The position numbers and the translations under genes were made by a program. A stretch of 64,000 nucleotides of DNA from a virus, in the UHGV virus genome UHGV-0211740; one strand, written 5' to 3'. Numbering within the stretch: position 1 is the first letter of the stretch; each line of letters starts with the position of its first letter. Shown here piece by piece: positions 1 to 64,000 of the stretch. Below the pieces are notes generated by a model. The model made no database searches. It worked only from the letters and a program-made list of their open reading frames with translations, and was not told the DNA's origin.

Positions 1-86
1 CAACCTGGTCGAAGTCATAATAGACTATAGCGTCAGGTTCGAGAAGATCAGCAAGACAATCTACAGATTCAATAAGTGGATATTCT

Positions 87-395
87 CTACTCAAAGCCCC
101 TCCTGTTAGTTATTCTGCAAGATGGTTGGATGCTATAATGAAATGCATCATCACTCTCTGCGATAAGTGACTCAACATCCCAATACTTTTCAAAAAGGAA
201 CGGATTAGAACCCCAGTGGTGTGTTATTTTCATCAGAGAGTCTGGTATAAGGTAGCCACAGATCTTAACTACATCACCAGGTTGAATTGTGTTTTCATGA
301 AGGTTGTTTGCCTTCTTCAGAATCATACCTTTGTGATTCTCATTTGCATACAACTGGACAATATCTTTATCTTCAACAATAAAAATTTTAAGCAT
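87..395 (-). CDS. hypothetical protein
   Basis: 102-aa ORF at the start of a dense leftward gene block; no assignable motif. Confidence 0.4.
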   Translation of the reverse strand: MLKIFIVEDKDIVQLYANENHKGMILKKANNLHENTIQPGDVVKICGYLIPDSLMKITHHWGSNPFLFEKYWDVESLIAESDDAFHYSIQPSCRITNRRGFE

Positions 396-454
396 ACCTG
401 GTTCTCCTAGTTAATAAATAGTTAATTGATAATATCAGATTAGAGGCTCATTTG

Positions 455-748
455 TCAAGACTTTTTGGTCTTTCTTGGAGAGCTTTTTGTTGATCTTTTC
501 CTCTTGTGGTAAATTCCAAGTGCAGCATTTTCTTGGGCACACGTTTTAACAGTTTTTAGATCAGAGCTTTCAGCTCTGGACAGATTAAGCTCCCACCAAC
601 CCAGCCAGTAAAGTTCTGATTCCGACAACTGCTCAGATTCAGCCTTCCGGTACAAGGCTTGCATCCCTCTGATGATATCGTCAAGAGGTGTATCGAATAC
701 AAAAGCTGTCTTATCAAATTTCTCTTTTACAGGTTTCTTAGCCATCAA
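455..748 (-). CDS. hypothetical protein
   Basis: 97-aa ORF, basic C-terminus; co-oriented with neighbours. Confidence 0.4.
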   Translation of the reverse strand: MMAKKPVKEKFDKTAFVFDTPLDDIIRGMQALYRKAESEQLSESELYWLGWWELNLSRAESSDLKTVKTCAQENAALGIYHKRKRSTKSSPRKTKKS

Positions 749-1202
749 GGTAACCCTCTATCCACGAAAAGTCAGTCTTCCATTCTGGAACTTTACTAAG
801 CTCGCGCCACTCTGCAAAGCAGTCTCGGTAATAAGCTTCTGCCATACCCTTAGTGATTTTATTCACCTTAGCCAACTGATTAACTGCCTGAGCATACTTT
901 CCACGAATATTTGCTAACCCTGGATGCACCGATGTGTGACAATCTGGGCACAACGCTATCAGCCCGACAAGCCGGATCACTCCATCTTCGAAAGTGTAAA
1001 GTTCATGACACTCAACTGGGTGTTTGCTGCCTTTACCGCCGCACACCTCACAAGTATAGTTGGCTTCTCTGTAGCACTTCTTACGGATCTTATCCCACTC
1101 ACTCTTCTTCACAGCGTTTCTGAGGTTATTATACCAAGCTGTTTCCGGGATCAGTTGCACAATAAGCCTGCGTTCAGACTTCATTAAACGTCCGTCTTCC
1201 AT
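738..1202 (-). CDS. putative HNH-type zinc-finger nuclease-like protein
   Basis: Cys/His cluster CEVCGG..HPVECHELY..LCPDCH resembles a beta-beta-alpha-metal HNH finger; start moved to ATG at 1200-1202, which forms a TGATG overlap with the upstream stop. Confidence 0.35.
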   Translation of the reverse strand: MEDGRLMKSERRLIVQLIPETAWYNNLRNAVKKSEWDKIRKKCYREANYTCEVCGGKGSKHPVECHELYTFEDGVIRLVGLIALCPDCHTSVHPGLANIRGKYAQAVNQLAKVNKITKGMAEAYYRDCFAEWRELSKVPEWKTDFSWIEGYLDG

Positions 1203-1420
1203 CAGCCCTCCAATTTGACCATACAATGACCATCTTTCCACTTAGAAATCGATCTTTCGCCATTAGAGTAATAAACTTCAAGCTTAGCACGGTCATTCTT
1301 GATCTGTATGACCTTCGCTGTTTCTAGGGAACCATAACCGTAGTATACTGCAACAGTATCTCCCACATACACTGCACTCCCACGATAATCGTGAATATAA
1401 TCAGTGCCTTCTAAAGCCAT
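1202..1420 (-). CDS. hypothetical protein
   Basis: 72-aa ORF between the small secreted protein and the HNH-like gene. Confidence 0.4.
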   Translation of the reverse strand: MALEGTDYIHDYRGSAVYVGDTVAVYYGYGSLETAKVIQIKNDRAKLEVYYSNGERSISKWKDGHCMVKLEG

Positions 1421-1430
1421 ATTACCACCC

Positions 1431-1637
1431 TTATTCGAAGAAGTGAGTCCGAGGACAAGATCCAGCCTCGCCTTGTTTCACAAGCTCGTAGAGCTCACCT
1501 TGGCTTGTTTCATAAAGGCAAATACGTTTACCATTGTCCCGATATACATCTACAAGATACGCTGTTTCACCTGCAAACACGACACCACAGGCAAAGCATG
1601 CTGCCATGAATAAAATTGCCAACAGAAAATCTTTCAT
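1431..1637 (-). CDS. small secreted protein (possible lysis accessory)
   Basis: 68 aa with N-terminal signal-like hydrophobic segment LLAILFMAACFACGVVFA and four Cys; directly downstream of the endolysin on the same strand; AAGGAG-like RBS upstream. Confidence 0.4.
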   Translation of the reverse strand: MKDFLLAILFMAACFACGVVFAGETAYLVDVYRDNGKRICLYETSQGELYELVKQGEAGSCPRTHFFE

Positions 1638-1700
1638 GGTTAAACTCTCCTTAACATTTTACTGGGTAACAATACCACATCCGTGTGGTCATGTCAATGA

Positions 1701-2171
1701 TTAATCCAGGACAACACCGCCTGACTTTTTAAACACCTCGATCAACTTTTCGATCTTCTGTTCGTGCTGACCATACCCTGCACCAGGAAGGCTTGCCCAT
1801 CGGGATCTGCAAAGATGGATGGCCTGATGAATACGACCTTCATCGATATCATCGAGCGCCTTGCACTCACGGATCAATTGTAGTGCGATCTTATCCTGAC
1901 TGGCAGGGCCAAAATCTGGTAATCCTAACTGTTTCATATAGTGTTTAGCAAACTTCTCCAAAACTTGGTAGCGCCCCGCAGCAGAGGAGGTAAGTTTAGC
2001 ATTTAGCTTAACGTACACACCTGGATGCTTACTGTAATCGCTAAACAGCTTGCCACCGACTATGACATCATAGCCCCGATCCTTGGTAGGTTGTCTACCA
2101 TTATCTGTACCTTCTGAATATGCGATCATATCTAAGAAAGCTTTTCGTTGAACATTTTTATCAAGTTTCAT
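1701..2171 (-). CDS. endolysin, lambda R-like lytic transglycosylase
   Basis: 156 aa; near-collinear similarity to phage lambda R from memory (QRKAFLDM.A.SEGTDNGRQ, GYDVIVGG.LF.DYS.HP, GAGRYQ, WASLPGAGYGQ). Confidence 0.85.
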   Translation of the reverse strand: MKLDKNVQRKAFLDMIAYSEGTDNGRQPTKDRGYDVIVGGKLFSDYSKHPGVYVKLNAKLTSSAAGRYQVLEKFAKHYMKQLGLPDFGPASQDKIALQLIRECKALDDIDEGRIHQAIHLCRSRWASLPGAGYGQHEQKIEKLIEVFKKSGGVVLD

Positions 2172-2295
2172 TTTTCATACTCTCCAATTTACTCATAACT
2201 AACCCGATCAACAACACTGCATAATGTGGTTATGTAGGTGCCAATTGAAAAACCATCATTCAATTGGCTACCGTTACCTACTAAACCTTCCTACA

Positions 2296-3579
2296 TCATT
2301 CCAGAACCTCCCAAGTGTCAGGGTTAACATTTCGGACGCAGATGCCGACAGGGAATTGGTAGTTGTTGTCTTCTGTCCTTGCTTGATATTTGAAGGTGAC
2401 AAACTTGCCGATCATTTCCTGCATCCTGTCATAGCTACGCTCCTCGTGCGTGCCTTTCATCTTCATTTTAACAACGATACCTTCCTTGTCAACGCAGATA
2501 AGAACACCTTCATCATTCTTATCTTTCTCAACGTCAATAACTTTCACCTCAGCATCGTTGAACTTTTTCCATTTCAATGCTTCAGATGTTCGCTGACCAT
2601 ATTCATATTTACCGCAGAAGTTACGCATGATAGTACCTTCATATCCTTCTGACATGAATACACCAACAGATTCTTCGCAATGATCAACTGTGTACGCAAG
2701 CTCTGCGTCAACAACCTTGATATGGTCAAGCATCAGAGTGGTAATGGTATCTTCTGCATCCATAAGGTCCTTGCATCTTCCAGATTCTGTTTCCGGATCC
2801 CACCATACCTTGTCACTAGGGATGTCGAAAATATGATACTCTAAGTCATAGCTACAGTACCCTCCGTAACGCAAATCATCACGAACAGGCTCAACATCAA
2901 CAGGAATATCTACCTTATTGAAGTTTTTGTATGTTGATAAGCCTGCCTTAATTGCGGCATGACGGCGTTTTTTATCTGCCTCGTAGTCTTTATCTATCTC
3001 GGCCTGAATCTCTTCCTGTGTGCGCCACCGTTTAGCAAGAGACACTATTTTCTGCAGAGGCAGACCATGAATATAGATCTCTCCGTCGAGCTGTTTAATC
3101 CCGGTGGTGAAGTGGAAAGAACGAAGTTGCTCCAGAAGCTTTCCTTGAATAGGGTAGGACTTATTACCACGGGAAATAAATTTAGGCTCACCGTTTTGGA
3201 AAACAACCAGTAGACGAAGGCCATCTAACTTACGCAAGATCCAGCAAGGTAATTTAAGTGCCTTTCCACGCTTCAGGTAGTCATGCATCAGCATGGGTAA
3301 AAGGTCAACCCCCTGCTCGCAATCTTCCATATTTTCAACATACCCCAGACGGACTTGTTTTTCCCACTTACTGATCGCTTCCAGCTCAGCCTGTTGCTCA
3401 GCTGTAGTTTCATTGGCACGGCCCACGTTCTTAGGTGTGCAGATCGTCTCTTTGTATTGCAGTTTACCATCAAGCTTGCCAAACTCTACGATAACCTTAT
3501 CACCATCCGTGAATACTTTCCACTGTTGGTAGCTGCCATCTTTGTTCAGTGCGTACAGTGTTGTTTTGATCTGATGCAT
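2296..3579 (-). CDS. ATP-dependent DNA ligase
   Basis: 427 aa; nucleotidyltransferase motifs in order: I LRKLDGLR, III LDGEIYIHG, IV EGTIMRN, V LKWKKF. Confidence 0.65.
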   Translation of the reverse strand: MHQIKTTLYALNKDGSYQQWKVFTDGDKVIVEFGKLDGKLQYKETICTPKNVGRANETTAEQQAELEAISKWEKQVRLGYVENMEDCEQGVDLLPMLMHDYLKRGKALKLPCWILRKLDGLRLLVVFQNGEPKFISRGNKSYPIQGKLLEQLRSFHFTTGIKQLDGEIYIHGLPLQKIVSLAKRWRTQEEIQAEIDKDYEADKKRRHAAIKAGLSTYKNFNKVDIPVDVEPVRDDLRYGGYCSYDLEYHIFDIPSDKVWWDPETESGRCKDLMDAEDTITTLMLDHIKVVDAELAYTVDHCEESVGVFMSEGYEGTIMRNFCGKYEYGQRTSEALKWKKFNDAEVKVIDVEKDKNDEGVLICVDKEGIVVKMKMKGTHEERSYDRMQEMIGKFVTFKYQARTEDNNYQFPVGICVRNVNPDTWEVLE

Positions 3580-3848
3580 TACTCAGCCTCTTCCTTAAAA
3601 ATTTTAAACATCTCTTCTTTGCTCATTACCAACCAGTCTCCCATAAAGTCAACTAACCAATCCCCTTGGTACAAGACCAGGTTACCAAACGGCTCGACAA
3701 GCTCACACATGCGAAGAATATCTCTGGTCCGAACAGGTGACGGTGTAAACACACCTGTATCAATCCACCGTTGCAGATCAGATACTGATGAAGAGCTTCC
3801 GTCAAACTGGTGTGCTTCTACAGGTTTAGCAAGATTAAATAACGGCAT
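3579..3848 (-). CDS. hypothetical protein
   Basis: 89-aa ORF, start overlaps stop of ligase gene. Confidence 0.4.
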   Translation of the reverse strand: MPLFNLAKPVEAHQFDGSSSSVSDLQRWIDTGVFTPSPVRTRDILRMCELVEPFGNLVLYQGDWLVDFMGDWLVMSKEEMFKIFKEEAE

Positions 3849-4143
3849 TGCAGTCCTCCTTCTCTAATAGGTCTTTTATCGGGTAAACAAGTAGGTGTGG
3901 ATCGTAATAATTTATAGTTTTATTCTGCCACACTATGAACTTAATTACAACTAAATTTACCACATCTTTATCTCCATGTAGTCCAACACACAGATTTGTC
4001 CATATTTTGTGGTTGAAGACCTTACTGTCGATGTAGATCTTAGTGTCAAACTTATCCTCTATCCTGCCTATAAGTTTAACCAATTCTTTCATCTGATCCC
4101 CAAACACAGCATCGTTTTCAAGATACCTAGAGTGCTTGTACAT
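3835..4143 (-). CDS. hypothetical protein
   Basis: 102-aa ORF. Confidence 0.4.
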   Translation of the reverse strand: MYKHSRYLENDAVFGDQMKELVKLIGRIEDKFDTKIYIDSKVFNHKIWTNLCVGLHGDKDVVNLVVIKFIVWQNKTINYYDPHLLVYPIKDLLEKEDCNAVI

Positions 4144-4175
4144 AACTAACTACCTCACTTTCCTACTTTCCACAA

Positions 4176-4199
4176 CAGATAAAGCCGGGTGACCCCGGC
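4176..4199 (-). terminator. rho-independent terminator (leftward)
   Basis: Perfect hairpin GCCGGGTGACCCCGGC at 4184-4199 followed on the minus strand by a T-rich run; lies just after the stop of the 4207-4920 gene. Confidence 0.45.
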
Positions 4200-4206
4200 T
4201 ATGTTG

Positions 4207-4920
4207 TTAAATATACTCTGTTACATCCTTGAAGCTTGAAGGCTTCATAATCTTACCTTTGCTGTCAAGGAAGATGATAACCTTATTACCGTTGTAGAAT
4301 TCTTCTTTAGCAACAAAACCTTCATATCTACCATCGAAGCGTCGCTCAAGATCTTTAATCTCTAACTCTACAAGTTGTTCAACAGGCATATCTGCACTGG
4401 CACCGTGTGAATACCGTAGATGGTTGACCCGTGCAAACTTGCTGTCATTAGATTTGAGAACCTTCCGCATCATCCCGCACACATCACCGCGAAGCTGGAA
4501 TAGCAAAGCTGTTGACAACTCCGCCAGGCGGTAAGCAGAAGCTTTTTGCTTGGAGGTGTTTTTTGCAGCGATCAGTGTGTCATAGAACTCACCGATCTTA
4601 AACTTAAGACCTCGCGGATTATCAAACAGGTTTGACCACTTTTCATGATTATCATTAACAAGATAAGCGGCATAGCTTGTAACAACATGAAGATCGCAGG
4701 CCTCTTTTAGCAGATGATCTCCACCATCACCTTTCTCCAGCTCTTCCAAAACCTCATTAAACTCTTCCTCAATGAAGCTAAGTTGTAATTCGAATGGTGT
4801 GTATGATTTTTTCACTTTAGCTGCCACACGGTTCCAGTTTTCCACCCAGTTGGCAGACCAAAGGTAGTTTTCAGGTTGGGACAGTTTTTCCAGATTGTCA
4901 ATTAACTTAGTATTCAGCAT
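4207..4920 (-). CDS. putative MazG-like nucleotide pyrophosphohydrolase domain protein
   Basis: 237 aa; N-terminal acidic helices IEEEFNEVLEELEKGDGGDHLLKEACDLHVV resemble the paired E-x-x-E / D-L-L motifs of MazG-type NTP pyrophosphatases; tentative. Confidence 0.3.
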   Translation of the reverse strand: MLNTKLIDNLEKLSQPENYLWSANWVENWNRVAAKVKKSYTPFELQLSFIEEEFNEVLEELEKGDGGDHLLKEACDLHVVTSYAAYLVNDNHEKWSNLFDNPRGLKFKIGEFYDTLIAAKNTSKQKASAYRLAELSTALLFQLRGDVCGMMRKVLKSNDSKFARVNHLRYSHGASADMPVEQLVELEIKDLERRFDGRYEGFVAKEEFYNGNKVIIFLDSKGKIMKPSSFKDVTEYI

Positions 4921-4933
4921 TAAAGGTCTCCTT

Positions 4934-5695
4934 TTAAAGTTCCATGAAGTTTTCTACAGTTTCAATCAATGTTTTATCAGAGAAAGCGTCAACCGCACCG
5001 TTAAACCAAACAGGAATGCCGCGATCCTCATACTGGTAAATGTCACTACGTGAAATGCCATTCTCCTCCAAATGCTGTGAGTCATATTTGTTAACAATCA
5101 ACAGCTTAGTTCCCTTGTTACAGGCAGGGAACAGCTCCCAGTTAAAATTGATAACTGTGTTTGAGCACCCTACAAGGATAACCATATCATTGCTTGTCAG
5201 AGAAGTCAACAGATCATACATGTCTGTATACTTTGGAGCAACTTCTCCGAAGAACACCACATTAGGCTTAACCCAAATATACTCGCCTGCATCTACCTCC
5301 GAATACCCAATGTCTTTAATGACATTGCTTCCTTCATCGTCCTCATAGACTATTTCTGGCAAATACCCGTGGACATGTAAAATATCTTCATGTTTTACAC
5401 CAGCACGCTCTAGCAAATCATCTACATTGGTGGTCAGGTTGATCACACGACCAGACCAACGAGAATACCACTCTGCGATCCGGAGATGTGCAAGATTAGG
5501 CTCAACACTGCCCAAAGCTATACGCCGTGCATTGTAAAAGTCATGCACCTTATAATAGTTCTTGGCAAAGGTGTGGATGTTACACACCTCATCGATGCTG
5601 AAATTCTCCCACATTGCAGTGCTACCAGATCGAAAGGTGGGGATACCGGATTCAGCACTCAAGCCAGCACCAGAGATAACAATCAGTCGTCGCAT
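4934..5695 (-). CDS. Sir2-family (sirtuin-like) NAD-dependent protein
   Basis: 253 aa; Sir2 motifs in order: GAGLSAESGIPTFR, TTNVDDLLERAG, HVHG, VVFFGE, ILVGCS; no CxxC...CxxC zinc ribbon visible. Confidence 0.8.
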   Translation of the reverse strand: MRRLIVISGAGLSAESGIPTFRSGSTAMWENFSIDEVCNIHTFAKNYYKVHDFYNARRIALGSVEPNLAHLRIAEWYSRWSGRVINLTTNVDDLLERAGVKHEDILHVHGYLPEIVYEDDEGSNVIKDIGYSEVDAGEYIWVKPNVVFFGEVAPKYTDMYDLLTSLTSNDMVILVGCSNTVINFNWELFPACNKGTKLLIVNKYDSQHLEENGISRSDIYQYEDRGIPVWFNGAVDAFSDKTLIETVENFMEL

Positions 5696-5703
5696 AGGTG
5701 TCC

Positions 5704-6051
5704 TCAGTAAATGTTCTGTTTAATCTCTATTCCAAACTTTTTGAACGAATCTGCAGCAAGCATAAATTTACGAGCTGCCGATGGGTTAGAAGTATGCACG
5801 AAAATCTTCACGTTGTCAACCACAGGTGGCTTGCCAAATACAAATAGCTCTTCCAGTCTCAATAAAACAGCATATCCGTCTTGATCAGAGTCTTCACCCA
5901 AATCGTGGTCAAAGAACCACTCTGTCACTCTTCGATACATTTTAGCAGAATTATTAAGAAACTCCATAGCCTCTTGTGAGGTTTTAAACCAAATTGCATC
6001 TGCCTGTCCGTAGTCAGCTGGGTTACGCAAATCATCTATCCAAACTTTCAT
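5704..6051 (-). CDS. hypothetical protein, receiver-like fold suspected
   Basis: 115 aa; pattern KVWIDD...FFDHDLGED...DGYAVLLRL...KIFVHTSN loosely resembles a CheY-like alternating beta/alpha layout; no confident family. Confidence 0.4.
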   Translation of the reverse strand: MKVWIDDLRNPADYGQADAIWFKTSQEAMEFLNNSAKMYRRVTEWFFDHDLGEDSDQDGYAVLLRLEELFVFGKPPVVDNVKIFVHTSNPSAARKFMLAADSFKKFGIEIKQNIY

Positions 6052-6059
6052 ACATACCT

Positions 6060-6668
6060 CTAAAAATTTTCTATCGGTGTTTTTGAAGATAAAGCTAAAA
6101 CTATCTTATTCTCAATTCTTCGTAATCCTAATAGCAACCTACTATCATCTACAGTTTTAATCAAGTCTCTAAGAAGTTGCAGTTTACATTCTAAGTATCT
6201 CATGTGTGCCTCAATCTGCGTGGGGAAGGTTCCAAGATAAACCTGCGTGTCCTTAACCCCATCTTTGCAATAGGCAGCAAAAGATGGGCCTTTTCTTCTT
6301 ACTCCCATCAAACACTCCCCTCTTTGCGGCATCCTTGCTACAAAGAAGTTGTTTATTTCCCGGGGAACAAAAATACACGCTTCTGGGCAGTATATAAGAT
6401 TATTCTCGAAGAGAATATCTTTATCTAAAAATTTATCCCGCCAATCTTGTTTTTCCATCCAACGCTTGAAGTTGCTGAAGATTTTCCATTCTTCACAAAC
6501 TTCTACCATAGCATAAGCTTCAAATTTCTTGTTTTTAAGGTAGCACCTCCCTAGCATATTTGACCACGTCATATAAAAAGGACACATTATTCTCTTTCCA
6601 GTATCCTTGTCCAAAACCCTGACAGGATAGTCTGCATCATTAACACCAACACCATGTACAAGTTTCAT
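6060..6668 (-). CDS. putative homing endonuclease-like protein with AP2-type DNA-binding region
   Basis: 202 aa; segment KDGVKDTQVYLGTFPTQIEAHMRY fits the AP2 pattern (LGTF.T.EEA..AY) common in phage HNH/AP2 endonucleases; N-terminal GVGVNDADYPV motif. Confidence 0.4.
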   Translation of the reverse strand: MKLVHGVGVNDADYPVRVLDKDTGKRIMCPFYMTWSNMLGRCYLKNKKFEAYAMVEVCEEWKIFSNFKRWMEKQDWRDKFLDKDILFENNLIYCPEACIFVPREINNFFVARMPQRGECLMGVRRKGPSFAAYCKDGVKDTQVYLGTFPTQIEAHMRYLECKLQLLRDLIKTVDDSRLLLGLRRIENKIVLALSSKTPIENF

Positions 6669-6712
6669 ACAGACCTCTTAAGCTGAAATGATTAAAAAGA
6701 ACTTCCCCTTCT

Positions 6713-7669
6713 TCATTGCATATAGTCCTCGTTGTGGAAATAGTAGTCAAGTATCTCACGACGTTCCTGCTCAAGGAGGCAGTTCCACACATCCTCTGTG
6801 TAGTTGTTACGAATGAAGTTTACCATGCCATAAAACTCTTCGTCAATACGTTTAAAGATATCCTCATCCCAAATCTTCCAAGCTCTCCCTCTCATTACGG
6901 CCTTCCGTGCCAGGTAGTATGGAGATTTGATCTTCAACTGCAGGTCATAAGGGTAGTAAGGATTACGGATCATGTACCCTTCGCCCCTTGTTTCTGCAGC
7001 TAATTCTTTTGCATAGCTGAACGGAATTTCACGCACAGTGTGAGGACGTTTTGCACCAAGATACTTGGCAATACCGTCTAAAGCCGCTTCTGGTAGCATT
7101 ATTCCAGAATCATTGTATCTACAACCTATCAAATACGCACCATGATCCTCATGAACAATATGCGGGTCTGAAGGGTGACAAATTTCAAACATAAATGTCA
7201 TGTTTTCATGGCCCATAACCTTCTTGATAAGATCTAAATTGCCACATTGCTCCTGAATGGTTTCCTTTGCAAGGTTACAATATGGAGAATCAAGAGACCC
7301 AGTCGTTGAGAATAATAGTTCACCTTTATGAGAGGATACCACGCCAAGGAACCCGTTCTTTTTCTCTACAGCCGTCACAAGCTTATTGTCAGGTAGGTTG
7401 GTTGAGTTTTCTCCCAAGTTAAACACTTTTGTGAAGGGCCATGCCACAACATTCCCCTCGTTACCGACAACAATGCCTCGGCACTCCAGTAGACGCGGAG
7501 AAAAATGCCATAAATTGTTGTAGAATACTTTTCTGGCATATTTGTAGATCTTTAATCCGAGATCTGGATAATACCGACTGGTTACAAGACCTTTATCCAC
7601 TAAATCATCTGCATTAAAATACTTCATCATGCGTTCCTCATTTGTCATTTTGTTCCACAATCTTCCCAC
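6713..7669 (-). CDS. putative RNA ligase (nucleotidyltransferase superfamily)
   Basis: 318 aa; motif I VEKKNGFLG (K-x-N-G), motif IV EGYMIRN, motif V LQLKIKSP; divergently adjacent to a kinase/phosphatase pair. Confidence 0.5.
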   Translation of the reverse strand: MGRLWNKMTNEERMMKYFNADDLVDKGLVTSRYYPDLGLKIYKYARKVFYNNLWHFSPRLLECRGIVVGNEGNVVAWPFTKVFNLGENSTNLPDNKLVTAVEKKNGFLGVVSSHKGELLFSTTGSLDSPYCNLAKETIQEQCGNLDLIKKVMGHENMTFMFEICHPSDPHIVHEDHGAYLIGCRYNDSGIMLPEAALDGIAKYLGAKRPHTVREIPFSYAKELAAETRGEGYMIRNPYYPYDLQLKIKSPYYLARKAVMRGRAWKIWDEDIFKRIDEEFYGMVNFIRNNYTEDVWNCLLEQERREILDYYFHNEDYMQ

Positions 7670-7691
7670 ACAAACAGTATCATGTCAACAC

Positions 7692-7720
7692 TTGAAATGC
7701 TCAAAAGAACACGGTATACT
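7692..7720 (+). promoter_or_regulatory. sigma70-like promoter
   Basis: TTGAAA (7692-7697), 17-nt spacer, TATACT (7715-7720); about 30 nt upstream of the kinase gene, in the divergent intergenic region. Confidence 0.45.
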
Positions 7721-7748
7721 GTCGTTAAAATTAAAACGGAGGGTCGCT

Positions 7749-8159
7749 ATGTCTAAAATGCTATATATCGTGCGTGGTCTACCAGGGTCTGGCAAATCAA
7801 CACTGGCAAATGCGTTATCTTTAGAAGGTCTGTATCCACATTTTGAGAACGACATGTTCTGGTACGACGATGATGGAAATTACAACTGGGATGCAAGTAA
7901 AGTGACACTTGCTGCAAAATGGTGCAAAGATAATATAGAAGATATGATGCGTATGGGGTACGACCGTGTCGTGGTAAGCAACACATTCACAAAAGAAAAG
8001 CATGTGCAAGAGTATATTGACATGGCGATCCGTAATGGGTATAATTACACAGTAATCGTGGTGGAGAATCGCCACGGTAACAAAAGTATCCACAATGTTC
8101 CAGAAAAGGTTGTGGATCGTATGGAACGTGAACTGAAAAACTGTATTAAACTTAAATGA
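7749..8159 (+). CDS. P-loop kinase, polynucleotide kinase-like
   Basis: Walker A GLPGSGKST near N-terminus as in T4 Pnk kinase domain; start set at ATG 7749 with GGAGG RBS (ORF track start 7629 is upstream in-frame). Confidence 0.55.
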   Translation: MSKMLYIVRGLPGSGKSTLANALSLEGLYPHFENDMFWYDDDGNYNWDASKVTLAAKWCKDNIEDMMRMGYDRVVVSNTFTKEKHVQEYIDMAIRNGYNYTVIVVENRHGNKSIHNVPEKVVDRMERELKNCIKLK

Positions 8160-8166
8160 GGATAGT

Positions 8167-8721
8167 ATGAAATATTTTATAACAAGTGACACACACTTTC
8201 TCCACCAGCGTGTTATGGAGTTCGATTCTTGTCAAAAGCACAGATCGCAGTATAACCACGATCTTGATAGCATGAATGCAGGGATCATAGACAAGTGGAA
8301 CTCAATTGTGTCACCATGGGACACTGTGTTCCACTTGGGAGACATTGCATGCACTAAGGATAAGAATATCAACAACTTACTGCCTGAAATTCTAAATATG
8401 CTGAACGGACATATTATTCTTGTTCGTGGTAACCATGACACAAGGACGACTGTCAGAATTATGAAAGAGTTCTGTCATGAGGTTGTAGATTATTACGAGC
8501 TTCGCCACAACAAGAATCTGATCTGTATGAGCCATTACCAGTTTGCAACGTGGAACAGAAAGCCCCACGGATCAGTTCAACTGTTTGGTCATGCTCACGG
8601 AACCACACAACAGTTATTTGGCAGGCAGTTGGATGTTGGTTGGGATGTATGGGGTAGACTGTTACCACTAGAAGAGGCATACAGCCTTGCAATGAGTTTT
8701 GATATTGACAGCAGGGAGTAA
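8167..8721 (+). CDS. calcineurin-like metallophosphoesterase
   Basis: 184 aa; metallophosphatase motifs SDTHF, HLGDI, GNHD in order. Confidence 0.75.
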   Translation: MKYFITSDTHFLHQRVMEFDSCQKHRSQYNHDLDSMNAGIIDKWNSIVSPWDTVFHLGDIACTKDKNINNLLPEILNMLNGHIILVRGNHDTRTTVRIMKEFCHEVVDYYELRHNKNLICMSHYQFATWNRKPHGSVQLFGHAHGTTQQLFGRQLDVGWDVWGRLLPLEEAYSLAMSFDIDSRE

Positions 8722-8768
8722 TCCCTGCTATATTAAAGAAAATAGCCACACAAGGAGAATCAGGAGAT

Positions 8769-9119
8769 ATGAAAGATGAGGATAAGCTGCCCTATCTTAA
8801 AGTCCCACTTGGGATACTTTCTCTGTCGAAAGTTTTGAATACTACAACTGGAGAGGTGGTTATTCTTGATCTGTATGACAAGGTAGTATACTGCTACCTG
8901 CACAACTGGTATAAGCTTGGAGGAAATTCACGATTCACACCGAGCACAAGGAAAATTGCAGCTGATACAGGGATTAAGAAAACAAAAGCAGCAGAATGCG
9001 TTAGAACTTTAGAGTGTGCGGGGATAGTTGAAACTTCCACACAAGGGAGAGGGAAAAGATGCACATTTTCTAAAGTTTTACCACCAGAAGAAGTGATTCG
9101 CATGTCAACAACTGGTTAG
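8769..9119 (+). CDS. putative winged-helix DNA-binding protein
   Basis: 116 aa; segment STRKIAADTGIKKTKAAECVRTLECAGIVE looks like a helix-turn-helix with wing; immediately upstream of the iteron-like array. Confidence 0.35.
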   Translation: MKDEDKLPYLKVPLGILSLSKVLNTTTGEVVILDLYDKVVYCYLHNWYKLGGNSRFTPSTRKIAADTGIKKTKAAECVRTLECAGIVETSTQGRGKRCTFSKVLPPEEVIRMSTTG

Positions 9120-9194
9120 ACCAGTAAAAACTTAAATATTTGTATTATAAAGGTATGTATGTTTTATGTCCACACCAGCACAAAGATTACAAAC

Positions 9195-16099: not shown

Positions 16100-17656
16100 G
16101 TGTCCAAAAAGAACCGCAGGAAACACAACGCCACAGCCAAAACTGTGAATAAATCTGGGAACGCAGGCGCACCAACTCATAATGTTCGTATGAGTGAGAT
16201 CGGTTCTGGCGCACTTTCCCAAATTATGGCAGAATCGCAATCTATGATGGTTGAGGAATTGCGTTGGCCTCAGCTGATTGCCACAGTGGAGACTATGAAA
16301 TGTGATTCCACAGTTGCTACTGCCTTAGATACAAAATATGTTTTCATCACGAAAGCATTTAATGATTTTAAGATCCTTTATAATGTTAAAAGTGAAGACT
16401 CTAAGAAAGCTGCCGAGCTTATAGAGTATTCTTTGCATAATTTGGCAAACCAACAAACTCTTCGAGATATTGCAAGAAGCGCAGCTACCTTTAACGAGTA
16501 TGGTTTTTCACTGTTTGAGAAAGTATACCGCAGAGAGAAAGAAGGTAAATACGCCGGGATGCTTCTTATTGATAAAATTGCATTCCGACCTCAGGCCAGT
16601 CTGTCCAGATCAGAGCCGTTTGTCTTTGACAAGAACAGTAGAACACTGACAGGTATTTATCAGTCACCTAATGCATTTCTAAACAATCAGAATGCACGCT
16701 GGGCTGGACCTCTTGCTGCAATGCCTTCAAAAGGCTTTAATGAGCCTGAAATTTTCATTCCTGCTAAAAAGCTTATGCTCATGACCCTGTCAGGAACAGA
16801 ATCTAATCCTGCAGGTGTGTCACCGATGATAGGTTGCTACAGATCTTTCCGTGAGAAAGTTCTGATTGAAAACCTTGAGGTTGTTGGCTGCTCCAAAGAC
16901 CTTGGTGGTGTGCTTGAGCTGAAAATTCCTTCCAATATTTTGAATAAGGCCAGTATTGACCCGAATTCGATGGAAGGGAGAATGGTTGCAGATCTGATGC
17001 TTGACGCAGCAAACGCCCACAGTGGTGAGCAAAGTTTCTTTATACTTCCGTCTGATAGGGATAAATCTGGTAAAGAGCTTTACTCTATGACCCTGAAGGG
17101 GGTTGATGGTATTGGTAAGCAGTATTCCACTAAAGATCTGATTGATGCCCGTAAGAAGGCGATTCTTGACCGTTTCGGTGCTGGCTTTATTAACCTCGGT
17201 AACGATAACGTTGGATCCTTCTCTCTGTCTGAGTCAAAACAATCTATCCATGGTCATTTTGTTCAGCGTGATATAGATATTATCACCGAGGCCTTCAATA
17301 AAGATCTTATTCCACAGCTTCTGGCATTGAATGGTATCATCCTTGAAGATGATGATATGCCTAAACTGAAACCCGGTCTGATTGAAGAAGTGGACATGGA
17401 GAGCTTCTCCAAGTTTGTCCAGAGGATCGGTGCTGTAGGTTACTTGCCAAAAACTCCTGCAGTAATTAATAAGATTCTTGAAGTAGGCGGGTTTGATGAA
17501 AGATTTGACGAGGACATGGATCAGGAAGAGCTGATGAAGCTCTTGGGCCAGGATATCAGCAGGGCTGGTGATGGAATGGCTGCAGGATCCACTGGAAACG
17601 GCACTTCTAAGATGTCATCAACCAGAGATAATTCCGTATCCAACATGGAAAATTAA
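16100..17656 (+). CDS. portal protein
   Basis: 518 aa; GTG start with GAGGGG RBS; position directly after terL and before scaffold/capsid genes; size typical of portal proteins. Confidence 0.55.
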   Translation: MSKKNRRKHNATAKTVNKSGNAGAPTHNVRMSEIGSGALSQIMAESQSMMVEELRWPQLIATVETMKCDSTVATALDTKYVFITKAFNDFKILYNVKSEDSKKAAELIEYSLHNLANQQTLRDIARSAATFNEYGFSLFEKVYRREKEGKYAGMLLIDKIAFRPQASLSRSEPFVFDKNSRTLTGIYQSPNAFLNNQNARWAGPLAAMPSKGFNEPEIFIPAKKLMLMTLSGTESNPAGVSPMIGCYRSFREKVLIENLEVVGCSKDLGGVLELKIPSNILNKASIDPNSMEGRMVADLMLDAANAHSGEQSFFILPSDRDKSGKELYSMTLKGVDGIGKQYSTKDLIDARKKAILDRFGAGFINLGNDNVGSFSLSESKQSIHGHFVQRDIDIITEAFNKDLIPQLLALNGIILEDDDMPKLKPGLIEEVDMESFSKFVQRIGAVGYLPKTPAVINKILEVGGFDERFDEDMDQEELMKLLGQDISRAGDGMAAGSTGNGTSKMSSTRDNSVSNMEN

Positions 17657-17724
17657 AAAATTATCAACACAGGGGGTTGCAAAACCTCCTTTGGCGTGAT
17701 AAAATAATCCACATGGGGAATAAG

Positions 17725-18144
17725 ATGCCACAGGAAGAAATGATTTCCTACGAAATCATCTACGAACCTGACACTAAAGATGCTCACGGTGAGTGGATGA
17801 GTAAAGACACCATCAAAAAGGCTAAAGACAACTGGGACGCAGCATACGCCGCAGGACTGGTTTCTGAAAACCTCTTTCACTTGACTTCTACAGATGCTTT
17901 CACTATTGAAAAAACGTGGATTCAAGAAGAGTTTGATGTTGTAGTAATTGGCACTGAGCAGGTCATCAAGGCTGGCTCTTGGGTTGCTAAAGTTAAATAC
18001 AATAATCCTGAGTTATGGGAAGCTAAGAAGGCTGGCATTGTTGGTGGCCTAAGTATTCAGGCAACTGGTAATGTTGATGAAGAAACTGGAGAGATCACCA
18101 ACGTAAATTTCGGGATCAGTGTTGTAGAAGAGGGCAATGAGTAA
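17725..18144 (+). CDS. hypothetical head morphogenesis protein
   Basis: 139 aa from ATG 17725 (GGGGA RBS); between portal and scaffold-like gene; no protease motif recognised. Confidence 0.4.
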   Translation: MPQEEMISYEIIYEPDTKDAHGEWMSKDTIKKAKDNWDAAYAAGLVSENLFHLTSTDAFTIEKTWIQEEFDVVVIGTEQVIKAGSWVAKVKYNNPELWEAKKAGIVGGLSIQATGNVDEETGEITNVNFGISVVEEGNE

Positions 18145-19124
18145 TGTCTGAAAAAACAATCACTATTAAAGAGAAAGGGATTGCCCTGTGCCATAAGGCG
18201 CAAGGCTATAGCGCTAACAATCGACCTGTATCTCTTTTAATGAAGAGCGATCTTCAGCCTGAGCAGTTGACAGAGGATATTGTTAAGGCTCTTCGCCAAG
18301 TCACTGTGGAGCTTAGTTTTGAAGAATACCTGCGTCGTTTCTTCGATATGTGGTATGACGATGCTAAGGCACTGGCTCACCTGCTCGGGTTCGAGATTGA
18401 GGAAGAAGCTTGGGCAAAAGAACACCCAGATTGGGAGTGGGCGCAGGCTGATGCAGAGGCTTGTGTGCAGTGGTTAGAAGAACGTTGTGACAACGTAACC
18501 ATTCACAAAGCTGCTAAAGAAGGTAAAGATTTAAGTATTGTTGACCAATACACTCTGTTAAAAACCCAACAAGTTTTTGAGCAGATGACCGCTGATCTCT
18601 TCGATGAAGAAGGGAAACTTATTAAAGCGGCACAGGAAACCACAGAAGAGGTTGTTACTGATGCTGTGGACAATGTTGATAAATCCGCAAATACCGAGGA
18701 GAATCCGGTGGAAGACGTAACCAAGTCTCAAGAGTACCTGGACCTGCTGAAACAGTTCGAAGAACTGAAGGCTACCAATGAAAAAGCTGAAGAAATCATC
18801 AAGGCTCAGGTAGAAGTTGAAAAAGCTAAAATGCTGGAAAAAGCTCAAGCGTTAAGCTTCGCTACTGAAGAAGATCACACAACTCTGGTCGAATTCATGC
18901 TGGACAAAGCTAATGCTTCTGTTGTTGCATTGCTGGAAAAAGCCCAAGCTCGTATTGCTGAACTGGAAGCTGAAGTTGAAAAAGCTAAAGATGAGTTCGC
19001 AACTACCGAGCAAGGCAAAGATGGTGATGTCGTAGTAGATGACATTGCTAAATCTGCTGAAGATATTATTGCTGAAAACGTCGCTAAAGCTCTGGCTCGT
19101 GCACGTAAAGAATCTAATAAATAA
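18144..19124 (+). CDS. putative scaffolding protein
   Basis: 326 aa, strongly acidic, long helical/coiled-coil-like stretches (AELEAEVEKAKDEF); located between portal and capsid genes. Confidence 0.5.
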   Translation: MSEKTITIKEKGIALCHKAQGYSANNRPVSLLMKSDLQPEQLTEDIVKALRQVTVELSFEEYLRRFFDMWYDDAKALAHLLGFEIEEEAWAKEHPDWEWAQADAEACVQWLEERCDNVTIHKAAKEGKDLSIVDQYTLLKTQQVFEQMTADLFDEEGKLIKAAQETTEEVVTDAVDNVDKSANTEENPVEDVTKSQEYLDLLKQFEELKATNEKAEEIIKAQVEVEKAKMLEKAQALSFATEEDHTTLVEFMLDKANASVVALLEKAQARIAELEAEVEKAKDEFATTEQGKDGDVVVDDIAKSAEDIIAENVAKALARARKESNK

Positions 19125-19142
19125 TTTGCGTAATAGGGGAAA

Positions 19143-19520
19143 ATGATGATCACCACTCAATATTCTGATATCGTGCTCGGCAAAGTAGATGCAAGCGATG
19201 CAGGTTTCAACTTTAAAGAGATTGAAATTACCCTTACTGCTGATCACGTTGCTGGCGCAGTAGTTACCAAAACTGGCACTCTGGCTAATCAAGATGGCAC
19301 AGATACCTTTGGTGTACTGGTTGACCGCGCTCTTCTGCCTGACGATTCTGGTAAAGTTAATCTGGCAGAGCCTCTGAAAGTTGGCGAGAAGTATAAACTG
19401 GTTGTTGCTGTTCGTGGCGTTACTTTCGCTAAAAAACATCTGAAAGTGGCTGGCGGTACGGCTGCACCTGCTGCAGTTCTGGAAGCTCTCGAAGCCAAAG
19501 GCAACAAAGTTCAGGAATAA
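19143..19520 (+). CDS. putative head decoration protein (lambda D-like position)
   Basis: 125 aa, Gly/Ala/Thr-rich beta-type composition, immediately upstream of the major capsid gene as in lambda D-E. Confidence 0.4.
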   Translation: MMITTQYSDIVLGKVDASDAGFNFKEIEITLTADHVAGAVVTKTGTLANQDGTDTFGVLVDRALLPDDSGKVNLAEPLKVGEKYKLVVAVRGVTFAKKHLKVAGGTAAPAAVLEALEAKGNKVQE

Positions 19521-19567
19521 TCCTAGATCTTTGGGAAACAAAATTTTAAAGTTATTTGGAGAAAATA

Positions 19568-20569
19568 ATGCGTAAAGATGATTTTGGTATTGTTGATTTA
19601 GGTGCTACTCTTGAACTGGTTCCGCGCCAATATCGCCTGATTACTGGTATGGATCTGTTTGAAACCCATCTCGGCACCTCAACAATTGCACAGATCGAAC
19701 GTGTTGATGAGGTGGTTGGTGATATTGCCGCTCGTCGTCGTGGTGGTGAACGTAACTACGTTGATAGCGAACGTTCACAGATCAAAAACCTGAACATCCC
19801 GTTCTTCCCACTGGATAAGGGAATCACTGCTGCGGACGTTCAGAACTTCCGTCGCTACTTCACTCCGGATGCACCGAAAACTGTGCAAGACGTGGTTACT
19901 CGTGTAGTTCGTCGTATTCGTCTGAGCCACGAAACCTTGCGTGAAAAAGCTCTTTTTGCTGCAGTTCTGGGTAAATCCTATGCACCTGGTGATGCAACCT
20001 GTCAGTATGACTATTACAAACTGTGGGGCGTTTCCCAGAAATCTATCGAAATCGATCCTAAAAATGCAGCACAGGACCCGATGGAAGTAATCGAAGATGC
20101 ACGTCTGCACATTGCTCTGCAGGCTGGTGACAACGCTGGTGCTTACAACATCATCGCGCTGTGCTCTCCGAAATTCTTCTCTGCACTGGTTCATCATCCG
20201 CTGGTAGAGCTGGCTTACACCTACTACAGCTCTTCTCAGGAACCGCTGCGTCGTCGTCTGGGTGCAGGTGGCGAACAGAGCATTTACCGTGTGTTTGAAC
20301 ACAAAGGCATGACCTTCATCGAAGACATCTCTGGCAACATTCCGGACGGTGAGGCTCGCCTGATGCCTATGGGTATTGACCAGATGTTCCAGCTGCACTT
20401 TGCTCCTGCTGACACTGTGGAAGATGCAAATACCCCAGCTCAAGAACTGTATATGTGGTATAAACACTCTGCCTACCTGAGAGAACAGAAAATCGAATCT
20501 GAAACCTCTATGCTGGCAGTTAACACCCGTCCAGAGCTGGTTGTTAAAGCAACTCTGAAAAGTGAATAA
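19568..20569 (+). CDS. major capsid protein (lambda E-like family suspected)
   Basis: 333 aa from ATG 19568 (GGAG RBS); size and position match lambda gpE; loose motif resemblance to gpE; followed by a strong terminator. Confidence 0.6.
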   Translation: MRKDDFGIVDLGATLELVPRQYRLITGMDLFETHLGTSTIAQIERVDEVVGDIAARRRGGERNYVDSERSQIKNLNIPFFPLDKGITAADVQNFRRYFTPDAPKTVQDVVTRVVRRIRLSHETLREKALFAAVLGKSYAPGDATCQYDYYKLWGVSQKSIEIDPKNAAQDPMEVIEDARLHIALQAGDNAGAYNIIALCSPKFFSALVHHPLVELAYTYYSSSQEPLRRRLGAGGEQSIYRVFEHKGMTFIEDISGNIPDGEARLMPMGIDQMFQLHFAPADTVEDANTPAQELYMWYKHSAYLREQKIESETSMLAVNTRPELVVKATLKSE

Positions 20570-20593
20570 TCACTAAGGTGATTCATCCCATAT

Positions 20594-20621
20594 GGGGAGG
20601 GGGTTCTCCCCTCCCCTTTTT
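20594..20621 (+). terminator. rho-independent terminator
   Basis: GGGGAGGGGG-TTCT-CCCCTCCCC hairpin then TTTTT, directly after the capsid gene. Confidence 0.7.
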
Positions 20622-20649
20622 ATTTATTAGGGTTTAACAGGAGTGTCCC

Positions 20650-21492
20650 GTGAAGAGAGCCGTATATCCAGTCGAGTATGATCCTCTATTAAGAGTTTTC
20701 AATAACCAGTTAAGTTTTTATCAATTTTTAGCACAATATAACCCAGAAATCAATGTTGGTTTATCAGCCCTGCTGCCACCAACAGAATTCGTTATTGGCA
20801 GTGTTCATTACCCGTGCAGAACAATTGTAGACTTCTTCAAGAAGATTGCAAAACATACGGGCCTGCCAATCGATACTGGTATTTCAACTATCCGTATGGG
20901 TGTTATTCTTCTGTTCTTCACAGAGAACCTTGATGAAAGCACTTTAACACTGCAAAGCGGTGATGTCAATATCACACTCACCCCGTCAGTCTTTAAAGAA
21001 GTAGATGCTGCTTTCAAGGTTTCCGTGGCAGAAGGTTATCTGTGGGATCCTGAAGGGATGCCTAAAAAAGTGACCATAAACGATGAGCAATGCGATGTTG
21101 TTTATGCAGCTGATACCCAAACTTTCACCATTGAGTGGCCTAAGAAACGTTCTCAGGTTGTAAATCTTGGTTTGACCTCTACAGTGGCACCGGAACCAGC
21201 TCCACCTGTGCCGCCTGTAGGTCCTACTGAACCTGGTGGTGGTGAAGAATCCCAAGGTCCGACTGTACCGGAGGAAGGCACTGAGCAGGATCCTGAACAG
21301 GCACAAGAATCAAGATCTTCTCGTAGTGATGTTGATGCCGTGCTACAGCAGGCCGCAGCTCTTAACAACGAAGATGACAAAAGTGGTTCAAAAGATGCAC
21401 TCCAAACCTTCGCCAAAGAGCACGGTGTTACCTTAAGTAAGGCAAAAACTTTCCAAAATATGATGAAAGATTTTGAGGCTGCACTGGCATAA
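20650..21492 (+). CDS. hypothetical virion-associated protein
   Basis: 280 aa, GTG start with AGGAG RBS; contains a Pro-rich linker (APEPAPPVPPVGPTEPGG). Confidence 0.45.
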   Translation: MKRAVYPVEYDPLLRVFNNQLSFYQFLAQYNPEINVGLSALLPPTEFVIGSVHYPCRTIVDFFKKIAKHTGLPIDTGISTIRMGVILLFFTENLDESTLTLQSGDVNITLTPSVFKEVDAAFKVSVAEGYLWDPEGMPKKVTINDEQCDVVYAADTQTFTIEWPKKRSQVVNLGLTSTVAPEPAPPVPPVGPTEPGGGEESQGPTVPEEGTEQDPEQAQESRSSRSDVDAVLQQAAALNNEDDKSGSKDALQTFAKEHGVTLSKAKTFQNMMKDFEAALA

Positions 21493-21501
21493 TTTTGTTA
21501 A

Positions 21502-21537
21502 GGCCCCTTCCAAATCAGGAATGGGGCTTTATTTTTA
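21502..21537 (+). terminator. terminator-like hairpin
   Basis: GCCCC ... GGGGC stem with 15-nt loop followed by TTTATTTTTAT. Confidence 0.4.
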
Positions 21538-21551
21538 TGAGGTATTTTCAA

Positions 21552-22172
21552 ATGGCATGGTATGAAGATGAAGAGATTATCCCGTCCCCTCCTAACCATG
21601 ATGGTGTAGTCGATACCCCAGAAGATCCACCAAAAGAAGATCCTGTGCCTCCAGAACCTGATCCGGACCAACCTCTTATTGATATTATGAGGTTATTGCT
21701 TGGCAATGTTGATGAGGAAACACTACCCGATGAGGTAATTAAAACATTCCTCGACATGGAGAAGCTGAAACTAAATTACCCGGCAAACCCTGATAAGCTA
21801 CCTCTGCTTAAGTACAATGTGCTTGTGCAGCTTGTGCGGTGGCTGATGATGCAAGAAGTGTCCAGCGGTAATGCAAGTATAACTTCCCGTCTGGAAAAAA
21901 TAGGTGATGAGACCATAGAGATTCGTGGTGGATCTTCCTACGCCCAGTGGAAAGATTTCCTTGATTGGCTGCTGGCACACCCCGACTATGTAGATTCTGA
22001 TCTGGATGCTTATAGCAGAATGATCATTATCGGTGGTGTTCGTGTAGACGAAGGAGTTCGGGTTAAATTTAATGAAAACAGTAACGGCCCGTTCGATGTT
22101 CAGGGGATTACACCTATTAGTGGTCTAAATAATCAACCTCCTCGCCACCCAAGACGCAAACGCAGTTTTTAA
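21552..22172 (+). CDS. putative head-tail connector/adaptor protein
   Basis: 206 aa from ATG 21552; acidic Pro-rich N-terminus; position between capsid and tail genes; function tentative. Confidence 0.3.
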   Translation: MAWYEDEEIIPSPPNHDGVVDTPEDPPKEDPVPPEPDPDQPLIDIMRLLLGNVDEETLPDEVIKTFLDMEKLKLNYPANPDKLPLLKYNVLVQLVRWLMMQEVSSGNASITSRLEKIGDETIEIRGGSSYAQWKDFLDWLLAHPDYVDSDLDAYSRMIIIGGVRVDEGVRVKFNENSNGPFDVQGITPISGLNNQPPRHPRRKRSF

Positions 22173-22178
22173 AAATTG

Positions 22179-22207
22179 TTGCTTTTGATGCATCTTTGTG
22201 GTAAAAT
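22179..22207 (+). promoter_or_regulatory. promoter with conserved TGGTAAAATA extended -10
   Basis: TTGCTT (22179-22184), 17-nt spacer including TGG, TAAAAT (22202-22207). Confidence 0.45.
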
Positions 22208-22226
22208 ACATTAGTGAGGAATAATA

Positions 22227-22691
22227 ATGCTAAAGGTTAAATGTCAAACAAGGTTCAACCTAAAGCGTTTAGATCGCTTTTACAAAGAACTTGTGAAACT
22301 TGAGAGCAAAACAATAACCTACGGCTTTTATGACGAACCTCACCCTTCGGGCTTAAATATGGCGACATTGGCAGCTATTCACAACTTCGGTTGGAACGGG
22401 CTGCCTGTTCGCAATTTTATGGAGACAGCCTTTGCATTTCACAGCACTCAGCTGCAGACCTTAACAGAAAAATTGTTGAGAGCTATGGCTAGAGGGTCAA
22501 ATGCAGAGGCCATTCTTAGGCAGATGGGGGATACAGGGGCCAAAGCTATCCAGTTTGTTATTGAGGCTGGGCAGTTTAGTAATCCTACGGTTAGTGAGCA
22601 GTGGGCACAAGAGAAGGGCTTCAACGAAGCTATGCGGCATTATGATGTGCTGCTTGAATCTGCAACCTTTAAAATTGGACAGCAAAAATAA
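22227..22691 (+). CDS. hypothetical neck/head-completion protein
   Basis: 154-aa ORF with GAGGA RBS, in head-tail joining region. Confidence 0.45.
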   Translation: MLKVKCQTRFNLKRLDRFYKELVKLESKTITYGFYDEPHPSGLNMATLAAIHNFGWNGLPVRNFMETAFAFHSTQLQTLTEKLLRAMARGSNAEAILRQMGDTGAKAIQFVIEAGQFSNPTVSEQWAQEKGFNEAMRHYDVLLESATFKIGQQK

Positions 22692-22700
22692 GGGGGTTGA

Positions 22701-23126
22701 GTGGCAGCAGGTTATAGGCTGATAGGAAAGAACAGGCTAATACCTCGTAAAACATTCAAAGGTCGCCACAGAGTGTATAACAAAACAATTGGTGGGCCTT
22801 TTGTCAACGAGGGGTTAGAACTTGAATATGAAGAGTTTGATGTCTTAGAGTGTGTTGTGCAGCCGTTGACAGGAAGGGCAGCTAAAGATTACTCCTCTCA
22901 AATAAACCCTGAGGGTGACAGACAGTATGAGGCTTTTACAGTTTACTCATCAACCAAGTTGTATAGTCCGGATGAAGGAACGTATGCAATGGCTGATCAA
23001 ATTCAACTGCCTGACATACGTGGTGACTTGAAATGGTTTACCGTTTTAAAGTGTGATGCATATGTCACGTCTGGTGGGGGAAGATATAGATTTTTTGTGG
23101 TAGAAGAGCCTGAAGGAGAAAACTAA
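22701..23126 (+). CDS. hypothetical neck protein
   Basis: 141-aa ORF, GTG start after AAGGGGG RBS. Confidence 0.4.
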   Translation: MAAGYRLIGKNRLIPRKTFKGRHRVYNKTIGGPFVNEGLELEYEEFDVLECVVQPLTGRAAKDYSSQINPEGDRQYEAFTVYSSTKLYSPDEGTYAMADQIQLPDIRGDLKWFTVLKCDAYVTSGGGRYRFFVVEEPEGEN

Positions 23127-23677
23127 TGGAAGCTTTCGAAAAAGTTTTTTCTGATCTTGAAACCACTATTGCTAAACTCGTCAAGGTTGCTACAGGAAGA
23201 ACTGTGGTTCTGGCAGAAAGTTCTACCATACCGAAGCCGGAAGGTGAGTTTGTACTTTTACAAACATTGGCGATCAATCCTACCACTTGGGAAGACAATG
23301 AGTTTCAAGATGCGGAGGGTAATGCTTACGTCACCCACAGTTACACTGTTACTTATCTGTTAACAGCTTATCGTGGCAGGGCATATGCTGCACTGAGTAG
23401 AGTACTGCAAGCAATCAATCTCCCAATGTTTTATGACAAGTATTTCCCTCTGGGATCGTGCTTTGCCTACTCTAACAATTCAACAATCTCACCTCAAAGG
23501 GTGCCGTTGAATAAGCAGACGTATGAAAATAGAGCCACTGTAATGTTGACATTTAACGTAAGGTTTGTTGAGACAGACATTGGGGCTTTTGAAGATCTCC
23601 AGGGAATCAAGGCTGAAGTAACCACACATTTCCCTTCACCCGATGCTGGTCAAGCGGTTACAGACAGCGGTCAGTAA
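23126..23677 (+). CDS. hypothetical neck/tail terminator-like protein
   Basis: 183-aa ORF immediately upstream of the large tail protein. Confidence 0.4.
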   Translation: MEAFEKVFSDLETTIAKLVKVATGRTVVLAESSTIPKPEGEFVLLQTLAINPTTWEDNEFQDAEGNAYVTHSYTVTYLLTAYRGRAYAALSRVLQAINLPMFYDKYFPLGSCFAYSNNSTISPQRVPLNKQTYENRATVMLTFNVRFVETDIGAFEDLQGIKAEVTTHFPSPDAGQAVTDSGQ

Positions 23678-23749
23678 TCGTTATAATTGTGTAGTGTAAT
23701 GATTACACTGCGTGTTTGATATCCGTGCACAGATATTAAGAGGAAACAA

Positions 23750-25126
23750 ATGCCATATTTAGATAAAGTGGTAGATGTTACAGTTAACCTCGGAACCCAG
23801 CCTATTGACACTGTAGGTTTCGAAACTCCCCTGTTCATCGCTATCCACAATAACTTTACTGAGCGAGCTCGCGTATATGCTGAGCTGGACCAGATGGTGG
23901 AAGATGGTTTCGCACAAGGCTCTGCAGCATATGAGTTTGCAGCAAAAGCTTTTGGTGGTGTATTCCCTCCACAATATGTTATGATCGGCAGACAAGCCAA
24001 AGAAAAAACCACTGTAGATTTTAAAGGTATTGCTGCCGCAGCCGATACCGATGTCGTAATGACTATTGCAAAAGGTGACTACAATACTGCCTTGATAGTC
24101 CCTGTTTCTGGTGGAACAGCTGCAACTCAGATTGCAGAATCAATGAAGACCAAAATTGAAGCAGATGATAGCTTGAACGATATCACTGTAGTGGCTTCTG
24201 AAGGTGTTCTCACCATCACTGGTGACTGCACTGTTGGTTATCATACTGGTAACTATACCATTAAGAATGTCCCTAATGCTGAAAAACCTTCTACAGTAAT
24301 TGACAAGATCAATGCTGAGCGAGACAATTGGTACTTCCTGTGCCATGAAGACCACACTGACATTGAAGCGTGTGCTAAGTGGGCTCAGGCTAACTACAAG
24401 TTGCATGTCTACTCTACTTCAGAAGATGTAACTGGTAAAGACAGCAACATCGCCGCTAAACTGAAAGCTGCAAAATATGACAGTGTTGGTATGTACGACC
24501 CTCGCGCCGACAAAGACTTCCCAGAGGGCGGTATTATCGGTGCTATGGCATCCAACGACCCATCTTACGGCGACAGCTTACACTTAAAACAGATGCCTGG
24601 TGTGCTTGCACCATCACTGACATTGACCCAGCGCATGGCGATTTGGGAGAACAACATTAACTTCTACAGAACAATCAACGGTGTTGGTGCTTTCTGGGAA
24701 GGTAAATGTGCCTCTGGTCAGTATGCAGATGCTATCCGCTTCGCTCACTGGATTAAGTTTAGATCTGAAGAGTCCATGTTCGGATATATGCACCGCCGCT
24801 CTAATATGGGCCTGAGCATGAAGATGTCTGATGATGATCTGCCAGTTATCAAGTCTGTTCTGATGAACAACCCGATCAATACGGGCATTAAGAACGGTGC
24901 GATCCTGACAGGTTTTGACGAAGACAATAATGTATTCTACGACCCGATCATTACAGTTCCAAAACGTGCAGAAATCCCGACCAACCAGTTGGCTGCTCGT
25001 GTTCTGGAAGGTGTGAAAGTAGAACTGGTGTATAACAACGCTCTGCACTTCGTTCGTATCCGGATCAACGTTCTTCTGGACAAAGTTGGTTCTAAATCCA
25101 CCAATGCTGTTGCAATGACTGAATAA
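23750..25126 (+). CDS. major tail structural protein (tail sheath-like; assignment tentative)
   Basis: 458 aa; followed by a 157-aa gene, a chaperone pair and the tape measure, the order expected for sheath-tube-chaperone-TMP; a C-terminal segment (FWEGKCASG) is reminiscent of sheath proteins from memory. Confidence 0.4.
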   Translation: MPYLDKVVDVTVNLGTQPIDTVGFETPLFIAIHNNFTERARVYAELDQMVEDGFAQGSAAYEFAAKAFGGVFPPQYVMIGRQAKEKTTVDFKGIAAAADTDVVMTIAKGDYNTALIVPVSGGTAATQIAESMKTKIEADDSLNDITVVASEGVLTITGDCTVGYHTGNYTIKNVPNAEKPSTVIDKINAERDNWYFLCHEDHTDIEACAKWAQANYKLHVYSTSEDVTGKDSNIAAKLKAAKYDSVGMYDPRADKDFPEGGIIGAMASNDPSYGDSLHLKQMPGVLAPSLTLTQRMAIWENNINFYRTINGVGAFWEGKCASGQYADAIRFAHWIKFRSEESMFGYMHRRSNMGLSMKMSDDDLPVIKSVLMNNPINTGIKNGAILTGFDEDNNVFYDPIITVPKRAEIPTNQLAARVLEGVKVELVYNNALHFVRIRINVLLDKVGSKSTNAVAMTE

Positions 25127-25136
25127 GGAATACTAG

Positions 25137-25610
25137 ATGGAAACTCAAATTTTAACTCCTTATGCGTATGACCCTAAAAAGGTCAAACTGTATCTGATGC
25201 AGCAGCGTGTCACTGGCTTCGCTGCTGACACCAAGATCGTTGTTTCAAGAAATGAAGACAACATCTACCCTCACGTCGGTGTGGATGGCGAAATGTCTGC
25301 GGCTCTGTCTCGTAACCAATCCGGTGTTATGACTGTATCTTTGCAGAACACTTCTGTATGGAACGCCTACCTTTCTGACTGGCAGAAACAGGCATCAATC
25401 ACTGGTCTGGTATTCTTCCCGGTTCTGTTGGAAGGTAGCCAGGGTCCTGGTATTGCCACAATCGGTTGGATCCAGAAACAGCCCGACCTGACTTATGGAA
25501 CCGAAGTAGGTCAGCTGGACTGGGATATCGGTATCCTGGATGCATGGCTCAACCGTGACAACATCACTGGTGCTCTCACTGGCCTCGCAGGTCTTGCAGG
25601 TATTATCTAA
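25137..25610 (+). CDS. putative tail tube protein
   Basis: 157 aa directly after the sheath-like gene. Confidence 0.4.
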   Translation: METQILTPYAYDPKKVKLYLMQQRVTGFAADTKIVVSRNEDNIYPHVGVDGEMSAALSRNQSGVMTVSLQNTSVWNAYLSDWQKQASITGLVFFPVLLEGSQGPGIATIGWIQKQPDLTYGTEVGQLDWDIGILDAWLNRDNITGALTGLAGLAGII

Positions 25611-25628
25611 GAGCACACTTCAGCATAA

Positions 25629-25659
25629 GCCTCACCTTCAGGTGGGGCTTTTTGCTTTT
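25629..25659 (+). terminator. rho-independent terminator
   Basis: GCCTCACC-TTCA-GGTGGGGC hairpin then TTTTTGCTTTT. Confidence 0.6.
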
Positions 25660-25700
25660 ATGGTTCTGACACACGTTCTTGAATTGCTTGAAAGGTTAAA

Positions 25701-25729
25701 TTGACAATGCACCATAATCATGGTAAAAT
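25701..25729 (+). promoter_or_regulatory. promoter with conserved TGGTAAAATA extended -10
   Basis: TTGACA (25701-25706), 17-nt spacer, TGGTAAAAT (25721-25729). Confidence 0.5.
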
Positions 25730-25772
25730 ACACAAATATGGTGCACAACATGACTAATAAGGATGCTATAAA

Positions 25773-26246
25773 ATGGCTATAAACTTTAGACCTACAACAG
25801 AGATTGACTTAGCAGGGCACAACTTCGTGATCACCCACTGGGGGCCGATGAAGGCAATGAAAAACATGCCTAAGATTGGCAAGATTGTGGCTGTCCCGTT
25901 GGGTGCTATCGGTGGATCTATTATCTCAGGCGGTCAGAATATGGCAGAGGTCCTTCCTACTGCTCTGGCCTACCTGTTCCAGGAACTTGATGATAACTCT
26001 ATTGAAGAGTTATTTAAAATCTTGTTCGAAGATATTACTGTAGACGGTGTGGATAGGCTTAATCCCGATGTCGTGTTTGCAGGGCATCTGCTGGAAATGA
26101 TTAAACTGGCAGGTAAGGTTCTGGAGGTTAACTACGGCTGTTTTTTCACACAAGACGGTTTAGGAAGCCTTCTGGAGATGTTACAGCAGATGGGTATGAT
26201 TCAGCAGGTGAACAATCTGGATCAGACTCCGGAAGAGCAGGAATAA
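25773..26246 (+). CDS. tail assembly chaperone
   Basis: 157 aa, acidic C-terminus, directly upstream of tape measure; overlapped at its 3' end by an open -1 frame. Confidence 0.55.
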   Translation: MAINFRPTTEIDLAGHNFVITHWGPMKAMKNMPKIGKIVAVPLGAIGGSIISGGQNMAEVLPTALAYLFQELDDNSIEELFKILFEDITVDGVDRLNPDVVFAGHLLEMIKLAGKVLEVNYGCFFTQDGLGSLLEMLQQMGMIQQVNNLDQTPEEQE

Positions 26247-26506
26247 GCAAAGTTGTTGTGAGAGCCAGTGAGTGGGCAGCTAAGAATAGCTCACTTAACT
26301 GGTTCGACTTTCTTTGGTGTAGGGTGCTCAAGAACTTTAAAGGGGAAAATTTTGAATCGCTTAATCTTGCAGATATGGCGTATTTCCTCAAGCTCTGTGA
26401 GTATCTTGATATCGAAGAATTCCTAGATACCGTCCAAAACAGGGAAATGGAGCGGGAGCAGAAGGCTGCCGCAGCTGCTGCGAAAGCTAAGCGCAGGAGA
26501 GGATAA
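26132..26506 (+). CDS. tail assembly chaperone frameshift extension (GT-like, -1 frame)
   Basis: Frame open from 26132 to 26506 overlapping the last 115 nt of the chaperone gene; slippery heptamer T_TTT_TTC at 26141-26147 in the chaperone frame. Confidence 0.5.
   Translation, partial: LRLFFHTRRFRKPSGDVTADGYDSAGEQSGSDSGRAGISKVVVRASEWAAKNSSLNWFDFLWCRVLKNFKGENFESLNLADMAYFLKLCEYLDIEEFLDTVQNREMEREQKAAAAAAKAKRRRG
26141..26147 (+). other. candidate -1 programmed ribosomal frameshift slippery site
   Basis: TTTTTTC read as tgT TTT TTC (YGCFF) in the zero frame; matches X_XXY_YYZ. Confidence 0.5.
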
Positions 26507-26511
26507 TCTAA

Positions 26512-26549
26512 GGGCCGGATTCCTTTTCTGGGATCTGGCCCTTTTTATT
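26512..26549 (+). terminator. terminator-like hairpin
   Basis: GGGCC ... GGCCC stem followed by TTTTTATT. Confidence 0.4.
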
Positions 26550-26560
26550 ATGAGGAAAAC

Positions 26561-28900
26561 ATGGCTACAAATAAGATAGTTGCCACAACAGTCAACAAGA
26601 TTGGCTTTGAGATAGAGAACTCCTCCTACAAAAAAGCTGTAGAGAAAATTCGCAGTATCGGGAAGGAGTTCAGGAAACTGGGCGAGGATTTTAACTCAGC
26701 CAACCCCATGAGCAGATGGCAGGCAGTGGCTGTTAAAACTCAGCAGACAATGCAACGTGTTGCCAGACAGCAATCCCAAGCAAATGCTAAACTACACAGG
26801 GAGAGCGTTGCTCAGGCCAAGAAAGAGGCTGCAGTAAAGGCTGCAATAGAGCGCAGGGAGAATGCAAGACGTAAGCAAGCTGTAGGCAATCTTACCGCCA
26901 AAAACCCAGAGATGGCTAGGATGCGTAAGTTCTACCAGCAGCAAGCTAAAGAGGCCAAAAAAGCTGCCAAATCTGCACCAGTATCCTATGGTGGTTATAA
27001 GGCACCTAAGGCAAGAGTTCTTGCTAACGCCAAGTCTTTCAGATATATTCCCGGCAACCCTAACATGGGTGGGGTGGCTTCAGATCCTAATCTTGTGAAA
27101 GCCCAGACTGCTGCCATGAACCGTTATCACAGACAGCTAAGAAGGGACAGCAAGGCTGGGATGGATAATAGGCTTATGGCAGATCGTGAGGCAAGGAGAA
27201 CCCACCTCTACAACTCTGCGATAAGACTTTCTGCTAAATATGGTGCCGGATTCCGTGGCAGATTGTCTGGGTATTCGGAGTTAGAGTCCCGATTTGCTCG
27301 CGGGGAAATGAGTAAGTCAACCTTTAACGCCCACCTGTCTGCGTTGCAGTCTGGATTCAAAAGTGCCACCAGCCAAACTCTGACCCTCGGTGATGCTATG
27401 AGGGATTTGCGTAGATCTGTGATCAACGCTACAGCTGCGTATACAGCTTTTTCTGGATTTGCTGCAGTTAACAGATCCGGTCATATGATGGAGGGGGCAA
27501 GTGCTGCTCTTACTGCTGTTACTGGAGATCCAAACAAAGCCAACAGTGAAGTTGCGTTTGTCCAGCAGGAGGCTATGCGTCTTGGTTTTGACCTCAAGTC
27601 TGGTCTTCAGGGTTATTCTCAGATGGCGGTAAACGCCAAAAATCAGATGACAAACCAAGAGGTGCATGAGCTATTCTCTGCATACTCCCAATATGCTGCT
27701 GCTTACGGTGCCGATGAGGTAAAATACCAGCGCGGTATTATGGCAATCCAGCAAATGCTCGGTAAAGGGCAAGTAATGTCCGAAGAACTGAAGCAACAAC
27801 TTGCTGAAGCATTACCTGGTGCATACGAACCTTTTATCAAAGCTACCCAAGAGGCTTTTGGTCTTGCTGAGCTCTCCATGGATCAGTTCATGGACATGAT
27901 GAAAAAAGGTGAAGTTAAAACAGCCAAGATAATGAAGTATGTGGCTAAGTACATGAATGAGGCATCTGCAGCTGGTTATGAAAGAATGCAGAAGTCTAAC
28001 GTACTGGCAGAAAACAGACTGAAAACCTTCATCGAACTGTCCCGTCAGAAACTGTTCACACGTTGGGCAGATGAACTGACAGAGTTCTACTACACCCTGA
28101 TCCGCACAGGGGAAACTTTCCAGTTCCTATGGGACGCTTCTGGTGACTTTGTCAGCGGATTTGTGAGAGGTTTGAACTGGGTTGTTGGTGAACTAAACAA
28201 CACTATAGTTAAGATCCGTTTGTTTTTCCTTGAATGGGGAATTAAATGGGGGCTCATAACCGCCAAGACGAAGGAATATTCTGAAGAGATACATGACACC
28301 TTTAGCATGGCTAAATGGGCAGGGTATGCTGCTGCAATCATGCTGGTAGTGAACGCCCTTACAAAAGGGTTTGTTATGGCATCCATGCTTGTAAAAACAT
28401 TTAAGTTCCTCAGCAACCTGAGAGGTGCAGCTGGAGCTGCAGGTGCTGGTGCAGTAACCGCAGACGGCTCTGGAGGAGGAGCAGCCGGAAAAGGTGGTGG
28501 TGGCCTCAAGACACCTGGTGGCAAAGTTGGTCTGCTCGGTAAGCTGGGCATTATCGGTACAATACTAAGCGCCGGGGAATTATTTAATGACCGTTTCAAC
28601 CCGCTGAGTGAAAGAAATCAACAGCTGGATACCATCGGCGATATGATTCGTAAAGACATCATATCTGGAGGTAACGGGTTTGTTGATCCTCTAAGCACCT
28701 TGCCGGGAGGTACTCTTCCGTTACCAGGTGGCCCTGGTTTTGCTTCTCAGTTAAGAACTATGGAAATGCTACCTTTAGAGATCAGTGATGGTAAAATCAC
28801 GATTTCAATAGATGAGGGCGAGTTTAGCAAAATATTTGATGCAAAACTTGAGTGGGAGAACAGTAAAGATATCAACTTTATGTCCACAGATCTTTGGTAA
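26561..28900 (+). CDS. tail tape measure protein
   Basis: 779 aa; immediately after the chaperone frameshift pair; helix-rich N-terminal half with basic repeats, C-terminal Gly/Ala-rich hydrophobic segment (GAAGAAGAGAVTADGSGGGAAGKGGGG). Confidence 0.75.
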   Translation: MATNKIVATTVNKIGFEIENSSYKKAVEKIRSIGKEFRKLGEDFNSANPMSRWQAVAVKTQQTMQRVARQQSQANAKLHRESVAQAKKEAAVKAAIERRENARRKQAVGNLTAKNPEMARMRKFYQQQAKEAKKAAKSAPVSYGGYKAPKARVLANAKSFRYIPGNPNMGGVASDPNLVKAQTAAMNRYHRQLRRDSKAGMDNRLMADREARRTHLYNSAIRLSAKYGAGFRGRLSGYSELESRFARGEMSKSTFNAHLSALQSGFKSATSQTLTLGDAMRDLRRSVINATAAYTAFSGFAAVNRSGHMMEGASAALTAVTGDPNKANSEVAFVQQEAMRLGFDLKSGLQGYSQMAVNAKNQMTNQEVHELFSAYSQYAAAYGADEVKYQRGIMAIQQMLGKGQVMSEELKQQLAEALPGAYEPFIKATQEAFGLAELSMDQFMDMMKKGEVKTAKIMKYVAKYMNEASAAGYERMQKSNVLAENRLKTFIELSRQKLFTRWADELTEFYYTLIRTGETFQFLWDASGDFVSGFVRGLNWVVGELNNTIVKIRLFFLEWGIKWGLITAKTKEYSEEIHDTFSMAKWAGYAAAIMLVVNALTKGFVMASMLVKTFKFLSNLRGAAGAAGAGAVTADGSGGGAAGKGGGGLKTPGGKVGLLGKLGIIGTILSAGELFNDRFNPLSERNQQLDTIGDMIRKDIISGGNGFVDPLSTLPGGTLPLPGGPGFASQLRTMEMLPLEISDGKITISIDEGEFSKIFDAKLEWENSKDINFMSTDLW

Positions 28901-28911
28901 TTAAACTATGT

Positions 28912-28937
28912 GGGGGGGCTCTGGCCCCCTTTATTTT
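28912..28937 (+). terminator. rho-independent terminator
   Basis: G5/C5 stem (GGGGG-CTCTGG-CCCCC) followed by TTTATTTT. Confidence 0.5.
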
Positions 28938-28944
28938 ATCAGTG

Positions 28945-28973
28945 TTGTAAAAACGGCTATTTTATGATACAAT
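28945..28973 (+). promoter_or_regulatory. sigma70-like promoter with extended -10
   Basis: TTGTAA (28945-28950), 17-nt spacer, TGaTACAAT (28965-28973). Confidence 0.4.
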
Positions 28974-29006
28974 ATCTAAATGGTATCGGAGTGTCCTGGA
29001 GAGGTT

Positions 29007-29891
29007 ATGCCAAGTAATATAGTTGATGAAAAAGACCTGTACAAGCCTCAAGAGGTTAAATCTCCAAAGGCTGAAAAGGCAGAGCAGCAAACTGAAAGTG
29101 ATGTAAAGTATACTATGTTTGTCAGCGGTCTTAACTACGGCGGTCGCAATATAGAGATGAAGGGTAAAAACTTCACTAACGACCTTGCCATTATCTTCGA
29201 TCAGGTTGAGAATTATTCTTTTAAACAAACGGTCGATAAGTCAGATTTTGCAGTAGAAGATAAGTCTACCCTGTCAGATCATGCAGTGGTTAAGGATGGG
29301 GTATTTTCTTTCACTGGTCGGGTAAATACATCCCCTCATATAATTTATGAGCAAAACTACATTGATAGAAACACTGACTCCAAAAACCCTGCAGCGTCTA
29401 TGCGACCTGGTGCGGCATTAGAAGCTTTGACAGAGATCATTAATAAGCGACAGTTGGTTTCTTTAGTTACCGAGGAGAGACTCCTTGAAAACTACATTAT
29501 AACCAGTCTTTCTGCCAACAAGTCTGTTGGTGAAGGTGCTGCAATGGTGTTTGATGTGGAACTTACAGAATTCCGCACATTCTACTTGAACAAGGTTGTT
29601 AATGCAACTGTATACAGCAATCCTAAGAAGGTCGGCAAGACTCAGCAAAAAGGTGCTGTCAACGATTGCAAGAATGGTAGTAACGTAGGTAACAAGAGAG
29701 ACACAGGGGCATTTGCAGACACCGCGTCCACAAATGCTGCAGAAGAGTGGCAGCCATACAAATCTATGATGTGGACAGATGAAAACGGTGTTACCCAATC
29801 GGCTGCAGATTGGTACTATCAGGAATATGGAAGACCTTCCACCATAGTCCCATCTGAGCAGGGAAACTACAACAAAGTTAACGGAAAATAA
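29007..29891 (+). CDS. hypothetical tail/baseplate protein
   Basis: 294 aa from ATG 29007 (GGAGAGG RBS); first gene after the tape measure. Confidence 0.4.
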   Translation: MPSNIVDEKDLYKPQEVKSPKAEKAEQQTESDVKYTMFVSGLNYGGRNIEMKGKNFTNDLAIIFDQVENYSFKQTVDKSDFAVEDKSTLSDHAVVKDGVFSFTGRVNTSPHIIYEQNYIDRNTDSKNPAASMRPGAALEALTEIINKRQLVSLVTEERLLENYIITSLSANKSVGEGAAMVFDVELTEFRTFYLNKVVNATVYSNPKKVGKTQQKGAVNDCKNGSNVGNKRDTGAFADTASTNAAEEWQPYKSMMWTDENGVTQSAADWYYQEYGRPSTIVPSEQGNYNKVNGK

Positions 29892-29903
29892 GGGGAGCGT
29901 GTA

Positions 29904-30284
29904 ATGGAGCTTAAAGATTGGTGCGTAATCACCTTTGTGTGGGACATTGACGGCTTTCCTGATCAGACTATGCGTGTGGTTTTAGATAATGAAACCTATG
30001 AAATGCGTATGCAATGGAACGAGAGGGATGAGTCCTGGTGGTTATCTCTTGGTCCAGTAGGCGACAGTCCTTTAGTAACCAGAAAAGTAACAGCTTGTCA
30101 AGACATTTTAGACGGGCTGCATTACAGAGACGATTTACCGAAGGGTAGGCTAATGGCTCTGTCGTTTAAAGACGATCAATATTGGGGCAGGGTTGGAAGA
30201 TACAACCTTGGGGCCAGATCTGAGCTACAACTTGTATACGGCACCCCGGTTGATCTTTACAAGGAACAGCAAGGGTTAGACTAA
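29904..30284 (+). CDS. hypothetical tail/baseplate protein
   Basis: 126-aa ORF, Trp-rich, tightly packed in the tail module. Confidence 0.4.
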   Translation: MELKDWCVITFVWDIDGFPDQTMRVVLDNETYEMRMQWNERDESWWLSLGPVGDSPLVTRKVTACQDILDGLHYRDDLPKGRLMALSFKDDQYWGRVGRYNLGARSELQLVYGTPVDLYKEQQGLD

Positions 30285-31288
30285 TGGCAGAGTATAGACG
30301 TAGAACATGGCGATTGTTGTTTGGTCGCCCTGTAGAACATGGCGGAAAATCAAAAACCAATATCCCAAAATCTGTTGAAAAGAAAGGAGAAAGTGATTCT
30401 GGAGTTTATGAGGTTAGCTCAGACACAGGTGCTGCCAATATAGAGTTCGACATACAAAAGGATAACACCAAAGAGCCAAACAAAGGCTATGTGATAGTTT
30501 ACAACCTGTCTGACGATACGGTTAACTATCTGGACATGCACCAAGCTGATGCTCTTGCAGTGATGTTTGAGGCTGGCTATGATAATGAGAACCAGTTGAT
30601 ATTCTCAGGAACTGTAGAGTTTGTTGAAGATAGGTGGGAAGGCCCGACTAGGAAAACTAAGTTCATCTTCGGAGACGGCACTGAGAATATCATTAAGTGC
30701 CAAAGCACCAGATCTTATCAGAAAGGCACACCTCTGGACTCTGTGCTTAATGACCTCCTGAAGGATATGAACTTACCAAAAGGTAGGGTTGTTGGTTTTG
30801 GAAACCAAACTTTGCAATACTCTATGGCTTTCTCTGGGAACACTGCAGAGAACCTCCGCAGATTTGCAAGACTGACCAACTCAACATTTAGCGTTCAGGA
30901 TGGGGCTTTGTATTGGACCAAGGTTGGGAAAAGGTTCAAGGACTCTGTATTTGAAATCAGTGCAGAGTCTGGGATGCACGGATCGCCCACCCCTAAAAAC
31001 CCAGAGCCTGCGAGAAAACGAAAAGCTAAAGCTGCTGCAAAAGGCGGTTCAACATCTAAAAAGAAAAAGAAAAACCCGAAAGAGGACGTTGGTCTTACCG
31101 TGACAACATGTCTTAACGGGGCTATCCTCCCAGAGTCAACCATCTATCTTAAGAGCAGGCAATATACAGGCTTCTACAAGGTGATCACAGTGCACCACAA
31201 GGGCACCATCGAAGGAGGTGATTACATTACAGAGCTTGGACTTGGGGAAGCTGTTGGTGGGGTTGTTGACAAAACTGAGGAGGTATAA
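30284..31288 (+). CDS. hypothetical baseplate protein
   Basis: 334 aa; contains a Lys-rich stretch (KRKAKAAAKGGSTSKKKKKNPKE); ATGA overlap with upstream gene. Confidence 0.4.
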   Translation: MAEYRRRTWRLLFGRPVEHGGKSKTNIPKSVEKKGESDSGVYEVSSDTGAANIEFDIQKDNTKEPNKGYVIVYNLSDDTVNYLDMHQADALAVMFEAGYDNENQLIFSGTVEFVEDRWEGPTRKTKFIFGDGTENIIKCQSTRSYQKGTPLDSVLNDLLKDMNLPKGRVVGFGNQTLQYSMAFSGNTAENLRRFARLTNSTFSVQDGALYWTKVGKRFKDSVFEISAESGMHGSPTPKNPEPARKRKAKAAAKGGSTSKKKKKNPKEDVGLTVTTCLNGAILPESTIYLKSRQYTGFYKVITVHHKGTIEGGDYITELGLGEAVGGVVDKTEEV

Positions 31289-31965
31289 TGGCAATAAACA
31301 GGAAAGATGCTGCTGTAAGATCCTTTATAGAAAAGATAATGAGGGACTACCACACCAGTATTAGAGCCAGAGTTGTCAGTGTAGATTACAGTATCCCCTC
31401 TGCAGCCGTGCAGCCAATAGCCGAAACCATGTTTGACGATGGGGATGTAGAAAGGTACCCTCTTATCTATGATGTCCCAATTCAGGTGATGTCTGCAAAT
31501 GGTGGTAAGGCAAGGTTAACACTTCCTATTAAAGCTGGTGATGTTGTAGGGCTGCAATTTTCAGAGAGAAATGAAAACAATAACGATGACCAGCAAACCC
31601 ACGGCCTGTTTCCAGGATGGGCTATCACCTCTGTTCATTCTGACTCTAATGCCTTGCAGATCGACCCTGATAATGTAGAGTTATGGAACGACAGGGTTTA
31701 TTTTAAACTAACACCTTCTGGTGATTTTGAGCTTCAAACACCGGGCGGAACATTACGGTGCGACAGTAGCGGGGAGTTTTCTTTTACTAACGGAGCTGCC
31801 AATTTACGCGCTGCCGTAGATGGGAATATTAGAATGAATGGTGCCACAATAGATCCGTCAGGTAGAATCATAACGGCTGCTGGTGTGGATTTGGATTCAT
31901 TCTATGCAGAATATAAAGGTCATACTCACTCTTGCCCTGATGGCGAGACCAGTGGACCGCACTAA
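31288..31965 (+). CDS. hypothetical baseplate protein
   Basis: 225-aa ORF with GAGGAGG RBS. Confidence 0.4.
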   Translation: MAINRKDAAVRSFIEKIMRDYHTSIRARVVSVDYSIPSAAVQPIAETMFDDGDVERYPLIYDVPIQVMSANGGKARLTLPIKAGDVVGLQFSERNENNNDDQQTHGLFPGWAITSVHSDSNALQIDPDNVELWNDRVYFKLTPSGDFELQTPGGTLRCDSSGEFSFTNGAANLRAAVDGNIRMNGATIDPSGRIITAAGVDLDSFYAEYKGHTHSCPDGETSGPH

Positions 31966-31977
31966 TAGAGGGCTTGC

Positions 31978-32694
31978 ATGGCTACGCTTTATAGTGATAT
32001 ATTGATGGACCCGCAGACAGGCGATTTGGCAATAGACAACGGTCTTGAGTTGATAGATTCAAACCAAATAAGTCTGCGCCAGCGCCTGTGGATGAGGTTT
32101 AACACATGGAAGGGGAGCTGGTACTTTGACGAGTTGTTTGGCTTCCCTTATATGGACTTTCTTAGTAAGAAGGTCATGAAGACTGTTCTTGATAACAAGA
32201 TTATGGAGGTGGCAAGACAGGAGCCTGATGTGCTAAACATCATAAACTTCCAGTCTACCATGGATCGAAGATCGAGAACATACCAGGCGTTCTTTGAGGT
32301 TGTTACCAAGGAGAACGAAATTGTAAGACTGGCCTTCGTAGGTCTTGATCAGTTCACTTACCCACAACCTGATGATGGAGCAACTTCTCTTTGTGATGAT
32401 GAAGGCTGGATTAAGTGGGCTAATAAGCTGTACTACCTAATCAACTTCAGACTACCGAGGACAGGTGATGCCACATGGTGGAACCAGTATGCTGGCCCTG
32501 AGATGGAAAACCCGATCCCTGTAGGCTCTTTGTTGACTCAGGATAAAGATCTGCTGATGACTGAGGCAGAACAAACCATTAACCGTAATACCTGGACGCT
32601 TGCTCCAGATGAGCGCGAATACTCTGGCGTTATTGCTACCTCTAATGATGAGGCTATTGCCAACCAGTCTGGTCGTGCTATTGATGTTAACTAA
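31978..32694 (+). CDS. hypothetical baseplate protein
   Basis: 238-aa ORF; translationally close to neighbours. Confidence 0.4.
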   Translation: MATLYSDILMDPQTGDLAIDNGLELIDSNQISLRQRLWMRFNTWKGSWYFDELFGFPYMDFLSKKVMKTVLDNKIMEVARQEPDVLNIINFQSTMDRRSRTYQAFFEVVTKENEIVRLAFVGLDQFTYPQPDDGATSLCDDEGWIKWANKLYYLINFRLPRTGDATWWNQYAGPEMENPIPVGSLLTQDKDLLMTEAEQTINRNTWTLAPDEREYSGVIATSNDEAIANQSGRAIDVN

Positions 32695-32703
32695 GGAGAA
32701 ATC

Positions 32704-33372
32704 ATGGCTGTAGCTTATCCTACAATACCAATTCCAGATCTTGAAGATGCAGAAACAGTCTTGAGCGATGACTTCTTGGTTGTCAACCAGACTGATGGGA
32801 CAAGAAAGGCTAAGATTGATGATGTTGTCAATGATCTTAGTATTACTAAGATAGTTTATTTCACAGAGGGTGGTTATCTTAAAAGTAAGAAAGATTTTGC
32901 CTACGATCCTGAGACTAAGCGCTACTACACGTGGAACGGGGATTATCCTAAAATAATCCTTCCTGATTCCACTGTGGAGGGGGCAGGAGGGGTATCTGCA
33001 AAAGCCTGGTCTGTTTTTGGAGAGCTTGCTGCAACTTCTTCAGGCAGGATAGTTGACTACGGGTCTATCGGCGGTCAGTTGGACATGGATCTTAACGTTG
33101 CAGACACATTTAAAGTTAGGCTTACTTCGAATACCACAATCTCTTTTGAAAATCAAACAGAGGGGCTTAACGAGGTGGCAAGAACTGTGACTGTATGCAT
33201 TACCCAGTCCTCTGGCGGCAACAAGGTTTATTGGCCTGACAATGTTAAATGGGCCTACGGAAGAGATCCTATCCTAACATTCACAGCTGGTGCAACAGAC
33301 ATTTTCAAGTTAGAAACCTACGATAATGGACTAACTTGGTACGGGGCACTGATTATAGCAGGAGCTATCTAA
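32704..33372 (+). CDS. putative fibre/spike adaptor protein with virion-anchor N-terminal domain
   Basis: 222 aa; N-terminus (DDFLVVNQTDGTRKAKIDDVV ... FTEGG ... DFAY ... YTWNG) is paralogous to the N-terminus of the Stf-like fibre at 36007. Confidence 0.45.
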   Translation: MAVAYPTIPIPDLEDAETVLSDDFLVVNQTDGTRKAKIDDVVNDLSITKIVYFTEGGYLKSKKDFAYDPETKRYYTWNGDYPKIILPDSTVEGAGGVSAKAWSVFGELAATSSGRIVDYGSIGGQLDMDLNVADTFKVRLTSNTTISFENQTEGLNEVARTVTVCITQSSGGNKVYWPDNVKWAYGRDPILTFTAGATDIFKLETYDNGLTWYGALIIAGAI

Positions 33373-33373
33373 G

Positions 33374-35971
33374 ATGCGTATTCAACACAACATTGATAAC
33401 GTATTTCAGATGATTGAGGGGCACAGGAAGTGCCTCGATAATAACACAGGTATTACCAACACCACTACACAAAATAAGCTAGTAAACCCTGATGGTCTTA
33501 TAGCTGCAGGGTGGGCAGGTAATAAGATAAACAATGATTGGGCAATGCATGAGGCCCAAGCTGTGTTGATTCTGGGGTACATTGAAGCATATAGGGCATC
33601 GAAAAGCGATTTCTATCTGGACAGGGCAAAAGAGGCTTGGGAAGCTTACAATAGTCATCTCTTGGGAGTATACGCAGTAGAAAGTAAAATGCAAAGACTA
33701 TCCCACTACCCGTTATCTACTGATGGGGTTCCATCCCATGGTGGGTTTAAAGATGTGGTGGTGTCTTTTAACAAAGGTAGAGGAAAAATTCCGGCGGGAT
33801 CTCCGACATGGGGTGAATACCTGGATAAAGCATTCCAGGCGTATAACGGTGTGTTGGGAAGAAACACAGTTGATGCGGATGTTTACGGCGGCACAGATGC
33901 TAACCCCAACTGGACAACATCCGGATTAAGTTGGTGGGTTGAATGGTATATAGCGTGGGACGGTAACCGCTATTGGGCCAACGGCAGCATAGCTGACAGT
34001 GGGCACACATCTGCAGAGTTTGGCACAATACAGCTGCAAGATAAGGGCGTTACAGGTAGCCATAAGGTAACCTACTGTGTGAGATTGCCTCAAGAGCAAG
34101 GTGGATCTGTGATACCTTCAGGATCTCCAGTAGTTGTAAACCCTATAAACGTGGTTGCAGATAATCAGGCTCCGGAATTGGACGGAGAAGAGATGTGGTG
34201 TGACGCTTGTTATCAACTCTACTCTTTGACAGGCGAGGAGAAGTATTACACTGCGTTTAAACAGTCTTACGACAAGCTGCTTAATTTCAGTGATATAAAC
34301 GCCTACGACAAACTGTTTAGAAAGACCACGTTGATTAAGGCACCGTTTACAGATGGTACTTGTCTTGTTGCAGGAACAGTTCCTGCTATGAGCAGGGACA
34401 GTGACGGATATATCAACTTTAGAATGAACGCACGCCAGCCCTGCGAGATAATTCAAAAAGGTACCACCTACAAAATAGGTAGAGATACTGAAATTGTTAT
34501 GAATTTCGGGGGAGAAGGTGTTCTGTTCCAGCCTCATTTCATCATTAACGATGGCAACAATAATAAAAAACAATACAGAATAGGGGTTCCTTTTGGTGCG
34601 GCAGATGTAACAGAGGTAGTTGCCAAAGTTACTGATTTCGTCGAGGTGGTGGGGAAGGATGGTAACCCGTACCTCCTGCCTGAGGAGGAGAACATTGTCG
34701 TAACTGGTGGCGCTAGTGTTAGTATGCAATACGCTACTGACATTTACAACCACTCTGACAACTTCTCCCGTTGCAATATAGCAAAAGGTAAAGTAACTTT
34801 CAATTTCGGAAGAGAGATTTCTTTAAACTCAGTGACTTACCGATCAGATGATGAAATGGTAAGAGTCAAATTCCTTGACAAAGATCGTTGGTTATGGTAT
34901 GCTGATCTATATGCTACTAACGGACAATGGGTAACAGAAACTCTTACTTTAGGGGATTTCAAACTAGACCCAACACAACCTCATCACACCGAGGAGGAGA
35001 TTAAGCCTTTCTTTGCTAACACCAAAGGTATTACCTCTGTAGATTTCAGTCTGAGCGATAGACAGATAGGAAATGGCCTGTTTGATCTGTATTGCGTCAA
35101 TACGCTGCCTCAATTCTATATTGCAGATATGGATGCTTACCTAATCTGGTTTAGTGTATGGATGGCAAGCAAGACAGAATCGGTTGCTAAAGTTGGCGAT
35201 TGCTATGTCAGAAACTACAAGCAAGGGGCATACAGACACACTCCAGGTGTGTTCCCTGCAGGGAAGGTGATAGATAAGGAAAGTTATCTTCTGGAAGAAA
35301 AGCCAAATTGGCCCTACCCAGGCATGCAATACCCAGCGGTATATTGTATGGGCGCGGAAAACATAGATCGCCTCAGGTTGTCAAATACAATTGGGTTTAT
35401 GTACGACTCTCAAGTTTGGTATAATAACACATTTAAAACCGAAGGACCAGTCGCATCCCGCTACGTGTGGCAGAGAGGTAATGAGGGATTGTCTGGTTGG
35501 TGGGAGATGGTAGATAACTCTAAACTCCAGTCAAGATCTTTTGTTGCTGCGTGCCGCACAATATATGAGCTCAAGAAACATAAAGAGCCTGTTGATGAAA
35601 AACTTTTCCTGTTCTGCCAGAGATGGGCATGGTTCCTCAACAGATTCCAATCATCTCATTCTGGAAATCTTCCCACAGACTTTAACACCTCTGGAGGATA
35701 TTCTTATCAAGACAGAGGAGACAGGATGTGGGTGGTCGGTGAGTGGCTTGCAGGTTGCTGCTGGTTAGGCTTGTGTGGGTATTCAGAGACAATACCTCAA
35801 ATAGATATTGTTGTAGAAGCTTGCATGAAGCTGCTGCAAAAGCACCACTTCATTAATGGCGATAATGTTTTAAACGGCTGCTGGGCAGTTTCTGATCCGG
35901 TAGGCTATCACTCTGGCGAAATCCTTCGCGGTCTAGGCCTTTATGCTCAATACCGTGGATTGTACCTTTAA
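33374..35971 (+). CDS. putative tail spike / glycan-degrading enzyme-like protein
   Basis: 865 aa, very Trp/Tyr/Asn-rich; ATG overlaps the stop of the adaptor gene (TAAGATG); enzymatic role is a guess from composition. Confidence 0.35.
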   Translation: MRIQHNIDNVFQMIEGHRKCLDNNTGITNTTTQNKLVNPDGLIAAGWAGNKINNDWAMHEAQAVLILGYIEAYRASKSDFYLDRAKEAWEAYNSHLLGVYAVESKMQRLSHYPLSTDGVPSHGGFKDVVVSFNKGRGKIPAGSPTWGEYLDKAFQAYNGVLGRNTVDADVYGGTDANPNWTTSGLSWWVEWYIAWDGNRYWANGSIADSGHTSAEFGTIQLQDKGVTGSHKVTYCVRLPQEQGGSVIPSGSPVVVNPINVVADNQAPELDGEEMWCDACYQLYSLTGEEKYYTAFKQSYDKLLNFSDINAYDKLFRKTTLIKAPFTDGTCLVAGTVPAMSRDSDGYINFRMNARQPCEIIQKGTTYKIGRDTEIVMNFGGEGVLFQPHFIINDGNNNKKQYRIGVPFGAADVTEVVAKVTDFVEVVGKDGNPYLLPEEENIVVTGGASVSMQYATDIYNHSDNFSRCNIAKGKVTFNFGREISLNSVTYRSDDEMVRVKFLDKDRWLWYADLYATNGQWVTETLTLGDFKLDPTQPHHTEEEIKPFFANTKGITSVDFSLSDRQIGNGLFDLYCVNTLPQFYIADMDAYLIWFSVWMASKTESVAKVGDCYVRNYKQGAYRHTPGVFPAGKVIDKESYLLEEKPNWPYPGMQYPAVYCMGAENIDRLRLSNTIGFMYDSQVWYNNTFKTEGPVASRYVWQRGNEGLSGWWEMVDNSKLQSRSFVAACRTIYELKKHKEPVDEKLFLFCQRWAWFLNRFQSSHSGNLPTDFNTSGGYSYQDRGDRMWVVGEWLAGCCWLGLCGYSETIPQIDIVVEACMKLLQKHHFINGDNVLNGCWAVSDPVGYHSGEILRGLGLYAQYRGLYL

Positions 35972-36006
35972 CATAAGGGGGCTGTTTGCCCCCTTCAGGA
36001 GAAAGA

Positions 36007-38487
36007 ATGGCTGATATTAAAGTTGTCAGAATTGAATCTCTTCCTGCCACCACAGCAGTGGCAGAGGATGATTACCTGGTTGTTCAACAACCAGACCTGA
36101 CCCGTCGTGTAAAAATTGGCGATGTTGTCCATGTGGATGGGACTGTTTCTCATGTGATCTCCTTTAAGGAAGGTGGTAAGTTAAATGGCCCAATGGATTT
36201 TGCCTACTTCGAAGAGGAAGACCTCTACCTGCGTTGGAAGGGCGAATTCCCGCACACTGTTCCTGCACTGTCCTCACCATACTCTGATGGCGGTATTACT
36301 GATGCCACATGGATGGTATATACAGACCCTTCCTTAAGAGAGGAGCTGGAATCAACAATTGGCGCATCCATGATTATGACAGCCGAAGGGCAGTCTGTCC
36401 AGGATGTAATGGATGTTACAGTTAAGACAGCCAACGATGCTAAAGCGCTTGCACAGCGGGTGGATTTTGGCACTGTGCACACAGTGGGTGATGTTATTCA
36501 CCTGGATAATTTTGTTGGCCCTGCAGTTATTGAAGAGGGAAGAACCACCAACTATCCTTCTGAAGCCACTGGTGAAAAATTTCTGAACGGTGTGGTATCT
36601 CGTCGTGATACTACAACTGTTGATGGCATTTTCCGTGGCGCTACCTCTGGAGCTATGTACACCATTGCAGTAACCAACGGTGTCGCAACAACAAAAAGAA
36701 TAGCCCTTCGTGATGAATTTAAACGCCTGGAGGCAAGCAACCCAACAAGAACAGTTATCCGTGCTGGAGATGATTTAAACACGGCAGGGTACTTGCAGCT
36801 TGATGCAACAGGCCGTTGGGGTATGTGGAACCAACAAACAGCTTCGTGGCAACCTCTTGCTATAGAGCAAGGCGGTACAGGGGCCAGAGATGCCGCAGGT
36901 GCACGTATTAACTTAGGGGCTTTCTATAAGCAACGTGCAGCCCTTGAGCCAAATTTCAATATCAATAACTTGACTGGTAATCAGGATGGTGTATACTACC
37001 AGCCGATGACTGCTTATGCAACCGAGGCAAATGGTTACCCTGCAGGTTCTGGTGCTGGTCACTTGATTGTTTGGCAGAACAATGCTAACGGCGGTACAGG
37101 TTGTCGTCAGGAATACTACCCGTTCTCTAACGTGGATGTTTGGTATCTGAGAACCTACCAAGCCAACACAAACCAGTGGACTGCATGGCAGCCGATGGTC
37201 AGACCTCGTAACGATGATACCTTTAGAGCGCACATCGGTCTTGGTTCCAGAAATTCCCCTACCTTCGGGCACCTTTACCTGTCTCAAAGCTCTGCGGATG
37301 TTAAGTCAGCATCAGGTATTGTTCACGGAGACAAATACAGTGCTGACGGCGTTCTTGAGCATGGGTATAGAATTTACTCCGAGGTAAGAAACGACAATAA
37401 GGCTTGGTTGACAATCCACCTCCACAAAGGTGCAAAAGGGTCTGAAACTCATAGATATTTAGGCTTCCGTGAAGACGGTGTGTTAGATTGTCCTAAATAT
37501 ATGCAGGTTGGTGATCTGAACGGTCAGCTGGCAAACTGGGGACTTGGAGAATGGATCCGCAGTTCAGGAGCAGAAAGAGGTTTCTGGGGATCCAAGAAAG
37601 CCGCCAAGATGGTCATCTGGGATGGCGGTATGGATGAGCAAGGTGAAGGCACTCTGGAATGGGGTGTTTATAACAACCGCAAGGCTAAATGGGAACCTTT
37701 GCCGATAGGTTGCGGTGGCACCAGTGCTAGGACTGTGGGAGATGCCCAGGCACAATTCAGAATCCCTCTTGCAGCAGGTGTCAGACCATATATAAACCTG
37801 CCTAGAACTGCAGCGATGCAGGATGGCAAGTATTATCCGATTATTGTCAGAACAGATCCTAACCATGCGCCAACAATCGGGACAGATTTAACCATCGTTA
37901 CCAGATCTTCTTCTGGCAGCGATCCTATGAACTGTGCTACACTGCAGTGCCACTACAGAACTGGTGGCTGGACTGATCGTGGTGACTTCTTTACCGGGTC
38001 GATAAATTTCTACCAGAAGGAGAAGGCGATACTTGGGTGCGTTGCTCCAACAAGGGGTAAACAAGAGTATGTTGCGTTCTATGTAGAGGCACGTGCCTTC
38101 CCTGTAACAGTGTATGCCAGCGCTGACGTAATAGAGGTGTCAACAAGAGAGGCAGACTGGCAGGTTGGCAATGTAACAGACAACCAAGACGGTGTTAAAT
38201 TCTGTGCACCTCTAGCATCTGCTGACTTGAATCTAGCAATCAAAGGTGACAATGTAACAAACACTCGACCTCTGGCTGAATTTAATGGTGTAACAGGTTT
38301 CTACACCAATCAGTGGATGTATCGTGGGTCTTCTGACAGATATTTCCTGTCCAATAAAACAGAGTTTGGCCTGACAGAGTTATGGTGCAACGGTCTTAAC
38401 TACATCTGCCCAGGTAGTCAGACTACTCGAAAAGCACTGTTCTCTAACGCAGGGTTCCAGGCTGATAGGAAAGAACAGAGGATCTGA
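36007..38487 (+). CDS. side tail fibre protein, lambda Stf-like
   Basis: 826 aa from ATG 36007 (AGGAG RBS); segment YYPIIVRTD...SDPMNCATL...GGWTDRGDFFTG...YQKEKAILG matches the conserved lambda Stf region from memory (YYPVVVMRS...GDPMNNCEF...GGWTDRG...NNERAILG). Confidence 0.6.
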   Translation: MADIKVVRIESLPATTAVAEDDYLVVQQPDLTRRVKIGDVVHVDGTVSHVISFKEGGKLNGPMDFAYFEEEDLYLRWKGEFPHTVPALSSPYSDGGITDATWMVYTDPSLREELESTIGASMIMTAEGQSVQDVMDVTVKTANDAKALAQRVDFGTVHTVGDVIHLDNFVGPAVIEEGRTTNYPSEATGEKFLNGVVSRRDTTTVDGIFRGATSGAMYTIAVTNGVATTKRIALRDEFKRLEASNPTRTVIRAGDDLNTAGYLQLDATGRWGMWNQQTASWQPLAIEQGGTGARDAAGARINLGAFYKQRAALEPNFNINNLTGNQDGVYYQPMTAYATEANGYPAGSGAGHLIVWQNNANGGTGCRQEYYPFSNVDVWYLRTYQANTNQWTAWQPMVRPRNDDTFRAHIGLGSRNSPTFGHLYLSQSSADVKSASGIVHGDKYSADGVLEHGYRIYSEVRNDNKAWLTIHLHKGAKGSETHRYLGFREDGVLDCPKYMQVGDLNGQLANWGLGEWIRSSGAERGFWGSKKAAKMVIWDGGMDEQGEGTLEWGVYNNRKAKWEPLPIGCGGTSARTVGDAQAQFRIPLAAGVRPYINLPRTAAMQDGKYYPIIVRTDPNHAPTIGTDLTIVTRSSSGSDPMNCATLQCHYRTGGWTDRGDFFTGSINFYQKEKAILGCVAPTRGKQEYVAFYVEARAFPVTVYASADVIEVSTREADWQVGNVTDNQDGVKFCAPLASADLNLAIKGDNVTNTRPLAEFNGVTGFYTNQWMYRGSSDRYFLSNKTEFGLTELWCNGLNYICPGSQTTRKALFSNAGFQADRKEQRI

Positions 38488-39806
38488 TCAACAACACCTT
38501 TACCTCTAAATGTGGCAATGGTGCCGCGCTGAAAGGTCAGGCAGAGTTCAGATCTACTCCAGAGGCTGGTCAGGTTATTGTTCGTGATGTTGTAGGCACA
38601 GCCCATAGATTCTACAATTTCAACAAAGATGGCACTTTCTCAGCCCCTGGTGGTTTTGTATGCCACACGGGTGGTGACTGGAACAACCAGTTTGGGCCTA
38701 ACAACCCGTCAAAAATAATGGCTGGTAATGTCAATGGGCCTGAGGGTTCGATGGTCGTTGGTGGATTGTCTGTGGCGTTTTCTGGAAACTATGCTTTCCA
38801 AATGGCTGGTCGCCTTGATCGATTATACACCAGGTCTATCGAGGGAGGTAACCATAGGGCGTGGAACAAAGTCATACAACACAGAGGCCAGGGTCTGGGG
38901 ACAGACGATCTTAATAGCTATGATGGAACTCGTGACGGTATCTATCATCAGGGTGCAAATTCTGACGCACTCACATCCCGTCATTATCCTGCTCCGTACG
39001 CTGGTACGCTGATTGTTTATCAGAACACTGCTAACCAGTTGACAGGGTGTGTGCAGGAGTATATAACCTATTTTGGTGACAGGTATACTCGTGCTGGCAA
39101 CACGAATGGTGAAGATTTTGTTTGGGAAGAGTGGAGACACGATGCGGGTAAGGGAATCCAGTTAAGACCTAATTACACTTTTGGTGAAACCAGTAATCAA
39201 CTGGAAATTCATGTCGGTGCTAATGGTCTTCCCTCCAACGCAGATGGCTTACCTAAGAATGATGCTGTACTCCATTATTGGGGTAACGGCAGCACAGGGG
39301 ATCGTCCAAACGTGTTAGAGTTTAAGGTTCGTGACGAGTCTCAAGCAAATTGGGTATGGCATTGCGGTACCTTGCCAGATAACTCAAGATATCTTTCTGT
39401 AAATGGTGCTGTGAATTGCACATCTGTCAATCAGAGTTCTGACAGAGACCTGAAAGATAACATATCTGTTATTCCTGATGCGTTAGAAGCTATCCGGAAG
39501 ATGAAGGGTTATACTTACACTCTTAAAGAGAACGGTATGCCTTATGCAGGTGTTATAGCACAAGAGGTGCTTGAAGCGCTGCCGGAAGCAGTTAGCTCTT
39601 TCGTGCAAAGAAAGGAAATCCCAAACCCTGATCAAGATGGAACTCCTTTGATAACAGAGGAAAGATTCTACAGCGTGGATTACGCAGCCGTAACAGGCTT
39701 GCTTGTCCAGGTTTGCAGGGAACAGGATGATAAAATAACCGCCCTTGAGGAGCAGGTTAAAAAATTGACAGAGGTTGTTACTGGGTTGCAAGAGAAATTG
39801 AAGTAA
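38469..39806 (+). CDS. tail fibre C-terminal segment with S74-type intramolecular chaperone domain (no own start codon upstream of 38718)
   Basis: Frame open from 38469; protein-like sequence with no ATG/GTG/TTG until 38718; C-terminus SDRDLKDNISVIPDALEAIRKMKGYTYTLKENGMPYAGVIAQEVLEALPEAV fits the fibre auto-chaperone signature; contains a repeat of the GTLIVYQN.AN..TGC.QEY domain also present in the 36007 protein. Confidence 0.55.
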   Translation, partial: ERTEDLINNTFTSKCGNGAALKGQAEFRSTPEAGQVIVRDVVGTAHRFYNFNKDGTFSAPGGFVCHTGGDWNNQFGPNNPSKIMAGNVNGPEGSMVVGGLSVAFSGNYAFQMAGRLDRLYTRSIEGGNHRAWNKVIQHRGQGLGTDDLNSYDGTRDGIYHQGANSDALTSRHYPAPYAGTLIVYQNTANQLTGCVQEYITYFGDRYTRAGNTNGEDFVWEEWRHDAGKGIQLRPNYTFGETSNQLEIHVGANGLPSNADGLPKNDAVLHYWGNGSTGDRPNVLEFKVRDESQANWVWHCGTLPDNSRYLSVNGAVNCTSVNQSSDRDLKDNISVIPDALEAIRKMKGYTYTLKENGMPYAGVIAQEVLEALPEAVSSFVQRKEIPNPDQDGTPLITEERFYSVDYAAVTGLLVQVCREQDDKITALEEQVKKLTEVVTGLQEKLK

Positions 39807-39813
39807 CTGTTTT

Positions 39814-39843
39814 GCCCTCGCTTCGGCGGGGGCTTTTTGTTTG
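39814..39843 (+). terminator. rho-independent terminator
   Basis: GCCCTCGC-TTCG-GCGGGGGC hairpin then TTTTTGTTTG. Confidence 0.65.
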
Positions 39844-39845
39844 TA

Positions 39846-39874
39846 TTGCGTATTAACTTAAAATCTGGTAAAAT
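39846..39874 (+). promoter_or_regulatory. promoter with conserved TGGTAAAATA extended -10
   Basis: TTGCGT (39846-39851), 17-nt spacer, TGGTAAAAT (39866-39874). Confidence 0.45.
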
Positions 39875-39905
39875 AACTATCATACTTGTTTAACCTGGAG
39901 GCACA

Positions 39906-40496
39906 ATGTTTTTATGGGAAAGGCCTAGATACCTTCCAGATATTAGATTAGAGTTGCTGGCAGATATTGTCACGTTTAAAAGCCCGTTTACAGGTAAAAC
40001 GCAAAAAGTAACCTATGCCACACCTAACTGGAAAGGCACTTTGACGGTTTCCAATATTAGCGAATCGCAGTTGCTTGAGCTCAAGAGTTTTGTTGACCAA
40101 GTTTACAAAGATGGGAATATCTTTCTTATCAAAACTTATGGTCATTCGGTGACAGCCAATGAGCCAATCGCTCTCGGACCGACTGGTAACGACGATTTTT
40201 TGAAGACGGTTGGTTGGGAGCCGAACAGGGATATAGCCAGAGCTGGGGATAAGATATCTGTTAATGATGAGTTGAAAGTGGTAACAGCTCCAGTACGTAG
40301 TGATGGTGTTGGGGCCGCTGTTATAAACATATCTCCAAGACTTAGGAAACCTATTGCAGCAGGGGATACTATGAAGATAATAACTCAATCCCCGAAGGGT
40401 AGGTTTCATATCAGAGATATTTATAAAATTAAGCAAAAAGTTGATGCTATGCAAAAAGGCGATAATATAGTTATCAATTTCTTTGAGGATTTCTAA
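39906..40496 (+). CDS. putative minor tail / tail-tip protein
   Basis: 196-aa ORF with GGAGG RBS; first of three small genes preceding the J-like gene. Confidence 0.4.
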   Translation: MFLWERPRYLPDIRLELLADIVTFKSPFTGKTQKVTYATPNWKGTLTVSNISESQLLELKSFVDQVYKDGNIFLIKTYGHSVTANEPIALGPTGNDDFLKTVGWEPNRDIARAGDKISVNDELKVVTAPVRSDGVGAAVINISPRLRKPIAAGDTMKIITQSPKGRFHIRDIYKIKQKVDAMQKGDNIVINFFEDF

Positions 40497-40497
40497 G

Positions 40498-41049
40498 ATG
40501 ATCAGAGCTCCATTAGATAATTTATTTATTGAAAATATAGAGCTTGATGGCGTTGAGATCTTAATTGCTGCAAAACTGGAGCTACCAACAGGAACTGTCA
40601 GGGTGTGCTCAGGCACTGGTGTTGTAGTAATTGAAGGGCAACATTTTATAGGTATAGGTGGATCAGCTACATTAACTGCTGTGTCGGAGAAAGATGCCAC
40701 CAACTTCGGATCTGTGGTAGCAACATTGAACGGGTTTGACCCTAAATATGTTGGTGATTTGTTGAAGACTGAGTATTCAGGTTGTCGTGCCACGTTATAC
40801 ATTACAGCCATGGAGAATGGTCTGCCAGTAACCACTAATGGCTTGTTTGACGGACTTATAACAGATATGGCTATTCAGACAGGAGAGAATAGTGCTCTAT
40901 CTATATCCATATCTTCAATCTTCAACAGCTGGCTAAGAGGGTTCCCTTATCGCTACACAGAAGAAAGTCATAGCTCAAGAAACGACAACGATAGATTTTT
41001 TAAATATGTGGATCAGGTGGCTAGTCGCCCGATCATTTGGGAGGTTTAA
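40498..41049 (+). CDS. putative minor tail / tail-tip protein
   Basis: 183 aa from ATG 40498; stop overlaps next start (TAATG). Confidence 0.4.
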   Translation: MIRAPLDNLFIENIELDGVEILIAAKLELPTGTVRVCSGTGVVVIEGQHFIGIGGSATLTAVSEKDATNFGSVVATLNGFDPKYVGDLLKTEYSGCRATLYITAMENGLPVTTNGLFDGLITDMAIQTGENSALSISISSIFNSWLRGFPYRYTEESHSSRNDNDRFFKYVDQVASRPIIWEV

Positions 41050-41477
41050 TGAGTATCATACATCCTCGTTTAGTAGACTGGCAAGAAAGATTGTTGAAGG
41101 TGTTTGACGAAGAGTCAGCCGTTCCGTTCGAGTGGGGATTTCACGATTGTTGCACTTTTGCAGCCAAGTGTGTTGATGCTCAGTATGGAACAGATATTCT
41201 CTCTAACTTCGAAGGCACGTACAAAACAGAACTGGAAAGTAAGAGATGGTGTATGTTACATTTCAAAACCACCAACTTGCCTACCATTTTTGATCTCTTT
41301 ATGACCAGACTGGATACTCCTAAACAGGTTCAGCGTGGAGATATTGTTATTTTCAAAGGTCTGAACGGACTTACCGCTGGCGTGTTTTGGAACAATCAGA
41401 TTTGGTCAAAAGGTGATAAAGGGGTCTTTATGTTTGACATGAAAGATTCTATCGTTGTTGATGTCTGGAGGTATTAA
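41049..41477 (+). CDS. putative tail-associated NlpC/P60-like peptidase
   Basis: 142 aa; candidate catalytic Cys context GFHDCCTFAAKCV resembles the G-x-D-C motif of NlpC/P60 peptidases; position directly upstream of the J-like gene. Confidence 0.4.
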   Translation: MSIIHPRLVDWQERLLKVFDEESAVPFEWGFHDCCTFAAKCVDAQYGTDILSNFEGTYKTELESKRWCMLHFKTTNLPTIFDLFMTRLDTPKQVQRGDIVIFKGLNGLTAGVFWNNQIWSKGDKGVFMFDMKDSIVVDVWRY

Positions 41478-44400
41478 TGCCAATTGCAATGATTGATAAC
41501 ATCGTTGCTTCTGCAAGATCTTCGAGCTATGACTGGAACGCATCCAAGGCGGCTCTGGCTGACAGTCTGAACACTGTTACCACCAGAACTCTGGATAAGA
41601 TTTTTGAGGGCAACAAATCTTACAGAGGCCAGCAAGATAGACAAAAGCTTCTCAGATCTTCAGCTGCACCTTGTTCTGTAGTGTATGGGAAGACACGCAC
41701 ATCGGGATTGCTTGCGTTTTTGGAGCAGGACAGGGACAGAACCCTCCATTGTGCCATTGTTCTTGCCAATCACCCTCTGGAAGGTGTAGAAGACATACTT
41801 ATCGACGGTAATCCTATTTCTTCATATGGAGATTTGGTATCGTGGGAGCTGCATAACGACAGAAAAACATCTGATCCTTTCATGGGGACACACTGCCCTT
41901 CGTGGTCACCAGACATGATAGGTAGAGGGATCAGTTGGCTGCGTGCCAGCTTCAAATTTGACCCTAACAAGTTTCCTTTTGGGTTGCCAAACGTTACACT
42001 CGTCAAGGTTGGTAAAAAATGCTATGATCCTCGCATCAGCAAAGAGGTGTATACCAATAACGCGGCCTTGGTGATTCTGGACTATTTAAGAACATACCTT
42101 AAATGTCCTGACGAAACCATCAACTGGGAGTCCTTCAAGGAAGCTGCCAACATATGTGACGAGGCTGTAAGAAACGCTGACGGAACCAGTGAGCGTCGTT
42201 ACACCATCAATGGTGAGTTCGACATGGATGAGGCTCCAGCAAGCATCATGGCAGAAATGCTGAAAGCCTGTGGTGCAGATCTTAGCTATGTGGCTGGTAA
42301 GTATGGATTGCTGGTTGGGGCCTATTATGGACCAGCAACAATGACACTGGGTGAGGATTGTGTTTGTGGTGAAGTCAAGATCTATCCAGAAGCTTCCTTT
42401 GACAAAAGATCCAACACAATAACTGGTAGATTCACCAGTCCTGCCAAAGGATACTCTGAAACAGATTTCCCATCAGTGTTTGTTCCAGAGTGGATAGAGA
42501 AGGATGGGGAAAGAAAGATAATCGATATAGATTATCGTTTTGTCACCAGTCCTTATCAGGCCCAGCGTGTTTCCGCGATATTCTTAAGACGTGCCAGAGC
42601 TGGTAGGATTATTGAAGTCACGTGCAATATGCGTGGTTTTAAATTTAAGCCTGGACGCTACGTCACAATGAACCTCCCAAGTATTGGCATAGTAGGCCAA
42701 GAGATGAGAGTTCTTGAGTGGGAGTTCACTAAAAAGGGCGGTGTTAAGGTAAAACTTCGTCAAGATGCGAAAGAGTGGAATGATGCCACAGGTCAACTTC
42801 CTGACTCTGGTGATGTAGATATTCCTGTGTCCCCATCTGGTGTGGCTCAACCGCAAAACTTCAGATTCTCTGTTCTTCAAGCTGGAGAAGTAACTCATGG
42901 TGTTTTAGCTTGGGACAACGTTGGGACTTACGCTCAAAACATTGTGCAGGTCAGGAAAAATGGAGAGATTGTCTGGACAGCACAGACAGTTGAGCAGTTT
43001 GTCCGTGTTGAAGGTCTGACTAAAGGGTCTTACACAGCCACTGTTGTTGCAACATCTTATAAAGGCGGTGTATCTCCAGAAGCGTACTGTGAGTTTAACA
43101 TTCAGGCACCTGAGGCTCCGGTTTCTGTAGAAGTTAAGCAGGGATATTTTGCTATCACCTTAATTCCGCACAGCAGGGATTTAGCAAGTGTCAGCACCCA
43201 GTATGACTTTTGGACATCCGGCATGACAAGGTTGCCTGACACTAGTGATGCAACCGTCACTTCAAAAGCTACTCGCATGGGTGTTGGTTCAACTTGGACA
43301 TCTGAAGGTCTGCAGAACGATAAGGTTTATTATTGGTATATTCGAACCACAAACGCTTTTGGTAGTTCTCAGTTTGTAGAGTGTGCTGCACGCTGCTATA
43401 CCTCTATTGAAGATTTGATGCCTCAGATAGATGCTGAATTTAAAAAGACAGAGACTTATAAAGAGTTGATGAGCACTTTAGATTCTTCTATCGAAGAGGT
43501 TGAAAATCGGGTCACAGAACTTAACAAGTACATGGATGGTAGAGTTGATGAAGCTTTTGATCACATGGAAAGTGAGTTCTCTAGAGTAGACAAGCTGTAT
43601 GCTCAGCTGGGAGATAGGGTAGGGGTATTCATCCAAGAAACCAGTGAAAACTTCCAAGATGTTAATGGAACGCTTACCGCTCTCGACCAGAAACTGGTAG
43701 CCACTCAGAACAAGTTTACAGATGATCTCTCTAAAGAAAGTGGCAAGCTAACCTCTCTGATCCAGACCACTAACAAAGCTACAACTGATCTTCTTAATAA
43801 GAAAACAGAAGCTTTGGACGAGAAGATTGTTTCGACCAGGGGCGAGTTGGAAGATGCTTTAGCACAGGAAAGCGCTGAGCTGAACTCTCTGATTGTATCT
43901 ACCAATAAAACGACTACAGATCTCCTTAATCAGAAAACCGAGGCACTGGACAATAAGCTGACGGCAACGAAAGGTGAGTTGACCAACAACTTGAATAATG
44001 AGAGTGCTAAACTGTCGTCGTTGATTGAGACAACCAACAAATCCACCACTGATCTTCTTAACAAGAAAACAGATGCGTTGGATGAAAAACTGGTTGCTGC
44101 ACAGGGTGAGCTAACTGAGCAGATTGGCGATGTTGAAAAAGGTTATCTGGCTGGAGATAAGAGCCTAGAAGGTAAGTTGAATACTCAGAGATCTGAGTTG
44201 GATGCAAGCATTCTGAGTACTAATCAGGCTACTGTGGATTTGCTGAATAGAACTTCTCAGACTCTTGACCAGAAGATTAGCCAGACTAACGCCACGGTAT
44301 CTAAAAACTACACCACTCTAGATGGCAAGATCAACACCACCAAATCTGATCTCAATACGTTGATCTCTACCACCAACAAGGCCACAACGGACCTGCTGAA

Positions 44401-45622
44401 TCAGAAAACTGCAGCCTTATCTGAACAATTAACCTCTGCTAAAGGGCAGATTACAACCAACACCAATAATATTACGGGGTTGGATAATAAGCTTACCCAA
44501 GCTAAGAAAGATTTGTCTGCAAATATTTCTGAAACTAATCAGGCCACTGTTGACCTGATTAACGGAACAGCGTCAGCTATTCGTCAAGAACTTGCTGTTG
44601 CTAAGCAGGAGATCATTGATGATGTTGGAGATGTGTCCGAGATCAGGGCTGCAGTAGCTACAACATCTAAGGCTGTAACCGACTTAGAGGGCAAAGTAAA
44701 CGCTCAGTGGGGCACAAAAATACAGGTAGACTCCGCAGGGAATAAATATGTTGCAGGTATCCAGTTGGGGATGGAAGGGTCTGGGGGCCAAGTTCAATCC
44801 TACTTCATGGTTAGTGCAAACAATTTTGCGGTATATAACCCTGGGAATGGAACAGCAACCCTTGCCTTTGCAATCAAGAACAACCAGGCGTTCTTGAAAG
44901 ATGCCTTCATAGAGAATGGCACAATCTCTTCAGCCAAGATTGCACAAGAGATTTCGTCAAACAACTACGATGGCAACGGGTACCACAAATACGGCTGGTA
45001 TATTAACAAGAATGGGCACGCCCAGTTTATGGATGTGTGGGTGAAAGGCAACATCAACGCTAGTGCAGGTAACTTCACAGGAGCAGTTAACGCCACCAGC
45101 GGTACCTTCCGTGGCGATGTTTATGCCAACAACGGTAGTTTTAGAGGTACCATAGACGCAACAGGTGGTACTTTCCGTGGGCGTGTAGAAGCTTCTGTTA
45201 TCCGTGCCAACCAGTTTGAAGGTGCAATTGTTGCACACAGGACCTATGGTGACTGTCCTCCGGTATATAACTCCCAGCAGAGGGTTTGCCGCTGGAAATG
45301 GAGATATGTGGATAACGTGCAAGGCCAAGGTAAGAACGTAACATTCTTCTTTAAACTGAACGGTACGCTCGCCAGCTCCCAGCTTAACGTTTGGATAGCC
45401 GGACATCAAATCCTTGCAGGTAAGAAGTACGGAAACGACAACAACGGCATGTGTGCGGTAGGGATAACGGGTCTAGGTGAACAGACCATAGACATTATCG
45501 TTGAAATTTACACACCATGGTCAACGTCAAGCGTGACAGGAGTTACAATATCTTGTCCTACTGTTGTGGTGAGCCGATCCAACTCAAGTTTCCAAGGCCC
45601 TTGGAACGAGTCTCACGACTAA
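41477..45622 (+). CDS. tail tip / central fibre protein, lambda J-like (host specificity protein family)
   Basis: 1381 aa; several blocks match lambda gpJ from memory (GYFAITLIPH, WYIRTTNAFGSSQFVE, KYVAGIQLGMEGSGGQVQSYFMVSANNFAVYNP...AFLKDAFI); central run of about ten degenerate repeats (TTNK.TTDLLN.KTEALD.KL). Confidence 0.75.
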   Translation: MPIAMIDNIVASARSSSYDWNASKAALADSLNTVTTRTLDKIFEGNKSYRGQQDRQKLLRSSAAPCSVVYGKTRTSGLLAFLEQDRDRTLHCAIVLANHPLEGVEDILIDGNPISSYGDLVSWELHNDRKTSDPFMGTHCPSWSPDMIGRGISWLRASFKFDPNKFPFGLPNVTLVKVGKKCYDPRISKEVYTNNAALVILDYLRTYLKCPDETINWESFKEAANICDEAVRNADGTSERRYTINGEFDMDEAPASIMAEMLKACGADLSYVAGKYGLLVGAYYGPATMTLGEDCVCGEVKIYPEASFDKRSNTITGRFTSPAKGYSETDFPSVFVPEWIEKDGERKIIDIDYRFVTSPYQAQRVSAIFLRRARAGRIIEVTCNMRGFKFKPGRYVTMNLPSIGIVGQEMRVLEWEFTKKGGVKVKLRQDAKEWNDATGQLPDSGDVDIPVSPSGVAQPQNFRFSVLQAGEVTHGVLAWDNVGTYAQNIVQVRKNGEIVWTAQTVEQFVRVEGLTKGSYTATVVATSYKGGVSPEAYCEFNIQAPEAPVSVEVKQGYFAITLIPHSRDLASVSTQYDFWTSGMTRLPDTSDATVTSKATRMGVGSTWTSEGLQNDKVYYWYIRTTNAFGSSQFVECAARCYTSIEDLMPQIDAEFKKTETYKELMSTLDSSIEEVENRVTELNKYMDGRVDEAFDHMESEFSRVDKLYAQLGDRVGVFIQETSENFQDVNGTLTALDQKLVATQNKFTDDLSKESGKLTSLIQTTNKATTDLLNKKTEALDEKIVSTRGELEDALAQESAELNSLIVSTNKTTTDLLNQKTEALDNKLTATKGELTNNLNNESAKLSSLIETTNKSTTDLLNKKTDALDEKLVAAQGELTEQIGDVEKGYLAGDKSLEGKLNTQRSELDASILSTNQATVDLLNRTSQTLDQKISQTNATVSKNYTTLDGKINTTKSDLNTLISTTNKATTDLLNQKTAALSEQLTSAKGQITTNTNNITGLDNKLTQAKKDLSANISETNQATVDLINGTASAIRQELAVAKQEIIDDVGDVSEIRAAVATTSKAVTDLEGKVNAQWGTKIQVDSAGNKYVAGIQLGMEGSGGQVQSYFMVSANNFAVYNPGNGTATLAFAIKNNQAFLKDAFIENGTISSAKIAQEISSNNYDGNGYHKYGWYINKNGHAQFMDVWVKGNINASAGNFTGAVNATSGTFRGDVYANNGSFRGTIDATGGTFRGRVEASVIRANQFEGAIVAHRTYGDCPPVYNSQQRVCRWKWRYVDNVQGQGKNVTFFFKLNGTLASSQLNVWIAGHQILAGKKYGNDNNGMCAVGITGLGEQTIDIIVEIYTPWSTSSVTGVTISCPTVVVSRSNSSFQGPWNESHD

Positions 45623-45630
45623 CCTTTAAA

Positions 45631-45656
45631 GCCCCGCTTCGGCGGGGTTTATTTTT
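45631..45656 (+). terminator. rho-independent terminator
   Basis: GCCCCGC-TTCG-GCGGGGT hairpin then TTTATTTTT. Confidence 0.65.
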
Positions 45657-45665
45657 ATGCTCAGA

Positions 45666-45694
45666 TTGACTATTGTTACAAAATTTGGTAAAAT
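45666..45694 (+). promoter_or_regulatory. promoter with conserved TGGTAAAATA extended -10
   Basis: TTGACT (45666-45671), 17-nt spacer, TGGTAAAAT (45686-45694). Confidence 0.5.
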
Positions 45695-45727
45695 ACCTTG
45701 TAGAGATTTTCATACCGGAGGAGTGAA

Positions 45728-47218
45728 GTGGCTAAGTATGGATTGACAGAGGCTGGTTTCGTTATACCAACCCTAAATGACCTGATCGTTGAAACTAAGC
45801 AAAGCCTGATCCGTGCTTTTGGCGAAAACTTCAACGTACAGAGTAACTCAGTTGCAGATAAGCTGACCACTATCTTCAACGAGCGAGAGTATCAACTTAT
45901 TCTTATGGCAGCGTCTGTGTATGCATCGCAGACACTGTATGGGGCAGAGGGTATTTACCTTGATGAACTTCTTGGAAGACAAGGTATTTACCGAAGAGGT
46001 CGTTCTAAATCATCAGGTACCTGCCAGTTGACAATTAACACAACTGTGCCGTACAATATGATTTATGATTCCAAAACTTACACGCTGGACAGTGGCAACT
46101 TTGTCCTCAGTAATGACGTGCAGGTAGCTGGGAATCTGATTGCTCACAGAATAAACGCTCCAGACCTAAGAATTGGGAAATACAATTTTCAAATTACCAA
46201 CCAGACAGATGGAAGTATCAAAACAAAAAGTCTGGTTTTAACAGATAAGGCCCTGGACTCTTCTGATCTTCCCAGCTTTTACGGGGAGATTAAGCAATTT
46301 ATTGTCGATAATACAACCCTGTTGAACGACGATTTGATCCAGATCGATATGTTGACAGGTACGTTGTGGATAGGTTACAATTCTAACCTTGATCAAGTTG
46401 GGCTTAATAGTAGGGTGGATTTCAGAGTATCTCCGATTGTAGGGGAAAGAACTATCACCCTGGATGTTATCGCTAACGAGGCTGGTGAGCTGTCAAGAGA
46501 GGCAGAAACTGTAACAACAATGTCACCTACCCCTAGTGGGTTTATTAAACTCACCAACCGAGAAAGATTCAATGAGGGCAGGGATGTTGAGAAAGACTCT
46601 GAGTATCGCTTAAGAGCTACCAGCACTAAACAGCTGACATCTAAAGCTACTCGCCCTGCAATCCTTAGCGCCGTAAGCGAGGTGAAAGGTGTTGAGAAAG
46701 TGAGAGTGTTCTCTAACAACACCGATAAAACGGATGCGAAAGGTATACCACCTTACAAATTTCAAGTGGTGGTGTTTGGTGGTACAACAGAGGATATCTG
46801 TCAAGCATTGTATCAAACCATAGCTTGCACAAACAGAACTTATGGTAATATCTTCTACGATATTAATACATCAGACGGTCAAACTGAAAGGATTTATTAT
46901 TCTAAGGCAAACACTTACCGTCTGGATATGAGGATTACCTACTCAGGTGCTGCGCTTTCCACGACTGAAAAAGATGCTATTACAGAGGCCCTTCTGCAGG
47001 TTGTTAATGGACTAGATGTTGCCGATACGTTGTATAATATCCAATTGGTTGGTGCTGCATCTGCGGCTGTTTCTATAGGCAGATTTAACAGACTGGTAAT
47101 TCAAGTTAAACCTGTAGGGGCTTCTGATGAAGCTTACACCACAAACGACATTGTTGCAAACATGACCGAGGTGTTTGACCTCGACGAAAGTAATATAACT
47201 TTCCAACAAACTATTTAA
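45728..47218 (+). CDS. putative baseplate wedge protein (baseplate J-like family)
   Basis: 496 aa, GTG start with GGAGG RBS; N-terminal region pattern resembles P2 gpJ / T4 gp6-type proteins as I recall them; followed by a gpI-like gene. Confidence 0.45.
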   Translation: MAKYGLTEAGFVIPTLNDLIVETKQSLIRAFGENFNVQSNSVADKLTTIFNEREYQLILMAASVYASQTLYGAEGIYLDELLGRQGIYRRGRSKSSGTCQLTINTTVPYNMIYDSKTYTLDSGNFVLSNDVQVAGNLIAHRINAPDLRIGKYNFQITNQTDGSIKTKSLVLTDKALDSSDLPSFYGEIKQFIVDNTTLLNDDLIQIDMLTGTLWIGYNSNLDQVGLNSRVDFRVSPIVGERTITLDVIANEAGELSREAETVTTMSPTPSGFIKLTNRERFNEGRDVEKDSEYRLRATSTKQLTSKATRPAILSAVSEVKGVEKVRVFSNNTDKTDAKGIPPYKFQVVVFGGTTEDICQALYQTIACTNRTYGNIFYDINTSDGQTERIYYSKANTYRLDMRITYSGAALSTTEKDAITEALLQVVNGLDVADTLYNIQLVGAASAAVSIGRFNRLVIQVKPVGASDEAYTTNDIVANMTEVFDLDESNITFQQTI

Positions 47219-47229
47219 GGCGGCGAGAT

Positions 47230-47916
47230 ATGGCAGAGATTAAGTCGGATGTCAACCACATCCACACTCTGCCAGATTTTGTTCAGGGAGGTCTTGACTA
47301 CCTGCCTGGAGATTTTCTGGCTGAGAAGGTTAATTTGGTCACATTCTTAACCGTGTACCTTAAAAGGTTGGAGGATGTTGATAAGATGCTGGTAGGTTTG
47401 GCTGAAGGAAGATTGCTTAACAATGCCAGCGGAAGATACCTTGACGAGGTAGGAAATCAGCTTGGCATTCTTAGGAACGGGCTTTCAGATGCCGATTTTC
47501 GTGCCACACTAATTATTCAGCAGGCAGCATCCTCAAGGGGTGGGACTAGAGAAGATGTCATCTCCACTTTGCGACAATTGTTCGGAAGAAATAATTTCGA
47601 TACGTGGAAAGGTGACAACTTCAGGTTTGACATAAATATTAGAAAAACTTGCTTTGATATACTGCAGTCTATCGATCAGATCTTAGATATGCTACCGCTG
47701 CCTTGCCATTTGCGGCTTACAGAGTCGCAGGGGCAAGCTTTTGGCTTTGAAGGGGACTCAACAGCTCTCGGTTTCGGATCAGTGTGGGAAGAAAACCAGT
47801 TCGGAGTTGGTGGATTGGCTACTTTATTGTACGTTCCTGACGTAAGACCTGATTGGGACACCACAACCATTTATTGTGAAAGTATTACAGTGAACGCAAC
47901 TAGACAGGAGGGTTAA
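47230..47916 (+). CDS. putative baseplate protein (P2 gpI-like)
   Basis: 228 aa; segment SRGGTREDVISTLRQLFG...W..DNFRFDINI resembles the gpI family block (KGT...V.EW...FRLDI) from memory. Confidence 0.45.
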   Translation: MAEIKSDVNHIHTLPDFVQGGLDYLPGDFLAEKVNLVTFLTVYLKRLEDVDKMLVGLAEGRLLNNASGRYLDEVGNQLGILRNGLSDADFRATLIIQQAASSRGGTREDVISTLRQLFGRNNFDTWKGDNFRFDINIRKTCFDILQSIDQILDMLPLPCHLRLTESQGQAFGFEGDSTALGFGSVWEENQFGVGGLATLLYVPDVRPDWDTTTIYCESITVNATRQEG

Positions 47917-49988
47917 TGGCAACAGCTATTTTTAAACCTTACCGTGATTACTCTACAATGGCTGCACGGTTTCATTACCGCACAGTTCAGGATACTGCCG
48001 TTCCAGGTAGGGATTATGATCATGTTGAGGGAGATGTAACTATTCCGGTTGGAGCAACCAGCATTGAGATCCCAGTAGAAATTGTTGACAAATTGCCCAA
48101 CAGGTTGCCAAGAAGCTTCTTCATGGAGTTTTCATCAGAGTCTCAAGGGGTGATGATCGGGACGCAAAAAGCAAAATGCACAATAGTCTCGGATGAGAAT
48201 CTTGACAGATTATCCTGGGATACTGTTGAGGAGAGAATGTTCCACCCAAGGTATTGGGTTACAACCACTCAACAAACTGAAAGTACCTGTATTGTTGCAG
48301 ATAACAACTGTTGTATTAACCGTTTGGTGTCAAGAACGTATGGGGGTATGGCAGGTTGCATTTGGGAAACAGTTGACAAGTATGACCATTTCGGTATTGG
48401 ATTTGATGATCATTATGAAATGAGAAACACCAAGCTTTGGTTCAGAATGTCAATAAACAACGCCACCAACTTCTCCACCCCTGAAAAGATGATTATGACT
48501 GTGGACCTTGTTGATGGCACAATCATCTATGTTCCTTTAGCTCAATATGCCGCCAGCATTTCAGAAGATAAAAATGTTGCAGAGATTCATATTGACTTTG
48601 AGGATTGCATTGGGATGGACCAGCACAACAACATGATGGGTGTTGATCCTCGGCAGGTGAGAAGGATTCTAATTCCGCTTATGCCTAAAGATTGGGTAAG
48701 CAACAGCACAGACCCAAGGACGGAAAATGTAGAGTGCGAGTTGCGCCTAGACCTGCTTCAGCCAGACACAGGCTGGAAAATGATGCAACTTAACAATATT
48801 CAGGTGAAAGAGCACGACGTCGGGATCTGCACTGCATATGATGATATGTGGAACGTATCACCTTTGAGAGTGTTGAACAATATTAAGCGTTTGGGCTACA
48901 CGGGGATCATAAATCACTATGTTGGGATGAGTCATTACTATGACTACACGTGGACTGGTACTCAATGGTCTATAAACAAAACAGGGGCCTTGAACGCAGC
49001 AGCTTATAAATGGCATGATGACTTTATGTATAATGCCAAACAGCATGGCTTCGAGGTTATGCAATCTGTAAGTTTTGAGCTTTACAGTGATGCCTGCCCG
49101 TTAGAATGGACCCAAAGAGATTGGAATGATAACTATGCTAAAACAGGGTACACCCCTTGCAGCTACCTTCTATCTCCGACCATTGAAGAGGGTATGAATT
49201 TCCTTACGGCAGTGTTTAAGAATTTTGCATCGGCAGCTATGCGAAACAATCTGCCAGTGATTATGCAGATCGGGGAGCCGTGGTGGTGGTTCAACACCGA
49301 CACTCGTAAACCTTGTATTTATGATTATCCTACAAAACAAGCGTTTTATGACGAGACTGGAGAATATGCGCTAGATATTGGAACTATTGACGATCCTAAA
49401 ACTGGCGGGGTTTACGACAAGTATGTAGCATTTTGTCGTGGCAAGCTCGGAGCTCGTATTGCAGCCATTTCAAAAGCAATCAAGGCACACGCTGCATCGG
49501 CTCAGATGACAGCTTTGCTGTTTTTCCCAACCATTATGGAAACCGAGCTTACGCAGAAACTGAACCTTGCTGACCAATATAAAAAGGAAGCAGGAGCTCT
49601 TGATTTCTTCTGCACTGAGTGCTACGATTGGGTGATGCAGGGCGGTATTGAAAAGGCAAAAGAGTCTGTAAACATACCTATCGTTAAGTTAGGTTGGCAA
49701 CCGTCTGAAATACAATACCTTGCAGGGTTCGTTCCTAGTAAAGAGCTTGCTCCGGTATATGGCTACGACCCAACCAGGAATTACCAAGAATTTTTATGGA
49801 GATGTATTTGCGGAAACATGGCAACCATAGAGTATAGATACCCTGAGGTAAAACAGTATGTGTGGGCATACCCACAAGTGATGTCTGATAGTATTACTGT
49901 TACTGCCAGGGAGTCTACTGTGCTTCATATGGGGCAGGTTGCTCTGAAAGGGTATGTAGAAGATGTTGTTCCGCCAGACTTCTCATAA
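47916..49988 (+). CDS. putative tail fibre / baseplate-attached enzyme-like protein
   Basis: 690 aa in the position P2 gpH occupies after J and I; Cys/Trp/Tyr-rich body suggests a globular, possibly enzymatic, domain; assignment is positional. Confidence 0.35.
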   Translation: MATAIFKPYRDYSTMAARFHYRTVQDTAVPGRDYDHVEGDVTIPVGATSIEIPVEIVDKLPNRLPRSFFMEFSSESQGVMIGTQKAKCTIVSDENLDRLSWDTVEERMFHPRYWVTTTQQTESTCIVADNNCCINRLVSRTYGGMAGCIWETVDKYDHFGIGFDDHYEMRNTKLWFRMSINNATNFSTPEKMIMTVDLVDGTIIYVPLAQYAASISEDKNVAEIHIDFEDCIGMDQHNNMMGVDPRQVRRILIPLMPKDWVSNSTDPRTENVECELRLDLLQPDTGWKMMQLNNIQVKEHDVGICTAYDDMWNVSPLRVLNNIKRLGYTGIINHYVGMSHYYDYTWTGTQWSINKTGALNAAAYKWHDDFMYNAKQHGFEVMQSVSFELYSDACPLEWTQRDWNDNYAKTGYTPCSYLLSPTIEEGMNFLTAVFKNFASAAMRNNLPVIMQIGEPWWWFNTDTRKPCIYDYPTKQAFYDETGEYALDIGTIDDPKTGGVYDKYVAFCRGKLGARIAAISKAIKAHAASAQMTALLFFPTIMETELTQKLNLADQYKKEAGALDFFCTECYDWVMQGGIEKAKESVNIPIVKLGWQPSEIQYLAGFVPSKELAPVYGYDPTRNYQEFLWRCICGNMATIEYRYPEVKQYVWAYPQVMSDSITVTARESTVLHMGQVALKGYVEDVVPPDFS

Positions 49989-50000
49989 TCAGGAGATAAA

Positions 50001-51041
50001 ATGTCAAAACCTAGTTTTCCATTAGAGATTTGGGCAGAGGAGGATCAGGTTCTGCCTAACACCCACAGACAGAACAGGCTGCGCCCGATTGATGATTTGT
50101 GGAGAAAAGGTTGGGATCTTGGTCAAAAGCCCTCATGTGAAGAGCTTAACTATATTTTTAATATGCTTGGAACTTGGGCAAAATATATTGCTGACGAGCA
50201 GATCCCCGCTCAAGAAGGTCGCTATCTGGTACGGGATAATAACTTGAGCGATCTTTTGAACATCCCTGTTGCCCGTAAAAACCTTGGGATTATTACTAAG
50301 GAAGAGGCAGATGCCCGGTATGTAAAAGTTACAGGGGATACAATGACAGGCCCTTTAGGTCTGCAACGTATCAACTTTAAAGCTGCCGAGACGGACAAGG
50401 CTTGGATAGAGACAACCATTGGTCCAGACAAGACAACTCTTGATTTTGGTTTGAGTGACAATACAGGGTCGTTCGATGATGGTGGAACATCTACAGTAGA
50501 CGCATTCCGCTGGAGATTTCAACCAACTCAGCCGGACATTAACCCTGAGTTTACCTTGATGTACCTGAATGCCATCACAGCTAACCGTGCACTGCTGAAA
50601 GTGATAGGTAATGTTGAAATTGTAGACAACATGAGGTGCAATAACCTTACCATTACCAGCACAGCAACATTCACCAACTGCAATGTGGGAAGCCAGTTAA
50701 CTACAGGGTCACTGTATGTCAATGGAGGCACCAGCTGCGATAGTTTGGTTGTGAGAAGTCAGCACTGTGTTGTTGGTAACCGAAATGTGGTCCGCTCTGT
50801 GAACGGTGTAACCGCCAACGGCAACGGCGATGTGACGATCACTATTCCGCAAACAGGTGTGCAAGACATCAGAATTGGTGCAAGACTTGTTGACGGTGTT
50901 TCTGAATCTCCAGTCCGCAATGGCTACGTTGTCACAGGATGGCATTTTGGTGATAAAAAAGAAATGCGTGGTTCAACTTACTGGGCAGGACCTTTACAAA
51001 AACTTGTAAACGGTCAATGGATCACTGTTAATTATGCGTAG
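50001..51041 (+). CDS. short tail fibre protein (paralog A)
   Basis: 346 aa; classic fibre motif VTGDTMTGPLGLQR; N-terminal 60 aa and C-terminal 20 aa (YWAGPLQKLVNGQWITVNYA) conserved with the 52056 paralog. Confidence 0.55.
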   Translation: MSKPSFPLEIWAEEDQVLPNTHRQNRLRPIDDLWRKGWDLGQKPSCEELNYIFNMLGTWAKYIADEQIPAQEGRYLVRDNNLSDLLNIPVARKNLGIITKEEADARYVKVTGDTMTGPLGLQRINFKAAETDKAWIETTIGPDKTTLDFGLSDNTGSFDDGGTSTVDAFRWRFQPTQPDINPEFTLMYLNAITANRALLKVIGNVEIVDNMRCNNLTITSTATFTNCNVGSQLTTGSLYVNGGTSCDSLVVRSQHCVVGNRNVVRSVNGVTANGNGDVTITIPQTGVQDIRIGARLVDGVSESPVRNGYVVTGWHFGDKKEMRGSTYWAGPLQKLVNGQWITVNYA

Positions 51042-51055
51042 ATCGGAGGACTAGC

Positions 51056-51640
51056 ATGAAAATACTTCAAGAGTTTAAGCTTTACCAGCCAGGATCTGGC
51101 GAATACTCCGCCAATGAGGAAACCAAAGAGTTGACCCCTCAAGAGGTTGAGGATTACACTGCATACACAGGGTATTTTTTACGTAATGATGATGGAGATT
51201 GGTATGTGCAGTCCAGAACATTACGACAAGAAAACCCAGGGTGTATCTTCCTACTTGTTGACGAGAAGGGTATTCTTAAGACATCTACAGAAGAGCCTGA
51301 TGCCTTATGGCCTGCTCCAGGTCTTCGTGTGGTTATCGCCAAAAAAGAAGAGGTACCAGAAAACATTATGCTCCACCACGACGCTTTGCGTTTAGTTGGT
51401 GATGAATTTGTCACAGATAATGAATTCTTTGTTCAACAGGCAGAGGGTGTCATAGAGACAGAACTTGCTTGGGCTACTGCTAGAATTGGTGCCTATCAAG
51501 ACATGATTGACCTTGAATATGATCTTACTGATGACCAAAAACGCAACATCAGAGATTTGAAAATGTACAGGGTAAAACTTCTTGAAATAGATACATCTAA
51601 AGCCCCTGACATTTTCTTCCCGGAACGACCTACCCTCTAA
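51056..51640 (+). CDS. tail fibre assembly protein (Tfa-like chaperone)
   Basis: 194 aa; C-terminus LKMYRVKLLEIDTSKAPDIFFPERP fits the tail-fibre-assembly family ending (W..YR..L...D...AP.I.WP..P) recalled from lambda Tfa / Mu U. Confidence 0.55.
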   Translation: MKILQEFKLYQPGSGEYSANEETKELTPQEVEDYTAYTGYFLRNDDGDWYVQSRTLRQENPGCIFLLVDEKGILKTSTEEPDALWPAPGLRVVIAKKEEVPENIMLHHDALRLVGDEFVTDNEFFVQQAEGVIETELAWATARIGAYQDMIDLEYDLTDDQKRNIRDLKMYRVKLLEIDTSKAPDIFFPERPTL

Positions 51641-51651
51641 GAGGAGGTGTT

Positions 51652-51966
51652 GTGGAGTTGGATTTGGCGGCGTTGTACGGTATCTGCATGGGTACCGTTG
51701 TCCCGATCTGTGTATGGGCTTTCAACCAGTGGCACACCAAATGGAAAGGTATTTCCAAGAGGTTGGATGAGCTGGAGAAAGACCTCATCCTAGTGAAAAA
51801 TAGCATGGTTACAAAAGATAGACTTGATTCCATTATCGAGACCCGGTTAAGTAAGCTAGAGGCCGATATTAACGACCTTAAGCAAGATGTCAGAACAGAT
51901 GTCTCCGGTATCCGAGCTGACGTGCAAAAGATTTTGCACATGCTTGTAGAGCATAGTAAAAGGTAA
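51652..51966 (+). CDS. small membrane protein (holin or superinfection-exclusion candidate)
   Basis: 104 aa, GTG start with GAGGAGG RBS; one N-terminal transmembrane segment (LAALYGICMGTVVPICVWAF) followed by a coiled-coil-like region. Confidence 0.35.
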   Translation: MELDLAALYGICMGTVVPICVWAFNQWHTKWKGISKRLDELEKDLILVKNSMVTKDRLDSIIETRLSKLEADINDLKQDVRTDVSGIRADVQKILHMLVEHSKR

Positions 51967-51996
51967 ACAAAGGTCAGGACGGAAAGGACTCCGTTC

Positions 51997-52025
51997 TTGC
52001 ATTTTGTTCTCTAAAGTGTTAAAAT
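51997..52025 (+). promoter_or_regulatory. sigma70-like promoter with extended -10
   Basis: TTGCAT (51997-52002), 17-nt spacer, TGtTAAAAT (52017-52025). Confidence 0.4.
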
Positions 52026-52055
52026 AGTCCTAAGGAATTTTCTCAGGAGAACGTG

Positions 52056-53099
52056 ATGGCTAAACCAGTTATCCCTCTTGATATTTGGGCCAATCAGGAT
52101 GTTGTGCTTGAAAATACAGGAGAGTTGAATAAGTCTCAACCAAAAAAAGAAGAGAGACTGAAAGGTTGGGATATGACACAAAGGGTGGCATGTGAAGTTG
52201 TTAACTTTGAACTTCACATGCTCTCTGCGTGGTTAAGACATTTAACAGAAGATGTTATTCCAGGGTGGGATAATAGATTTTTAAGGGTTACCAATAATCT
52301 AGCAGACGTTCCAGACAAAGCTGCTGCACGCCAAGTCCTCAATGTATACTCCCCTGAAGAAATGGACGACCTATATGTTGACAAATCTGGGGACACAATG
52401 ACCCAAACTCAAACTTTAGGTCTTCAAAGAATACAGTTCGCATCTGCGTCCACAGATAGTGCGGCAATATATACCACTATAACTCCAGACAAGACGCTGA
52501 TGGATTTCTGGATTATGGACAATATTGGTGGTGCAGACGGTGCAGATCTTGATGATTCTTCTAATCAAATAGATGGGTTTCGTTGGAGATTCCAGCCTTC
52601 TGGTGGACAGCCTGTATTTTCTGCCATGAAGCTTAATGCTATAACTGCCAATCGTGCAAGACTGGCTATTCAGGGGAATCTTGAATGCAACGACGCAAAA
52701 AGTTCCTCTGCAAATGCTAATGCGGTCACGATACCAAGAGCTACCGTCAATGGACAACAATCTTGCGGTAATGCCCAAGTTGGTGGAAGATTGGATTGTA
52801 ATGATGGAACTGTACGAGGTCAGTATTCGATAGTCGGCGGTAGAAACGTGGTTCGTAGGGTGAACGGTAATAGTGCAGACAGCAGCGGTAACCTTACTAT
52901 TCCTATGCCAAGTAGGGGAGTTGACGATGTAAGGATAGCAAACCGCTTCAGAACCACCTACAGAGAATCAAGAGTCTACGTAGGACATGTAATGTGTTCT
53001 GGTAATTACGCTTACAAACACCCATATCAAGGCGACTATTGGACAGGTGCTATCCAAAAACTTGTAAACGGTCAATGGATCACTATATCTTATGCTTAA
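52056..53099 (+). CDS. short tail fibre protein (paralog B)
   Basis: 347 aa from ATG 52056 (AGGAGA RBS); motif KSGDTMTQTQTLGLQR; termini conserved with paralog A, centre divergent. Confidence 0.55.
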   Translation: MAKPVIPLDIWANQDVVLENTGELNKSQPKKEERLKGWDMTQRVACEVVNFELHMLSAWLRHLTEDVIPGWDNRFLRVTNNLADVPDKAAARQVLNVYSPEEMDDLYVDKSGDTMTQTQTLGLQRIQFASASTDSAAIYTTITPDKTLMDFWIMDNIGGADGADLDDSSNQIDGFRWRFQPSGGQPVFSAMKLNAITANRARLAIQGNLECNDAKSSSANANAVTIPRATVNGQQSCGNAQVGGRLDCNDGTVRGQYSIVGGRNVVRRVNGNSADSSGNLTIPMPSRGVDDVRIANRFRTTYRESRVYVGHVMCSGNYAYKHPYQGDYWTGAIQKLVNGQWITISYA

Positions 53100-53110
53100 A
53101 AAGAGGGTAA

Positions 53111-53377
53111 ATGAAACTAACTCAGTTTTTATGGGGACTGGTTGCGGCATCTGATGACCCTACAAAAGTGTCCCAATCTAAGCTATGGTCGAACATCGGC
53201 ATGGCAGTGATGACTGGGGTGTTTATTCACATGGGGTACAATGATACACTTCCTGAATGGTATGCGTGGATATACGCACCATCGGTAGCCTGTCCCCAGC
53301 TTATTAGCAAATTCATCTCGCTCCGGTGGGGTTGCCAGCACCCTGACCACGTTAAAAGCGAAGAGCAAAAAGCTTAA
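53111..53377 (+). CDS. small membrane protein (holin or exclusion candidate)
   Basis: 88 aa with two hydrophobic segments (IGMAVMTGVFIHMGY and WYAWIYAPSVA); lies between fibre genes. Confidence 0.35.
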   Translation: MKLTQFLWGLVAASDDPTKVSQSKLWSNIGMAVMTGVFIHMGYNDTLPEWYAWIYAPSVACPQLISKFISLRWGCQHPDHVKSEEQKA

Positions 53378-53386
53378 GGAGAAATC

Positions 53387-55132
53387 ATGGCGCAAGACAT
53401 GACAAGCTTCGAGCAGGCGGTAGATCAAGTAATTGTGGATTCTGAACGTCTGCACTTGGTTGTCAACGGTAACGCTGTGGATGAAGTTGTCGTAGAGGAT
53501 GGTACCACCATCCCTACGGTACGGAAAGCCATGCTTGACAACCTTTATTTTAAAACGCCACCGATTCCTTGGGCGTACGGGGCATCCACAACAGTTTTTA
53601 ACCAACTTTATGAGTTTAAAGGTGACACAGGTCCTCAGTGGTGGTACGCGCCTGCGGCATCAAAAGCTAATCCGGTTAGAATGCCAGCAGACCCTTCACA
53701 ATCTGCAAACTGGAGATTGTATACCGACTCTGCAGTAATGGCAAAGTACTATGCAAAACTTAACAGCCCGAGGTTTGAAGGTGACCCGCGAGTACCTACA
53801 CCTCCAATGGATGATAAGTCAGAGTCTATAGCAAACACGGAGTTTGTTGTTGACTACGTGGATAGTATATTTGAAGCTATGGAGGGGATGAAAGTTACCG
53901 TAGGTTCTTTGGTGGTAAAAGGTCTTTCAGAGCTTGCCAATACCATAGTTGGAGGGACTCTTACCTTACAAGGGCCTGTCAACGGAGCAGACTCTACGGC
54001 ACGCTTCAGAAACCTAATCCTCACGGCAAATACTTCTACACTTACCTTCGCTTGGAGCGATCCTAAGCATACGGACTGGAAAAGCACAGAACTGCAGCCT
54101 CACGAGGTGTCAACGCACAGGGTTATAGCTGACACTATAACATCTGGAAAACCTGTGGCAAACAACAATGATGTGCATTTTAATGGTCTTGGAAACAACT
54201 TCTTTGACTATGTGTATATCCGTGGTAATGCCATGAAGGCGGCGACCGAACCAACACTGCAGGTTGATGGTATCACCAGGGTTAAAAACCTGGAAGTGAC
54301 AGGCACTGTTACAGGGATAACCTACTCTGTTGATGGCACCATGATTTACCCTAGCTACATCGAAAGCACAGGGGATGCACTGATCAATGGAGATTTAGAG
54401 GTTGGCGGGGCAATAGTTATTCGTGGTACAGCCTCTGTGCAGAACTTGTCCTTAAACACTCTGAGTGTGAACGAGCGTGCCACTTTTGAAGGAGAAGGAA
54501 TTACAGCCAATAAGGGTGCAATTACCTCCCTGACTGCCACCACTTTAACGGCAACAACTGCAAACGCTGAAAACTGCAACGTTAGCAGAAACTTGCAAGT
54601 TAATGGGGATGTGAGTTTGAACGCAGCAGGGACTGGAACTACCTACCTCCACAACCTTGAAATATCAGGTGCCGTCACCGGGTGGTTGCCAGACTTCTCT
54701 AATGTTAACTTTGTCTGTAATGGTATCAACTCTAGTGGTAAGATAACCACCTCTCAAGGAATTGAGGCTGGTAAAACTATCACTGCCCCTGCTTTCCACG
54801 CAGGAAAAGTAGACTTTGACTTAGAAGAGGTTGATGCATCCAGTGGGACATGGACACCTAACGGGCAGGCCAATATGTATGTTGTCCACGCAAAAGGTGA
54901 CTTTACAATAGGTCAGTGGCCTGGAACATCGGCTGAAGATAAACCTTACCCGTTCACTGCAATCATCTATGTCATTCAGGATGCTGTAGGTCACAACGTG
55001 ACTTTACACGATAAGTATGCCATCTTGTCGGCAACGCCTGTTATTAACAACAAGGCCAACAGCGTCACCTTACTACAATTGACATATTGTGGTGTTGGTG
55101 ATATTGTGGATGTGGTTATTGCACAACGTTAA
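53387..55132 (+). CDS. tail fibre protein
   Basis: 581 aa; fibre-type N-terminal motif (DPRVPTPPMDDKSESIANTEFV) and long Gly/Thr/Asn-rich beta-type repeats. Confidence 0.55.
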   Translation: MAQDMTSFEQAVDQVIVDSERLHLVVNGNAVDEVVVEDGTTIPTVRKAMLDNLYFKTPPIPWAYGASTTVFNQLYEFKGDTGPQWWYAPAASKANPVRMPADPSQSANWRLYTDSAVMAKYYAKLNSPRFEGDPRVPTPPMDDKSESIANTEFVVDYVDSIFEAMEGMKVTVGSLVVKGLSELANTIVGGTLTLQGPVNGADSTARFRNLILTANTSTLTFAWSDPKHTDWKSTELQPHEVSTHRVIADTITSGKPVANNNDVHFNGLGNNFFDYVYIRGNAMKAATEPTLQVDGITRVKNLEVTGTVTGITYSVDGTMIYPSYIESTGDALINGDLEVGGAIVIRGTASVQNLSLNTLSVNERATFEGEGITANKGAITSLTATTLTATTANAENCNVSRNLQVNGDVSLNAAGTGTTYLHNLEISGAVTGWLPDFSNVNFVCNGINSSGKITTSQGIEAGKTITAPAFHAGKVDFDLEEVDASSGTWTPNGQANMYVVHAKGDFTIGQWPGTSAEDKPYPFTAIIYVIQDAVGHNVTLHDKYAILSATPVINNKANSVTLLQLTYCGVGDIVDVVIAQR

Positions 55133-55141
55133 TATATCTGA

Positions 55142-55166
55142 CCGCTCCTGACGGGGCGGTTTTCTT
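55142..55166 (+). terminator. terminator-like hairpin
   Basis: CCGCTCC-TGAC-GGGGCGG hairpin then TTTTCTT. Confidence 0.45.
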
Positions 55167-55180
55167 ATCTGGAGAACACA

Positions 55181-58100
55181 ATGCTTCCAATCCCTTTGCT
55201 AAAACTTGGTCGTCATTTCCTCGATAAGAGGGGTGGAGTTAAGGAACTTGCTGTTCTGTCATACCCAATAGACAACAGTGACGGTACAAGCACTACAGTA
55301 GCCTATGTAAATAGCTTAGCTATACTTTTTGATAACGGTCAACTCAATATTACAGGTTACAACAGGTTCGGGGAGTGCAGGACTGGAGATCTTGACACGA
55401 TAAACTACCCAAATGAGGCTGCCTGGAACGTTGACCATGTGTGGAGAGCAGACCGTGCGTTTGTGATCCGAACTTTTGATAATCAGTTTTTCTACATCGG
55501 CTGCACTGCAGGGCTTATTGGGTCTGATGCTGCAGGTGGTAATGATGTTTGTGTAAGGGAGTGGACACCTCTTCCTGAACAGATTGTTAAAGGATTGCAC
55601 CTTGACACCCACCCAGAGCGCCTTGTTGAGGTGATGGGCGGTATTAACAACACCGTCTGGGTTATGGCAGAGGCAGAAGGCACTGGCATTTTACACCTGT
55701 ACGGATCTGGTAACAACACCTACGGATCTTTGCATGTGGATAAAAACCAGCATGCAACCCCTGTAAAGATTGGTGAAACATCGGAAAATCCTGAAACAGG
55801 TCCTTGGAAAAACCCAAGCATCAACTGTGAGGTGCATGATAACTCTGTTATTTTCGGCGGTCCTAGAGGTTTCTGGATTGCGGGATACGACTTTCTGAGA
55901 AACAACAGCAGAAACGACCTTGTTTGGCCTCCTGCTCAGATTACCCGTGACGATTTGAGAGGTATTCCTGCAGATGAGGAGTGGAAAGGGTTCATGTGCG
56001 GTCCGAACGGGGCAGTGGTTGTAACACAAAGAATGCACAGACCTGATGACCAGCAACTTGTTAACGTATTCTACGGGCAAAACATCTGGGGAGATGATAC
56101 ATGGCGTTCCTTAAATCTTACCTACACCCATGAAGTAATAATGGCGCGTGGGTACGGAACAAGCGGCATTTTCTTCAATAATGGCACTAAGCAGTATCGT
56201 GGATTCTCTCGCAACTTATGTAATGATATTGGTGCACAGTCTGCAAACAATAGCCCTAGGGATAATTTTATCCACTATCAAGCCCTTGCCACAGCTAAAT
56301 ATGTTGAGCAAAGACTGCCAGTCAGCTGGACAGAGAGTGTTTATTTCCAGGGCATTCACAGAGAGGGTTTTTTAGGGACCTTTACTGTTGTTAATGGTAA
56401 ACTTTGGTGGTCAGGTATCCCAAGGGGAAGTTTTGCAGGCTCTAATAACTTGTTTGGGGGTAGACTTAATAGTCAAGGGTTCACAGAGGTTCCTGAGAAT
56501 TGGTATAAAAATGTTCCAGTAGACAGTTGGGATATTGAGGATATTTTTGACGTTAACGGTGTTAGCAGCGTTAGCAATATTTACATTGGTGACACGGTCA
56601 AGATGAAATTGAAGCCTCAGCCAGAGGGTGCTACGTTCATTATTGACAAGATTGAACTGGTAAATGCTGCAGGCACGGTTGTTACAGATGCAAATTATCA
56701 ATTCTCCACCAACTGGAACCACGGTGGTGCCAACGAAGTTATTGTTACCCAGTATAACAGGAATGTTAACAGACGTGGCCTGTACTCTGTAAAAATAACC
56801 TATCATGACAAGCATGGCACAGGTAGAACTCACACGACAAGGACTTTGAACTGGAACACCATAGTTCCTGCGTATCCGTCTAACGGTAAGTGGCATACTG
56901 TCGGTAGAAACAAGCAGTTCCATGTTAACGATACTGTGTACTTTGGGCTGAATGGTACTCAGCCTGCAGTAGAAGGGGATACATCGTATATGGTCAGACT
57001 CCATAGAATGGATGCTGGATCAGTAACTTATGATGTTACCCAAGAGATTTATGATCAGCGACGAAATACCTACAATAACTTGGTGCAGACACAGGCCTTA
57101 TGGGAGTTCAACCCCAACGGCAGAGGTGGTAAAATGTTGCAGGTCAACGAACAAAACGGGACATCGTTGACTGTACACGAACATTCAGATCCTTGGCCTG
57201 ATCCTGGAAAACCTCACCCAGGCGCTCGTACACTAAAAATTGTCAGCCATGACGTAGGATATTTCGGAATACGCTGGGAAGCTACGGTAAGATATGCCGA
57301 CGGGACGACAAACAATATTGGGATTACTCTTGGCGGCACCAGTGAGGATAACTCGCTGAAAATTGCCTACACACCCAGAGGCATCTCTATTGACAATATG
57401 GATGTTGTTCGCAATGGTTACGGAGATGTAAACATCAAAGTTACTCTTGGTGAGCATCTCGGCGGAGAGAGGATCATTATGTATGCCTTTGATCATGACC
57501 CGCGAACCAACGGAACTTATGCGAATCAGGCCTGGAGTTACCTGATAAGTGCGCCTGAGCCAAATACTAAAGAATTCTACTACGGTATGAAGCGAGATGT
57601 GTGCAAGAAAACAGGAACACATGACTGGATTGCTATCTGCGTTAAAGATGAGAGAACAGCTTGGGATGAGCCTGTTAACAGATGGTTCATAGGTATTCCC
57701 ACTCGAAGTGATAAATACGTTGAAGAATATATTGTGTGCATGGGTGGCACCAACCTCAATATGTGTTGGAACGAGGATGCAAACAAATACTCTGATTATG
57801 ACTATATGAGGGACTACTCTTGCAATCAATGGTTTAACCAAACCGGGTATGCTAATCGGCAGTCAAGAGTAAACCCTGCAATCTTTACAGATACGCAGGT
57901 TTTCTTGACAAAACAGGCAAACGAGGTTCAGACCTTCAAGAACAACTATGACCCTAACAAGTGGTTCTATAACTGCTATGGGGCATTTTTCTGGGGACCC
58001 GGGGAATTACCTGGTGGTGGCTCTTGTTTTGAGGCTGCAACTTACGCCAGTGACAGATTTATGGGCCAGGTCAAGAAATACAAGATAATTCCAGGGCCTG

Positions 58101-60814
58101 AAACTTTAGGTAACGCTGTCGACCCCTATATCATCATGAGTGATCTAAGATCGAACATGGATGGAACATCCATATCTATGCAAGTTCCGGTAACAAACGG
58201 ATACAAGCGTGTTGTGATGATCATTAAGTGCGATCTGATAGGTAAGCAAGTTCTTGCAGAGAACGGAACTTCCACCCACCTATTTGAGACTGCTCTGCAC
58301 TATCAGTTTGCTGATTCCCCTTTTGCAGGGGATAAGAGAATATCTGACACAGACGCTGTGCGATGCAAGAAATTTATGCTAGGTGGTGGGTGGTGGTGGT
58401 ATGAATTTGACTTAACAGACAAATTCACCGACACGTCTAAAGTAGTGACGGGGCTTCGTCTAGACCTTGGCGAAAACATGCACAAAAGTGTTTGTGATGG
58501 CACCTACGGTGACCCAACAATCTACTTAAAGTATGTCTCTTTTGAGCACCCAGAGGATGTTGTTTATGGTCCAAAACTGAGACTGTTTGGCAATTGGATT
58601 GCTAAAGACAGGGTAGGTATGGGCAAGAAGGTAAGAGGTTTCTTAATGGATGCCGGTACAGAGGACATGCTAGTTAATGCAGTGTGGCCTGAATTACCCG
58701 GAACTCAGTGGAACAACTCCGCTAAATCTATAAACTGGTTCAATATCCACAGGGCTATGTGGACAACCAACTGTTATCTGTGGAAAGAGCTGAATGACGG
58801 CGCTTTCGGGTTCACAGGTGGCAGAAGAATGGCAATCATTTGCTGGACAACGTTGCAAAGATGTTATGAACATGACTACGAGATTGGAGGTAGGGCATGG
58901 AAAAATATTAGGGATAGAATCATAACCAACTTTGCAGATCCTAACGGTGGTGGAGCGTATGGCTTTGACTGCAGCAGGCTCATCCATTTGAACGGATCCT
59001 CTGCCTACAAGAAAGAAGGTTACTCTGGGTCTATGATAGAATGGGGCCTGGTGAAAGATGCTCGCGTGCTGATGGGTCAACAACTTGCTGCTGCAATAGG
59101 TCCTAATGCAGTGCAATCTGTTAAACCTGCGTGGTTTGATATCCCATTGTGGTCATCCGGTACACCAGGGACCGCTGCAATCAACCCGACCACGGGGGAT
59201 CTGGAAATATCTTGGGAGGACTTGAAGCAGGTTGGAGGCTGGGATAAAACAGGGTATCAGGTTCAGTGGTGGAGGGCTGACGGATCTTTAGCTGCTGATG
59301 AGTTTGTTAAGGACAACTTCTACACCATGTCCTCTGCAAAAGCACAGCAACTGTTTGGTCAGGCTACTCCGTCAACGATTACCATGTCCATGTGCTGTAA
59401 AGACAACAGGACTGGAGCTTTGGGGCCAAGGGTTGCTAAAGTTTTCTCAGGTATTAAATGGAATCTCCCTGTTCAAAGTGTTTCATGGAAGCAAATAGGT
59501 GATAACAAGCTACTAGTTACTCCTGCCTGCCAGTTCAACGCAACCCTCAACGTTGATCCGGCTGTTGCAGCAAACTCAGCTAAAGCTTCTGACTTCTCTG
59601 TGTCTAACACTGCCATGGCAGATGTGAGAAAGATTGATACACTGAATGCCAGAATTACCTGTAAAAACACTTACGGCACATTCCAGATCATCAACAACTT
59701 CACAGATACTGATTCTAAGGTAGTGAGGACAGCAAGCCAGACTATGCAGTTGGGAACTCTGGCATACTCTGCCCTGATCACTGAACAATCTCCTACCCTT
59801 CAGGGTGGAGGTGTTGGTAAGTTGATCACAACACCTGTGTGGAAGCCAAATGAGTGGGTTGTGTTTGATTTGACTGTAGACTTCTCCAGTGACAATAACT
59901 GGACATGGGTAAGGAATTGCTTGTCACAGTTGATGGGTGGTCCAAGCTCTGTTAGTGATAGCCACGACTCTACGGACCCGAGCGTGTTCCAGGTGGGTAA
60001 AACTCATCCAGAAACTGGGGCACAGTTGCCTGACAGGAAGTATGCTTTGGTTTGCATCTCCAACGGCAAGGCAGATGTAACCTTCTCAGGGACACACGCA
60101 TATAACGGCACTTACAACTTCTCTAAAAAGTACAGCCTCAAGGCAGGTAACATTGTAGATGAAGTTGGTGCGTTGTATAATCCAGGTAACGGCATAGGGA
60201 TTGTGGGTGGTAAACTGCAGATGCAGGAACCTTCTATTACCCCTTCCAATGTGCCAGGGATTAGAAAGACTTGGGAAAGTAGTAATACTAACATTGCAAC
60301 AGTGGATGCTACCACAGGATTGGTAACATTTAAAGCCCCTGGTAATGTCACTATAAAGTTTGTAGTTACGGATGATGCAGGCCGCAAAACGTCTTCAACA
60401 TCTTTCACTGTAAGACAGATGGCACCTCAGTGGAGAATGTGGATAGGCACAGCAACAAACGGGGCATACCCTAATCCGGCAGGGACTTCTGGTATGAAGA
60501 CTTTCTCTACAAGCAAGCCGATGGAGTACGGCAGCGGTCCTAAGGTAGGGCAGATGGTGTACTTTGGTGCATATATTCCTGAAATTATAGGGCTTCCGAG
60601 AAGTCAGCTTCAGTTGCTGTTTGGGGCTGGTGTTGACGATCTTGCCACTTTCGGGTATAGCGACAACATCGAGGCTGCAAGAAGTTCAGGATGGGTAGGG
60701 TTCAGAATGGAGTCTGGAAAGGAAGGCAGGATTCTAGGGACAGCCTCTATAGGTGTTATGTTCCCTGGTGACCAGCAGTATCGTCTGGGAGCCTACGCAA
60801 CTTTCTCTCTTTAG
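55181..60814 (+). CDS. giant virion-associated protein (putative adhesin/fibre) with beta-propeller-like N-terminus and Ig-like C-terminal region
   Basis: 1877-aa uninterrupted ORF; N-terminal repeats of the type G.N..G.LG (RCC1-like impression); near C-terminus a segment (NTNIATVDATTGLVTFKAPGNVTIKFVVTDDAGRKTSSTSFTVR) resembling bacterial Ig-like group 2 domains. Confidence 0.5.
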   Translation: MLPIPLLKLGRHFLDKRGGVKELAVLSYPIDNSDGTSTTVAYVNSLAILFDNGQLNITGYNRFGECRTGDLDTINYPNEAAWNVDHVWRADRAFVIRTFDNQFFYIGCTAGLIGSDAAGGNDVCVREWTPLPEQIVKGLHLDTHPERLVEVMGGINNTVWVMAEAEGTGILHLYGSGNNTYGSLHVDKNQHATPVKIGETSENPETGPWKNPSINCEVHDNSVIFGGPRGFWIAGYDFLRNNSRNDLVWPPAQITRDDLRGIPADEEWKGFMCGPNGAVVVTQRMHRPDDQQLVNVFYGQNIWGDDTWRSLNLTYTHEVIMARGYGTSGIFFNNGTKQYRGFSRNLCNDIGAQSANNSPRDNFIHYQALATAKYVEQRLPVSWTESVYFQGIHREGFLGTFTVVNGKLWWSGIPRGSFAGSNNLFGGRLNSQGFTEVPENWYKNVPVDSWDIEDIFDVNGVSSVSNIYIGDTVKMKLKPQPEGATFIIDKIELVNAAGTVVTDANYQFSTNWNHGGANEVIVTQYNRNVNRRGLYSVKITYHDKHGTGRTHTTRTLNWNTIVPAYPSNGKWHTVGRNKQFHVNDTVYFGLNGTQPAVEGDTSYMVRLHRMDAGSVTYDVTQEIYDQRRNTYNNLVQTQALWEFNPNGRGGKMLQVNEQNGTSLTVHEHSDPWPDPGKPHPGARTLKIVSHDVGYFGIRWEATVRYADGTTNNIGITLGGTSEDNSLKIAYTPRGISIDNMDVVRNGYGDVNIKVTLGEHLGGERIIMYAFDHDPRTNGTYANQAWSYLISAPEPNTKEFYYGMKRDVCKKTGTHDWIAICVKDERTAWDEPVNRWFIGIPTRSDKYVEEYIVCMGGTNLNMCWNEDANKYSDYDYMRDYSCNQWFNQTGYANRQSRVNPAIFTDTQVFLTKQANEVQTFKNNYDPNKWFYNCYGAFFWGPGELPGGGSCFEAATYASDRFMGQVKKYKIIPGPETLGNAVDPYIIMSDLRSNMDGTSISMQVPVTNGYKRVVMIIKCDLIGKQVLAENGTSTHLFETALHYQFADSPFAGDKRISDTDAVRCKKFMLGGGWWWYEFDLTDKFTDTSKVVTGLRLDLGENMHKSVCDGTYGDPTIYLKYVSFEHPEDVVYGPKLRLFGNWIAKDRVGMGKKVRGFLMDAGTEDMLVNAVWPELPGTQWNNSAKSINWFNIHRAMWTTNCYLWKELNDGAFGFTGGRRMAIICWTTLQRCYEHDYEIGGRAWKNIRDRIITNFADPNGGGAYGFDCSRLIHLNGSSAYKKEGYSGSMIEWGLVKDARVLMGQQLAAAIGPNAVQSVKPAWFDIPLWSSGTPGTAAINPTTGDLEISWEDLKQVGGWDKTGYQVQWWRADGSLAADEFVKDNFYTMSSAKAQQLFGQATPSTITMSMCCKDNRTGALGPRVAKVFSGIKWNLPVQSVSWKQIGDNKLLVTPACQFNATLNVDPAVAANSAKASDFSVSNTAMADVRKIDTLNARITCKNTYGTFQIINNFTDTDSKVVRTASQTMQLGTLAYSALITEQSPTLQGGGVGKLITTPVWKPNEWVVFDLTVDFSSDNNWTWVRNCLSQLMGGPSSVSDSHDSTDPSVFQVGKTHPETGAQLPDRKYALVCISNGKADVTFSGTHAYNGTYNFSKKYSLKAGNIVDEVGALYNPGNGIGIVGGKLQMQEPSITPSNVPGIRKTWESSNTNIATVDATTGLVTFKAPGNVTIKFVVTDDAGRKTSSTSFTVRQMAPQWRMWIGTATNGAYPNPAGTSGMKTFSTSKPMEYGSGPKVGQMVYFGAYIPEIIGLPRSQLQLLFGAGVDDLATFGYSDNIEAARSSGWVGFRMESGKEGRILGTASIGVMFPGDQQYRLGAYATFSL

Positions 60815-60825
60815 CAAGCAGTAAA

Positions 60826-60857
60826 TAAAAAAGGGGCCGTTTGGCCCCTTTCTTTTT
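60826..60857. terminator. bidirectional rho-independent terminator
   Basis: AAAAAAA-GGGGCC-GTTT-GGCCCC-TTTCTTTTT, symmetric A-run and T-run, between convergent genes. Confidence 0.75.
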
Positions 60858-60861
60858 ATAG

Positions 60862-61062
60862 TTAGTAATACTCCCAACATGCCCCATCTTCAGACGGCTT
60901 GACTCGCTTACCCTTGTGGTCCACATAGGTGTAACCGCAACCTTCACAAATAACAGGTGCTGCATAACCTTCTTTCCACTGATCCTCAGTGATCAGACCT
61001 TCCAAATCTTTGCAGTCAAAGCCAAACAACTCTTCAGAACAATTTTTGCAAAAATCAGCCAT
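60862..61062 (-). CDS. small zinc-ribbon protein
   Basis: 66 aa with CKNC ... CEGC pairs. Confidence 0.45.
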   Translation of the reverse strand: MADFCKNCSEELFGFDCKDLEGLITEDQWKEGYAAPVICEGCGYTYVDHKGKRVKPSEDGACWEYY

Positions 61063-61065
61063 TTC

Positions 61066-61473
61066 TCAGTCCTCGCATTTAACAAATTTTTCTACAGATC
61101 CACCAAGCACAGCTTGTTGTTTGATGGCACTTTCTTCATCATAGTGGATAGACTTATGTTCCGTACCTCCGAACTTACCTGTGTGGAAGGTGTGCACCCA
61201 AATCTCTTTGGGAAGGGATTTATTCTCTTCTTCCACCAATTCCCACATACCCCACAAGTGATCTGTGATATCTTTGATGAAATATCCCTCGCCGAGGTTT
61301 GTATTCACACTATAGGCCGATTCGTGATCTCCGTGAATATAACGGAAGGCAGTATACTCTTTCCCTGGCGTGAAGTGGGTATCCATCAGTATGGCTGTTA
61401 AAGAATTAGGGTCTCGAAATCCCAAGAACTTTAGTTTAACAATTTCGACGTTTACACTTGCAAGATTCTCCAT
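61066..61473 (-). CDS. hypothetical protein
   Basis: 135-aa ORF, His-rich; the overlapping plus-strand ORF 60916-61401 looks non-protein-like. Confidence 0.45.
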   Translation of the reverse strand: MENLASVNVEIVKLKFLGFRDPNSLTAILMDTHFTPGKEYTAFRYIHGDHESAYSVNTNLGEGYFIKDITDHLWGMWELVEEENKSLPKEIWVHTFHTGKFGGTEHKSIHYDEESAIKQQAVLGGSVEKFVKCED

Positions 61474-61636
61474 GACAGTCTCCTCTGTTTGGTAGGTGAG
61501 AGAATCATATACAAACCCGGTGTCGGTGTCAAGCTTAATTTTAAGGGATCTGAGAGGGTATTTTATTCAGGAAGGTAATCACACAGGGTGGGGCAATTTA
61601 TGAAGGCACAGGCCTCGTTTGAGGCCTTAAATTTTA

Positions 61637-62017
61637 TTATGGCACCTTGACATAGCGCTCTGACAAAGCTGGGAAGCCAAAAGTGGTGCCTATACTGCCG
61701 TACGCTATCCACCATTGAAGTTCATCGTGACACCATTTTCCGATCAGAAAGGTGCTGGGGTATCGGGTCAGTATTTTGGCATAATCTTTAGGATCTGCAC
61801 CTTCTGGGATAATGATGCTTGGAACATCTTTGTTATGACCGCAGCAGCAGTTTAGCGTTTTCAAACCTGCTGCCCACAAGCTCATGATAGGCTTAGCCAT
61901 ACACTTATCAAGGCACACACGTTTTTTGCCGTCACGAAGATTTTTAGGCACATCAACGATAACATTTGGGCGCTTGGCACCTTTCACTTTCCAATTGTAG
62001 GATTTACACTTACACAT
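61637..62017 (-). CDS. hypothetical Cys-rich protein
   Basis: 126 aa with nine Cys. Confidence 0.4.
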   Translation of the reverse strand: MCKCKSYNWKVKGAKRPNVIVDVPKNLRDGKKRVCLDKCMAKPIMSLWAAGLKTLNCCCGHNKDVPSIIIPEGADPKDYAKILTRYPSTFLIGKWCHDELQWWIAYGSIGTTFGFPALSERYVKVP

Positions 62018-62234
62018 TTCATTAGTCTCCGTCTAGAAAGCCGCACTATATGTTTTTGAGGTATATTTTACTTAAAGTCTTTATCACCTGCCACGATTGC
62101 ATGAATCCACTCGTTGTGATGCTTAATGGCGGTGAGGTGTAGCATAATGTAGTGATTGTCATTACCAAGCATGGTGAGATAAGCTTTAGCAGCACCATGA
62201 TATAACTTCCACATTAAGTAATGATACCTTCGTT

Positions 62235-62714
62235 TCATGGCTCTTTCTCCGGTTCAGGATCTGGGTAATCTTCAATAATAAAAGGCCATCCATTACGCTT
62301 TGCGTCAGACTTATACTTAATCTCCTTCATTGCGAACTCTAACTGATTTTTAGCAGGAATGCAAGCCGGAGAATCATCCACCCAGATGTCAGGGTAGATA
62401 TCGAACTGTGCCAAGTAGGCTGCCTTTTGTACACCGCCTGTGTAGAACACACCTACATCCAACTCCTTGCGCCAATACTCAATGTCCACGTTGTCTTGAG
62501 TGATGAACCGAGAAGTCACAAGGTATACTGTCCACCCTTCCTTTTTCAAGTCCTTAATCAGGCGGGAGAAGATGAAAGGACTCGCATTAAACGTTCCATC
62601 AAAGTCAATGGCAATGATGTGTGTGCCGTGGCGAGTCTCATATGGATTGCTCGTGGTGAGATTGCTGTAGTTAAAAGGGACCTCTTCCCCGCAGTAGCTG
62701 TAGTCCATATTCAC
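62235..62714 (-). CDS. HAD-superfamily phosphatase (nucleotidase or polynucleotide 3'-phosphatase-like)
   Basis: 159 aa; HAD motif I IIAIDFDGT, motif II VYLVTSR, later acidic motif IWVDDSP. Confidence 0.5.
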   Translation of the reverse strand: MNMDYSYCGEEVPFNYSNLTTSNPYETRHGTHIIAIDFDGTFNASPFIFSRLIKDLKKEGWTVYLVTSRFITQDNVDIEYWRKELDVGVFYTGGVQKAAYLAQFDIYPDIWVDDSPACIPAKNQLEFAMKEIKYKSDAKRNGWPFIIEDYPDPEPEKEP

Positions 62715-63040
62715 ACCTTCTCGTTGATAAATTTACGGGCGGTTTGGTGAGTTGTTTCTGCTGTCTTCAGGATGATATTAATTTTATCGTCAAGATCATT
62801 CATCTCAGCAGTTAATTCAGGAATCTCTCCGGCATGCATGGTGAAATCATACATAGACATACCCAGGATCTCGTTGATTCGGCGGTTGCATTCTGCAGCA
62901 CGCTGGTTCATTTTCCAGGCTAACACTAAAGCCTCTTGTGTAGCCTCCAGTGCAAAGTCTAATACGTCAGCTTCTTCTTTCGTCATCTCAGTCTCTCTTG
63001 TTGTATTTGTTGGTAGGTGCATGAACACCTTATATCTCAC
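62711..63040 (-). CDS. hypothetical protein
   Basis: 109-aa ORF, start overlaps next gene. Confidence 0.4.
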   Translation of the reverse strand: MRYKVFMHLPTNTTRETEMTKEEADVLDFALEATQEALVLAWKMNQRAAECNRRINEILGMSMYDFTMHAGEIPELTAEMNDLDDKINIILKTAETTHQTARKFINEKV

Positions 63041-63042
63041 TT

Positions 63043-63615
63043 TTATTCAAACTGCAATAGCAAGTCCACCACCGCACTAGGCCTGTCAACAAATTCCCCA
63101 GGTCCACATGCCCATAGAGGGTATCCGTCAACATACCTCCATATCCAACCTGCAGTGTGGAGCTCAAGCAGGGCAGTGCCGTCCTTACTGTCAACCACTC
63201 TTTCCCACAGTGTTGGGCAGCGAAGCTTGAGAATCGGGTCCCCGCCCTTATACCCGTCCATGTAGATACCCATTGCAAAGTTCAGCATCATCTTTTTGTG
63301 CATAGATCTTTTACTGAGGGTGCTCATCACTTCCTCTTTGTGAATGCTTGTAAGCTTCTCCTTAGCTATCCGTAGATCGTTGCAACCATTGTTCAGCAGA
63401 TCTTCCAGGCACTTGATCCGAAGGTCGTGAATGTCTTTGTCGTGTACCGTTGGCACAGGGTCGTAGCGATATAGCACTGTTGATACAAGGTTGCTAGGGT
63501 GTGGGTCTGATAGCAACCCATACCCCCAGTACTCTTCTGTATCTGAAAGGACAAGACACCCAATGTCTCTGTCAAGCTTTCCTGTGTTGTAAGCCACATT
63601 GACCGCCATGATCAT
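63043..63615 (-). CDS. hypothetical protein
   Basis: 190-aa ORF. Confidence 0.4.
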   Translation of the reverse strand: MIMAVNVAYNTGKLDRDIGCLVLSDTEEYWGYGLLSDPHPSNLVSTVLYRYDPVPTVHDKDIHDLRIKCLEDLLNNGCNDLRIAKEKLTSIHKEEVMSTLSKRSMHKKMMLNFAMGIYMDGYKGGDPILKLRCPTLWERVVDSKDGTALLELHTAGWIWRYVDGYPLWACGPGEFVDRPSAVVDLLLQFE

Positions 63616-63857
63616 AACTCCACTAGCAAAGTACTTTCAAAATGCCTCTCATGTAGACCATTATAAGGAACCACTTCCACAACACCATCACGGATATATG
63701 GAGTCATCATAGTGATATAATCCCCGAACGGGTTGGTATTATCACTAACCACAACAACATGCTGCCCTTCCTTGGCAGAGTGCCAGATAGATCTGCACTT
63801 CATCATGTGCTCTAGGGCACCTGGTAAAATTTTGTTACGTTCTTTACGAGTTTTCAT
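63612..63857 (-). CDS. hypothetical protein
   Basis: 81-aa ORF; AAGGAG RBS on minus strand about 11 nt upstream of ATG. Confidence 0.4.
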   Translation of the reverse strand: MKTRKERNKILPGALEHMMKCRSIWHSAKEGQHVVVVSDNTNPFGDYITMMTPYIRDGVVEVVPYNGLHERHFESTLLVEL

Positions 63858-64000
63858 AATAGAAATAGCTCCTTATGAAAATGGGCTTTCAATTTCTCAC
63901 CAAGAAACTTCTTAATGCCTTCTTCAAGGGTGTTCTCGATGTAGTCCAACTTAACCGCTTCGATGGACATATCATAGATCGCCAGCTCTAAGCTGTCAAG

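Follow-up and report, generated by a model that had tools for sequence, protein, structure and literature searches.

A zinc-less sirtuin within a conserved RNA-repair gene cluster of an rV5-like coliphage, with a possible role in NAD-dependent removal of RNA 2'-phosphates

The window analysed here, a stretch of 64,000 nucleotides from the UHGV virus genome UHGV-0211740, was assigned from its sequence to an rV5-like Vequintavirus, an ordinary coliphage type, and its region 4183-8721 to a conserved RNA end-healing and sealing cluster of such phages. The cluster includes a sirtuin gene, and the best explanation, following Iyer et al. 2022, is that its product removes a 2'-phosphate from RNA using NAD+. 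We hold this reading tentatively, at somewhat under an even chance. The locus had been proposed in a preliminary description as an uncharacterised system. Clearly, this is not the case: the gene set is already described, with phage V5 as prototype, in section 3.7.3 of a comparative genomics study (Iyer, Burroughs, Anand, de Souza and Aravind 2022, Viruses 14:1977; PMC9503650). There it forms the type-2 sirtuin-centred phage RNA-repair neighbourhood (prototypes Escherichia phage V5 and Proteus phage Mydo), for which the authors predict that the sirtuin uses NAD+ to strip the 2'-phosphate from RNA, in analogy to KptA/Tpt1 but without homology to it. As a scan result there is therefore nothing new, since the 2022 paper already contains both the neighbourhood and the role predicted for it. 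A literature search for experimental work on the function of the phage sirtuin (including Vequintavirus Sir2 and the Tpt1 and RNA-repair contexts) returned none, and only the 2022 comparative paper was found.

The features of the cluster, with coordinates, strand and supporting evidence, are as follows.

4183-4200, minus strand: terminator-like G+C-rich hairpin, AGCCGGGgtcaCCCGGCT then TTATCTGTT (consensus scan and sequence)
4207-4920, minus strand: all-alpha NTP pyrophosphohydrolase of the MazG / HisE / dimeric-dUTPase superfamily, 237 aa
4934-5695, minus strand: zinc-less sirtuin of the class III (CobB/SIRT5-like) lineage, 253 aa (Pfam SIR2, PHROG 2162, PDB search, AF2, Foldseek)
5704-6051, minus strand: cREC protein (cyclic-phosphate-processing receiver-fold domain), 115 aa (PF20274, E=1.4e-16)
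6060-6668, minus strand: HNH-type homing endonuclease (PHROG 953 at 4e-69)
6713-7669, minus strand: Rnl1-type (T4 RnlA-like) ATP-dependent RNA ligase (PF09511 1.5e-14; PHROG 562 3e-66)
7670-7748, no strand: divergent intergenic region between the ligase unit and the kinase/phosphoesterase unit (sequence and consensus scan)
7749-8159, plus strand: P-loop kinase, candidate polynucleotide 5'-kinase, 136 aa with GLPGSGKST (PF13671 AAA_33 1.6e-10)
8167-8721, plus strand: calcineurin-like binuclear metallophosphoesterase, 184 aa (PF12850 5.6e-6, PF00149 9e-5, PHROG 547 1e-50)

The three genes between 4207 and 6051 were found on the minus strand, in exact agreement with the coordinates of the preliminary description, and the sirtuin is indeed co-oriented and tightly packed with MazG-superfamily and receiver-fold genes. 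The scope of that description ended at 6051, so that the genes for RNA ligase, kinase and metallophosphoesterase were missed. It is these three that define the context as RNA repair, not as NAD depletion or host takeover.

The sirtuin assignment is confirmed. The motif set reported earlier can be read in the translation of 4934-5695: GAGLSAESGIPTFR (residues 9-22), TTNVDDLL (88-95), H109-G110 and VFFGE (147-151). A profile search, which had been named as a test of Sir2 membership, places the protein inside the superfamily: it matches Pfam PF02146 SIR2 with E=4.2e-27 and 95.7 bits (cutoff 24) over profile positions 1-178 of 180, which far exceeds a chance match. It also matches PHROG 2162 (5e-109), and a PDB sequence search returned CobB (1s5p) at 4e-21 with the single sequence and 2e-29 with a profile. 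The AF2 model (pLDDT 90.4) has the Rossmann domain and small domain of a sirtuin, and with this model Foldseek retrieved CobB first (TM 0.71-0.84, E=6e-19), followed by archaeal Sir2-Af1 and SIRT5. The protein is a single domain. Its key residues are GAGxS (9-13), F21-R22, C38, Y54/R57, T89-N90-V91-D92, where Thr89 takes the place of the Gln of TQNID, H109, aligned with the catalytic His of CobB from E. coli, and FGE (149-151). Little or no variation occurs among 78 sequences of the clade at G9-A10-G11-x-S13, F21-R22, N90/D92, H109-G110 and F149-G150-E151. The NAD pocket is complete, with the catalytic His in place.

The zinc-ribbon cysteines are absent, as had been observed: the 35-residue segment between His109-Gly110 and Val146, the site of the zinc cysteines in CobB, contains no Cys, and the only three in the protein (C38, C177 and C192) all lie outside it. 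The four-cysteine ribbon is therefore not present. Its loss is common to the whole phage clade, where the segment holds from zero to two Cys per cluster and a CxxC pair is always lacking (among the 120 closest homologue clusters, 87 were parsable, of which a single one had two Cys). The ribbon is a structural feature and not a catalytic one. A Sir2La preprint, consulted for other zinc-less sirtuins, provided nothing useful on zinc.

In sequence and in fold alike, the phage protein matches E. coli CobB and human SIRT5 best, and it keeps their catalytic His, NAD motifs and Tyr/Arg acidic-acyl pocket. Y54 and R57 are invariant in the clade and align with CobB FYNARR and SIRT5 FYHYRR. Their SIRT5 counterparts, Tyr102 and Arg105, select negatively charged acyl groups (PMC3484402), so that the pocket beside the NAD site is built for anion binding. 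In addition, CobB A76, Y92, I131 and V187, positions that have been engineered for changed acyl specificity, align with the invariant or near-invariant phage residues C38, Y54, V91 and V146. Compared with CobB, however, the zinc-binding cysteines are gone, TTNVD replaces TQNID, GCS replaces GTS, and an invariant Cys38 stands in the place of Ala76. Unlike CobB and SIRT5, this sirtuin is phage-specific and set among RNA-repair genes.

Several known types of enzyme were considered and rejected. A CobB orthologue is not supported by the NCBIfam equivalog models (the best scores are 122 bits where the cutoff is 243, and 103 where it is 320). Nor is the protein a defence-type SIR2 effector (ThsA, DSR, SIR2-HerA or pAgo-SIR2): it is a single domain, PADLOC gave no significant model match (a single 34-residue stretch at E=0.0065), and PF13289 SIR2_2 scored E=0.058, under its cutoff. 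No Macro domain was matched in the neighbouring genes scanned (cREC, pyrophosphohydrolase, RNA ligase, kinase and phosphoesterase), and the operon partner of a SirTM-type ADP-ribosyltransferase is thus missing from this set. The analogies originally drawn with NAD-consuming defence effectors and with ADP-ribosyltransferases of the SirTM type both fail on these grounds. Homology to the ADP-ribosyltransferase fold of Tpt1 was likewise not found in the sirtuin, whose sole matches are to sirtuin families.

The gene at 5704-6051 had been called receiver-like. The fold family is correct, but a two-component receiver it is not: its only Pfam match is the specific family PF20274 cREC_REC (61 bits against a cutoff of 27), which rejects a classical response-regulator receiver, and no histidine kinase partner was found among the neighbouring genes scanned. 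Residues D6, D7, R9, D48, D50-L51-G52, G59-Y60, V85-H86 and N89-P90 are invariant across homologues from rV5-like, Mydo-like, Phapecoctavirus and jumbo phages. The family is predicted to act as a cyclic-phosphate esterase with substrates including ADP-ribose cyclic phosphate (PMC9503650). The gene itself is a mosaic, with a 5' half of the Phapecoctavirus type and a 3' half of the rV5 type. The homing endonuclease inserted between it and the RNA ligase gene is 86% identical to a copy beside cREC in Phapecoctavirus SKA64, and is missing in nearly all rV5-like relatives (for example, loci L001 and L002), with DNA matches ending at 5845. It is a mobile passenger and stands outside the repair pathway.

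The RNA ligase is annotated as such in relatives also; its match to TIGR02308 (8e-10) is under the model cutoff, and its true start may be an internal ATG. The kinase matches PHROG 2071 (1e-57) and PHROG 505, 'polynucleotide kinase' (5e-10), and its counterpart in phage Bas52 is annotated as polynucleotide kinase. The metallophosphoesterase carries the motifs DTH, GD, GNHD and GHAH in its translation, and is a candidate for both 2',3'-cyclic phosphodiesterase and phosphomonoesterase activity on RNA 3' ends.

The remaining gene, 4207-4920, had been described as MazG-like. It does belong to the MazG superfamily, with a four-helix core and acidic metal ligands (EExxE...D), yet its closest fold match is a dimeric dUTPase. 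Identity to the dimeric dUTPases of staphylococcal phages and Campylobacter, to E. coli MazG and to HisE is only 7-16%; there is no match to Pfam dUTPase_2, and a PDB sequence search gave none. The gene product belongs instead to a family of its own, consisting of proteins of about 230 residues with a small C-terminal beta element that carries a conserved GKIMKP motif. Its role is the least certain of the cluster, and may be nucleotide-pool housekeeping instead of a step in the repair pathway. In other genera, a DNA ligase gene sits between it and the sirtuin.

The leftward unit runs in the order Rnl1-type RNA ligase, HNH homing endonuclease, cREC, sirtuin, pyrophosphohydrolase and hairpin. 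The hairpin lies 6 nt past the stop of the pyrophosphohydrolase gene and is likely to mark the 3' end of the unit, a function that we infer since its T-tract is weak. The gaps are 8 nt (cREC to Sir2) and 13 nt (Sir2 to pyrophosphohydrolase), with a Shine-Dalgarno motif for each downstream gene (for the sirtuin, GAGGA 5 nt upstream of the ATG and overlapping the cREC stop codon). These short gaps and motifs, with the terminal hairpin, were counted as support for probable co-transcription of the three genes. The divergent, rightward unit consists of the P-loop kinase followed by the calcineurin-like phosphoesterase, and a candidate sigma-70-like promoter, a consensus match only, is present at 7692-7720 on the plus strand. 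Possible substrates are close by, in the form of a phage tRNA cluster 3 kb downstream.

Although the locus had been presented as a phage accessory island, it is not variable: nucleotide comparison with GenBank showed the gene block to be conserved in 124 phage records at 92-99% identity. The gene order of the cluster is shared by Vequintavirus records and by the Mydo-like phages (~145 kb), and a Sir2 annotation for the gene at 4934-5695 is already present in more than 100 GenBank phages, to which the window shows 93-99% identity.

In the pathway proposed, host anticodon nucleases and other metal-independent RNases would cleave tRNA or mRNA to leave 2',3'-cyclic-phosphate and 5'-OH ends. The kinase would phosphorylate the 5' end, cREC and/or the metallophosphoesterase would open the cyclic phosphate, and the ligase would seal the break. 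A 2'-phosphate that persists, as in the yeast/plant Trl1 pathway, would then be removed by the sirtuin with NAD+. In the first step a phosphate oxygen would attack C1'' of NAD+ and expel nicotinamide; in the second, the 2''-OH of the ADP-ribose, activated by His109, would attack the phosphorus, giving 2'-OH RNA and ADP-ribose 1'',2''-cyclic phosphate. This would be the Tpt1/KptA reaction on a sirtuin scaffold; the reactions of both enzymes normally proceed by attack at C1'' followed by attack of the 2''-OH. The cyclic ADP-ribose by-product would be degraded by cREC and the phosphoesterases. A product of the KptA type would call for cyclic phosphodiesterase, phosphatase and pyrophosphatase enzymes, and the composition of the cluster fits this; an O-acyl-ADP-ribose product would not need them.

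We also surveyed the surroundings of related genes in other phages. At 28 of 69 Sir2-anchored viral loci the partner of the sirtuin is a 'Swiss-army-knife RNA repair' phosphatase of the HAD_SAK_2 family (T5.105 in the case of T5, E=4e-20). Rnl, kinase, metallophosphoesterase and pyrophosphohydrolase occur together at 11 of the 69, with cREC too in 8 of these 11, and two more loci have a partial repair set. Four jumbo-phage loci have Nudix and cREC, and three of them a 2H gene as well. The sirtuin is thus accompanied by three distinct phosphoesterase sets, the known or predicted substrates of which are in all cases RNA termini or ADP-ribose cyclic phosphate. The association is not universal. 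In Phapecoctavirus the cluster (cREC, phosphoesterase, ligase, kinase and, further on, pyrophosphohydrolase) does not include the sirtuin, which is ~30 kb off; in the cREC-anchored survey several loci with cREC, ligase and kinase had no sirtuin within 10 kb, and no RNA ligase was detectable within 10 kb of the sirtuin in T5-like loci. Seed profiles matched no partner genes at 55 of 80 distant loci of the cREC-anchored survey, a figure that reflects the sensitivity limit of these profiles and so gives no evidence of absence. The 'same ORF' flags of this survey are unreliable because they derive from stop-to-stop segments. Three loci (L068-L070) carry a canonical zinc-cysteine sirtuin, of a different lineage, 3-5 kb from ligase and kinase genes; by eye the next ORF looked like a Macro protein, but Pfam gave no confirmation.

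The 2'-phosphate reading is suggested by the recurring link of the sirtuin to three phosphoesterase sets, the anion pocket, the non-CobB scores and the published prediction, together with the identities of the parts, the probable co-transcription, the conserved order and the nearby tRNA cluster. Against it, the kinase, metallophosphoesterase and ligase could complete a T4-style repair without any 2'-phosphate. E. coli has a KptA of its own. The sirtuin retains an almost intact acyl-lysine pocket of the CobB kind, the proteins of the clade are acidic (pI 4.6-6.05), as RNA-binding enzymes seldom are, and the separation in Phapecoctavirus, the cREC loci without a sirtuin and the T5-like loci without a ligase all count on the same side. 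The fullest form of the proposal, in which this would be the first nucleic-acid-acting sirtuin, an NAD-dependent RNA 2'-phosphotransferase convergent with Tpt1/KptA, with cREC as cyclic phosphodiesterase and yeast/plant-style tRNA ligation via a 2'-phosphate in a coliphage, we consider doubtful.

The alternative that survives best, although we judge it unlikely, is that the sirtuin is a CobB/SIRT5-type NAD-dependent lysine deacylase, probably with a preference for acidic acyl groups such as succinyl, which resets host or phage acylation and owes its position to early-gene organisation. The nearest relatives, the invariance of the catalytic His, NAD motifs, FGE loop and Tyr/Arg pair, the conserved residues at the acyl-pocket positions of CobB, the acidity of the protein and its unlinking from the Phapecoctavirus repair cluster are all in keeping with such an enzyme. 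It is less easily reconciled with scores that miss all CobB equivalog cutoffs by far, with the clade-wide loss of zinc ligands and change of TQNID to TTNVD, with RNA-end or cyclic-phosphate esterase partners that recur in three neighbourhood types, or with the lack of an adjacent Macro domain or other O-acyl-ADP-ribose hydrolase.

The module first suggested, in which Sir2, MazG-like and receiver-like proteins form an NAD/nucleotide-directed host-takeover system and the sirtuin consumes NAD+ or ADP-ribosylates host proteins, is improbable. The NAD-binding and catalytic residues of the sirtuin are intact, ADP-ribosyltransferases or NADases exist among sirtuins (PMC9503650) and the three genes are tightly packed, but the defence-type SIR2 models (including PF13289) did not match significantly, there is no Macro partner and hence no likeness to SirTM, and RNA-repair enzymes flank the sirtuin. 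Moreover, NAD depletion would hurt a phage dependent on an active host, and the DNA ligase gene splits the pyrophosphohydrolase from the sirtuin in other genera. What persists of this idea in the leading hypothesis is counter-defence with NAD; host takeover does not, as the neighbours are RNA-repair genes.

Most improbable is that the sirtuin, cREC and pyrophosphatase act not on RNA but on immune signals or toxic metabolites derived from NAD or nucleotides, as counter-defence against signalling systems: the sirtuin of jumbo phages is flanked by a 2H enzyme (anti-CBASS Acb1 family match, E=1e-15), Nudix and cREC, and cREC is predicted to cleave cyclic phosphates (PMC9503650), but sirtuins need a nicotinamide-ribose bond, which known cyclic-ADPR and cyclic-oligonucleotide signals do not have, and the RNA ligase and polynucleotide-kinase-like partners in the window have no role in small-molecule degradation.

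If the 2'-phosphate prediction is true, sirtuin chemistry would reach from acyl-lysine to RNA phosphate, there would be a second, non-homologous route to 2'-phosphate removal, and the survival of large coliphages in the face of host anticodon nucleases would be explained. The prediction is testable: the sirtuin is small and single-domain, and E. coli K-12 supports the growth of rV5-like BASEL phages such as Bas52.

Among known systems, the proposed functional analogy is with Tpt1/KptA and Trl1/Cpd1/Poa1 of fungal and plant tRNA splicing, in which NAD-dependent 2'-phosphate removal yields ADP-ribose 1'',2''-cyclic phosphate and is accompanied by cyclic phosphodiesterase and phosphatase activities (PMC9503650; PMC10946426). 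There is no homology: Tpt1 has the ADP-ribosyltransferase fold whereas the phage protein has the Rossmann fold of sirtuins, and its activity is a predicted one. With T4 Pnkp and Rnl1, which repair tRNA cleaved by the anticodon nuclease PrrC, the window shares an Rnl1-type ligase, a 5'-kinase and a 3'-end phosphoesterase. Here, however, kinase and phosphoesterase are two distinct proteins, the phosphatase belongs to the calcineurin-like type instead of HAD, resembling the metallophosphoesterase module of Clostridium thermocellum Pnkp (PMC2190708), and the cREC, sirtuin and pyrophosphohydrolase genes are additional, without T4 counterpart. The closest likeness is to the published type-2 neighbourhood, which has the same six genes, those for the sirtuin, the T4-like RNA ligase, cREC, the nucleotide kinase, the MazG-superfamily pyrophosphatase and the calcineurin-like phosphoesterase; here all six lie inside 4207-8721. 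To this the window adds the homing endonuclease between ligase and cREC, and the mosaic cREC gene.

The feature is real. The preliminary description had placed a zinc-less Sir2-family gene between MazG-like and receiver-like genes, and its coordinates for these three minus-strand ORFs proved exact.

Genes of the cluster (window coordinates, strand, identity)
4207-4920, minus: all-alpha NTP pyrophosphohydrolase (PHROG 671; PRA-PH/MazG matches in the family)
4934-5695, minus: sirtuin, 253 residues (Pfam SIR2, E=4.2e-27; PHROG 2162)
5704-6051, minus: cREC, 'cyclic-phosphate processing receiver domain' (PF20274, E=1.4e-16)
6713-7669, minus: Rnl1-type RNA ligase (PF09511, 1.5e-14)
7749-8159, plus: P-loop kinase (AAA_33, 1.6e-10; PHROG 'polynucleotide kinase', 5e-10)
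8167-8721, plus: calcineurin-like metallophosphoesterase (PHROG and Pfam matches)

Profile search and structure prediction both place ORF 4934-5695 inside the sirtuin family. Its translation includes the motifs GAGLSAESGIPTFR, TTNVDDLL, His109-Gly110 and VFFGE. The Pfam SIR2 match covers the entire profile, PHROG 2162 ('Sir2') matches at 5e-109, and the catalytic histidine of Escherichia coli CobB aligns with His109; the NAD site is also intact. Structure prediction gave a confident model (pLDDT 90.4), whose best Foldseek match is CobB (E ~1e-18, TM 0.71-0.84), followed by archaeal Sir2-Af1 and SIRT5. In the alignment to CobB, no cysteine occurs in the 35 residues from His109-Gly110 to Val146, the site of the CobB zinc cysteines. 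Of the 120 nearest homologue clusters, 87 were parsable and none of these has a CxxC pair (the segment contains zero to two cysteines, two in one cluster only). Zinc-ligand loss is common to the whole clade. The proposed analogy with Sir2 defence effectors fails in profile tests, and that with SirTM fails its own test.

The MazG-like gene is indeed a pyrophosphohydrolase. In Pfam alone the match is weak (PRA-PH, E=0.067); PHROG 671 matches at 6e-22, and close relatives match PRA-PH (17/17) and MazG (15/17). An exhaustive search gave 164 family representatives at E<=1e-3, mostly of 200-260 residues, and 47 of 68 sampled members match PRA-PH. Residues E53 and D76 are invariant and E52 and E56 almost invariant. 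For the receiver-like gene the fold label holds, but the specific match is to cREC (PF20274) and the protein is not a two-component receiver. D6, D7, D48, D50 and the VH..NP motif of cREC are invariant in four phage groups.

The leftward unit is compact, with gaps of 8 nt (cREC/Sir2) and 13 nt (Sir2/pyrophosphohydrolase), a Shine-Dalgarno motif ahead of each of these downstream genes and a G+C-rich hairpin directly 3' of its last gene, the pyrophosphohydrolase. At about 7700 both coding strand and GC skew flip (negative leftward, positive rightward); the flip coincides with the divergent promoter region that separates the ligase unit from the kinase unit. Two small conserved ORFs at 3579-4143 (102 aa, PHROG 7684; 89 aa, PHROG 14585) sit between the pyrophosphohydrolase and an ATP-dependent DNA ligase (2296-3579); homologues of both accompany the cluster in Mydo-like phages. 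Six phage tRNA genes (Arg-TCT, Tyr-GTA, Ser-TGA, Thr-TGT, Met-CAT, Pro-TGG) lie at 11660-12468, 3 kb downstream of the phosphoesterase, where relatives hold other tRNA sets.

The block had been described as an accessory island. It is instead a conserved piece of the phage early/nucleic-acid-metabolism region: window 4000-5845 shares 98.8% identity with one Vequintavirinae genome and 92-93% with more than 100 rV5-like coliphages. The standard gene order is seen in two annotated relatives: phages 241Ecol014PP and Bas52 RudolfGeigy (BASEL) carry the pyrophosphohydrolase, Sir2, cREC and RNA ligase on one strand and, divergently on the other, the polynucleotide kinase and phosphoesterase. Most rV5-like records already label the sirtuin gene 'Sir2-like' or 'NAD-dependent deacetylase'.

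Nearly all rV5-like relatives lack the HNH homing endonuclease that lies at 6060-6668, between the RNA ligase and cREC. The same endonuclease adjoins cREC in Phapecoctavirus SKA64, to which the window is 86% identical over this gene and over the 5' half of the cREC gene. Against the rV5-like relative, the cREC protein shows full identity in its C-terminal 53 residues and about 47% identity in residues 3-62. The pattern across window 5828-6711 suggests homing accompanied by co-conversion, with two phage subfamilies involved. Separately, MG065655, MG065652 and 16 other GenBank records named 'Campylobacter phage' (host C. jejuni) are 92-93% identical here to E. coli rV5-like phages, and their host label looks doubtful.

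We scanned the ORFs of 69 viral loci encoding sirtuin relatives for partners within 10 kb.

Partners of the sirtuin, by phage group
T5-like, 28 loci: HAD phosphatase and DUF7415 proteins
rV5-like and Mydo-like, 11 loci: ligase, kinase, metallophosphoesterase and pyrophosphohydrolase (cREC too in 8/11)
Jumbo phages, 4 loci: Nudix and cREC (2H gene too in 3/4)
Various, including Phapecoctavirus-type contigs, 15 loci: none detected within 10 kb

Two further loci have only part of the ligase/kinase/phosphoesterase/pyrophosphohydrolase set. No RNA ligase was seen within 10 kb of the sirtuin in T5-like loci. In Phapecoctavirus the order is cREC, phosphoesterase, ligase, kinase, DNA ligase, pyrophosphohydrolase, and the sirtuin is absent from this cluster (L073, Escherichia phage SKA64, OM362897, 500-6300). 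These phages do carry a sirtuin of this clade, about 30 kb from the cluster: at 42.5 kb in SKA64 (record 42468-43268; cluster at 9-16 kb) and, in phAPEC8, at 24.1 kb with cREC at 55.2 kb. In the reverse survey of 80 cREC loci (10 kb range), 11 have a sirtuin and at least eight have ligase, kinase and/or phosphoesterase without one; in 55 more distant loci the seed profiles found no partner, which reflects the sensitivity limit of the profiles. In our reading, the healing-and-sealing core is the stable unit, the sirtuin a frequent yet separable companion, and the pyrophosphohydrolase accompanies the core and DNA ligase rather than the sirtuin.

In phage T5 (L072, NC_005859, 7002-9482) the sirtuin T5.102 is followed by the HAD_SAK_2 phosphatase T5.105 and two DUF7415 proteins, a trio found again in 28 T5-like loci. 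T5.105, mislabelled 'Sir2' in RefSeq, matches 'HAD domain in Swiss Army Knife RNA repair proteins' (4e-20). In a 360 kb jumbo phage contig (L063, 9510-12001) the genes flanking the sirtuin encode cREC, a Nudt16-like Nudix enzyme and a 2H phosphoesterase with a match to the anti-CBASS Acb1 family (1e-15). An independent second example of a sirtuin near RNA-repair genes comes from an unrelated phage group: a 129 kb viral contig (L068, 4683-11161) encodes a canonical sirtuin (CxxC...CxxC zinc ligands, TQNID) with an Rnl1-type ligase and an AAA_33 kinase 3-5 kb away.

Sirtuins and Tpt1 are established to share chemical logic: an oxygen nucleophile attacks C1'' of NAD+, expelling nicotinamide, and the ribose 2''-OH then attacks the newly attached group. 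If the first nucleophile is a phosphate monoester, the products at the sirtuin site would be dephosphorylated RNA and ADP-ribose 1'',2''-cyclic phosphate. The analysis shows what the parts are, that they are co-oriented, that the sirtuin keeps its NAD site and catalytic His, and that acidic residues are conserved in cREC and the pyrophosphohydrolase; we infer the pathway of RNA 2'-phosphate removal. Cyclic phosphodiesterases, phosphatases and pyrophosphatases are partners in all three neighbourhood types; this set fits the pathway because ADP-ribose 1'',2''-cyclic phosphate would need such enzymes and O-acyl-ADP-ribose would not. An oxyanion-binding site is also kept beside the NAD pocket, since the invariant Y54/R57 pair matches SIRT5 Tyr102/Arg105, which select anionic acyl groups (PMC3484402). 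Such a site agrees with 2'-phosphate removal.

Our confidence in this pathway is limited. A serious rival is that the sirtuin is a CobB-like deacylase, because its acyl-lysine pocket differs little from the CobB pocket: CobB A76, Y92, I131 and V187 (the positions mutated in engineered PDB entries 6rxm, 6rxq and 6rxs, according to their titles) align with C38, Y54, V91 and V146, all invariant or nearly so. The clade is also acidic (pI 4.6-6.05), T4-type repair needs only kinase, metallophosphoesterase and ligase, and the sirtuin is without a nearby ligase in T5-like phages and unlinked from the cluster in Phapecoctavirus. However, the protein scores far below every CobB equivalog cutoff, the clade has invariant changes of its own (TTNVD, GCS, Cys38, loss of zinc ligands), and RNA-end enzymes recur beside it in different forms.

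The suggested host-takeover or counter-defence module survives in spirit as NAD-linked counter-defence, but its boundaries were drawn wrongly and its partner genes misidentified. It is not an uncharacterised system in the sense first proposed. The neighbourhood of Iyer et al. 2022 has exactly the gene set of the window (PMC9503650), and literature searches found no later experimental work on it. These authors proposed that the sirtuin is KptA-like and strips 2'-phosphates derived from 2',3'-cyclic phosphate ends, and that the associated esterases act either in opening the cyclic phosphate or in handling the by-product, ADP-ribose cyclic phosphate; they stated that cREC was experimentally uncharacterised (PMC9503650). 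The system is thus already in the literature as a prediction, and this very phage group served there as a prototype.

Follow-up and report, generated by a model that had tools for sequence, protein, structure and literature searches.

Why would a coliphage carry an RNA ligase gene head-to-head with the genes for a small kinase and a metallophosphoesterase? The window analysed here, the whole stretch of 64,000 nucleotides, comes from a Vequintavirinae (rV5-like) coliphage. Defences that cleave RNA or tRNA are now seen as common in bacteria (PrrC, RloC, PARIS, retron-linked PtuAB, P2 Old, Cas13 and Cas12a3), and in T4, Rnl1 (gp63) and Pnkp (pseT) repair tRNA-Lys that has been cleaved by PrrC. 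To our knowledge, this pair is still the sole experimentally understood repair answer of a phage to RNA-cleaving defences. An earlier note on this DNA had proposed a T4-like Rnl/Pnk strategy with the end-healing functions on separate polypeptides, a proposal that is backed by family profiles, catalytic residues, gene linkage and gene fusions. We put the probability at about two in three that the locus encodes a heal-and-seal RNA repair pathway divided among three small proteins: a metallophosphoesterase (MPE), a kinase and a ligase. The conservation of catalytic residues, the co-inheritance of the trio and the fusions found in bacteria make this the best reading. The ligase, kinase and MPE genes that the note had described were all found, each with a match to a Pfam family, at the positions given here:

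2296-3579, minus strand: ATP-dependent DNA ligase, separate from the RNA ligase
4207..4920, minus strand: candidate MazG-like nucleotide pyrophosphohydrolase, 237 aa (PHROG 671)
4934..5695, minus strand: Sir2-family protein, 253 aa (Pfam SIR2)
5704..6051, minus strand: cREC (cyclic-phosphate processing receiver-like) protein, 115 aa (Pfam PF20274)
6060..6668, minus strand: HNH homing-endonuclease gene (PHROG 953)
6713..7630, minus strand: Rnl1-type ATP-dependent RNA ligase by family, probably 305 aa (Pfam PF09511, PHROG 562, AF2 model)
7631..7748, no strand: intergenic gap between ligase and kinase, with a Shine-Dalgarno sequence at either side and a single sigma-70-like promoter candidate on the plus strand
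7749..8159, plus strand: candidate 5'-OH polynucleotide kinase of the T4 Pnk type, free-standing, 136 aa (Pfam AAA_33, T4 Pnk profile match)
8167..8721, plus strand: compact binuclear MPE of the aq_1665 type, 184 aa (Metallophos)
11660..12468, plus strand: tRNA cluster (ARAGORN and Rfam)

What kind of ligase is it? By family, judged from its sequence and its modelled fold, it is an Rnl1-type ATP-dependent RNA ligase of the T4 Rnl1/Trl1-LIG clade. It scores 54.8 bits against Pfam PF09511 RNA_lig_T4_1 (cut-off 28.3) and matches PHROG 562 with an E value of 3e-66. Nucleotidyltransferase motifs I (KxxG, with the lysine nucleophile), III, IV and V are all present, the KxNG motif being K90-K-N92-G93. 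Across 40 homologues, the invariant residues are R51, K68, F70, K90-x-N92-G93, F148-E149, E217-G218 and K233-x-K235. In the profile alignment, R51, K68, F70 and K90/G93 align to R54, K75, F77 and K99/G102 of T4 Rnl1, while E149, E217/G218 and K233/K235 align to E159, E227/G228 and K240/K242. The counterparts of the N-terminal essential residues that are specific to Rnl1 (T4 R54, K75 and F77) are both invariant and aligned, and all known essential Rnl1 residues are matched with the sole exception of K119, which is replaced by Thr. Among solved proteins, T4 Rnl1 is the only one matched by the ligase sequence profile (residues 51-250, E 2e-14), and Trl1 goes undetected. The closest folds to the AF2 model (pLDDT 92) are Trl1-LIG and T4 Rnl1 (Foldseek E ~1e-13, TMq 0.59-0.68), with Rnl2, Rnl5 and DNA ligases ranking well behind. 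The separate ATP-dependent DNA ligase that the earlier note had pointed out is indeed present, so the RNA ligase is unlikely to be the replicative one. The protein also differs from T4 Rnl1: it has 305 aa rather than 374 aa, its C-terminal domain is truncated to a helical tail of ~65 aa (residues ~237-301) as against ~120 aa, the alignment stops at T4 residue 250, and its 38.4 bits against the T4 RnlA equivalog, NCBIfam TIGR02308, fall far under the cut-off of 242. Because of the shorter tail and the sub-cut-off RnlA score, tRNA specificity of the ligase cannot be assumed.

The kinase, too, resembles its T4 counterpart. It scores 40.5 bits against Pfam AAA_33 (cut-off 27) and carries the P-loop GLPGSGKST, in which G10, G13, G15, K16 and T18 are conserved. 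The best match of its family profile among solved proteins is T4 Pnk (1LY1/1LTQ, E 3e-13, full length), followed by PSTK, Pnkp1, CthPnk and mammalian PNKP. Residues G10, G15, K16, D35, Y45 and P118 are invariant, and D35 is in register with the general base of T4 Pnk, also D35. Of the substrate and lid arginines of T4 Pnk, R38 has no equivalent, the position being aromatic here, and R126 aligns to K112. Conservation of the lid Arg is partial: R108, which aligns to T4 R122, is kept in only ~60% of homologues. Taking both enzymes together, all alignable catalytic residues of T4 Rnl1 and T4 Pnk are conserved in the cassette, with one substitution. The DxDxT acyl-phosphatase domain is absent, the 136-aa protein being a kinase domain only.

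What, then, would heal the 3' end? The MPE scores 23.4 bits against Pfam Metallophos (cut-off 21.5), and its metal-binding motifs (DxH, GD, GNH(D/E), H and GHxH, the two-metal binding type) are all invariant. We predict it to be the 3'-end healing enzyme, acting as a 2',3'-cyclic phosphodiesterase or phosphatase. A broader proposal, towards which we lean slightly, is that MPEs of the aq_1665 type make up a class of enzymes that heal RNA 3' ends and have so far gone unrecognised as such, and that together with the mini-Pnk they form a "split Pnkp" in hundreds of phages. A relationship of the MPE with the CthPnkp phosphatase or with lambda phosphatase was considered and dropped, being supported by neither sequence nor structure.

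Do the three genes belong together? Family membership and catalytic residue conservation are established for the trio, as is persistent tight linkage with gene fusion. In 80 diverse viral contigs with a ligase homologue (36-89% identity), where neighbours were counted within 8 kb, the MPE gene is near the ligase gene in 72, which makes it the most constant neighbour, and the kinase gene in 64; the median start offset of the partners from the ligase is ~1.1 kb. The trio occurs in at least four gene orders among the viral contigs, with all genes on the same strand everywhere except in the rV5 lineage. Linkage also holds in reverse: of the 48 loci that are centred on the MPE and extend 3 kb or more to either side, the ligase is present in 33, the kinase in 38 and neither of them in 7. 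The ligase family is found in 660 of 50,697 sequenced phages, including Vequintavirinae and Pakpunavirus, and is nearly always accompanied by the same small kinase and MPE. In Cardiobacteriaceae there is a kinase-ligase fusion of ~490 aa, followed by an MPE of the same family, and cyanobacteria have a 712-aa tri-domain protein (kinase-Metallophos-RNA_lig_T4_1) encoded 1.6 kb from an RtcB gene.

These counts bear on whether an RNA pathway is involved at all. The kinase could instead act on nucleotides or nucleosides, the MPE could be a DNA nuclease or nucleotidase that works with the nearby DNA ligase, and the "RNA ligase" could, like T4 gp63, serve mainly to attach tail fibres. A DNA ligase gene does lie within 8 kb of the RNA ligase gene in 27-30 of the 80 loci, and the "tail attachment" name has been copied through many GenBank records. 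However, all 79 MPE-centred loci taken together hold an RNA ligase in 48 cases and a DNA ligase in 5; polynucleotide kinases outrank every nucleotide kinase in the kinase profile, and the Asp that activates the 5'-OH is kept; the invariant catalytic residues of the ligase would be unneeded by a tail-fibre chaperone. The fusion of the ligase with the kinase and the MPE argues for a shared substrate, and such a set of non-RNA functions seems hardly credible to us. We infer that the trio acts on RNA.

A second question is what the genes on the far side of the ligase contribute. Those for cREC, a zinc-less Sir2 protein and a MazG-like protein stand beside the ligase gene; they were overlooked in the earlier note, and the literature counts them as the same system. 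The cREC protein scores 61.4 bits against Pfam PF20274 (cut-off 27) and conserves the receiver-like acidic site (D6-D7, D48/D50, T87-S88 and K95); a cyclic-phosphodiesterase function has been predicted for it by Iyer et al. (PMC7824862, PMC9503650). The Sir2 protein scores 95.7 bits against Pfam SIR2 and conserves GAGxS, TTNVDD and H109, while the zinc-ribbon cysteines of sirtuins are missing, there being no Cys between H109 and KPNVVFFGE. The MazG-like protein matches PHROG 671 (E 6e-22), with Pfam PRA-PH reaching merely E 0.067, and conserves E52, E53, E56 and D76. Iyer, Burroughs, Anantharaman and Aravind (2022) described this type of locus as the "sirtuin-centred RNA repair neighbourhood, type 2", with Escherichia phage V5 and Proteus phage Mydo as prototypes and with genes for a sirtuin, a T4-like tRNA ligase, cREC, a nucleotide kinase, MazG and a calcineurin-like phosphoesterase, and they predicted an NAD+-linked RNA repair system for the V5 neighbourhood (PMC9503650). 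That locus is the one seen here, in the same phage group, and the Mydo ligase is 48% identical to the one studied here. The cassette is therefore already known, its genes being named in BASEL GenBank records and the V5 neighbourhood having been described (PMC9503650), and the same RNA-repair reading is already in print, once for phage V5 (PMC9503650) and once for a Pakpunavirus (PMC12846349). For this window, the cassette repeats an existing annotation and a published prediction.

Is the NAD+-dependent, yeast-like route the main one here, as Iyer et al. (2022) proposed? In such a scheme, cREC (or the MPE) would open the cyclic phosphate to a 2'-phosphate, a Trl1-like ligase would seal the 3'-OH/2'-PO4 end, the zinc-less Sir2 protein would move the junction 2'-phosphate to NAD+ as an analogue of Tpt1/KptA, and MazG or cREC would clear the by-products. 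The prediction is in print (PMC9503650, section 3.7.3), and several observations agree with it. The three genes adjoin the ligase gene here and in ~10-14 related phage contigs of ~145 kb; the fit of the ligase model to fungal Trl1-LIG is no worse than its fit to T4 Rnl1 (TMq 0.68 vs 0.63); and the loss of the zinc module from a Sir2 protein that retains its NAD+ and catalytic residues points to a substrate other than protein. On the other hand, ~85% of the ligase loci, and the bacterial fusions, have the trio without Sir2 or cREC, so the core needs neither. The ligase sequence matches T4 Rnl1 and not Trl1, and action on an RNA 2'-phosphate is not known from any sirtuin. As the main route, this one is unlikely. 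It is similarly doubtful that the zinc-less sirtuin is an NAD+-dependent RNA 2'-phosphotransferase and cREC a cyclic phosphodiesterase, which would amount to a non-homologous phage replica of Trl1/Tpt1 tRNA-splicing chemistry.

In the split heal-and-seal pathway that we favour, cREC, Sir2 and the MazG-like protein are dispensable for the core. Sir2 is near the ligase in 11 of the 80 loci, cREC in only 10 and the MazG-like gene in 14. The kinase and the MPE are thus the constant partners of the ligase, whereas the sirtuin, cREC and MazG are lineage-specific additions that the module gained in rV5-like and related ~145-kb phages. In the published description the sirtuin is the centre and the phosphoesterase is "occasional"; by the counts made here, it is the phosphoesterase and the kinase that are constant. 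The HNH homing-endonuclease gene (PHROG 953, E 4e-69), inserted between the cREC and ligase genes, is a passenger outside the pathway. It is missing from most relatives, whose DNA matches begin at window position ~6708, and in Bas59 the cREC gene directly abuts the ligase gene.

Which RNA might be repaired? The tRNA cluster contains Arg-UCU, Tyr-GUA, Ser-UGA, a 97-nt Lys-UUU-like gene, Thr-UGU, a tRNA with a CAU anticodon (Met according to ARAGORN, Ile in the Bas59 annotation) and Pro-UGG. The seven members counted by the earlier note are found by Rfam, although the seventh, the tRNA-Lys(UUU)-like gene at 12125-12221, is borderline (29.4 bits, cut-off 29), and ARAGORN gives six; the distance of 4 kb holds if measured from the ligase (~4 kb), whereas only 2.9 kb separate the cluster from the MPE stop codon. 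Lys-UUU, Tyr, Arg and Thr tRNAs are known targets of bacterial tRNA nucleases (PMC10264068, PMC12409363, PMC12445682), and the cluster may be functionally related to the cassette. Its position 3-4 kb downstream, on the strand shared by the kinase and MPE genes, would also suit a cassette that serves the phage's own RNA metabolism (maturation of tRNA transcripts, RNA circularisation or mRNA end processing) rather than opposing a nuclease, and Rnl3-type RNA ligases have housekeeping roles in archaea (PMC9014305). Yet none of the seven tRNA genes in the window has an intron, a ligase is unnecessary for bacterial tRNA processing, and in other phages the trio is flanked by Prs-like and Nampt-like NAD+ genes, which are counter-defence genes. 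Such a domestic role is quite improbable. (The NAD+ salvage genes of these two types are found nowhere in the window itself, and its comparison with the PADLOC defence models gave no meaningful hit.) The idea that the 97-nt tRNA-Lys-like gene has an intron that needs a ligase was rejected, since the extra ~26 nt fall in the variable region and not in the anticodon loop of the Rfam alignment. The "HAD phosphatase" that the earlier note placed at 62235-62714 (minus strand) did not hold up either. A DFDGT motif is present in the ORF, but Pfam, NCBIfam and the PDB gave no match; it falls into PHROG families of unknown function, and in Pfam it comes nearest, without significance, to a 5'-nucleotidase (E 0.17). 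It was rejected as a missing 3'-phosphatase because it lies 54 kb away, beyond the structural module, and has no homologue near the ligase in the 80 loci.

How would the split pathway work? A ribonuclease of the host, for which an anticodon nuclease or some other defence RNase that needs no metal is the most plausible candidate, would leave a 2',3'-cyclic phosphate on one end and a 5'-OH on the other. The MPE would open and strip the cyclic or 3' phosphate to give a 3'-OH, and the mini T4-Pnk-like kinase would phosphorylate the 5'-OH, with Asp35 as the general base. The Rnl1-type ligase would then adenylylate itself on Lys90, pass the AMP to the 5'-phosphate and seal the break. In this lineage, cREC, the zinc-less Sir2 and the MazG-like protein would probably supply a further branch, linked to NAD+, that deals with ends carrying a 2'-phosphate or a cyclic phosphate, which is what Iyer et al. 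(2022) proposed. The RNA substrate, the end chemistry ascribed to the MPE and a counter-defence role, presumably directed against anticodon nucleases, are inferences. No biochemical or genetic work on the three proteins or their close homologues was found in the published literature.

Compared with T4 Rnl1/Pnkp, the cassette is predicted to have the same activities (5'-kinase, 3'-end healing and ATP-dependent sealing). Its ligase is of the same Pfam family with the catalytic residues specific to Rnl1, the closest solved relative of its kinase is the kinase domain of T4 Pnk, and the carrier is likewise a lytic phage with its own tRNAs. The differences lie in a free-standing kinase without the DxDxT (HAD) phosphatase domain and in the assignment of 3'-healing to an unrelated binuclear MPE, and the 3'-end chemistry may differ from that of T4, given the presence of cREC and Sir2 in the rV5-like lineage. 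Bacterial Pnkp/Hen1 (Clostridium thermocellum) and Pnkp1-Rnl-Hen1 share the logic of kinase, metallophosphoesterase and ligase; in cyanobacteria, the homologue of the phage ligase shows the exact Pnkp order kinase-MPE-ligase, and CthPnk and Pnkp1 are among the top kinase matches. Unlike these, the phage cassette consists of three polypeptides, with a ligase that is Rnl1-type and not the Pnkp-type (Rnl4) adenylyltransferase. A Hen1-like gene is found neither in the annotations of the relative's flanks and window equivalent nor next to the cyanobacterial fusion. Similarly, fungal and plant Trl1 (LIG-KIN-CPD) with Tpt1 resembles the phage system in its ligase fold, which is as near to that of the cassette ligase as T4 Rnl1, and in the ligase-kinase fusion of some bacterial homologues; the adjacent putative cyclic-phosphate enzyme (cREC) and the NAD+-using Sir2 parallel CPD and Tpt1 (PMC9503650). 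Unlike the Trl1/Tpt1 system, that of the phage lacks both a 2H CPD domain and KptA/Tpt1.

Should the prediction for the trio prove right, no phage RNA repair module would be more widespread, the aq_1665 family from structural genomics would gain a function, and small, separable enzymes would become available for manipulating RNA ends. The Vequintavirinae and Pakpunavirus that carry the ligase family are also therapeutic candidates.

How are the two sides of the locus arranged around the gap? The ligase gene (minus strand) opposes the kinase and MPE genes (plus strand) as the earlier note had it, but the arrangement is head-to-head (divergent) and not literally back to back. The ligase ORF spans 6713-7669 (minus strand), with alternative upstream starts at 7648 (ATG) and 7669 (GTG); the true start is likely the ATG at 7630, giving 305 aa, because it has a GAGGAA Shine-Dalgarno sequence and agrees with the Bas59 annotation. 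The kinase start at 7749 is preceded by a GGAGG Shine-Dalgarno sequence, and a longer kinase ORF from 7629 is probably not used. The divergent promoter region proposed for the 118-nt gap was not borne out: a sigma-70 scan gave a single plus-strand site, TTGAAA-17-TATACT at 7692-7720, and none on the minus strand, and the total of such sites across the region was not above that in shuffled sequence. A perfect TTGACA-17-TATAAT lies at 8017-8045, within the kinase gene; the two closest loci compared, L001 and L002, have no exact match at the equivalent site. The GC skew switches sign near the gap.

The best-supported interpretation of the 6713-8721 region is a heal-and-seal RNA repair pathway carried out by a metallophosphoesterase (MPE), a kinase and an RNA ligase. 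All three ORFs that the earlier note had placed here are present:

6713..7630, minus strand: RNA ligase, 305 aa; start most likely the ATG at 7630, with ribosome-binding site GAGGAA
7749..8159, plus strand: kinase, 136 aa; start most likely 7749, with GGAGG upstream
8167..8721, plus strand: MPE; start 7 nt past the kinase stop

The ligase belongs to Pfam RNA_lig_T4_1 (54.8 bits, above the curated cut-off), and a database search gave 554 homologues of ~300 aa, all organism-named ones being from phages. Among solved proteins, the only significant match to the ligase-alignment profile was T4 Rnl1 (E 2e-14, T4 residues 51-250). The residues invariant in the alignment of 40 homologues include R51, K68, F70, K90, N92, G93, E149, E217, G218, K233 and K235; the invariant residues fall on T4 Rnl1 R54, K75, F77, K99, G102, E159, E227, G228, K240 and K242, which are the residues reported as essential in T4 Rnl1 by the mutational studies of the Shuman laboratory. 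The position of T4 K119 is a threonine. An AlphaFold model (pLDDT 92) superimposes best on fungal Trl1 ligase domains and T4 Rnl1 (E ~1e-13, TMq 0.59-0.68), followed by Rnl3 enzymes, with Rnl5, Rnl2 and DNA ligases distant. Taken together, the profile match and the model superpositions place this protein among the RNA ligases of the Rnl1/Trl1 clade. It is not an equivalog of T4 RnlA (38 bits; cut-off 242), and the helical tail at its C terminus is roughly half as large as the tRNA-specificity domain of the T4 enzyme. The separate DNA ligase that had been reported in the window is real (2296-3579).

The kinase belongs to Pfam AAA_33 (40.5 bits, above the curated cut-off). Searched alone against solved proteins, the 136-aa sequence gave no match; a profile of 37 homologues from viral loci matched T4 polynucleotide kinase best, over its whole length (E 3e-13), followed by adenylate kinase (P-loop only), then PSTK, Pnkp1 (a member of the Pnkp1-Rnl-Hen1 complex), the C. 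thermocellum Pnk domain and mammalian PNKP. Nucleotide kinases scored far lower and matched around the P-loop only. Asp35 is invariant and in exact register with the general base Asp35 of T4 Pnk. The window kinase has no equivalent of T4 Arg38, conservation of the lid arginine is partial, and a phosphatase domain is absent.

What, then, heals the 3' end? The MPE is recognized by Pfam Metallophos (23.4 bits, above the curated cut-off), and its metal-binding motifs are all invariant (5/5). Its nearest solved protein is Aquifex aq_1665 (1XM7), a structural genomics target on which no functional literature was found.

Scores of the MPE against solved proteins
1XM7 (aq_1665): 17.3
LpxH: 11.4
MJ0936 / YfcE: about 10.5
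P. putida nuclease MPE: 10.2
Lambda phosphatase: 9.2
CthPnkp phosphatase: 6.9

From these scores, homology alone does not indicate RNA-end healing, and that role rests on genomic context. The context was quantified in 80 viral contigs that carry a relative of the ligase (36-89% identity), using profile searches of the ORFs.

Viral loci with each gene within 8 kb of the ligase (several loci that lack MPE or kinase are cut off by the contig end)
MPE: 72/80
Kinase: 64/80
MazG-like: 14/80
Sir2: 11/80
cREC: 10/80

MPE and kinase starts lie a median of ~1.0-1.2 kb from that of the ligase, in several gene orders (MPE-Rnl-Kin, Kin-Rnl-MPE, Kin-MPE-Rnl and Rnl-MPE-Kin). The trio is on a single strand except in the rV5 lineage: an inversion of the Kin-MPE pair there gives the divergent layout seen in the window. 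The proposed divergent promoter is not supported: the 118-nt gap has a single plus-strand consensus-like site, and the overall scan was not above chance. A perfect sigma-70 consensus (TTGACA-17 nt-TATAAT, 12/12) does occur at 8017-8045 (+), inside the kinase ORF and ~120 nt ahead of the start of the MPE; the exact match is absent from L001 and L002, the two closest of the viral loci compared. A further site (11/12, extended -10 TG) is found at 8705-8734, upstream of the HTH gene.

Of 79 loci centred on the MPE, 48 have the ligase and 59 the kinase, but only 5 a DNA ligase; where at least 3 kb was available on each side, 7/48 had neither ligase nor kinase. MPE and kinase loci without this ligase have neighbours that include HD-domain proteins, DSP-PTPase-type phosphatases and DUF2828/DUF7788 proteins. 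Two of them (L097 4402-10810 and L109 4124-6874), with HD-domain, DSP-PTPase-type phosphatase and DUF2828/DUF7788 genes and an unassigned 345-aa ORF, may represent a different RNA-end-processing island.

Fusion proteins also connect the three activities. A survey of 185,579 bacterial and archaeal species, one genome each, yielded only 35 loci. In Cardiobacteriaceae (e.g. a MAG, L166 5383-7513), a ~490-aa protein joins an N-terminal kinase to a C-terminal ligase of this family, and the same MPE family follows directly. Leptolyngbyaceae cyanobacteria have a 712-aa protein comprising AAA_33 kinase (20-156), Metallophos (185-357) and RNA_lig_T4_1 (451-643), which is the domain order of bacterial Pnkp, except that the ligase is of Rnl1 type; in Leptolyngbya sp. 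PCC 7375 (L183 4726-6864), the gene is 1.6 kb from an RtcB gene. The searches returned no name or description for either fusion. That all three activities can be fused strongly suggests that they share a substrate, and the aq_1665-type MPE is likely to be the missing 3'-healing enzyme of the cassette. The RNA-repair interpretation in the earlier note is judged correct, the cassette being real, non-random and probably functional. In the proposed pathway, the MPE would convert a 2',3'-cyclic phosphate or 3'-phosphate end to a 3'-OH, the kinase would phosphorylate the 5'-OH, and the ligase would seal the ends via a Lys90-AMP intermediate.

In the window, further genes lie directly beside the ligase, with only an inserted HNH gene intervening:

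4207..4920, minus strand: MazG-like
4934..5695, minus strand: Sir2
5704..6051, minus strand: cREC
6060-6668, minus strand: HNH homing endonuclease (PHROG 953, E 4e-69)

The HNH gene has gone in exactly at the junction of the cREC and ligase genes, which abut in most rV5-like relatives, where it is absent. Exactly this neighbourhood was described by Iyer et al. 2022 (PMC9503650), who named Escherichia phage V5 and Proteus phage Mydo and proposed that the sirtuin strips RNA 2'-phosphates like KptA/Tpt1 while cREC resolves cyclic phosphates. The cREC protein (Pfam 61 bits) conserves the receiver-like acidic site, and Sir2 keeps its NAD+-binding and catalytic residues (GAGxS, TTNVDD, His109). There are zero cysteines between His109 and KPNVVFFGE, and this absence of the sirtuin zinc-ribbon module suggests, from sequence, a substrate other than an acyl-lysine peptide. 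However, among the 80 ligase loci, sirtuin, cREC and MazG are confined to ~145-kb Vequintavirinae-like contigs, whereas the kinase and the phosphoesterase, the latter "occasional" in that description, are the partners that constantly accompany the ligase. The NAD+-dependent branch is therefore treated as an add-on to the core and, judged on its own, it is unlikely to work as proposed.

Elsewhere, genes annotated ribose-phosphate pyrophosphokinase and nicotinamide phosphoribosyltransferase, the gene pair of the NAD+-reconstitution pathway published for phages, are both found no more than 8 kb from the ligase in 25/80 viral loci. They adjoin the trio in Pseudomonas phage K8 (L161, 4322-6867) and Vibrio phage Pontus (L162, 5483-6900); neither is present anywhere in the window.

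What is the natural substrate? Among the tRNAs encoded by the phage are Lys-UUU, Tyr, Arg and Thr species, which are targets of PrrC/RloC, PARIS, retron-linked nucleases, colicins and P2 Old (PMC10264068, PMC12409363, PMC12445682), making broken anticodon loops the obvious candidate. Different RNAs, cleaved by metal-independent RNases, are just as possible. Not every kind of tRNA damage would be repairable by this route, since P2 Old amputates the anticodon arm, leaving tRNAs that T4 ligases cannot restore (PMC12445682).

Of the seven tRNAs previously counted, six (+) are confident and the seventh, a 97-nt tRNA-Lys(UUU)-like gene at 12125-12221 (+), is borderline (Rfam 29.4 bits against a cut-off of 29; missed by ARAGORN). 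Its anticodon UUU lies in the loop UUUUUAA, and ~26 extra nt in the variable region form a class-II-like long arm, unusual for tRNA-Lys. The equivalent in Bas59 (Escherichia phage EduardKellenberger, a BASEL-collection relative) is annotated as tRNA-Lys and is also 97 nt long. The window gene might be a variant tRNA or a decoy that evades nucleases. The ARAGORN tRNA-Ser(UGA) at 11937-12026 (+) scores best with the Rfam tRNA-Sec model (43.6 bits, under the cut-off of 47), and lower with the general tRNA model.

A supposed HAD phosphatase had also been counted with the cassette:

62235-62714, minus strand: HAD-like ORF, 159 aa, DFDGT motif, PHROG 4919 (unknown function)

No family or structure search supported it (no match in Pfam, NCBIfam or PDB), and it lies beyond the structural module (~13 kb to ~61 kb); it was therefore dropped.

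The cassette was already annotated in GenBank. In Bas59, the trio carries the labels "RNA ligase", "polynucleotide kinase" and "putative phosphoresterase". Its neighbours in one direction are a hypothetical protein, a sirtuin, more hypotheticals and an ATP-dependent DNA ligase; in the other direction they are a regulator, small ORFs and a tRNA cluster. It had been described computationally for the same phage group (PMC9503650), and a Pakpunavirus cassette was given the same reading, with the absence of a 3'-phosphatase domain from the kinase remarked upon (PMC12846349). Literature searches found no experimental work on the cassette, which is known as a prediction rather than as a demonstrated function. 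The present analysis contributes counts of the gene linkage and the fusion proteins of bacteria, and it identifies the MPE of aq_1665 type as the enzyme that likely supplies the missing 3'-end healing.

The window region matches >120 sequenced phages, the nearest being Vequintavirinae sp. EcoIv14a_Aya (98%); rV5-like coliphages, including several from the BASEL collection, match at ~90%. GenBank also has some 18-23 records, unannotated and named "Campylobacter phage C2/C11/C14..." (e.g. MG065655, MG065652 and MG065653), that share 90-97% identity with this region of an E. coli Vequintavirus, and Campylobacter looks doubtful as their host.

Follow-up and report, generated by a model that had tools for sequence, protein, structure and literature searches.

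Phages related to rV5 are widely used in the typing of E. coli O157, in biocontrol and in therapy cocktails, and no study known to us has mapped their transcription programme. A literature search covering Vequintavirinae transcriptomes, the decamer described below and the promoters of PVP-SE1 returned no start-site or timing data; one preprint among its results concerned a T5-like phage. For rV5, a motif with eight copies, TggTAaAAtA, has been listed under 'putative late promoters' (Kropinski et al. 2013; PMC3606486; Virol J 10:76, Additional file 4, Table S4C). In the same work, extended -10 regions were reported in 11 rV5 promoters, P036 and P051 also appeared in the sigma-70 promoter list, and the motif was likened to the T4 late promoter TATAAATA (PMC3606486). 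For Certrevirus, which belongs to the same subfamily, a conserved early promoter, AAAA(N3)TGTTGAC(N19)TATAAT, has been described (Buttimer et al. 2020; PMC7344957); that paper gives no late-gene motif, and the TGnTAAAAT class in the late region of the Certrevirus POP17 is absent from it. Outside this subfamily, there is precedent for extended -10 promoters escaping interference with sigma region 4: AsiA of T4 and gp39 of the Thermus phage P23-45 weaken -35-dependent initiation and spare the extended -10 class (PMC3950348). In P23-45 the early and host promoters are of the -10/-35 class and the late phage promoters are of the extended -10 class with little or no need of a -35, so that a factor displacing sigma region 4 can switch the polymerase to late genes; gp39 also antiterminates (PMC3950348).

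The window analysed here, a stretch of 64,000 nt of the virus genome UHGV-0211740, comes from a Vequintavirus, an rV5-like myophage, and is ~93% identical to rV5-like genomes. The initial annotation had reported four exact copies of the decamer TGGTAAAATA, each with a TTG-type -35 at 17-nt spacing. The copies were found at 22199, 25721, 39866 and 45686, all on the + strand, against a chance expectation of ~0.16 (at least four copies in 0/100 shuffles), and in 4/4 cases TTG lies 20 nt 5' of the decamer start (0.00 expected). As 14 nt separate the TTGnnn hexamer from the decamer, the spacer to the TAAAAT hexamer measures 17 nt, which is the geometry of a sigma-70 promoter with a -35 (TTGnnn) and an extended -10 (TGn + TAAAAT). 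Three variants noted earlier, at 16023, 28965 and 52017, likewise carry TTG at this spacing. All the sites given earlier are real, but the list was incomplete: it lacked a site at 17697, which is missing from the rV5 list of 2013 as well, and a hybrid site at 14045-14073. Across the late sites of the window (n=8), TG at -15/-14, one base before the -10 hexamer, and TTG with 17-nt spacing are both present in 8/8; the hexamer is TAAAAT in 6/8 and TACAAT in 2/8, and a consensus TTGACA -35 occurs at only one of the eight.

These sites resemble the extended -10 class of E. coli sigma-70 in having TG one base before a near-consensus -10, a weak or dispensable -35 and a 17-nt spacer, but differ from it in that the hexamer is nearly always TAAAAT instead of TATAAT and is framed as TGGTAAAATA, confined to one functional block. 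It is likely that they are extended -10 late (virion-gene) promoters of the Vequintavirus, used by the host RNA polymerase with little dependence on the -35. With TG at -15/-14, one spacer base and the near-consensus TAAAAT, recognition by the holoenzyme would fall mainly to sigma regions 2 and 3, and transcription would be expected to start about 7 nt downstream. The window phage also has a partial -35 (TTGnnn), placed at the optimal spacing of 17 nt. Both promoter activity and late timing are here inferred from sequence logic and gene content. The initial annotation had proposed a phage-specific middle/late class built on an extended -10, and every available computational test agrees with a putative late-gene class of this build.

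The motif itself was already known as that of the putative rV5 late promoters. The sequences in Table S4C match window sites at orthologous positions before the same late genes, and the present observation, which repeats a supplementary table of 2013, is therefore a confirmation and modest extension and not a discovery. The 2013 list, however, gives neither the TTG at fixed spacing nor any conservation outside rV5. New are the sites 17697 and 14045, the confinement of the decamer, the contrast between two promoter classes and the subfamily-wide footprint, of which the last two constitute the added value. One further rV5 entry, P055 (TGGTAGAAGA), lies within coding sequence, is probably spurious and was left out of the counts.

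Along the + strand of the window, the hybrid promoter TTGACA-N14-TGGTAACAT (14045..14073; TGG + TAACAT, 17-nt spacer) stands before the large terminase gene, directly 3' of a weak hairpin (14018-14033); its orthologues in Kashira, K54rec2 and Hena1 consist of a hairpin, TTTATT and TGGTAAAATC. The variant TTGCCA-N14-TGGTACAATA (16003..16032; rV5 P064) precedes the portal gene, which starts at 16100. The site with the decamer at 17697, TTGCAA-N14-TGATAAAATA (17677..17706), precedes the prohead protease gene (ATG 17725), and an orthologous TTGCAA-N14-TGTTAAAATA is found in LNA4, Kashira, K54rec2 and Hena1, and in GE_vB_MG with a spacer 1 nt shorter. The exact copy TTGCTT-N14-TGGTAAAATA (22179..22208; rV5 P056) lies before the neck/tail-completion operon (ATG 22227), and at this orthologous site the exact decamer and TTG are kept in 6/6 other Vequintavirinae genomes. 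After the tail tube gene, an intrinsic terminator on the + strand (25627..25650; 10 pairs, 6 of them GC, and a T-tract; rV5 t052) is followed by TTGACA-N14-TGGTAAAATA (25701..25730; rV5 P051), before the tail chaperone and tape-measure genes (ATG 25773). After the tape-measure gene, a second + strand terminator (28912..28931; rV5 t049) is followed by the variant TTGTAA-N14-TGATACAATA (28945..28974), before the tail tube initiator/baseplate operon (ATG 29007); rV5 P048 adjoins this site but is aligned in another register. The orthologous position has a hairpin and TGATAAAAT in LNA4, GE_vB_MG, Kashira, K54rec2 and the phi92-like Paula, and a hairpin and TGCTAAAAT in POP17. Further along, the + strand terminator 39814..39833 (rV5 t041) ends 12 nt 5' of the -35 of TTGCGT-N14-TGGTAAAATA (39846..39875; rV5 P040), which precedes the tail fiber/baseplate genes (ATG 39906), and the + strand terminator 45629..45650 ends 15 nt 5' of the -35 of TTGACT-N14-TGGTAAAATA (45666..45695; rV5 P036), which precedes the baseplate wedge (gp6-like) gene (GTG 45728); in six relatives, conservation at the latter site is limited to TG.TAAAATA. 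The variant TTGCAT-N14-TGTTAAAATA (51997..52026; rV5 P030), before the short tail fiber gene (ATG 52056), has a hairpin (51976-51997) adjoining its -35.

Judged by their annotation in RudolfGeigy, a phage ~93% identical, the genes downstream of the sites are all virion genes. The distance of 25-40 nt to a structural gene claimed earlier holds approximately, since the start codon lies 18, 42, 30 and 32 nt beyond the end of the decamer at 22199, 25721, 39866 and 45686, respectively. The claim that the sites usually follow a terminator hairpin is borne out by a GC-rich hairpin and T-tract before 3/4 exact sites, the exception being 22199. As most of the sites lie directly 3' of intrinsic terminators, the structural block of ~47 kb would be divided into terminator-promoter modules. 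The signal most likely marks promoters from which transcription of head and tail genes starts anew, with re-initiation ahead of the portal, prohead protease, neck, tail chaperone/tape measure, baseplate and fibre operons.

The neighbourhood of several sites to terminator T-tracts also brings up a conserved intergenic signal other than a promoter: a phage DNA-binding protein might have its operator there, for instance, RNA might be processed there, or the motif might be a mere by-product of the T-tracts. A minus-strand copy of TGATAAAATA (28941 to 28932) is indeed the reverse complement of a T-tract, and the window encodes a small winged-helix protein (8769-9119). However, the motif strictly follows the strand of the genes, keeps TG, n and the hexamer in a fixed register with the TTG at 17-nt spacing, lies 18-68 nt 5' of start codons and ribosome-binding sites, and also occurs without a terminator, at 22199 and 17697. 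None of the sites is overlapped by an Rfam family; a known RNA element was rejected after a search of Rfam at gathering thresholds, which yielded tRNAs only. A signal of this kind is accordingly considered extremely improbable.

RudolfGeigy, as a complete relative, was used for the genome-wide distribution of the motif and for comparison with TTGACA promoters. The exact decamer is confined to its structural block, with 4/4 copies in the late block and co-directional with the genes, and looser matches outside that block fall mostly within coding sequence and lack a -35. Outside the late block, 31 TTGACA promoters carry 17 different -10 hexamers. TAAAAT is found in 6/8 of the late set versus 2/31 of these promoters, the TG element in 8/8 versus 12/31, TGG in 5/8 versus 1/31, and A after the -10 in 8/8 versus 8/31 (Fisher p 2e-4 to 3e-3). 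Since the -10 of the 31 TTGACA promoters is variable and rarely TAAAAT, two promoter classes are present in one genome, and the division into an early -10/-35 class and a late extended -10 class is found here on 31 versus 8 sites, by their distribution over the genome blocks. The early promoter of Certrevirus, with its strong TTGACA -35, is like these 31 and represents the complementary early/middle class. At close range, 0/88 element positions differ between the window and RudolfGeigy versus 30/632 elsewhere, the latter figure being inflated by an indel, which is suggestive of conservation of the elements.

The sharp difference between the two sets also bears on whether the sites are ordinary constitutive sigma-70 promoters without a temporal class, which boost structural-gene expression after terminators; the uniform -10 would then reflect common descent and strength tuning, and timing would depend on genome copy number or other means. 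The architecture is entirely that of host promoters. With TTG, a 17-nt spacer, TG and five of six -10 bases, the sites would be expected to be active with sigma-70 holoenzyme alone as soon as infection begins, and the sequence therefore demands no temporal switch. In addition, the sigma-70-like promoters throughout rV5 were taken to suggest no polymerase modification (PMC3606486), and the late-region promoters of the phi92-like Paula carry normal TTGACA boxes. On the other side, besides the contrast with the 31 TTGACA promoters, six lineages retain TGnTAAAAT at orthologous sites even as the -35 decays, a pattern that fits selection for -35-independent recognition specifically in the late block. 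Taken with this evidence, purely constitutive promoters appear rather unlikely.

This conservation covers orthologous intergenic positions in six Vequintavirinae lineages infecting six host genera (E. coli, Salmonella, Serratia, Klebsiella, Erwinia and Pectobacterium), namely the prohead protease, neck, post-tape-measure, baseplate wedge and terminase gaps. The sheath proteins of these relatives are only 48-59% identical to that of the window, and the flanks of TGnTAAAAT diverge between lineages, often together with the -35. In a stack of cross-genus sites (n=30), TAAAAT and the near-invariant A at hexamer position 3 occur at 29/30, the sites having been picked by the pattern TG.TA.AAT, so that most of the core information in the stack is there by construction. 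The -35 position reads TTG at 18 sites, TTT at 8 and otherwise at 4, and at the wedge and post-tape-measure sites the -35 shows no conservation in the relatives at all. Because it is degenerate (TTTnnn or absent) at 12/30 sites, TTG is not class-defining; the conserved core is TGnTAAAAT, and both G at position -13 and the A after the hexamer differ between sites and lineages. As an independent control, k-mers and motifs were counted without motif pre-selection in the annotated late-block gaps of three distant relatives. The exact motif was found in 7/14, 7/13 and 5/14 gaps, versus 0.04, 0.21 and 0 expected; the top 6-mer was TAAAAT (21 versus 1.1 expected), and the top 8-mers were GGTAAAAT (11 versus 0.17 expected) and TGGTAAAA. 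An upstream activator site was rejected, since no column 5' of the -35 is conserved in the 30 stacked sites. An extension to phi92-like phages is also unsupported, as the TTGACA boxes of Paula indicate; that phage has TGATAAAAT at the post-tape-measure site only. Such an easily recognised class could serve as an annotation rule for the whole subfamily and could supply phage engineering and reporter phages with compact promoters of late specificity.

In T4, gp55 reads TATAAATA together with gp33 and the gp45 clamp. T4-type late promoters, or a phage-encoded factor of another kind that recognises the -10 in place of sigma-70, would account for the near-invariance of TAAAAT, hexamer position 3 included, and many phage proteins have no known function. 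An A at this position is read weakly by sigma-70 and is not a known demand of it, so that an additional recognition factor is conceivable. The best register of TGGTAAAATA, however, fits only 5/8 positions of the T4 consensus, whose likeness to the motif had been remarked for rV5, and the conserved TG at -15/-14 and TTG at 17-nt spacing are foreign to T4 late promoters. Homologues of gp33, gp45 and gp55 are absent from rV5 according to Kropinski et al. (PMC3606486), and no sigma-like domain was found among the 29 scanned proteins of ~230. The T4-type reading was thus rejected on the motif mismatch, the conserved TG and TTG, and the reported lack of these homologues, and recognition without sigma-70 in general is judged very unlikely.

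For extended -10 promoters read by the host holoenzyme, a late preference could arise if a phage function weakened -35-dependent initiation at the early TTGACA promoters and the extended -10 class escaped. An AsiA- or gp39-like switch is plausible in the window phage by analogy with T4 and P23-45, although its late promoters, unlike those in the latter cases, retain TTG at the -35. It is a more tentative suggestion that a -35-independent TGnTAAAAT late class is common to the Vequintavirinae and implies a phage protein steering the polymerase off TTGACA early promoters. Functionally analogous to AsiA of T4 or gp39 of the Thermus phage, such a protein could displace sigma region 4 or occupy it, perhaps combined with antitermination, which would suit the many intrinsic terminators of the late block; or else the invariant TAAAAT box could be the target of a new factor. 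What would silence the consensus early promoters and favour the extended -10 class is a question that can be tested in E. coli. The searches for a switching factor speak, within their scope, for constitutive promoters: tblastn with validated T4 AsiA gave only T4-like genomes among the matches listed, which is a weak negative, and nothing homologous to gp39 was detected among these phages. Of ~230 proteins, 29 were scanned with Pfam and PHROGs, drawn from the pre-late block of the window and the mid-sized hypothetical proteins of RudolfGeigy; they showed no sigma-binding domain and no sigma-like or RNA-polymerase-binding protein, save one. This protein, the putative Srd-like bas52_0056 of RudolfGeigy, is encoded outside the window and matches the PHROG 'decoy of host sigma70' (E = 2e-12); its annotation as 'anti-sigma factor' has no Pfam support, yet it matches the Srd/decoy families of PHROGs.

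The window shared 98% identity with an unannotated Vequintavirinae genome, and about 93% with rV5-like myophages of E. coli, among them RudolfGeigy, Murica and JES2013. Going by the RudolfGeigy annotation, about 14-61 kb on the + strand is a late block of virion genes, in the order terminase, portal, prohead protease, scaffold, capsid, neck, sheath, tube, chaperones, tape measure, baseplate and many fibres. Four exact copies of the decamer TGGTAAAATA were counted in the 64 kb (starting at 22199, 25721, 39866 and 45686), always on the + strand, where 0.16 copies were expected, and 4/4 of these exact sites had TTG 20 nt before the decamer began (0.00 expected). These counts bear out the initial annotation, which had described four exact decamers with a TTG-type -35 at 17-nt spacing. 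Laid out as a promoter, the exact sites consist of a -35 TTGnnn, a 17-nt spacer, TG plus one base and the -10 hexamer TAAAAT, an arrangement that, judged from the sequence, is of the sigma-70 'extended -10' type. The variants that the initial annotation had placed at 16023 (TGGTACAATA), 28965 (TGATACAATA) and 52017 (TGTTAAAATA) were all present on the + strand with an identical layout. By inspection of every gap in the late block, two further + strand sites were added: TTGCAA-N14-TGATAAAATA at 17677-17706, upstream of the prohead protease gene and missing from both the initial annotation and the 2013 rV5 table, and a hybrid at 14045-14073, upstream of terminase, which joins the consensus TTGACA to TGGTAACAT. 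Every site is intergenic and runs in the same direction as the genes, with 18-68 nt between motif end and start codon. Given this strand, register and position, and with no match in Rfam, a non-promoter role of the motif is unlikely.

It has been reported that rV5 carries 33 sigma-70-like promoters, 11 of them with an extended -10, and that eight copies of a MEME motif, 'TggTAaAAtA', precede its late genes 27-66 (Kropinski et al. 2013, PMC3606486). In Table S4C of that paper, the promoters P056, P051, P040 and P036 correspond to window 22199, 25721, 39866 and 45686, and P064 and P030 to 16023 and 52017; P048 adjoins 28965. Since these entries match the window sites, the motif finding is a rediscovery of what was already in the literature for rV5. 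Added here are the two extra sites, a quantitative contrast of two promoter classes and a subfamily-wide footprint; no paper extending the rV5 late-promoter motif was found in the literature after 2013, nor were start-site or time-course datasets found for this phage group. The motif was likened by its authors to the T4 late promoter TATAAATA, and rV5 was reported to have no homologues of gp33, gp45 and gp55 (PMC3606486). That absence of gp55-type genes, the motif's poor fit to TATAAATA, and the presence of both TG and a -35 TTG argue against a T4-like or novel late sigma factor reading the motif; the near-invariant third hexamer base (A in 29/30) leaves this reading a small chance.

The complete RudolfGeigy genome (137,380 bp) was joined from three pieces. 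A genome-wide scan confined the exact decamer to the late block, in four copies co-directional with the genes; looser TG.TAAAAT matches elsewhere lay mostly within coding sequence and had no -35. Outside the late block, the pattern TTGACA-N16-18-TAnnnT yielded 31 promoters with 17 different -10 hexamers. TAAAAT was present in 2/31 of these, TG in 12/31, TGG in 1/31 and an A after the hexamer in 8/31, whereas the eight late sites of the window had TTGACA in 1/8, TG in 8/8, TGG in 5/8, TAAAAT in 6/8 and the following A in 8/8 (Fisher p 2e-4 to 3e-3 for the feature differences, 8 window sites vs 31 RudolfGeigy promoters). The feature counts show that the classes fix opposite elements: in early promoters the -35 is fixed and the -10 variable, and in late promoters the extended -10 is fixed and the -35 variable. 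Within the reach of sequence analysis, the proposal of a late-type class built on an extended -10 is supported. Two late-type motifs were also seen beyond the window, in the otherwise 'early' rightward arm of RudolfGeigy: an intergenic TTGTAA-N14-TGCTAAAATA at 75563 (L010:25563), upstream of bas52_0086/0087, and an intergenic TGTTAAAATA after a hairpin at 87601 (L010:37601), downstream of the putative holin region. The genes at these motifs may be late-expressed genes lying within the early arm.

In distant relatives, the late region was located via the sheath protein (48-59% identity), and 30-41 kb was taken from each. The relatives were LNA4 (E. coli, Seunavirus), GE_vB_MG (Salmonella, Seunavirus), Kashira (Serratia), K54_rec2 (Klebsiella), Hena1 (Erwinia, Henunavirus) and POP17 (Pectobacterium, Certrevirus), with the phi92-like phage Paula as outgroup. 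TG.TAAAAT was strongly gene-strand biased in every Vequintavirinae genome compared, with shared intergenic positions upstream of prohead protease, neck operon, post-tape-measure gene, baseplate wedge gene and terminase. The neck site carried the exact decamer and TTG without change in 7/7 genomes. At the wedge and post-tape-measure sites, conservation was limited to TG.TAAAAT(A), and the '-35' of the relatives was TTTnnn or merely the T-tract of the upstream terminator. Because the orthologous sites had been found by pattern, they were cross-checked by a pattern-free test in gaps taken from the depositors' gene coordinates. The exact motif was present in 7/14 late-block gaps of Kashira (0.04 expected), 7/13 of K54_rec2 (0.21) and 5/14 of Hena1 (0). 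In those gaps, TAAAAT led the over-represented 6-mers (21 vs 1.1 expected), the top 8-mers were GGTAAAAT (11 vs 0.17) and TGGTAAAA (10 vs 0.12), and the remaining enriched words were terminator-derived. Upstream of the -35, the stacked sites showed no conservation. Between the window and RudolfGeigy, 0/88 element positions and 30/632 other positions differed, a comparison that is suggestive only, since an indel inflates the second figure. A less likely reading is that the sites are simple, constitutive sigma-70 promoters that do not form a meaningful class, because their sequences should suit unmodified polymerase; the sharp early/late contrast and the restriction of conservation to the extended -10 speak against this. 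The class was not shared by the phi92-like outgroup Paula, whose late-region promoters have TTGACA boxes. In four distant relatives (L003:736, L008:3313, L005:3367, L006:781), a late-type TG.TAAAAT(A/G) directly follows a tRNA gene, with TTGACA within about 5 nt and then a second -10 (TGATAACAT), a conserved tandem arrangement of both promoter classes.

The sites had also been said to lie usually just after a terminator hairpin; a GC-rich hairpin with a T-tract does precede 3/4 exact sites, the exception being 22199. Within the late block, four strong intrinsic terminators with no promoter after them were found: downstream of the major capsid gene (20594-20616), downstream of the next gene (about 21505-21535), between tail chaperone and tape measure (26510-26543) and upstream of the largest fibre gene (55140-55161). 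Presumably these are attenuators within operons that set expression ratios, or they require antitermination. The order is reversed at the 16003-16031 promoter, where a terminator-like hairpin (16049-16068; 8 bp, 5 GC, T-tract; 't064ABC' of rV5) begins about 10 nt past the predicted transcription start and stops 30 nt short of the portal start codon, so transcripts would meet a terminator within their own leader. A perfect 9-nt inverted repeat (25708-25716 / 25737-25745, TGCACCATA / TATGGTGCA, 20 nt apart) flanks the -10 of the 25701 promoter, and RudolfGeigy and rV5 carry it unchanged; it might act as an operator on that one late promoter or form a hairpin in upstream read-through transcripts. 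A minus-strand TGATAAAATA at 28932-28941 arises from the T-tract of the post-tape-measure terminator, of which it is the reverse complement, and is probably a by-product, since it has no -35 and would point into the tape-measure gene in antisense.

On the best-supported reading, the late sites would act as extended -10 promoters for the host sigma-70 holoenzyme, with small need for a -35, and would re-start transcription past terminators all along the structural block. Thermus phage P23-45 gp39 and T4 AsiA block recognition of the -35 but spare extended -10 promoters (PMC3950348); the two-class pattern fits such a strategy. P23-45 gp39 also antiterminates, which would suit the rV5-like late block with its dozen or so intrinsic terminators. 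In a tblastn search with T4 AsiA, only T4-like genomes were among the matches listed, and no sigma-like or polymerase-binding domain was detected in the 29 proteins scanned. The sole related item was an Srd-like protein encoded outside the window (rV5 gp11 / RudolfGeigy bas52_0056); the PHROG families hit by bas52_0056 are labelled 'decoy of host sigma70' and 'Srd anti-sigma factor', and its role as a sigma70 decoy is putative. The only DNA-binding candidate in the window is a winged-helix protein of 116 residues (8769-9119) encoded just downstream of an early-type promoter (8705-8734). It matches Pfam HTH_36 / DUF6945 and PHROG 12838, labelled 'replication initiation protein', and is annotated in RudolfGeigy as 'putative transcriptional regulator'.

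Some further features of the region were observed. The large terminase gene (14153-15999) is split into ORFs 14153-14803 and 14911-15999, and is a three-piece join in the RudolfGeigy annotation; no Rfam intron family reached the gathering score there. Shortly before the late block, early-type TTGACA promoters at 11165 and 11573 drive a cluster of six tRNA genes at 11660-12468 (Arg-TCT, Tyr, Ser, Thr, Met/Ile-CAT and Pro). Among phage-collection matches to window 22000-30000, 18 'Campylobacter phage' records (e.g. MG065654, MG065666) had an identity of about 92.8% with this E. coli Vequintavirus, and these deposits look mislabelled or contaminated.

Follow-up and report, generated by a model that had tools for sequence, protein, structure and literature searches.

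The window analysed here, a 64,000-nt stretch of the virus genome UHGV-0211740, raises the question of why the genes of a contractile tail should enclose those of a siphovirus tail tip. Positions 23750-47916 are from a Vequintavirus, an rV5-like contractile-tailed coliphage (myophage); this region is present over at least 80% of its length in 112 phage records, mostly at 90-95% nucleotide identity. An earlier note had proposed that either its own family assignments were partly wrong or the phage has an unusual hybrid distal tail. All of the ORFs that it described are present at their coordinates, and the observation is real: we confirm that a Vequintavirus carries its full own baseplate plus a siphovirus-type four-gene tail-tip cassette. 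The hybrid distal tail is supported at the gene level only, by four genes homologous to and syntenic with a siphovirus tip block; the position of the module in the virion is a proposal.

The window phage encodes a complete phi92/phiTE-type baseplate, and all features given below are on the plus strand. The tail sheath (458 aa; 23750..25126) matches phrog_205 'tail sheath' (E=3e-119) and Pfam DUF3383 (49.7 bits versus a cut-off of 34.9), and is annotated as sheath in Bas59. It is followed by a predicted tail tube (157 aa; 25137..25610), identified by synteny and annotation (Bas59 position and annotation; Pfam KPP10_Orf10, 4e-9; phrog_280 virion structural protein), a tail assembly chaperone (25773-26246; Pfam Phage_TAC_15, 3e-23; phrog_3840), a conserved 82-aa ORF without known function (26258-26506; phrog_10409), and the tape measure (779 aa; 26561..28900; Pfam TMP_3, 2e-18; phrog_5255, E=0).

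The baseplate genes begin with a tube initiator, or myoviral Dit-like ring (303 aa; 28980..29891; Pfam Dit_like, 7e-22; Bas59 annotation), in the position of phi92 gp135 (PMC13450770). Next are a baseplate plug/spacer (126 aa; 29904..30284; Pfam Pam3_gp18, 3e-18) in the position of phi92 gp136, the myoviral baseplate hub (334 aa; 30284..31288; phrog_196 'baseplate hub', 7e-82), and the central spike (225 aa; 31288..31965; Pfam PF18352 N-terminal domain, 6e-10). The spike keeps a canonical exposed HxH apex without an extra docking domain, and its motif, H212-T213-H214, is invariant and common to Mydovirus and phi92-like spikes. A putative sheath initiator (238 aa; 31978..32694; phrog_4233, phrog_120) has homologues in the same position in Ro1 and PaulScherrer, equivalent to that of phi92 gp139. 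Lateral fibre/spike genes occupy 32704..39806 (Pfam Tail_spike_N and Peptidase_S74; tail-fibre PHROGs) and encode proteins of 222 aa, 865 aa, and a 1270-aa type that is split at about 38465 by a frameshift relative to Bas59. The set is completed by wedge 2 (496 aa; 45728..47218; Pfam Baseplate_J; phiTE 9cuy_T, E=3e-157; phi92 gp145, E=2.4e-55) and wedge 1 (228 aa; 47230..47916; phiTE 9mjn Wedge 1, E=1.3e-66; phi92 gp146, E=9.6e-23; phrog_4056). The sheath and both wedges thus hold by profiles and structures, and the suspicion of partly wrong assignments falls away. A siphovirus tube family for the first and non-baseplate families for the other two, which the note had named as the contrary outcome, are the opposite of what the phrog_205, phiTE, and phi92 matches indicate.

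The module (39906-45622) lies between the fibre and wedge genes, 11 kb downstream of the tape measure gene. It is a unit of its own, flanked by two terminator-like hairpins, one upstream with a UUCG tetraloop and T-run (39814..39833) and one downstream of the last gene (45629..45650); a promoter-like site, TTGACT-17-TAAAAT with TG (45666..45694), a consensus match only, stands ahead of the wedge genes. Its order is Dit-like protein, gpL-like hub domain I, DUF6950 protein, and J-type protein. Three small ORFs in total precede J, one fewer than the three tip proteins plus a peptidase previously counted. The module is self-contained, of siphovirus origin, and located in a variable fibre slot between the sheath-initiator and wedge genes. 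Because the genome has its own baseplate as well as this module, a Dit-plus-hub set is encoded twice: a myoviral version, which shares the tail axis with the spike, and a siphoviral one.

The first module gene (39906..40496) encodes a 196-aa candidate siphovirus-type distal tail protein (phrog_1302 'distal tail protein', 3.5e-50). Its similarity to the Dit of T5/DT57C is weak (hmmsearch E=0.45, the second-best PDB match; hhalign P=0.0057 over 132 columns), so the Dit-like assignment is tentative. The second gene most likely starts at ATG 40498 (183 aa; 40498..41049), rather than at TTG 40483 as in the earlier note, which is an alternative start. Its protein has a homologue in SLUR25 (40% identity) and 617 homologues overall, and 12 of 129 match only PF09931. 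The AF2 model (pLDDT 82.7) was placed by Foldseek with the N-terminus of DT57C/T5 pb3 (4.6e-7), lambda gpL (6e-5), RcGTA g13 (1.2e-4), and T1 tail-tip chain 9l9p_J, and the predicted fold is like that of lambda gpL, the T5 pb3 N-terminus, and RcGTA g13. In the split hub, gpL supplies hub domain (HD) I and gpJ supplies HD II-IV (PMC13243795). The third gene (146 aa; 41037..41477) is in the position of lambda gpK and had been taken for an NlpC/P60-like peptidase. A faint likeness stands: residues D37-C38 are invariant, hhalign aligns the Cys motif with lambda K (E=0.012), and two of seven relatives match NLPC_P60 at E of about 0.09. The protein itself, however, belongs to DUF6950 (Pfam, 1e-33), and the family alignment contains no invariant His. 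Its structure model is of too low confidence to be used (pLDDT 38.7).

The fourth gene (41477..45622) encodes a 1381-aa J-type hub and central-fibre protein with lambda J domains and a pb3-like hub. A hydrophilic N-terminus is followed by HD II-IV (about 70-490), Ig/FN3 domains (about 493-652), a proline-free helical stalk (about 655-1058), Phage_Tail_Tip (1059-1199), and a conserved C-terminal domain (about 1227-1381). The lambda J blocks recognized from the letters are borne out by Pfam (Phage_Tail_Tip, 5e-39; Ig_J_second, 1.5e-30; Ig_J) and by alignment with solved lambda J (8iyk_J, E=4.7e-28). Used as a profile, the N-terminal 500 aa match T5 pb3 (8e-24), the lambda J hub at 265-482 (5.6e-6), RcGTA g15, and also T1, and all seven J family members match Pfam Phage-tail_3. 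In six siphoviral relatives the first 45 aa form a hydrophobic segment, with a mean Kyte-Doolittle hydropathy of 0.65-1.70 and 0-4 charged residues; the window protein, at 0.01 and nine charged residues, has lost this hydrophobic N-terminus. The stalk, of about 400 aa, has been enlarged by repeat expansion (about 340 aa of helical repeats); over the hub and C-terminus, identity to Bas59 is about 97-98%. BASEL annotators label J a lateral fibre.

Addressing distribution, we found the module to be a genus-wide Vequintavirus trait and not specific to the UHGV-0211740 phage; the 112 records contradict the idea of a feature peculiar to it. The module is about 98% conserved over about 118 Vequintavirus genomes. 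A tblastn search with the TTG-start form of the second protein (188 aa) returned 118 records with identities of 95-99%, and the range of 60-95% was empty. Among the matches listed, Vequintavirus genomes are 129-144 kb, and the 227 records below 60% identity are all 29-85 kb. Two other genomes have the small module proteins at 92-100% identity, and a more divergent lineage (86% identity) retains the module genes. In Mydovirus Ro1 and phi92-like PaulScherrer, searches of the 25-kb tail loci detected none of the four proteins, and in Septuagintavirus the sheath-initiator gene directly adjoins the wedge gene (PMC11370258). Vequintavirus is the sole module carrier among the relatives examined. In Seuratvirus SLUR25, identities to module proteins 1-4 are 34, 40, 45, and 50%. 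In siphoviruses the block always stands behind the tape measure gene. There, a Klebsiella phage, Roseobacter CRP-701, Vibrio 51E28.4, and Pseudomonas phiPSA1 match it in gene order and gene sizes, and Acinetobacter W9 has one additional gene inserted. In the literature searched, J is annotated, but no account of the module as a whole was found.

We favour, at a probability of roughly 0.55, the reading that J and its partners form an accessory adsorption fibre complex on the contractile tail rather than a DNA conduit. An ancestor of the genus would have acquired the block from a Queuovirinae-like siphovirus, and the module would have given up the DNA-exit role of the tail. A trimer of J, on which the gpL-like and Dit-like partners probably still form a cap, would be assembled separately and attached to the baseplate or fibre network. 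There it would act as an additional long adsorption fibre, with a stalk that helical repeats have extended by roughly 340 aa, or about 50 nm. The DUF6950 protein would most likely have an assembly role like that of lambda gpK, and is probably not an active peptidase. Consistent with an accessory role, the N-terminus of J is hydrophilic, the module is a hairpin-bounded unit away from the tape measure gene, and the tail axis already has a hub of its own and a spike whose HxH apex is intact. Peripheral mounting, in up to six copies, seems more likely than a single coaxial copy under the spike. As counterpoints, cryo-EM of the Vequintaviruses Bas49 and Bas54 located only three fibre types, leaving the J-like fibre unfitted (PMC12143355), the rV5 peptide evidence for J in virions is thin, and the retained Dit-like protein, a six-fold to three-fold adaptor, better suits the tail axis. 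Published screens describe Vequintavirus receptors as surface polysaccharide (described as ECA or NGR) plus LPS core, bound by other fibres (PMC8594841; 10.64898/2026.04.02.716166), and assign no receptor or phenotype to J. Because its C-terminal domain is nearly invariant in the genus, J is not an obvious host-range variable.

Alternatively, and with distinctly lower probability, J alone might be structural, as a lateral fibre whose former hub serves as an attachment domain, the three small proteins being non-virion chaperones or assembly factors. Lambda gpK, an assembly factor absent from virions, is a precedent. From this module, the accessible part of the rV5 virion mass spectrometry table lists J alone (rV5 gp37; 4 peptides, 4.2% coverage, with a single strong, fully tryptic peptide) and none of the small proteins. 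The same data hold 4 spectra for the tube, however, and are too shallow for small low-copy proteins. A published RBPseg model of the Vequintavirinae J-like fibre is a trimer on its own (PMC12143355), which suits this alternative. Against it, Dit and gpL/HD I are structural in siphoviruses and form one surface with HD II-IV (PMC13243795), the Foldseek matches are virion chains, and the small proteins are as conserved in the genus as J.

Somewhat less probable again is a coaxial tip: a single Dit6-(gpL-like)3-J3 cone below the baseplate, with the spike in its lumen and J as the central fibre. In a siphovirus the lumen is the site of the tape measure C-terminus, and receptor opening like that of T5 or lambda would here gate or accompany contraction. 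The full six-fold to three-fold adaptor set (Dit-like, HD I, HD II-IV) is kept and highly conserved, the symmetry of a hexameric Dit ring equals that of the baseplate axis, the lumen-facing N-terminus of J is remodelled, and its C-terminus is invariant, as for a conserved terminal receptor. The spike, however, would need to pass through a closed hub; its HxH apex is exposed and lacks a docking domain, and spikes are the distal tip in the related phi92 and phiTE structures (PMC13450770, PMC11972413). For the cryo-EM baseplate maps of Bas49 and Bas54, no central fibre is reported (PMC12143355). The BASEL label also disagrees with a central fibre.

We consider it improbable that the module is a relic or passenger with little or no expression and no virion role, as the low J spectral counts in the accessible rV5 data and the lack of a screened phenotype might suggest. 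The four ORFs are intact in the other genomes compared, where they are 92-100% identical (about 97% for the hub and C-terminus of J), the second protein is conserved at 95-99% in 118 records, and the genes persist in the 86% identity lineage. In addition, purified rV5 yielded the strong tryptic J peptide, and the stalk is elaborated by repeats, not degraded. Although exchange of Ig/FN3 and tail-tip domains among fibre proteins is known, we reject a chimeric myovirus-siphovirus assembly or mere shuffling of such domains onto a myoviral fibre as having almost no probability, given the 112 records, several with annotated module genes in the same order, and homology that reaches the J hub and three separate accessory genes.

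The accessory fibre complex that we prefer can be set against known systems. The baseplates of phi92 and phiTE (PDB 21vq, 9cuy, 9mjn) have homologous tube initiator, plug, hub, spike, sheath initiator, and wedges 1 and 2 in the same order, and the accessible sections of their structure papers list no component like the siphoviral module (PMC13450770, PMC11972413); phi92-like PaulScherrer differs from the window phage in having no such module. Queuovirinae siphoviruses (Seuratvirus/Nonagvirus, such as SLUR25 and 9g) and a wider family around their block (Lokivirus, CRP-701, phiPSA1, Vibrio siphophages) have the four genes in the same order, with near-identical sizes of 194/194/144 aa plus J, and share the DUF6950 protein and Phage-tail_3 hub. 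Their block directly follows the tape measure and ends a non-contractile tail, whereas that of the window is 11 kb further on, flanked by the fibre and wedge genes of a contractile tail; in the window J, the hydrophobic N-terminal segment is gone and the helical stalk is longer by about 340 aa.

The cluster that the earlier note called lambda-type is more complete than its reader could see, as all four genes match a siphovirus tip block. Overall gene order is that of lambda gpM-gpL-gpK-gpI-gpJ (8iyk), and the hub region, Ig domains, and tail-tip domain of gpJ are shared. The 183-aa protein resembles gpL in fold (Foldseek 8iyk_L, E=6e-5, TM 0.62) but lacks its Fe-S type conserved Cys cluster, and the third gene has the position of gpK with a weak alignment at the catalytic Cys motif. 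Unlike lambda, the module has no gpI and no MPN/JAB domain, and NlpC/P60 similarity is marginal; its small proteins match no lambda-family Pfam models, and the 196-aa protein resembles T5 pb9 rather than the 109-aa gpM. Among solved structures, the T5/DT57C tip (Dit pb9, hub pb3, central fibre pb4; 7zhj, 8hqz) gives the best match to both parts of the hub: the J N-terminus corresponds to pb3 residues of about 263-766 (E=8e-24), the 183-aa protein to the pb3 N-terminus, and Dit likeness is weak. In T5, however, the hub is one polypeptide, the fibre pb4 is separate, and there is no DUF6950 gene at this position, whereas the module has a lambda-like split hub that is fused to the fibre. The tip genes g12-g13-g14-g15 of the Rhodobacter capsulatus gene transfer agent (RcGTA; 6tba) match in order (Dit, hub attachment-domain protein, cysteine-peptidase-like protein, and the large J-like 'megatron'). 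Similarity to RcGTA is distant, comprising PF09931, the only Pfam family matched by relatives of the 183-aa protein, a Foldseek match to 6tba_7A, and a J N-terminus match to 6tba_8A (6e-4). Overall, the tip style of the module is closer to Queuovirinae, T5, and RcGTA than to lambda.

The tail region of this genome is that of a Vequintavirus. A megablast search with 23750-47916 matched 146 phage records, 112 of which cover at least 80% of the query, most at 90-95% nucleotide identity; the top match (96.9%) is a Vequintavirus. The annotated relatives are the rV5-type myophages Bas59 (EduardKellenberger) and NHEP1, and nucleotide identity to rV5-type genomes is ~91%. Electron microscopy of rV5 revealed a contractile tail (PMC3606486). 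The matches include 18 GenBank records (MG0656xx) named "Campylobacter phage", with C. jejuni as host, that are ~91% identical over 24 kb; this host label looks doubtful.

We identified the genes expected for such a tail on the plus strand, which holds every large ORF from ~8 kb to 61 kb of the window. The sheath (23750-25126; phrog_205, E=3e-119; Pfam DUF3383 at 49.7 bits, cut-off 34.9) is followed by a protein in tube position that is a virion protein in rV5 (25137-25610), a tail assembly chaperone (25773-26246), and the tape measure protein (26561-28900). Next are a tube initiator (28980-29891; Pfam Dit_like), a plug of the Pam3_gp18 type (29904-30284), a hub (30284-31288; phrog_196), a spike with a PF18352 domain (31288-31965), and a sheath initiator in the position of phi92 gp139 (31978-32694). 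The HxH apex motif of the spike, here HTH, is invariant and common to Mydovirus and phi92-like spikes. Wedge 2 (gp145; 45728-47218) matches solved chains of phiTE (9cuy_T, E=3e-157) and phi92 gp145 (21vq_h, 2.4e-55), as does wedge 1 (gp146; 47230-47916) those of phiTE (9mjn, 1.3e-66) and phi92 gp146 (21vq_D, 9.6e-23). The phi92/phiTE-type contractile set is present in sheath, both wedge heterotrimer proteins, and axial tube initiator, hub, and spike, and the published phi92 and phiTE structures have precisely this architecture (PMC13450770, PMC11972413). The earlier note had suggested a contractile tail from sheath-like and P2-type baseplate genes, and the sheath profiles and solved wedge chains agree. 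The outcome that it named as refuting this, profile searches assigning 23750-25126 to a siphovirus tail tube family and 45728 and 47230 to non-baseplate families, did not occur, because the sheath and wedge assignments stand and solved phi92 and phiTE share the architecture.

Between the fibre genes and the wedge genes lies a second set of tail genes, a four-gene module on the plus strand (39906-45622) of the type that forms siphovirus tail tips. Its first gene (39906-40496; 196 aa) matches phrog_1302, "distal tail protein". With the family profile searched against the whole PDB, the DT57C Dit is second best at a sub-threshold E=0.45, and the protein is co-linear with T5 pb9 over 132 columns (hhalign P=0.0057). 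Each of these results is weak alone; they agree with one another and with the position of the gene, and tentatively point to a Dit-like protein. Similarity to lambda M, compared as a single sequence, extends over only 24 columns (hhalign E=0.1); the weak similarity of this protein points to T5 pb9 instead of lambda gpM. Profiles of the small proteins aligned with the single lambda M and L sequences by hhalign were negative, and a homologue search with a concatenated alignment of the three proteins returned one irrelevant match.

The second gene (40498-41049) opens mechanically as an ORF at a TTG (40483). Its database homologues, of 183 aa, and the siphoviral alignment start instead from ATG 40498, which lies two bases past the stop of the upstream gene. 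An exhaustive HMMER search recovered 617 homologues; PF09931, "baseplate hub protein, N-terminal attachment domain", was matched by 12 of the 129 scanned, and no other family was. We also considered whether homologues of 323-493 aa are Dit-L fusions, and rejected this as they have no Dit-family similarity and no Pfam match. From the 617-homologue alignment, AlphaFold2 gave a model with pLDDT 82.7. Foldseek against the PDB placed it with the N-terminal part of DT57C/T5 pb3 (E=4.6e-7) and lambda gpL (8iyk_L, E=6e-5, TM 0.62, 169 columns), as well as a JBD30 baseplate chain, g13 of the Rhodobacter capsulatus gene transfer agent (RcGTA), and a T1 tail-tip chain (9l9p_J); myophage hubs were more distant. 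By its modelled fold the protein is thus hub domain I, as gpL is. By sequence it has no match to gpL (hhalign E=0.83; no Pfam Phage_tail_L match), and a profile search against PDB sequences returned only noise for this family (HIV gp120) and for that of the third gene. In T5, hub domain I is part of a single hub polypeptide; in lambda it is a protein of its own, gpL (PMC13243795). At 183 aa the protein is shorter than gpL (232 aa), and we found no gpL-type C-terminal Fe-S domain: it has two Cys residues, neither conserved in the family alignment.

The third gene (41037-41477) encodes a 146-aa protein whose sole domain is DUF6950 (Pfam, 1e-33), for which NCBIfam gave no match. The window protein matches neither NLPC_P60 nor MPN, and NLPC_P60 is matched marginally (E ~0.09) by two of seven relatives. 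Alignment with lambda gpK (hhalign E=0.012) pairs the F-x-x-G-x-x-D-C motif and the GD(I/V) that follows. D37-C38 is invariant in the family, which has no invariant His; the position where we would expect the NlpC/P60 "HVGIY" motif reads (T/S)x(A/G)(V/I)F. A single-sequence AlphaFold2 model was unusable (pLDDT 38.7). The label NlpC/P60-like peptidase given in the earlier note is therefore reasonable but unproven as to family, given the weak similarity around the Cys motif, and an active Cys-His peptidase is doubtful, since the catalytic His is not conserved.

The fourth gene (41477-45622) encodes the 1381-aa J protein. Pfam recognizes Ig_J, Ig_J_second, and Phage_Tail_Tip in it, and it aligns with residues 666-990 of solved lambda J. 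A single-sequence search gave no match for the hub region. A profile of seven sequences over the first 500 residues reached T5 pb3 (E=8e-24), the DT57C hub (1e-23), the T1 J-like protein (1e-12), lambda J in its hub region (265-482, 5.6e-6), and RcGTA g15 (6e-4), and all seven profile members match Pfam Phage-tail_3. Because the N-terminal profile reaches these hubs and every member matches Phage-tail_3, J is a full hub-plus-fibre protein (hub domains II-IV, Ig/FN3 domains, and a tail-tip domain); the same matches rule out a mere fibre with borrowed Ig domains. The lambda J-like protein and lambda-type cluster first noticed from the sequence are borne out by these searches, and the cluster is fuller than it had looked.

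Over its N-terminal 690 residues and C-terminal ~150 residues, J is ~97-98% identical to its Bas59 counterpart. The two differ in length by 102 aa, attributable to two additional copies of a ~44-aa unit in the stalk (43400-44650, residues ~655-1058), a helical, proline-free, Thr/Leu/Lys-rich segment of ~410 aa. The motif TN(K/Q)xT(T/V)DL(L/I)N occurs six times in the window J, four times in Bas59, and not at all in Seuratvirus. Tandem Repeats Finder detected no repeats in the DNA of the gene; they are visible only in the protein. Members of the genus thus differ in repeat copy number, and with it in fibre length, with ~97% identity maintained at the two ends of J. The stalk is ~340 aa longer than in siphoviral J, which as a helical rod would add roughly 50 nm. 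We rejected J as a variable host-range determinant, as the band of 60-80% identity seen across the genus reflects the stalk-length indel and not divergence of the tip.

The other end of J also departs from siphoviral homologues. In six of these the first ~45 residues are hydrophobic and Ala/Gly/Ile-rich (Kyte-Doolittle 0.65-1.70, 0-4 charged residues). The window J retains the initial MP-IA residues and is hydrophilic afterwards (mean hydropathy 0.01, nine charged residues), so the siphoviral hydrophobic segment is absent. The J orthologue of rV5, gp37, is represented by a strong, fully tryptic peptide in the proteomic data from purified virions, where coverage is only 4.2%; the peptide sequence is identical in the window J. 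The mass-spectrometry counts in these data are too shallow for a J copy number.

The intergenic regions on either side of the module (39814-39905 and 45629-45727) share a nearly identical hairpin, CCCGCTTCGGCGGGG. Each is terminator-like with a UUCG tetraloop (39814-39833 and 45629-45650) and is followed by TGGTAAAATA, an extended -10-like motif. The module is probably its own late transcription unit, and the pairing of hairpin and TGGTAAAATA may recur in this genome as a cassette of terminator and late promoter.

With J as query, tblastn identified a 59-kb Seuratvirus siphophage, SLUR25 (Queuovirinae), that is ~50% identical across J residues 48-1226. After its tape measure gene come three ORFs of 194, 194, and 144 aa ahead of J, against 196, 188 (or 183), and 146 aa ahead of J in the window. 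Compared pair by pair with BLASTP, the four products are 34%, 40%, 45%, and 50% identical (E=5e-31, 1e-47, 2e-46, and 0.0). The four genes thus share order, similar sizes, and homology of every product with the DUF6950-type siphovirus tip. A Klebsiella phage, Roseobacter CRP-701, Vibrio 51E28.4, and Pseudomonas phiPSA1 likewise have the block after their tape measure genes. In Acinetobacter W9, a Lokivirus, a 910-aa gene (3208-5940 of the W9 locus) is inserted between the Dit-like and gpL-like genes, so the tip module tolerates insertions.

Among the myophages examined the distribution is narrow. With the 188-aa form of the second protein, tblastn matched 118 records at 95-99% identity, none at 60-95%, and 227 below 60%; the Vequintavirus genomes among the matches listed in the first group are 129-144 kb, and the matches listed in the last are all 29-85 kb. 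A word-indexed search with the 196-aa and 188-aa proteins returned only close Vequintavirus copies (at least 86% identity). None of the four proteins was found (E below 1e-3) in the 25-kb tail loci of Ro1, a Mydovirus, and PaulScherrer, a phi92-like phage, which do hold the sheath initiator and wedge 2, and in Septuagintavirus the wedge gene immediately adjoins the sheath-initiator gene. The interval between these two genes is therefore a variable slot, filled in Vequintavirus by fibre genes and the module. As the module is widespread and linked to the tape measure gene in siphoviruses and occurs in one myovirus genus among those examined, the economical reading is transfer from a siphovirus to a Vequintavirus ancestor. 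Identities of 34-50% argue that any such transfer was not recent. Apart from the J stalk indel, all four genes are intact in Bas59 and the closest genome, at 92-100% identity, and a lineage at ~86% identity likewise keeps them.

Several fibre genes share this part of the genome. The large fibre gene at 35986-39806 is split into ORFs of 833 and 362 aa by a single-base deletion between 38464 and 38465 (GCTG-ATAGG in the window, GCTGCATCGG in Bas59 and NHEP1). Its homologue (rV5 gp41, Bas59_0026) has 1270 aa, with an N-terminal Tail_spike_N and a C-terminal Peptidase_S74. The gene could truly be a pseudogene or a phase variant, or the split could stem from an error in sequencing; absence of the S74 C-terminus is also reported for LL12 gp41. 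Two similar ORFs (50001-51041, 346 aa; 52053-53099, 348 aa) correspond to the short-tail-fibre paralogues rV5 gp30/gp33, and the first is followed by a 194-aa ORF where the Bas59 annotation has a tail fibre chaperone. The largest ORF of the window (55181-60814; 1877 aa) is the counterpart of rV5 gp27 and of the Bas59 "lateral tail fiber with intimin domain".

The genome thus encodes two Dit-plus-hub systems. The myoviral system is orthologous to structures on the tail axis that hold the C-terminus of the tape measure protein. The siphoviral one presumably cannot be the DNA exit and would have been co-opted as an adsorption appendage. We favour a peripheral fibre complex containing J, since the gene lies in the lateral-fibre slot, the spike retains an ordinary, exposed apex, and the hydrophobic N-terminus of J has been lost. 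A coaxial cone under the spike is still a live rival, because a conserved Dit-like hexamer, an adaptor from six-fold to three-fold symmetry, is most sensible on the tail axis. A bolder form of the idea makes the Vequintavirus tail a physical chimera, in which a closed siphovirus-type cone of Dit ring, split hub (domain I on a separate protein), and J central fibre sits on a contractile baseplate, coaxially below the spike or in six copies around it; recognition of the host and the opening of this lambda/T5-like tip would then gate sheath contraction or feed into it. We consider this improbable, with about one chance in seven.

In the existing cryo-EM study of Bas49 and Bas54, three fibres were placed and some density stayed unassigned; one Vequintavirinae fibre, noted for an N-terminus "common in central tail fibers", was not located (PMC12143355). 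The known Vequintavirus receptors are a surface polysaccharide (ECA or NGR) and the LPS core, attributed to fibres other than J. Tail_spike_N domains of the TSP1/Gp66 type, which serve other phages in building branched tailspikes, occur in two fibre proteins of the window (32704-33372 and 35986-38487). They hint at a branched network of fibres that might be the attachment site of the J complex.

GenBank pipelines already name J "tip attachment protein J" or "central tail fiber J", and for its orthologue the rV5 paper reported COG4733 along with a hub-like HHpred match. The literature we searched describes neither the whole Vequintavirus module nor the synteny of its four genes with siphoviral tips, the gpL-like and Dit-like partners, the genus-restricted distribution, or the remodelling of the J N-terminus, and contains no mention of DUF6950. 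Few coliphages are isolated as often as the rV5-like phages, which are also considered as candidates in therapy and biocontrol. J, the "lateral fibre with FN3 domain", can now be recognized as the final member of a siphovirus tip module that is intact, and a Dit6-L3-J3 assembly offers a concrete candidate for the density unassigned in existing maps. What would have moved between tail architectures is a multi-protein sub-assembly, as opposed to single fibre domains. The module is also a natural experiment that may separate J-hub features used for DNA passage from those for fibre display; candidates for the former are the hydrophobic J N-terminus and adjacency to the tape measure gene. Were the cone on the tail axis, understanding of contractile-tail triggering would change; were the tail a chimera, a whole sub-assembly of one tail architecture would have been reused as a sensor on another.

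The module differs from known tips in its genomic context. The DUF6950-type siphovirus tip adjoins the tape measure gene in genomes with no sheath gene, and the lambda tip block is directly downstream of its tape measure gene, whereas the window module sits in a tail cluster that includes a sheath gene, and its start (39906) is separated from the end of the tape measure gene (28900) by ten ORFs for baseplate and fibre proteins. Unlike lambda, the module has no gpI (there is no ORF between 41477 and J, and no Lambda_tail_I match), and its third protein lacks the MPN/JAB domain that gpK combines with NlpC/P60. In organization the module is nonetheless like the lambda tip, while its nearest solved relatives are the tips of T5 and RcGTA.
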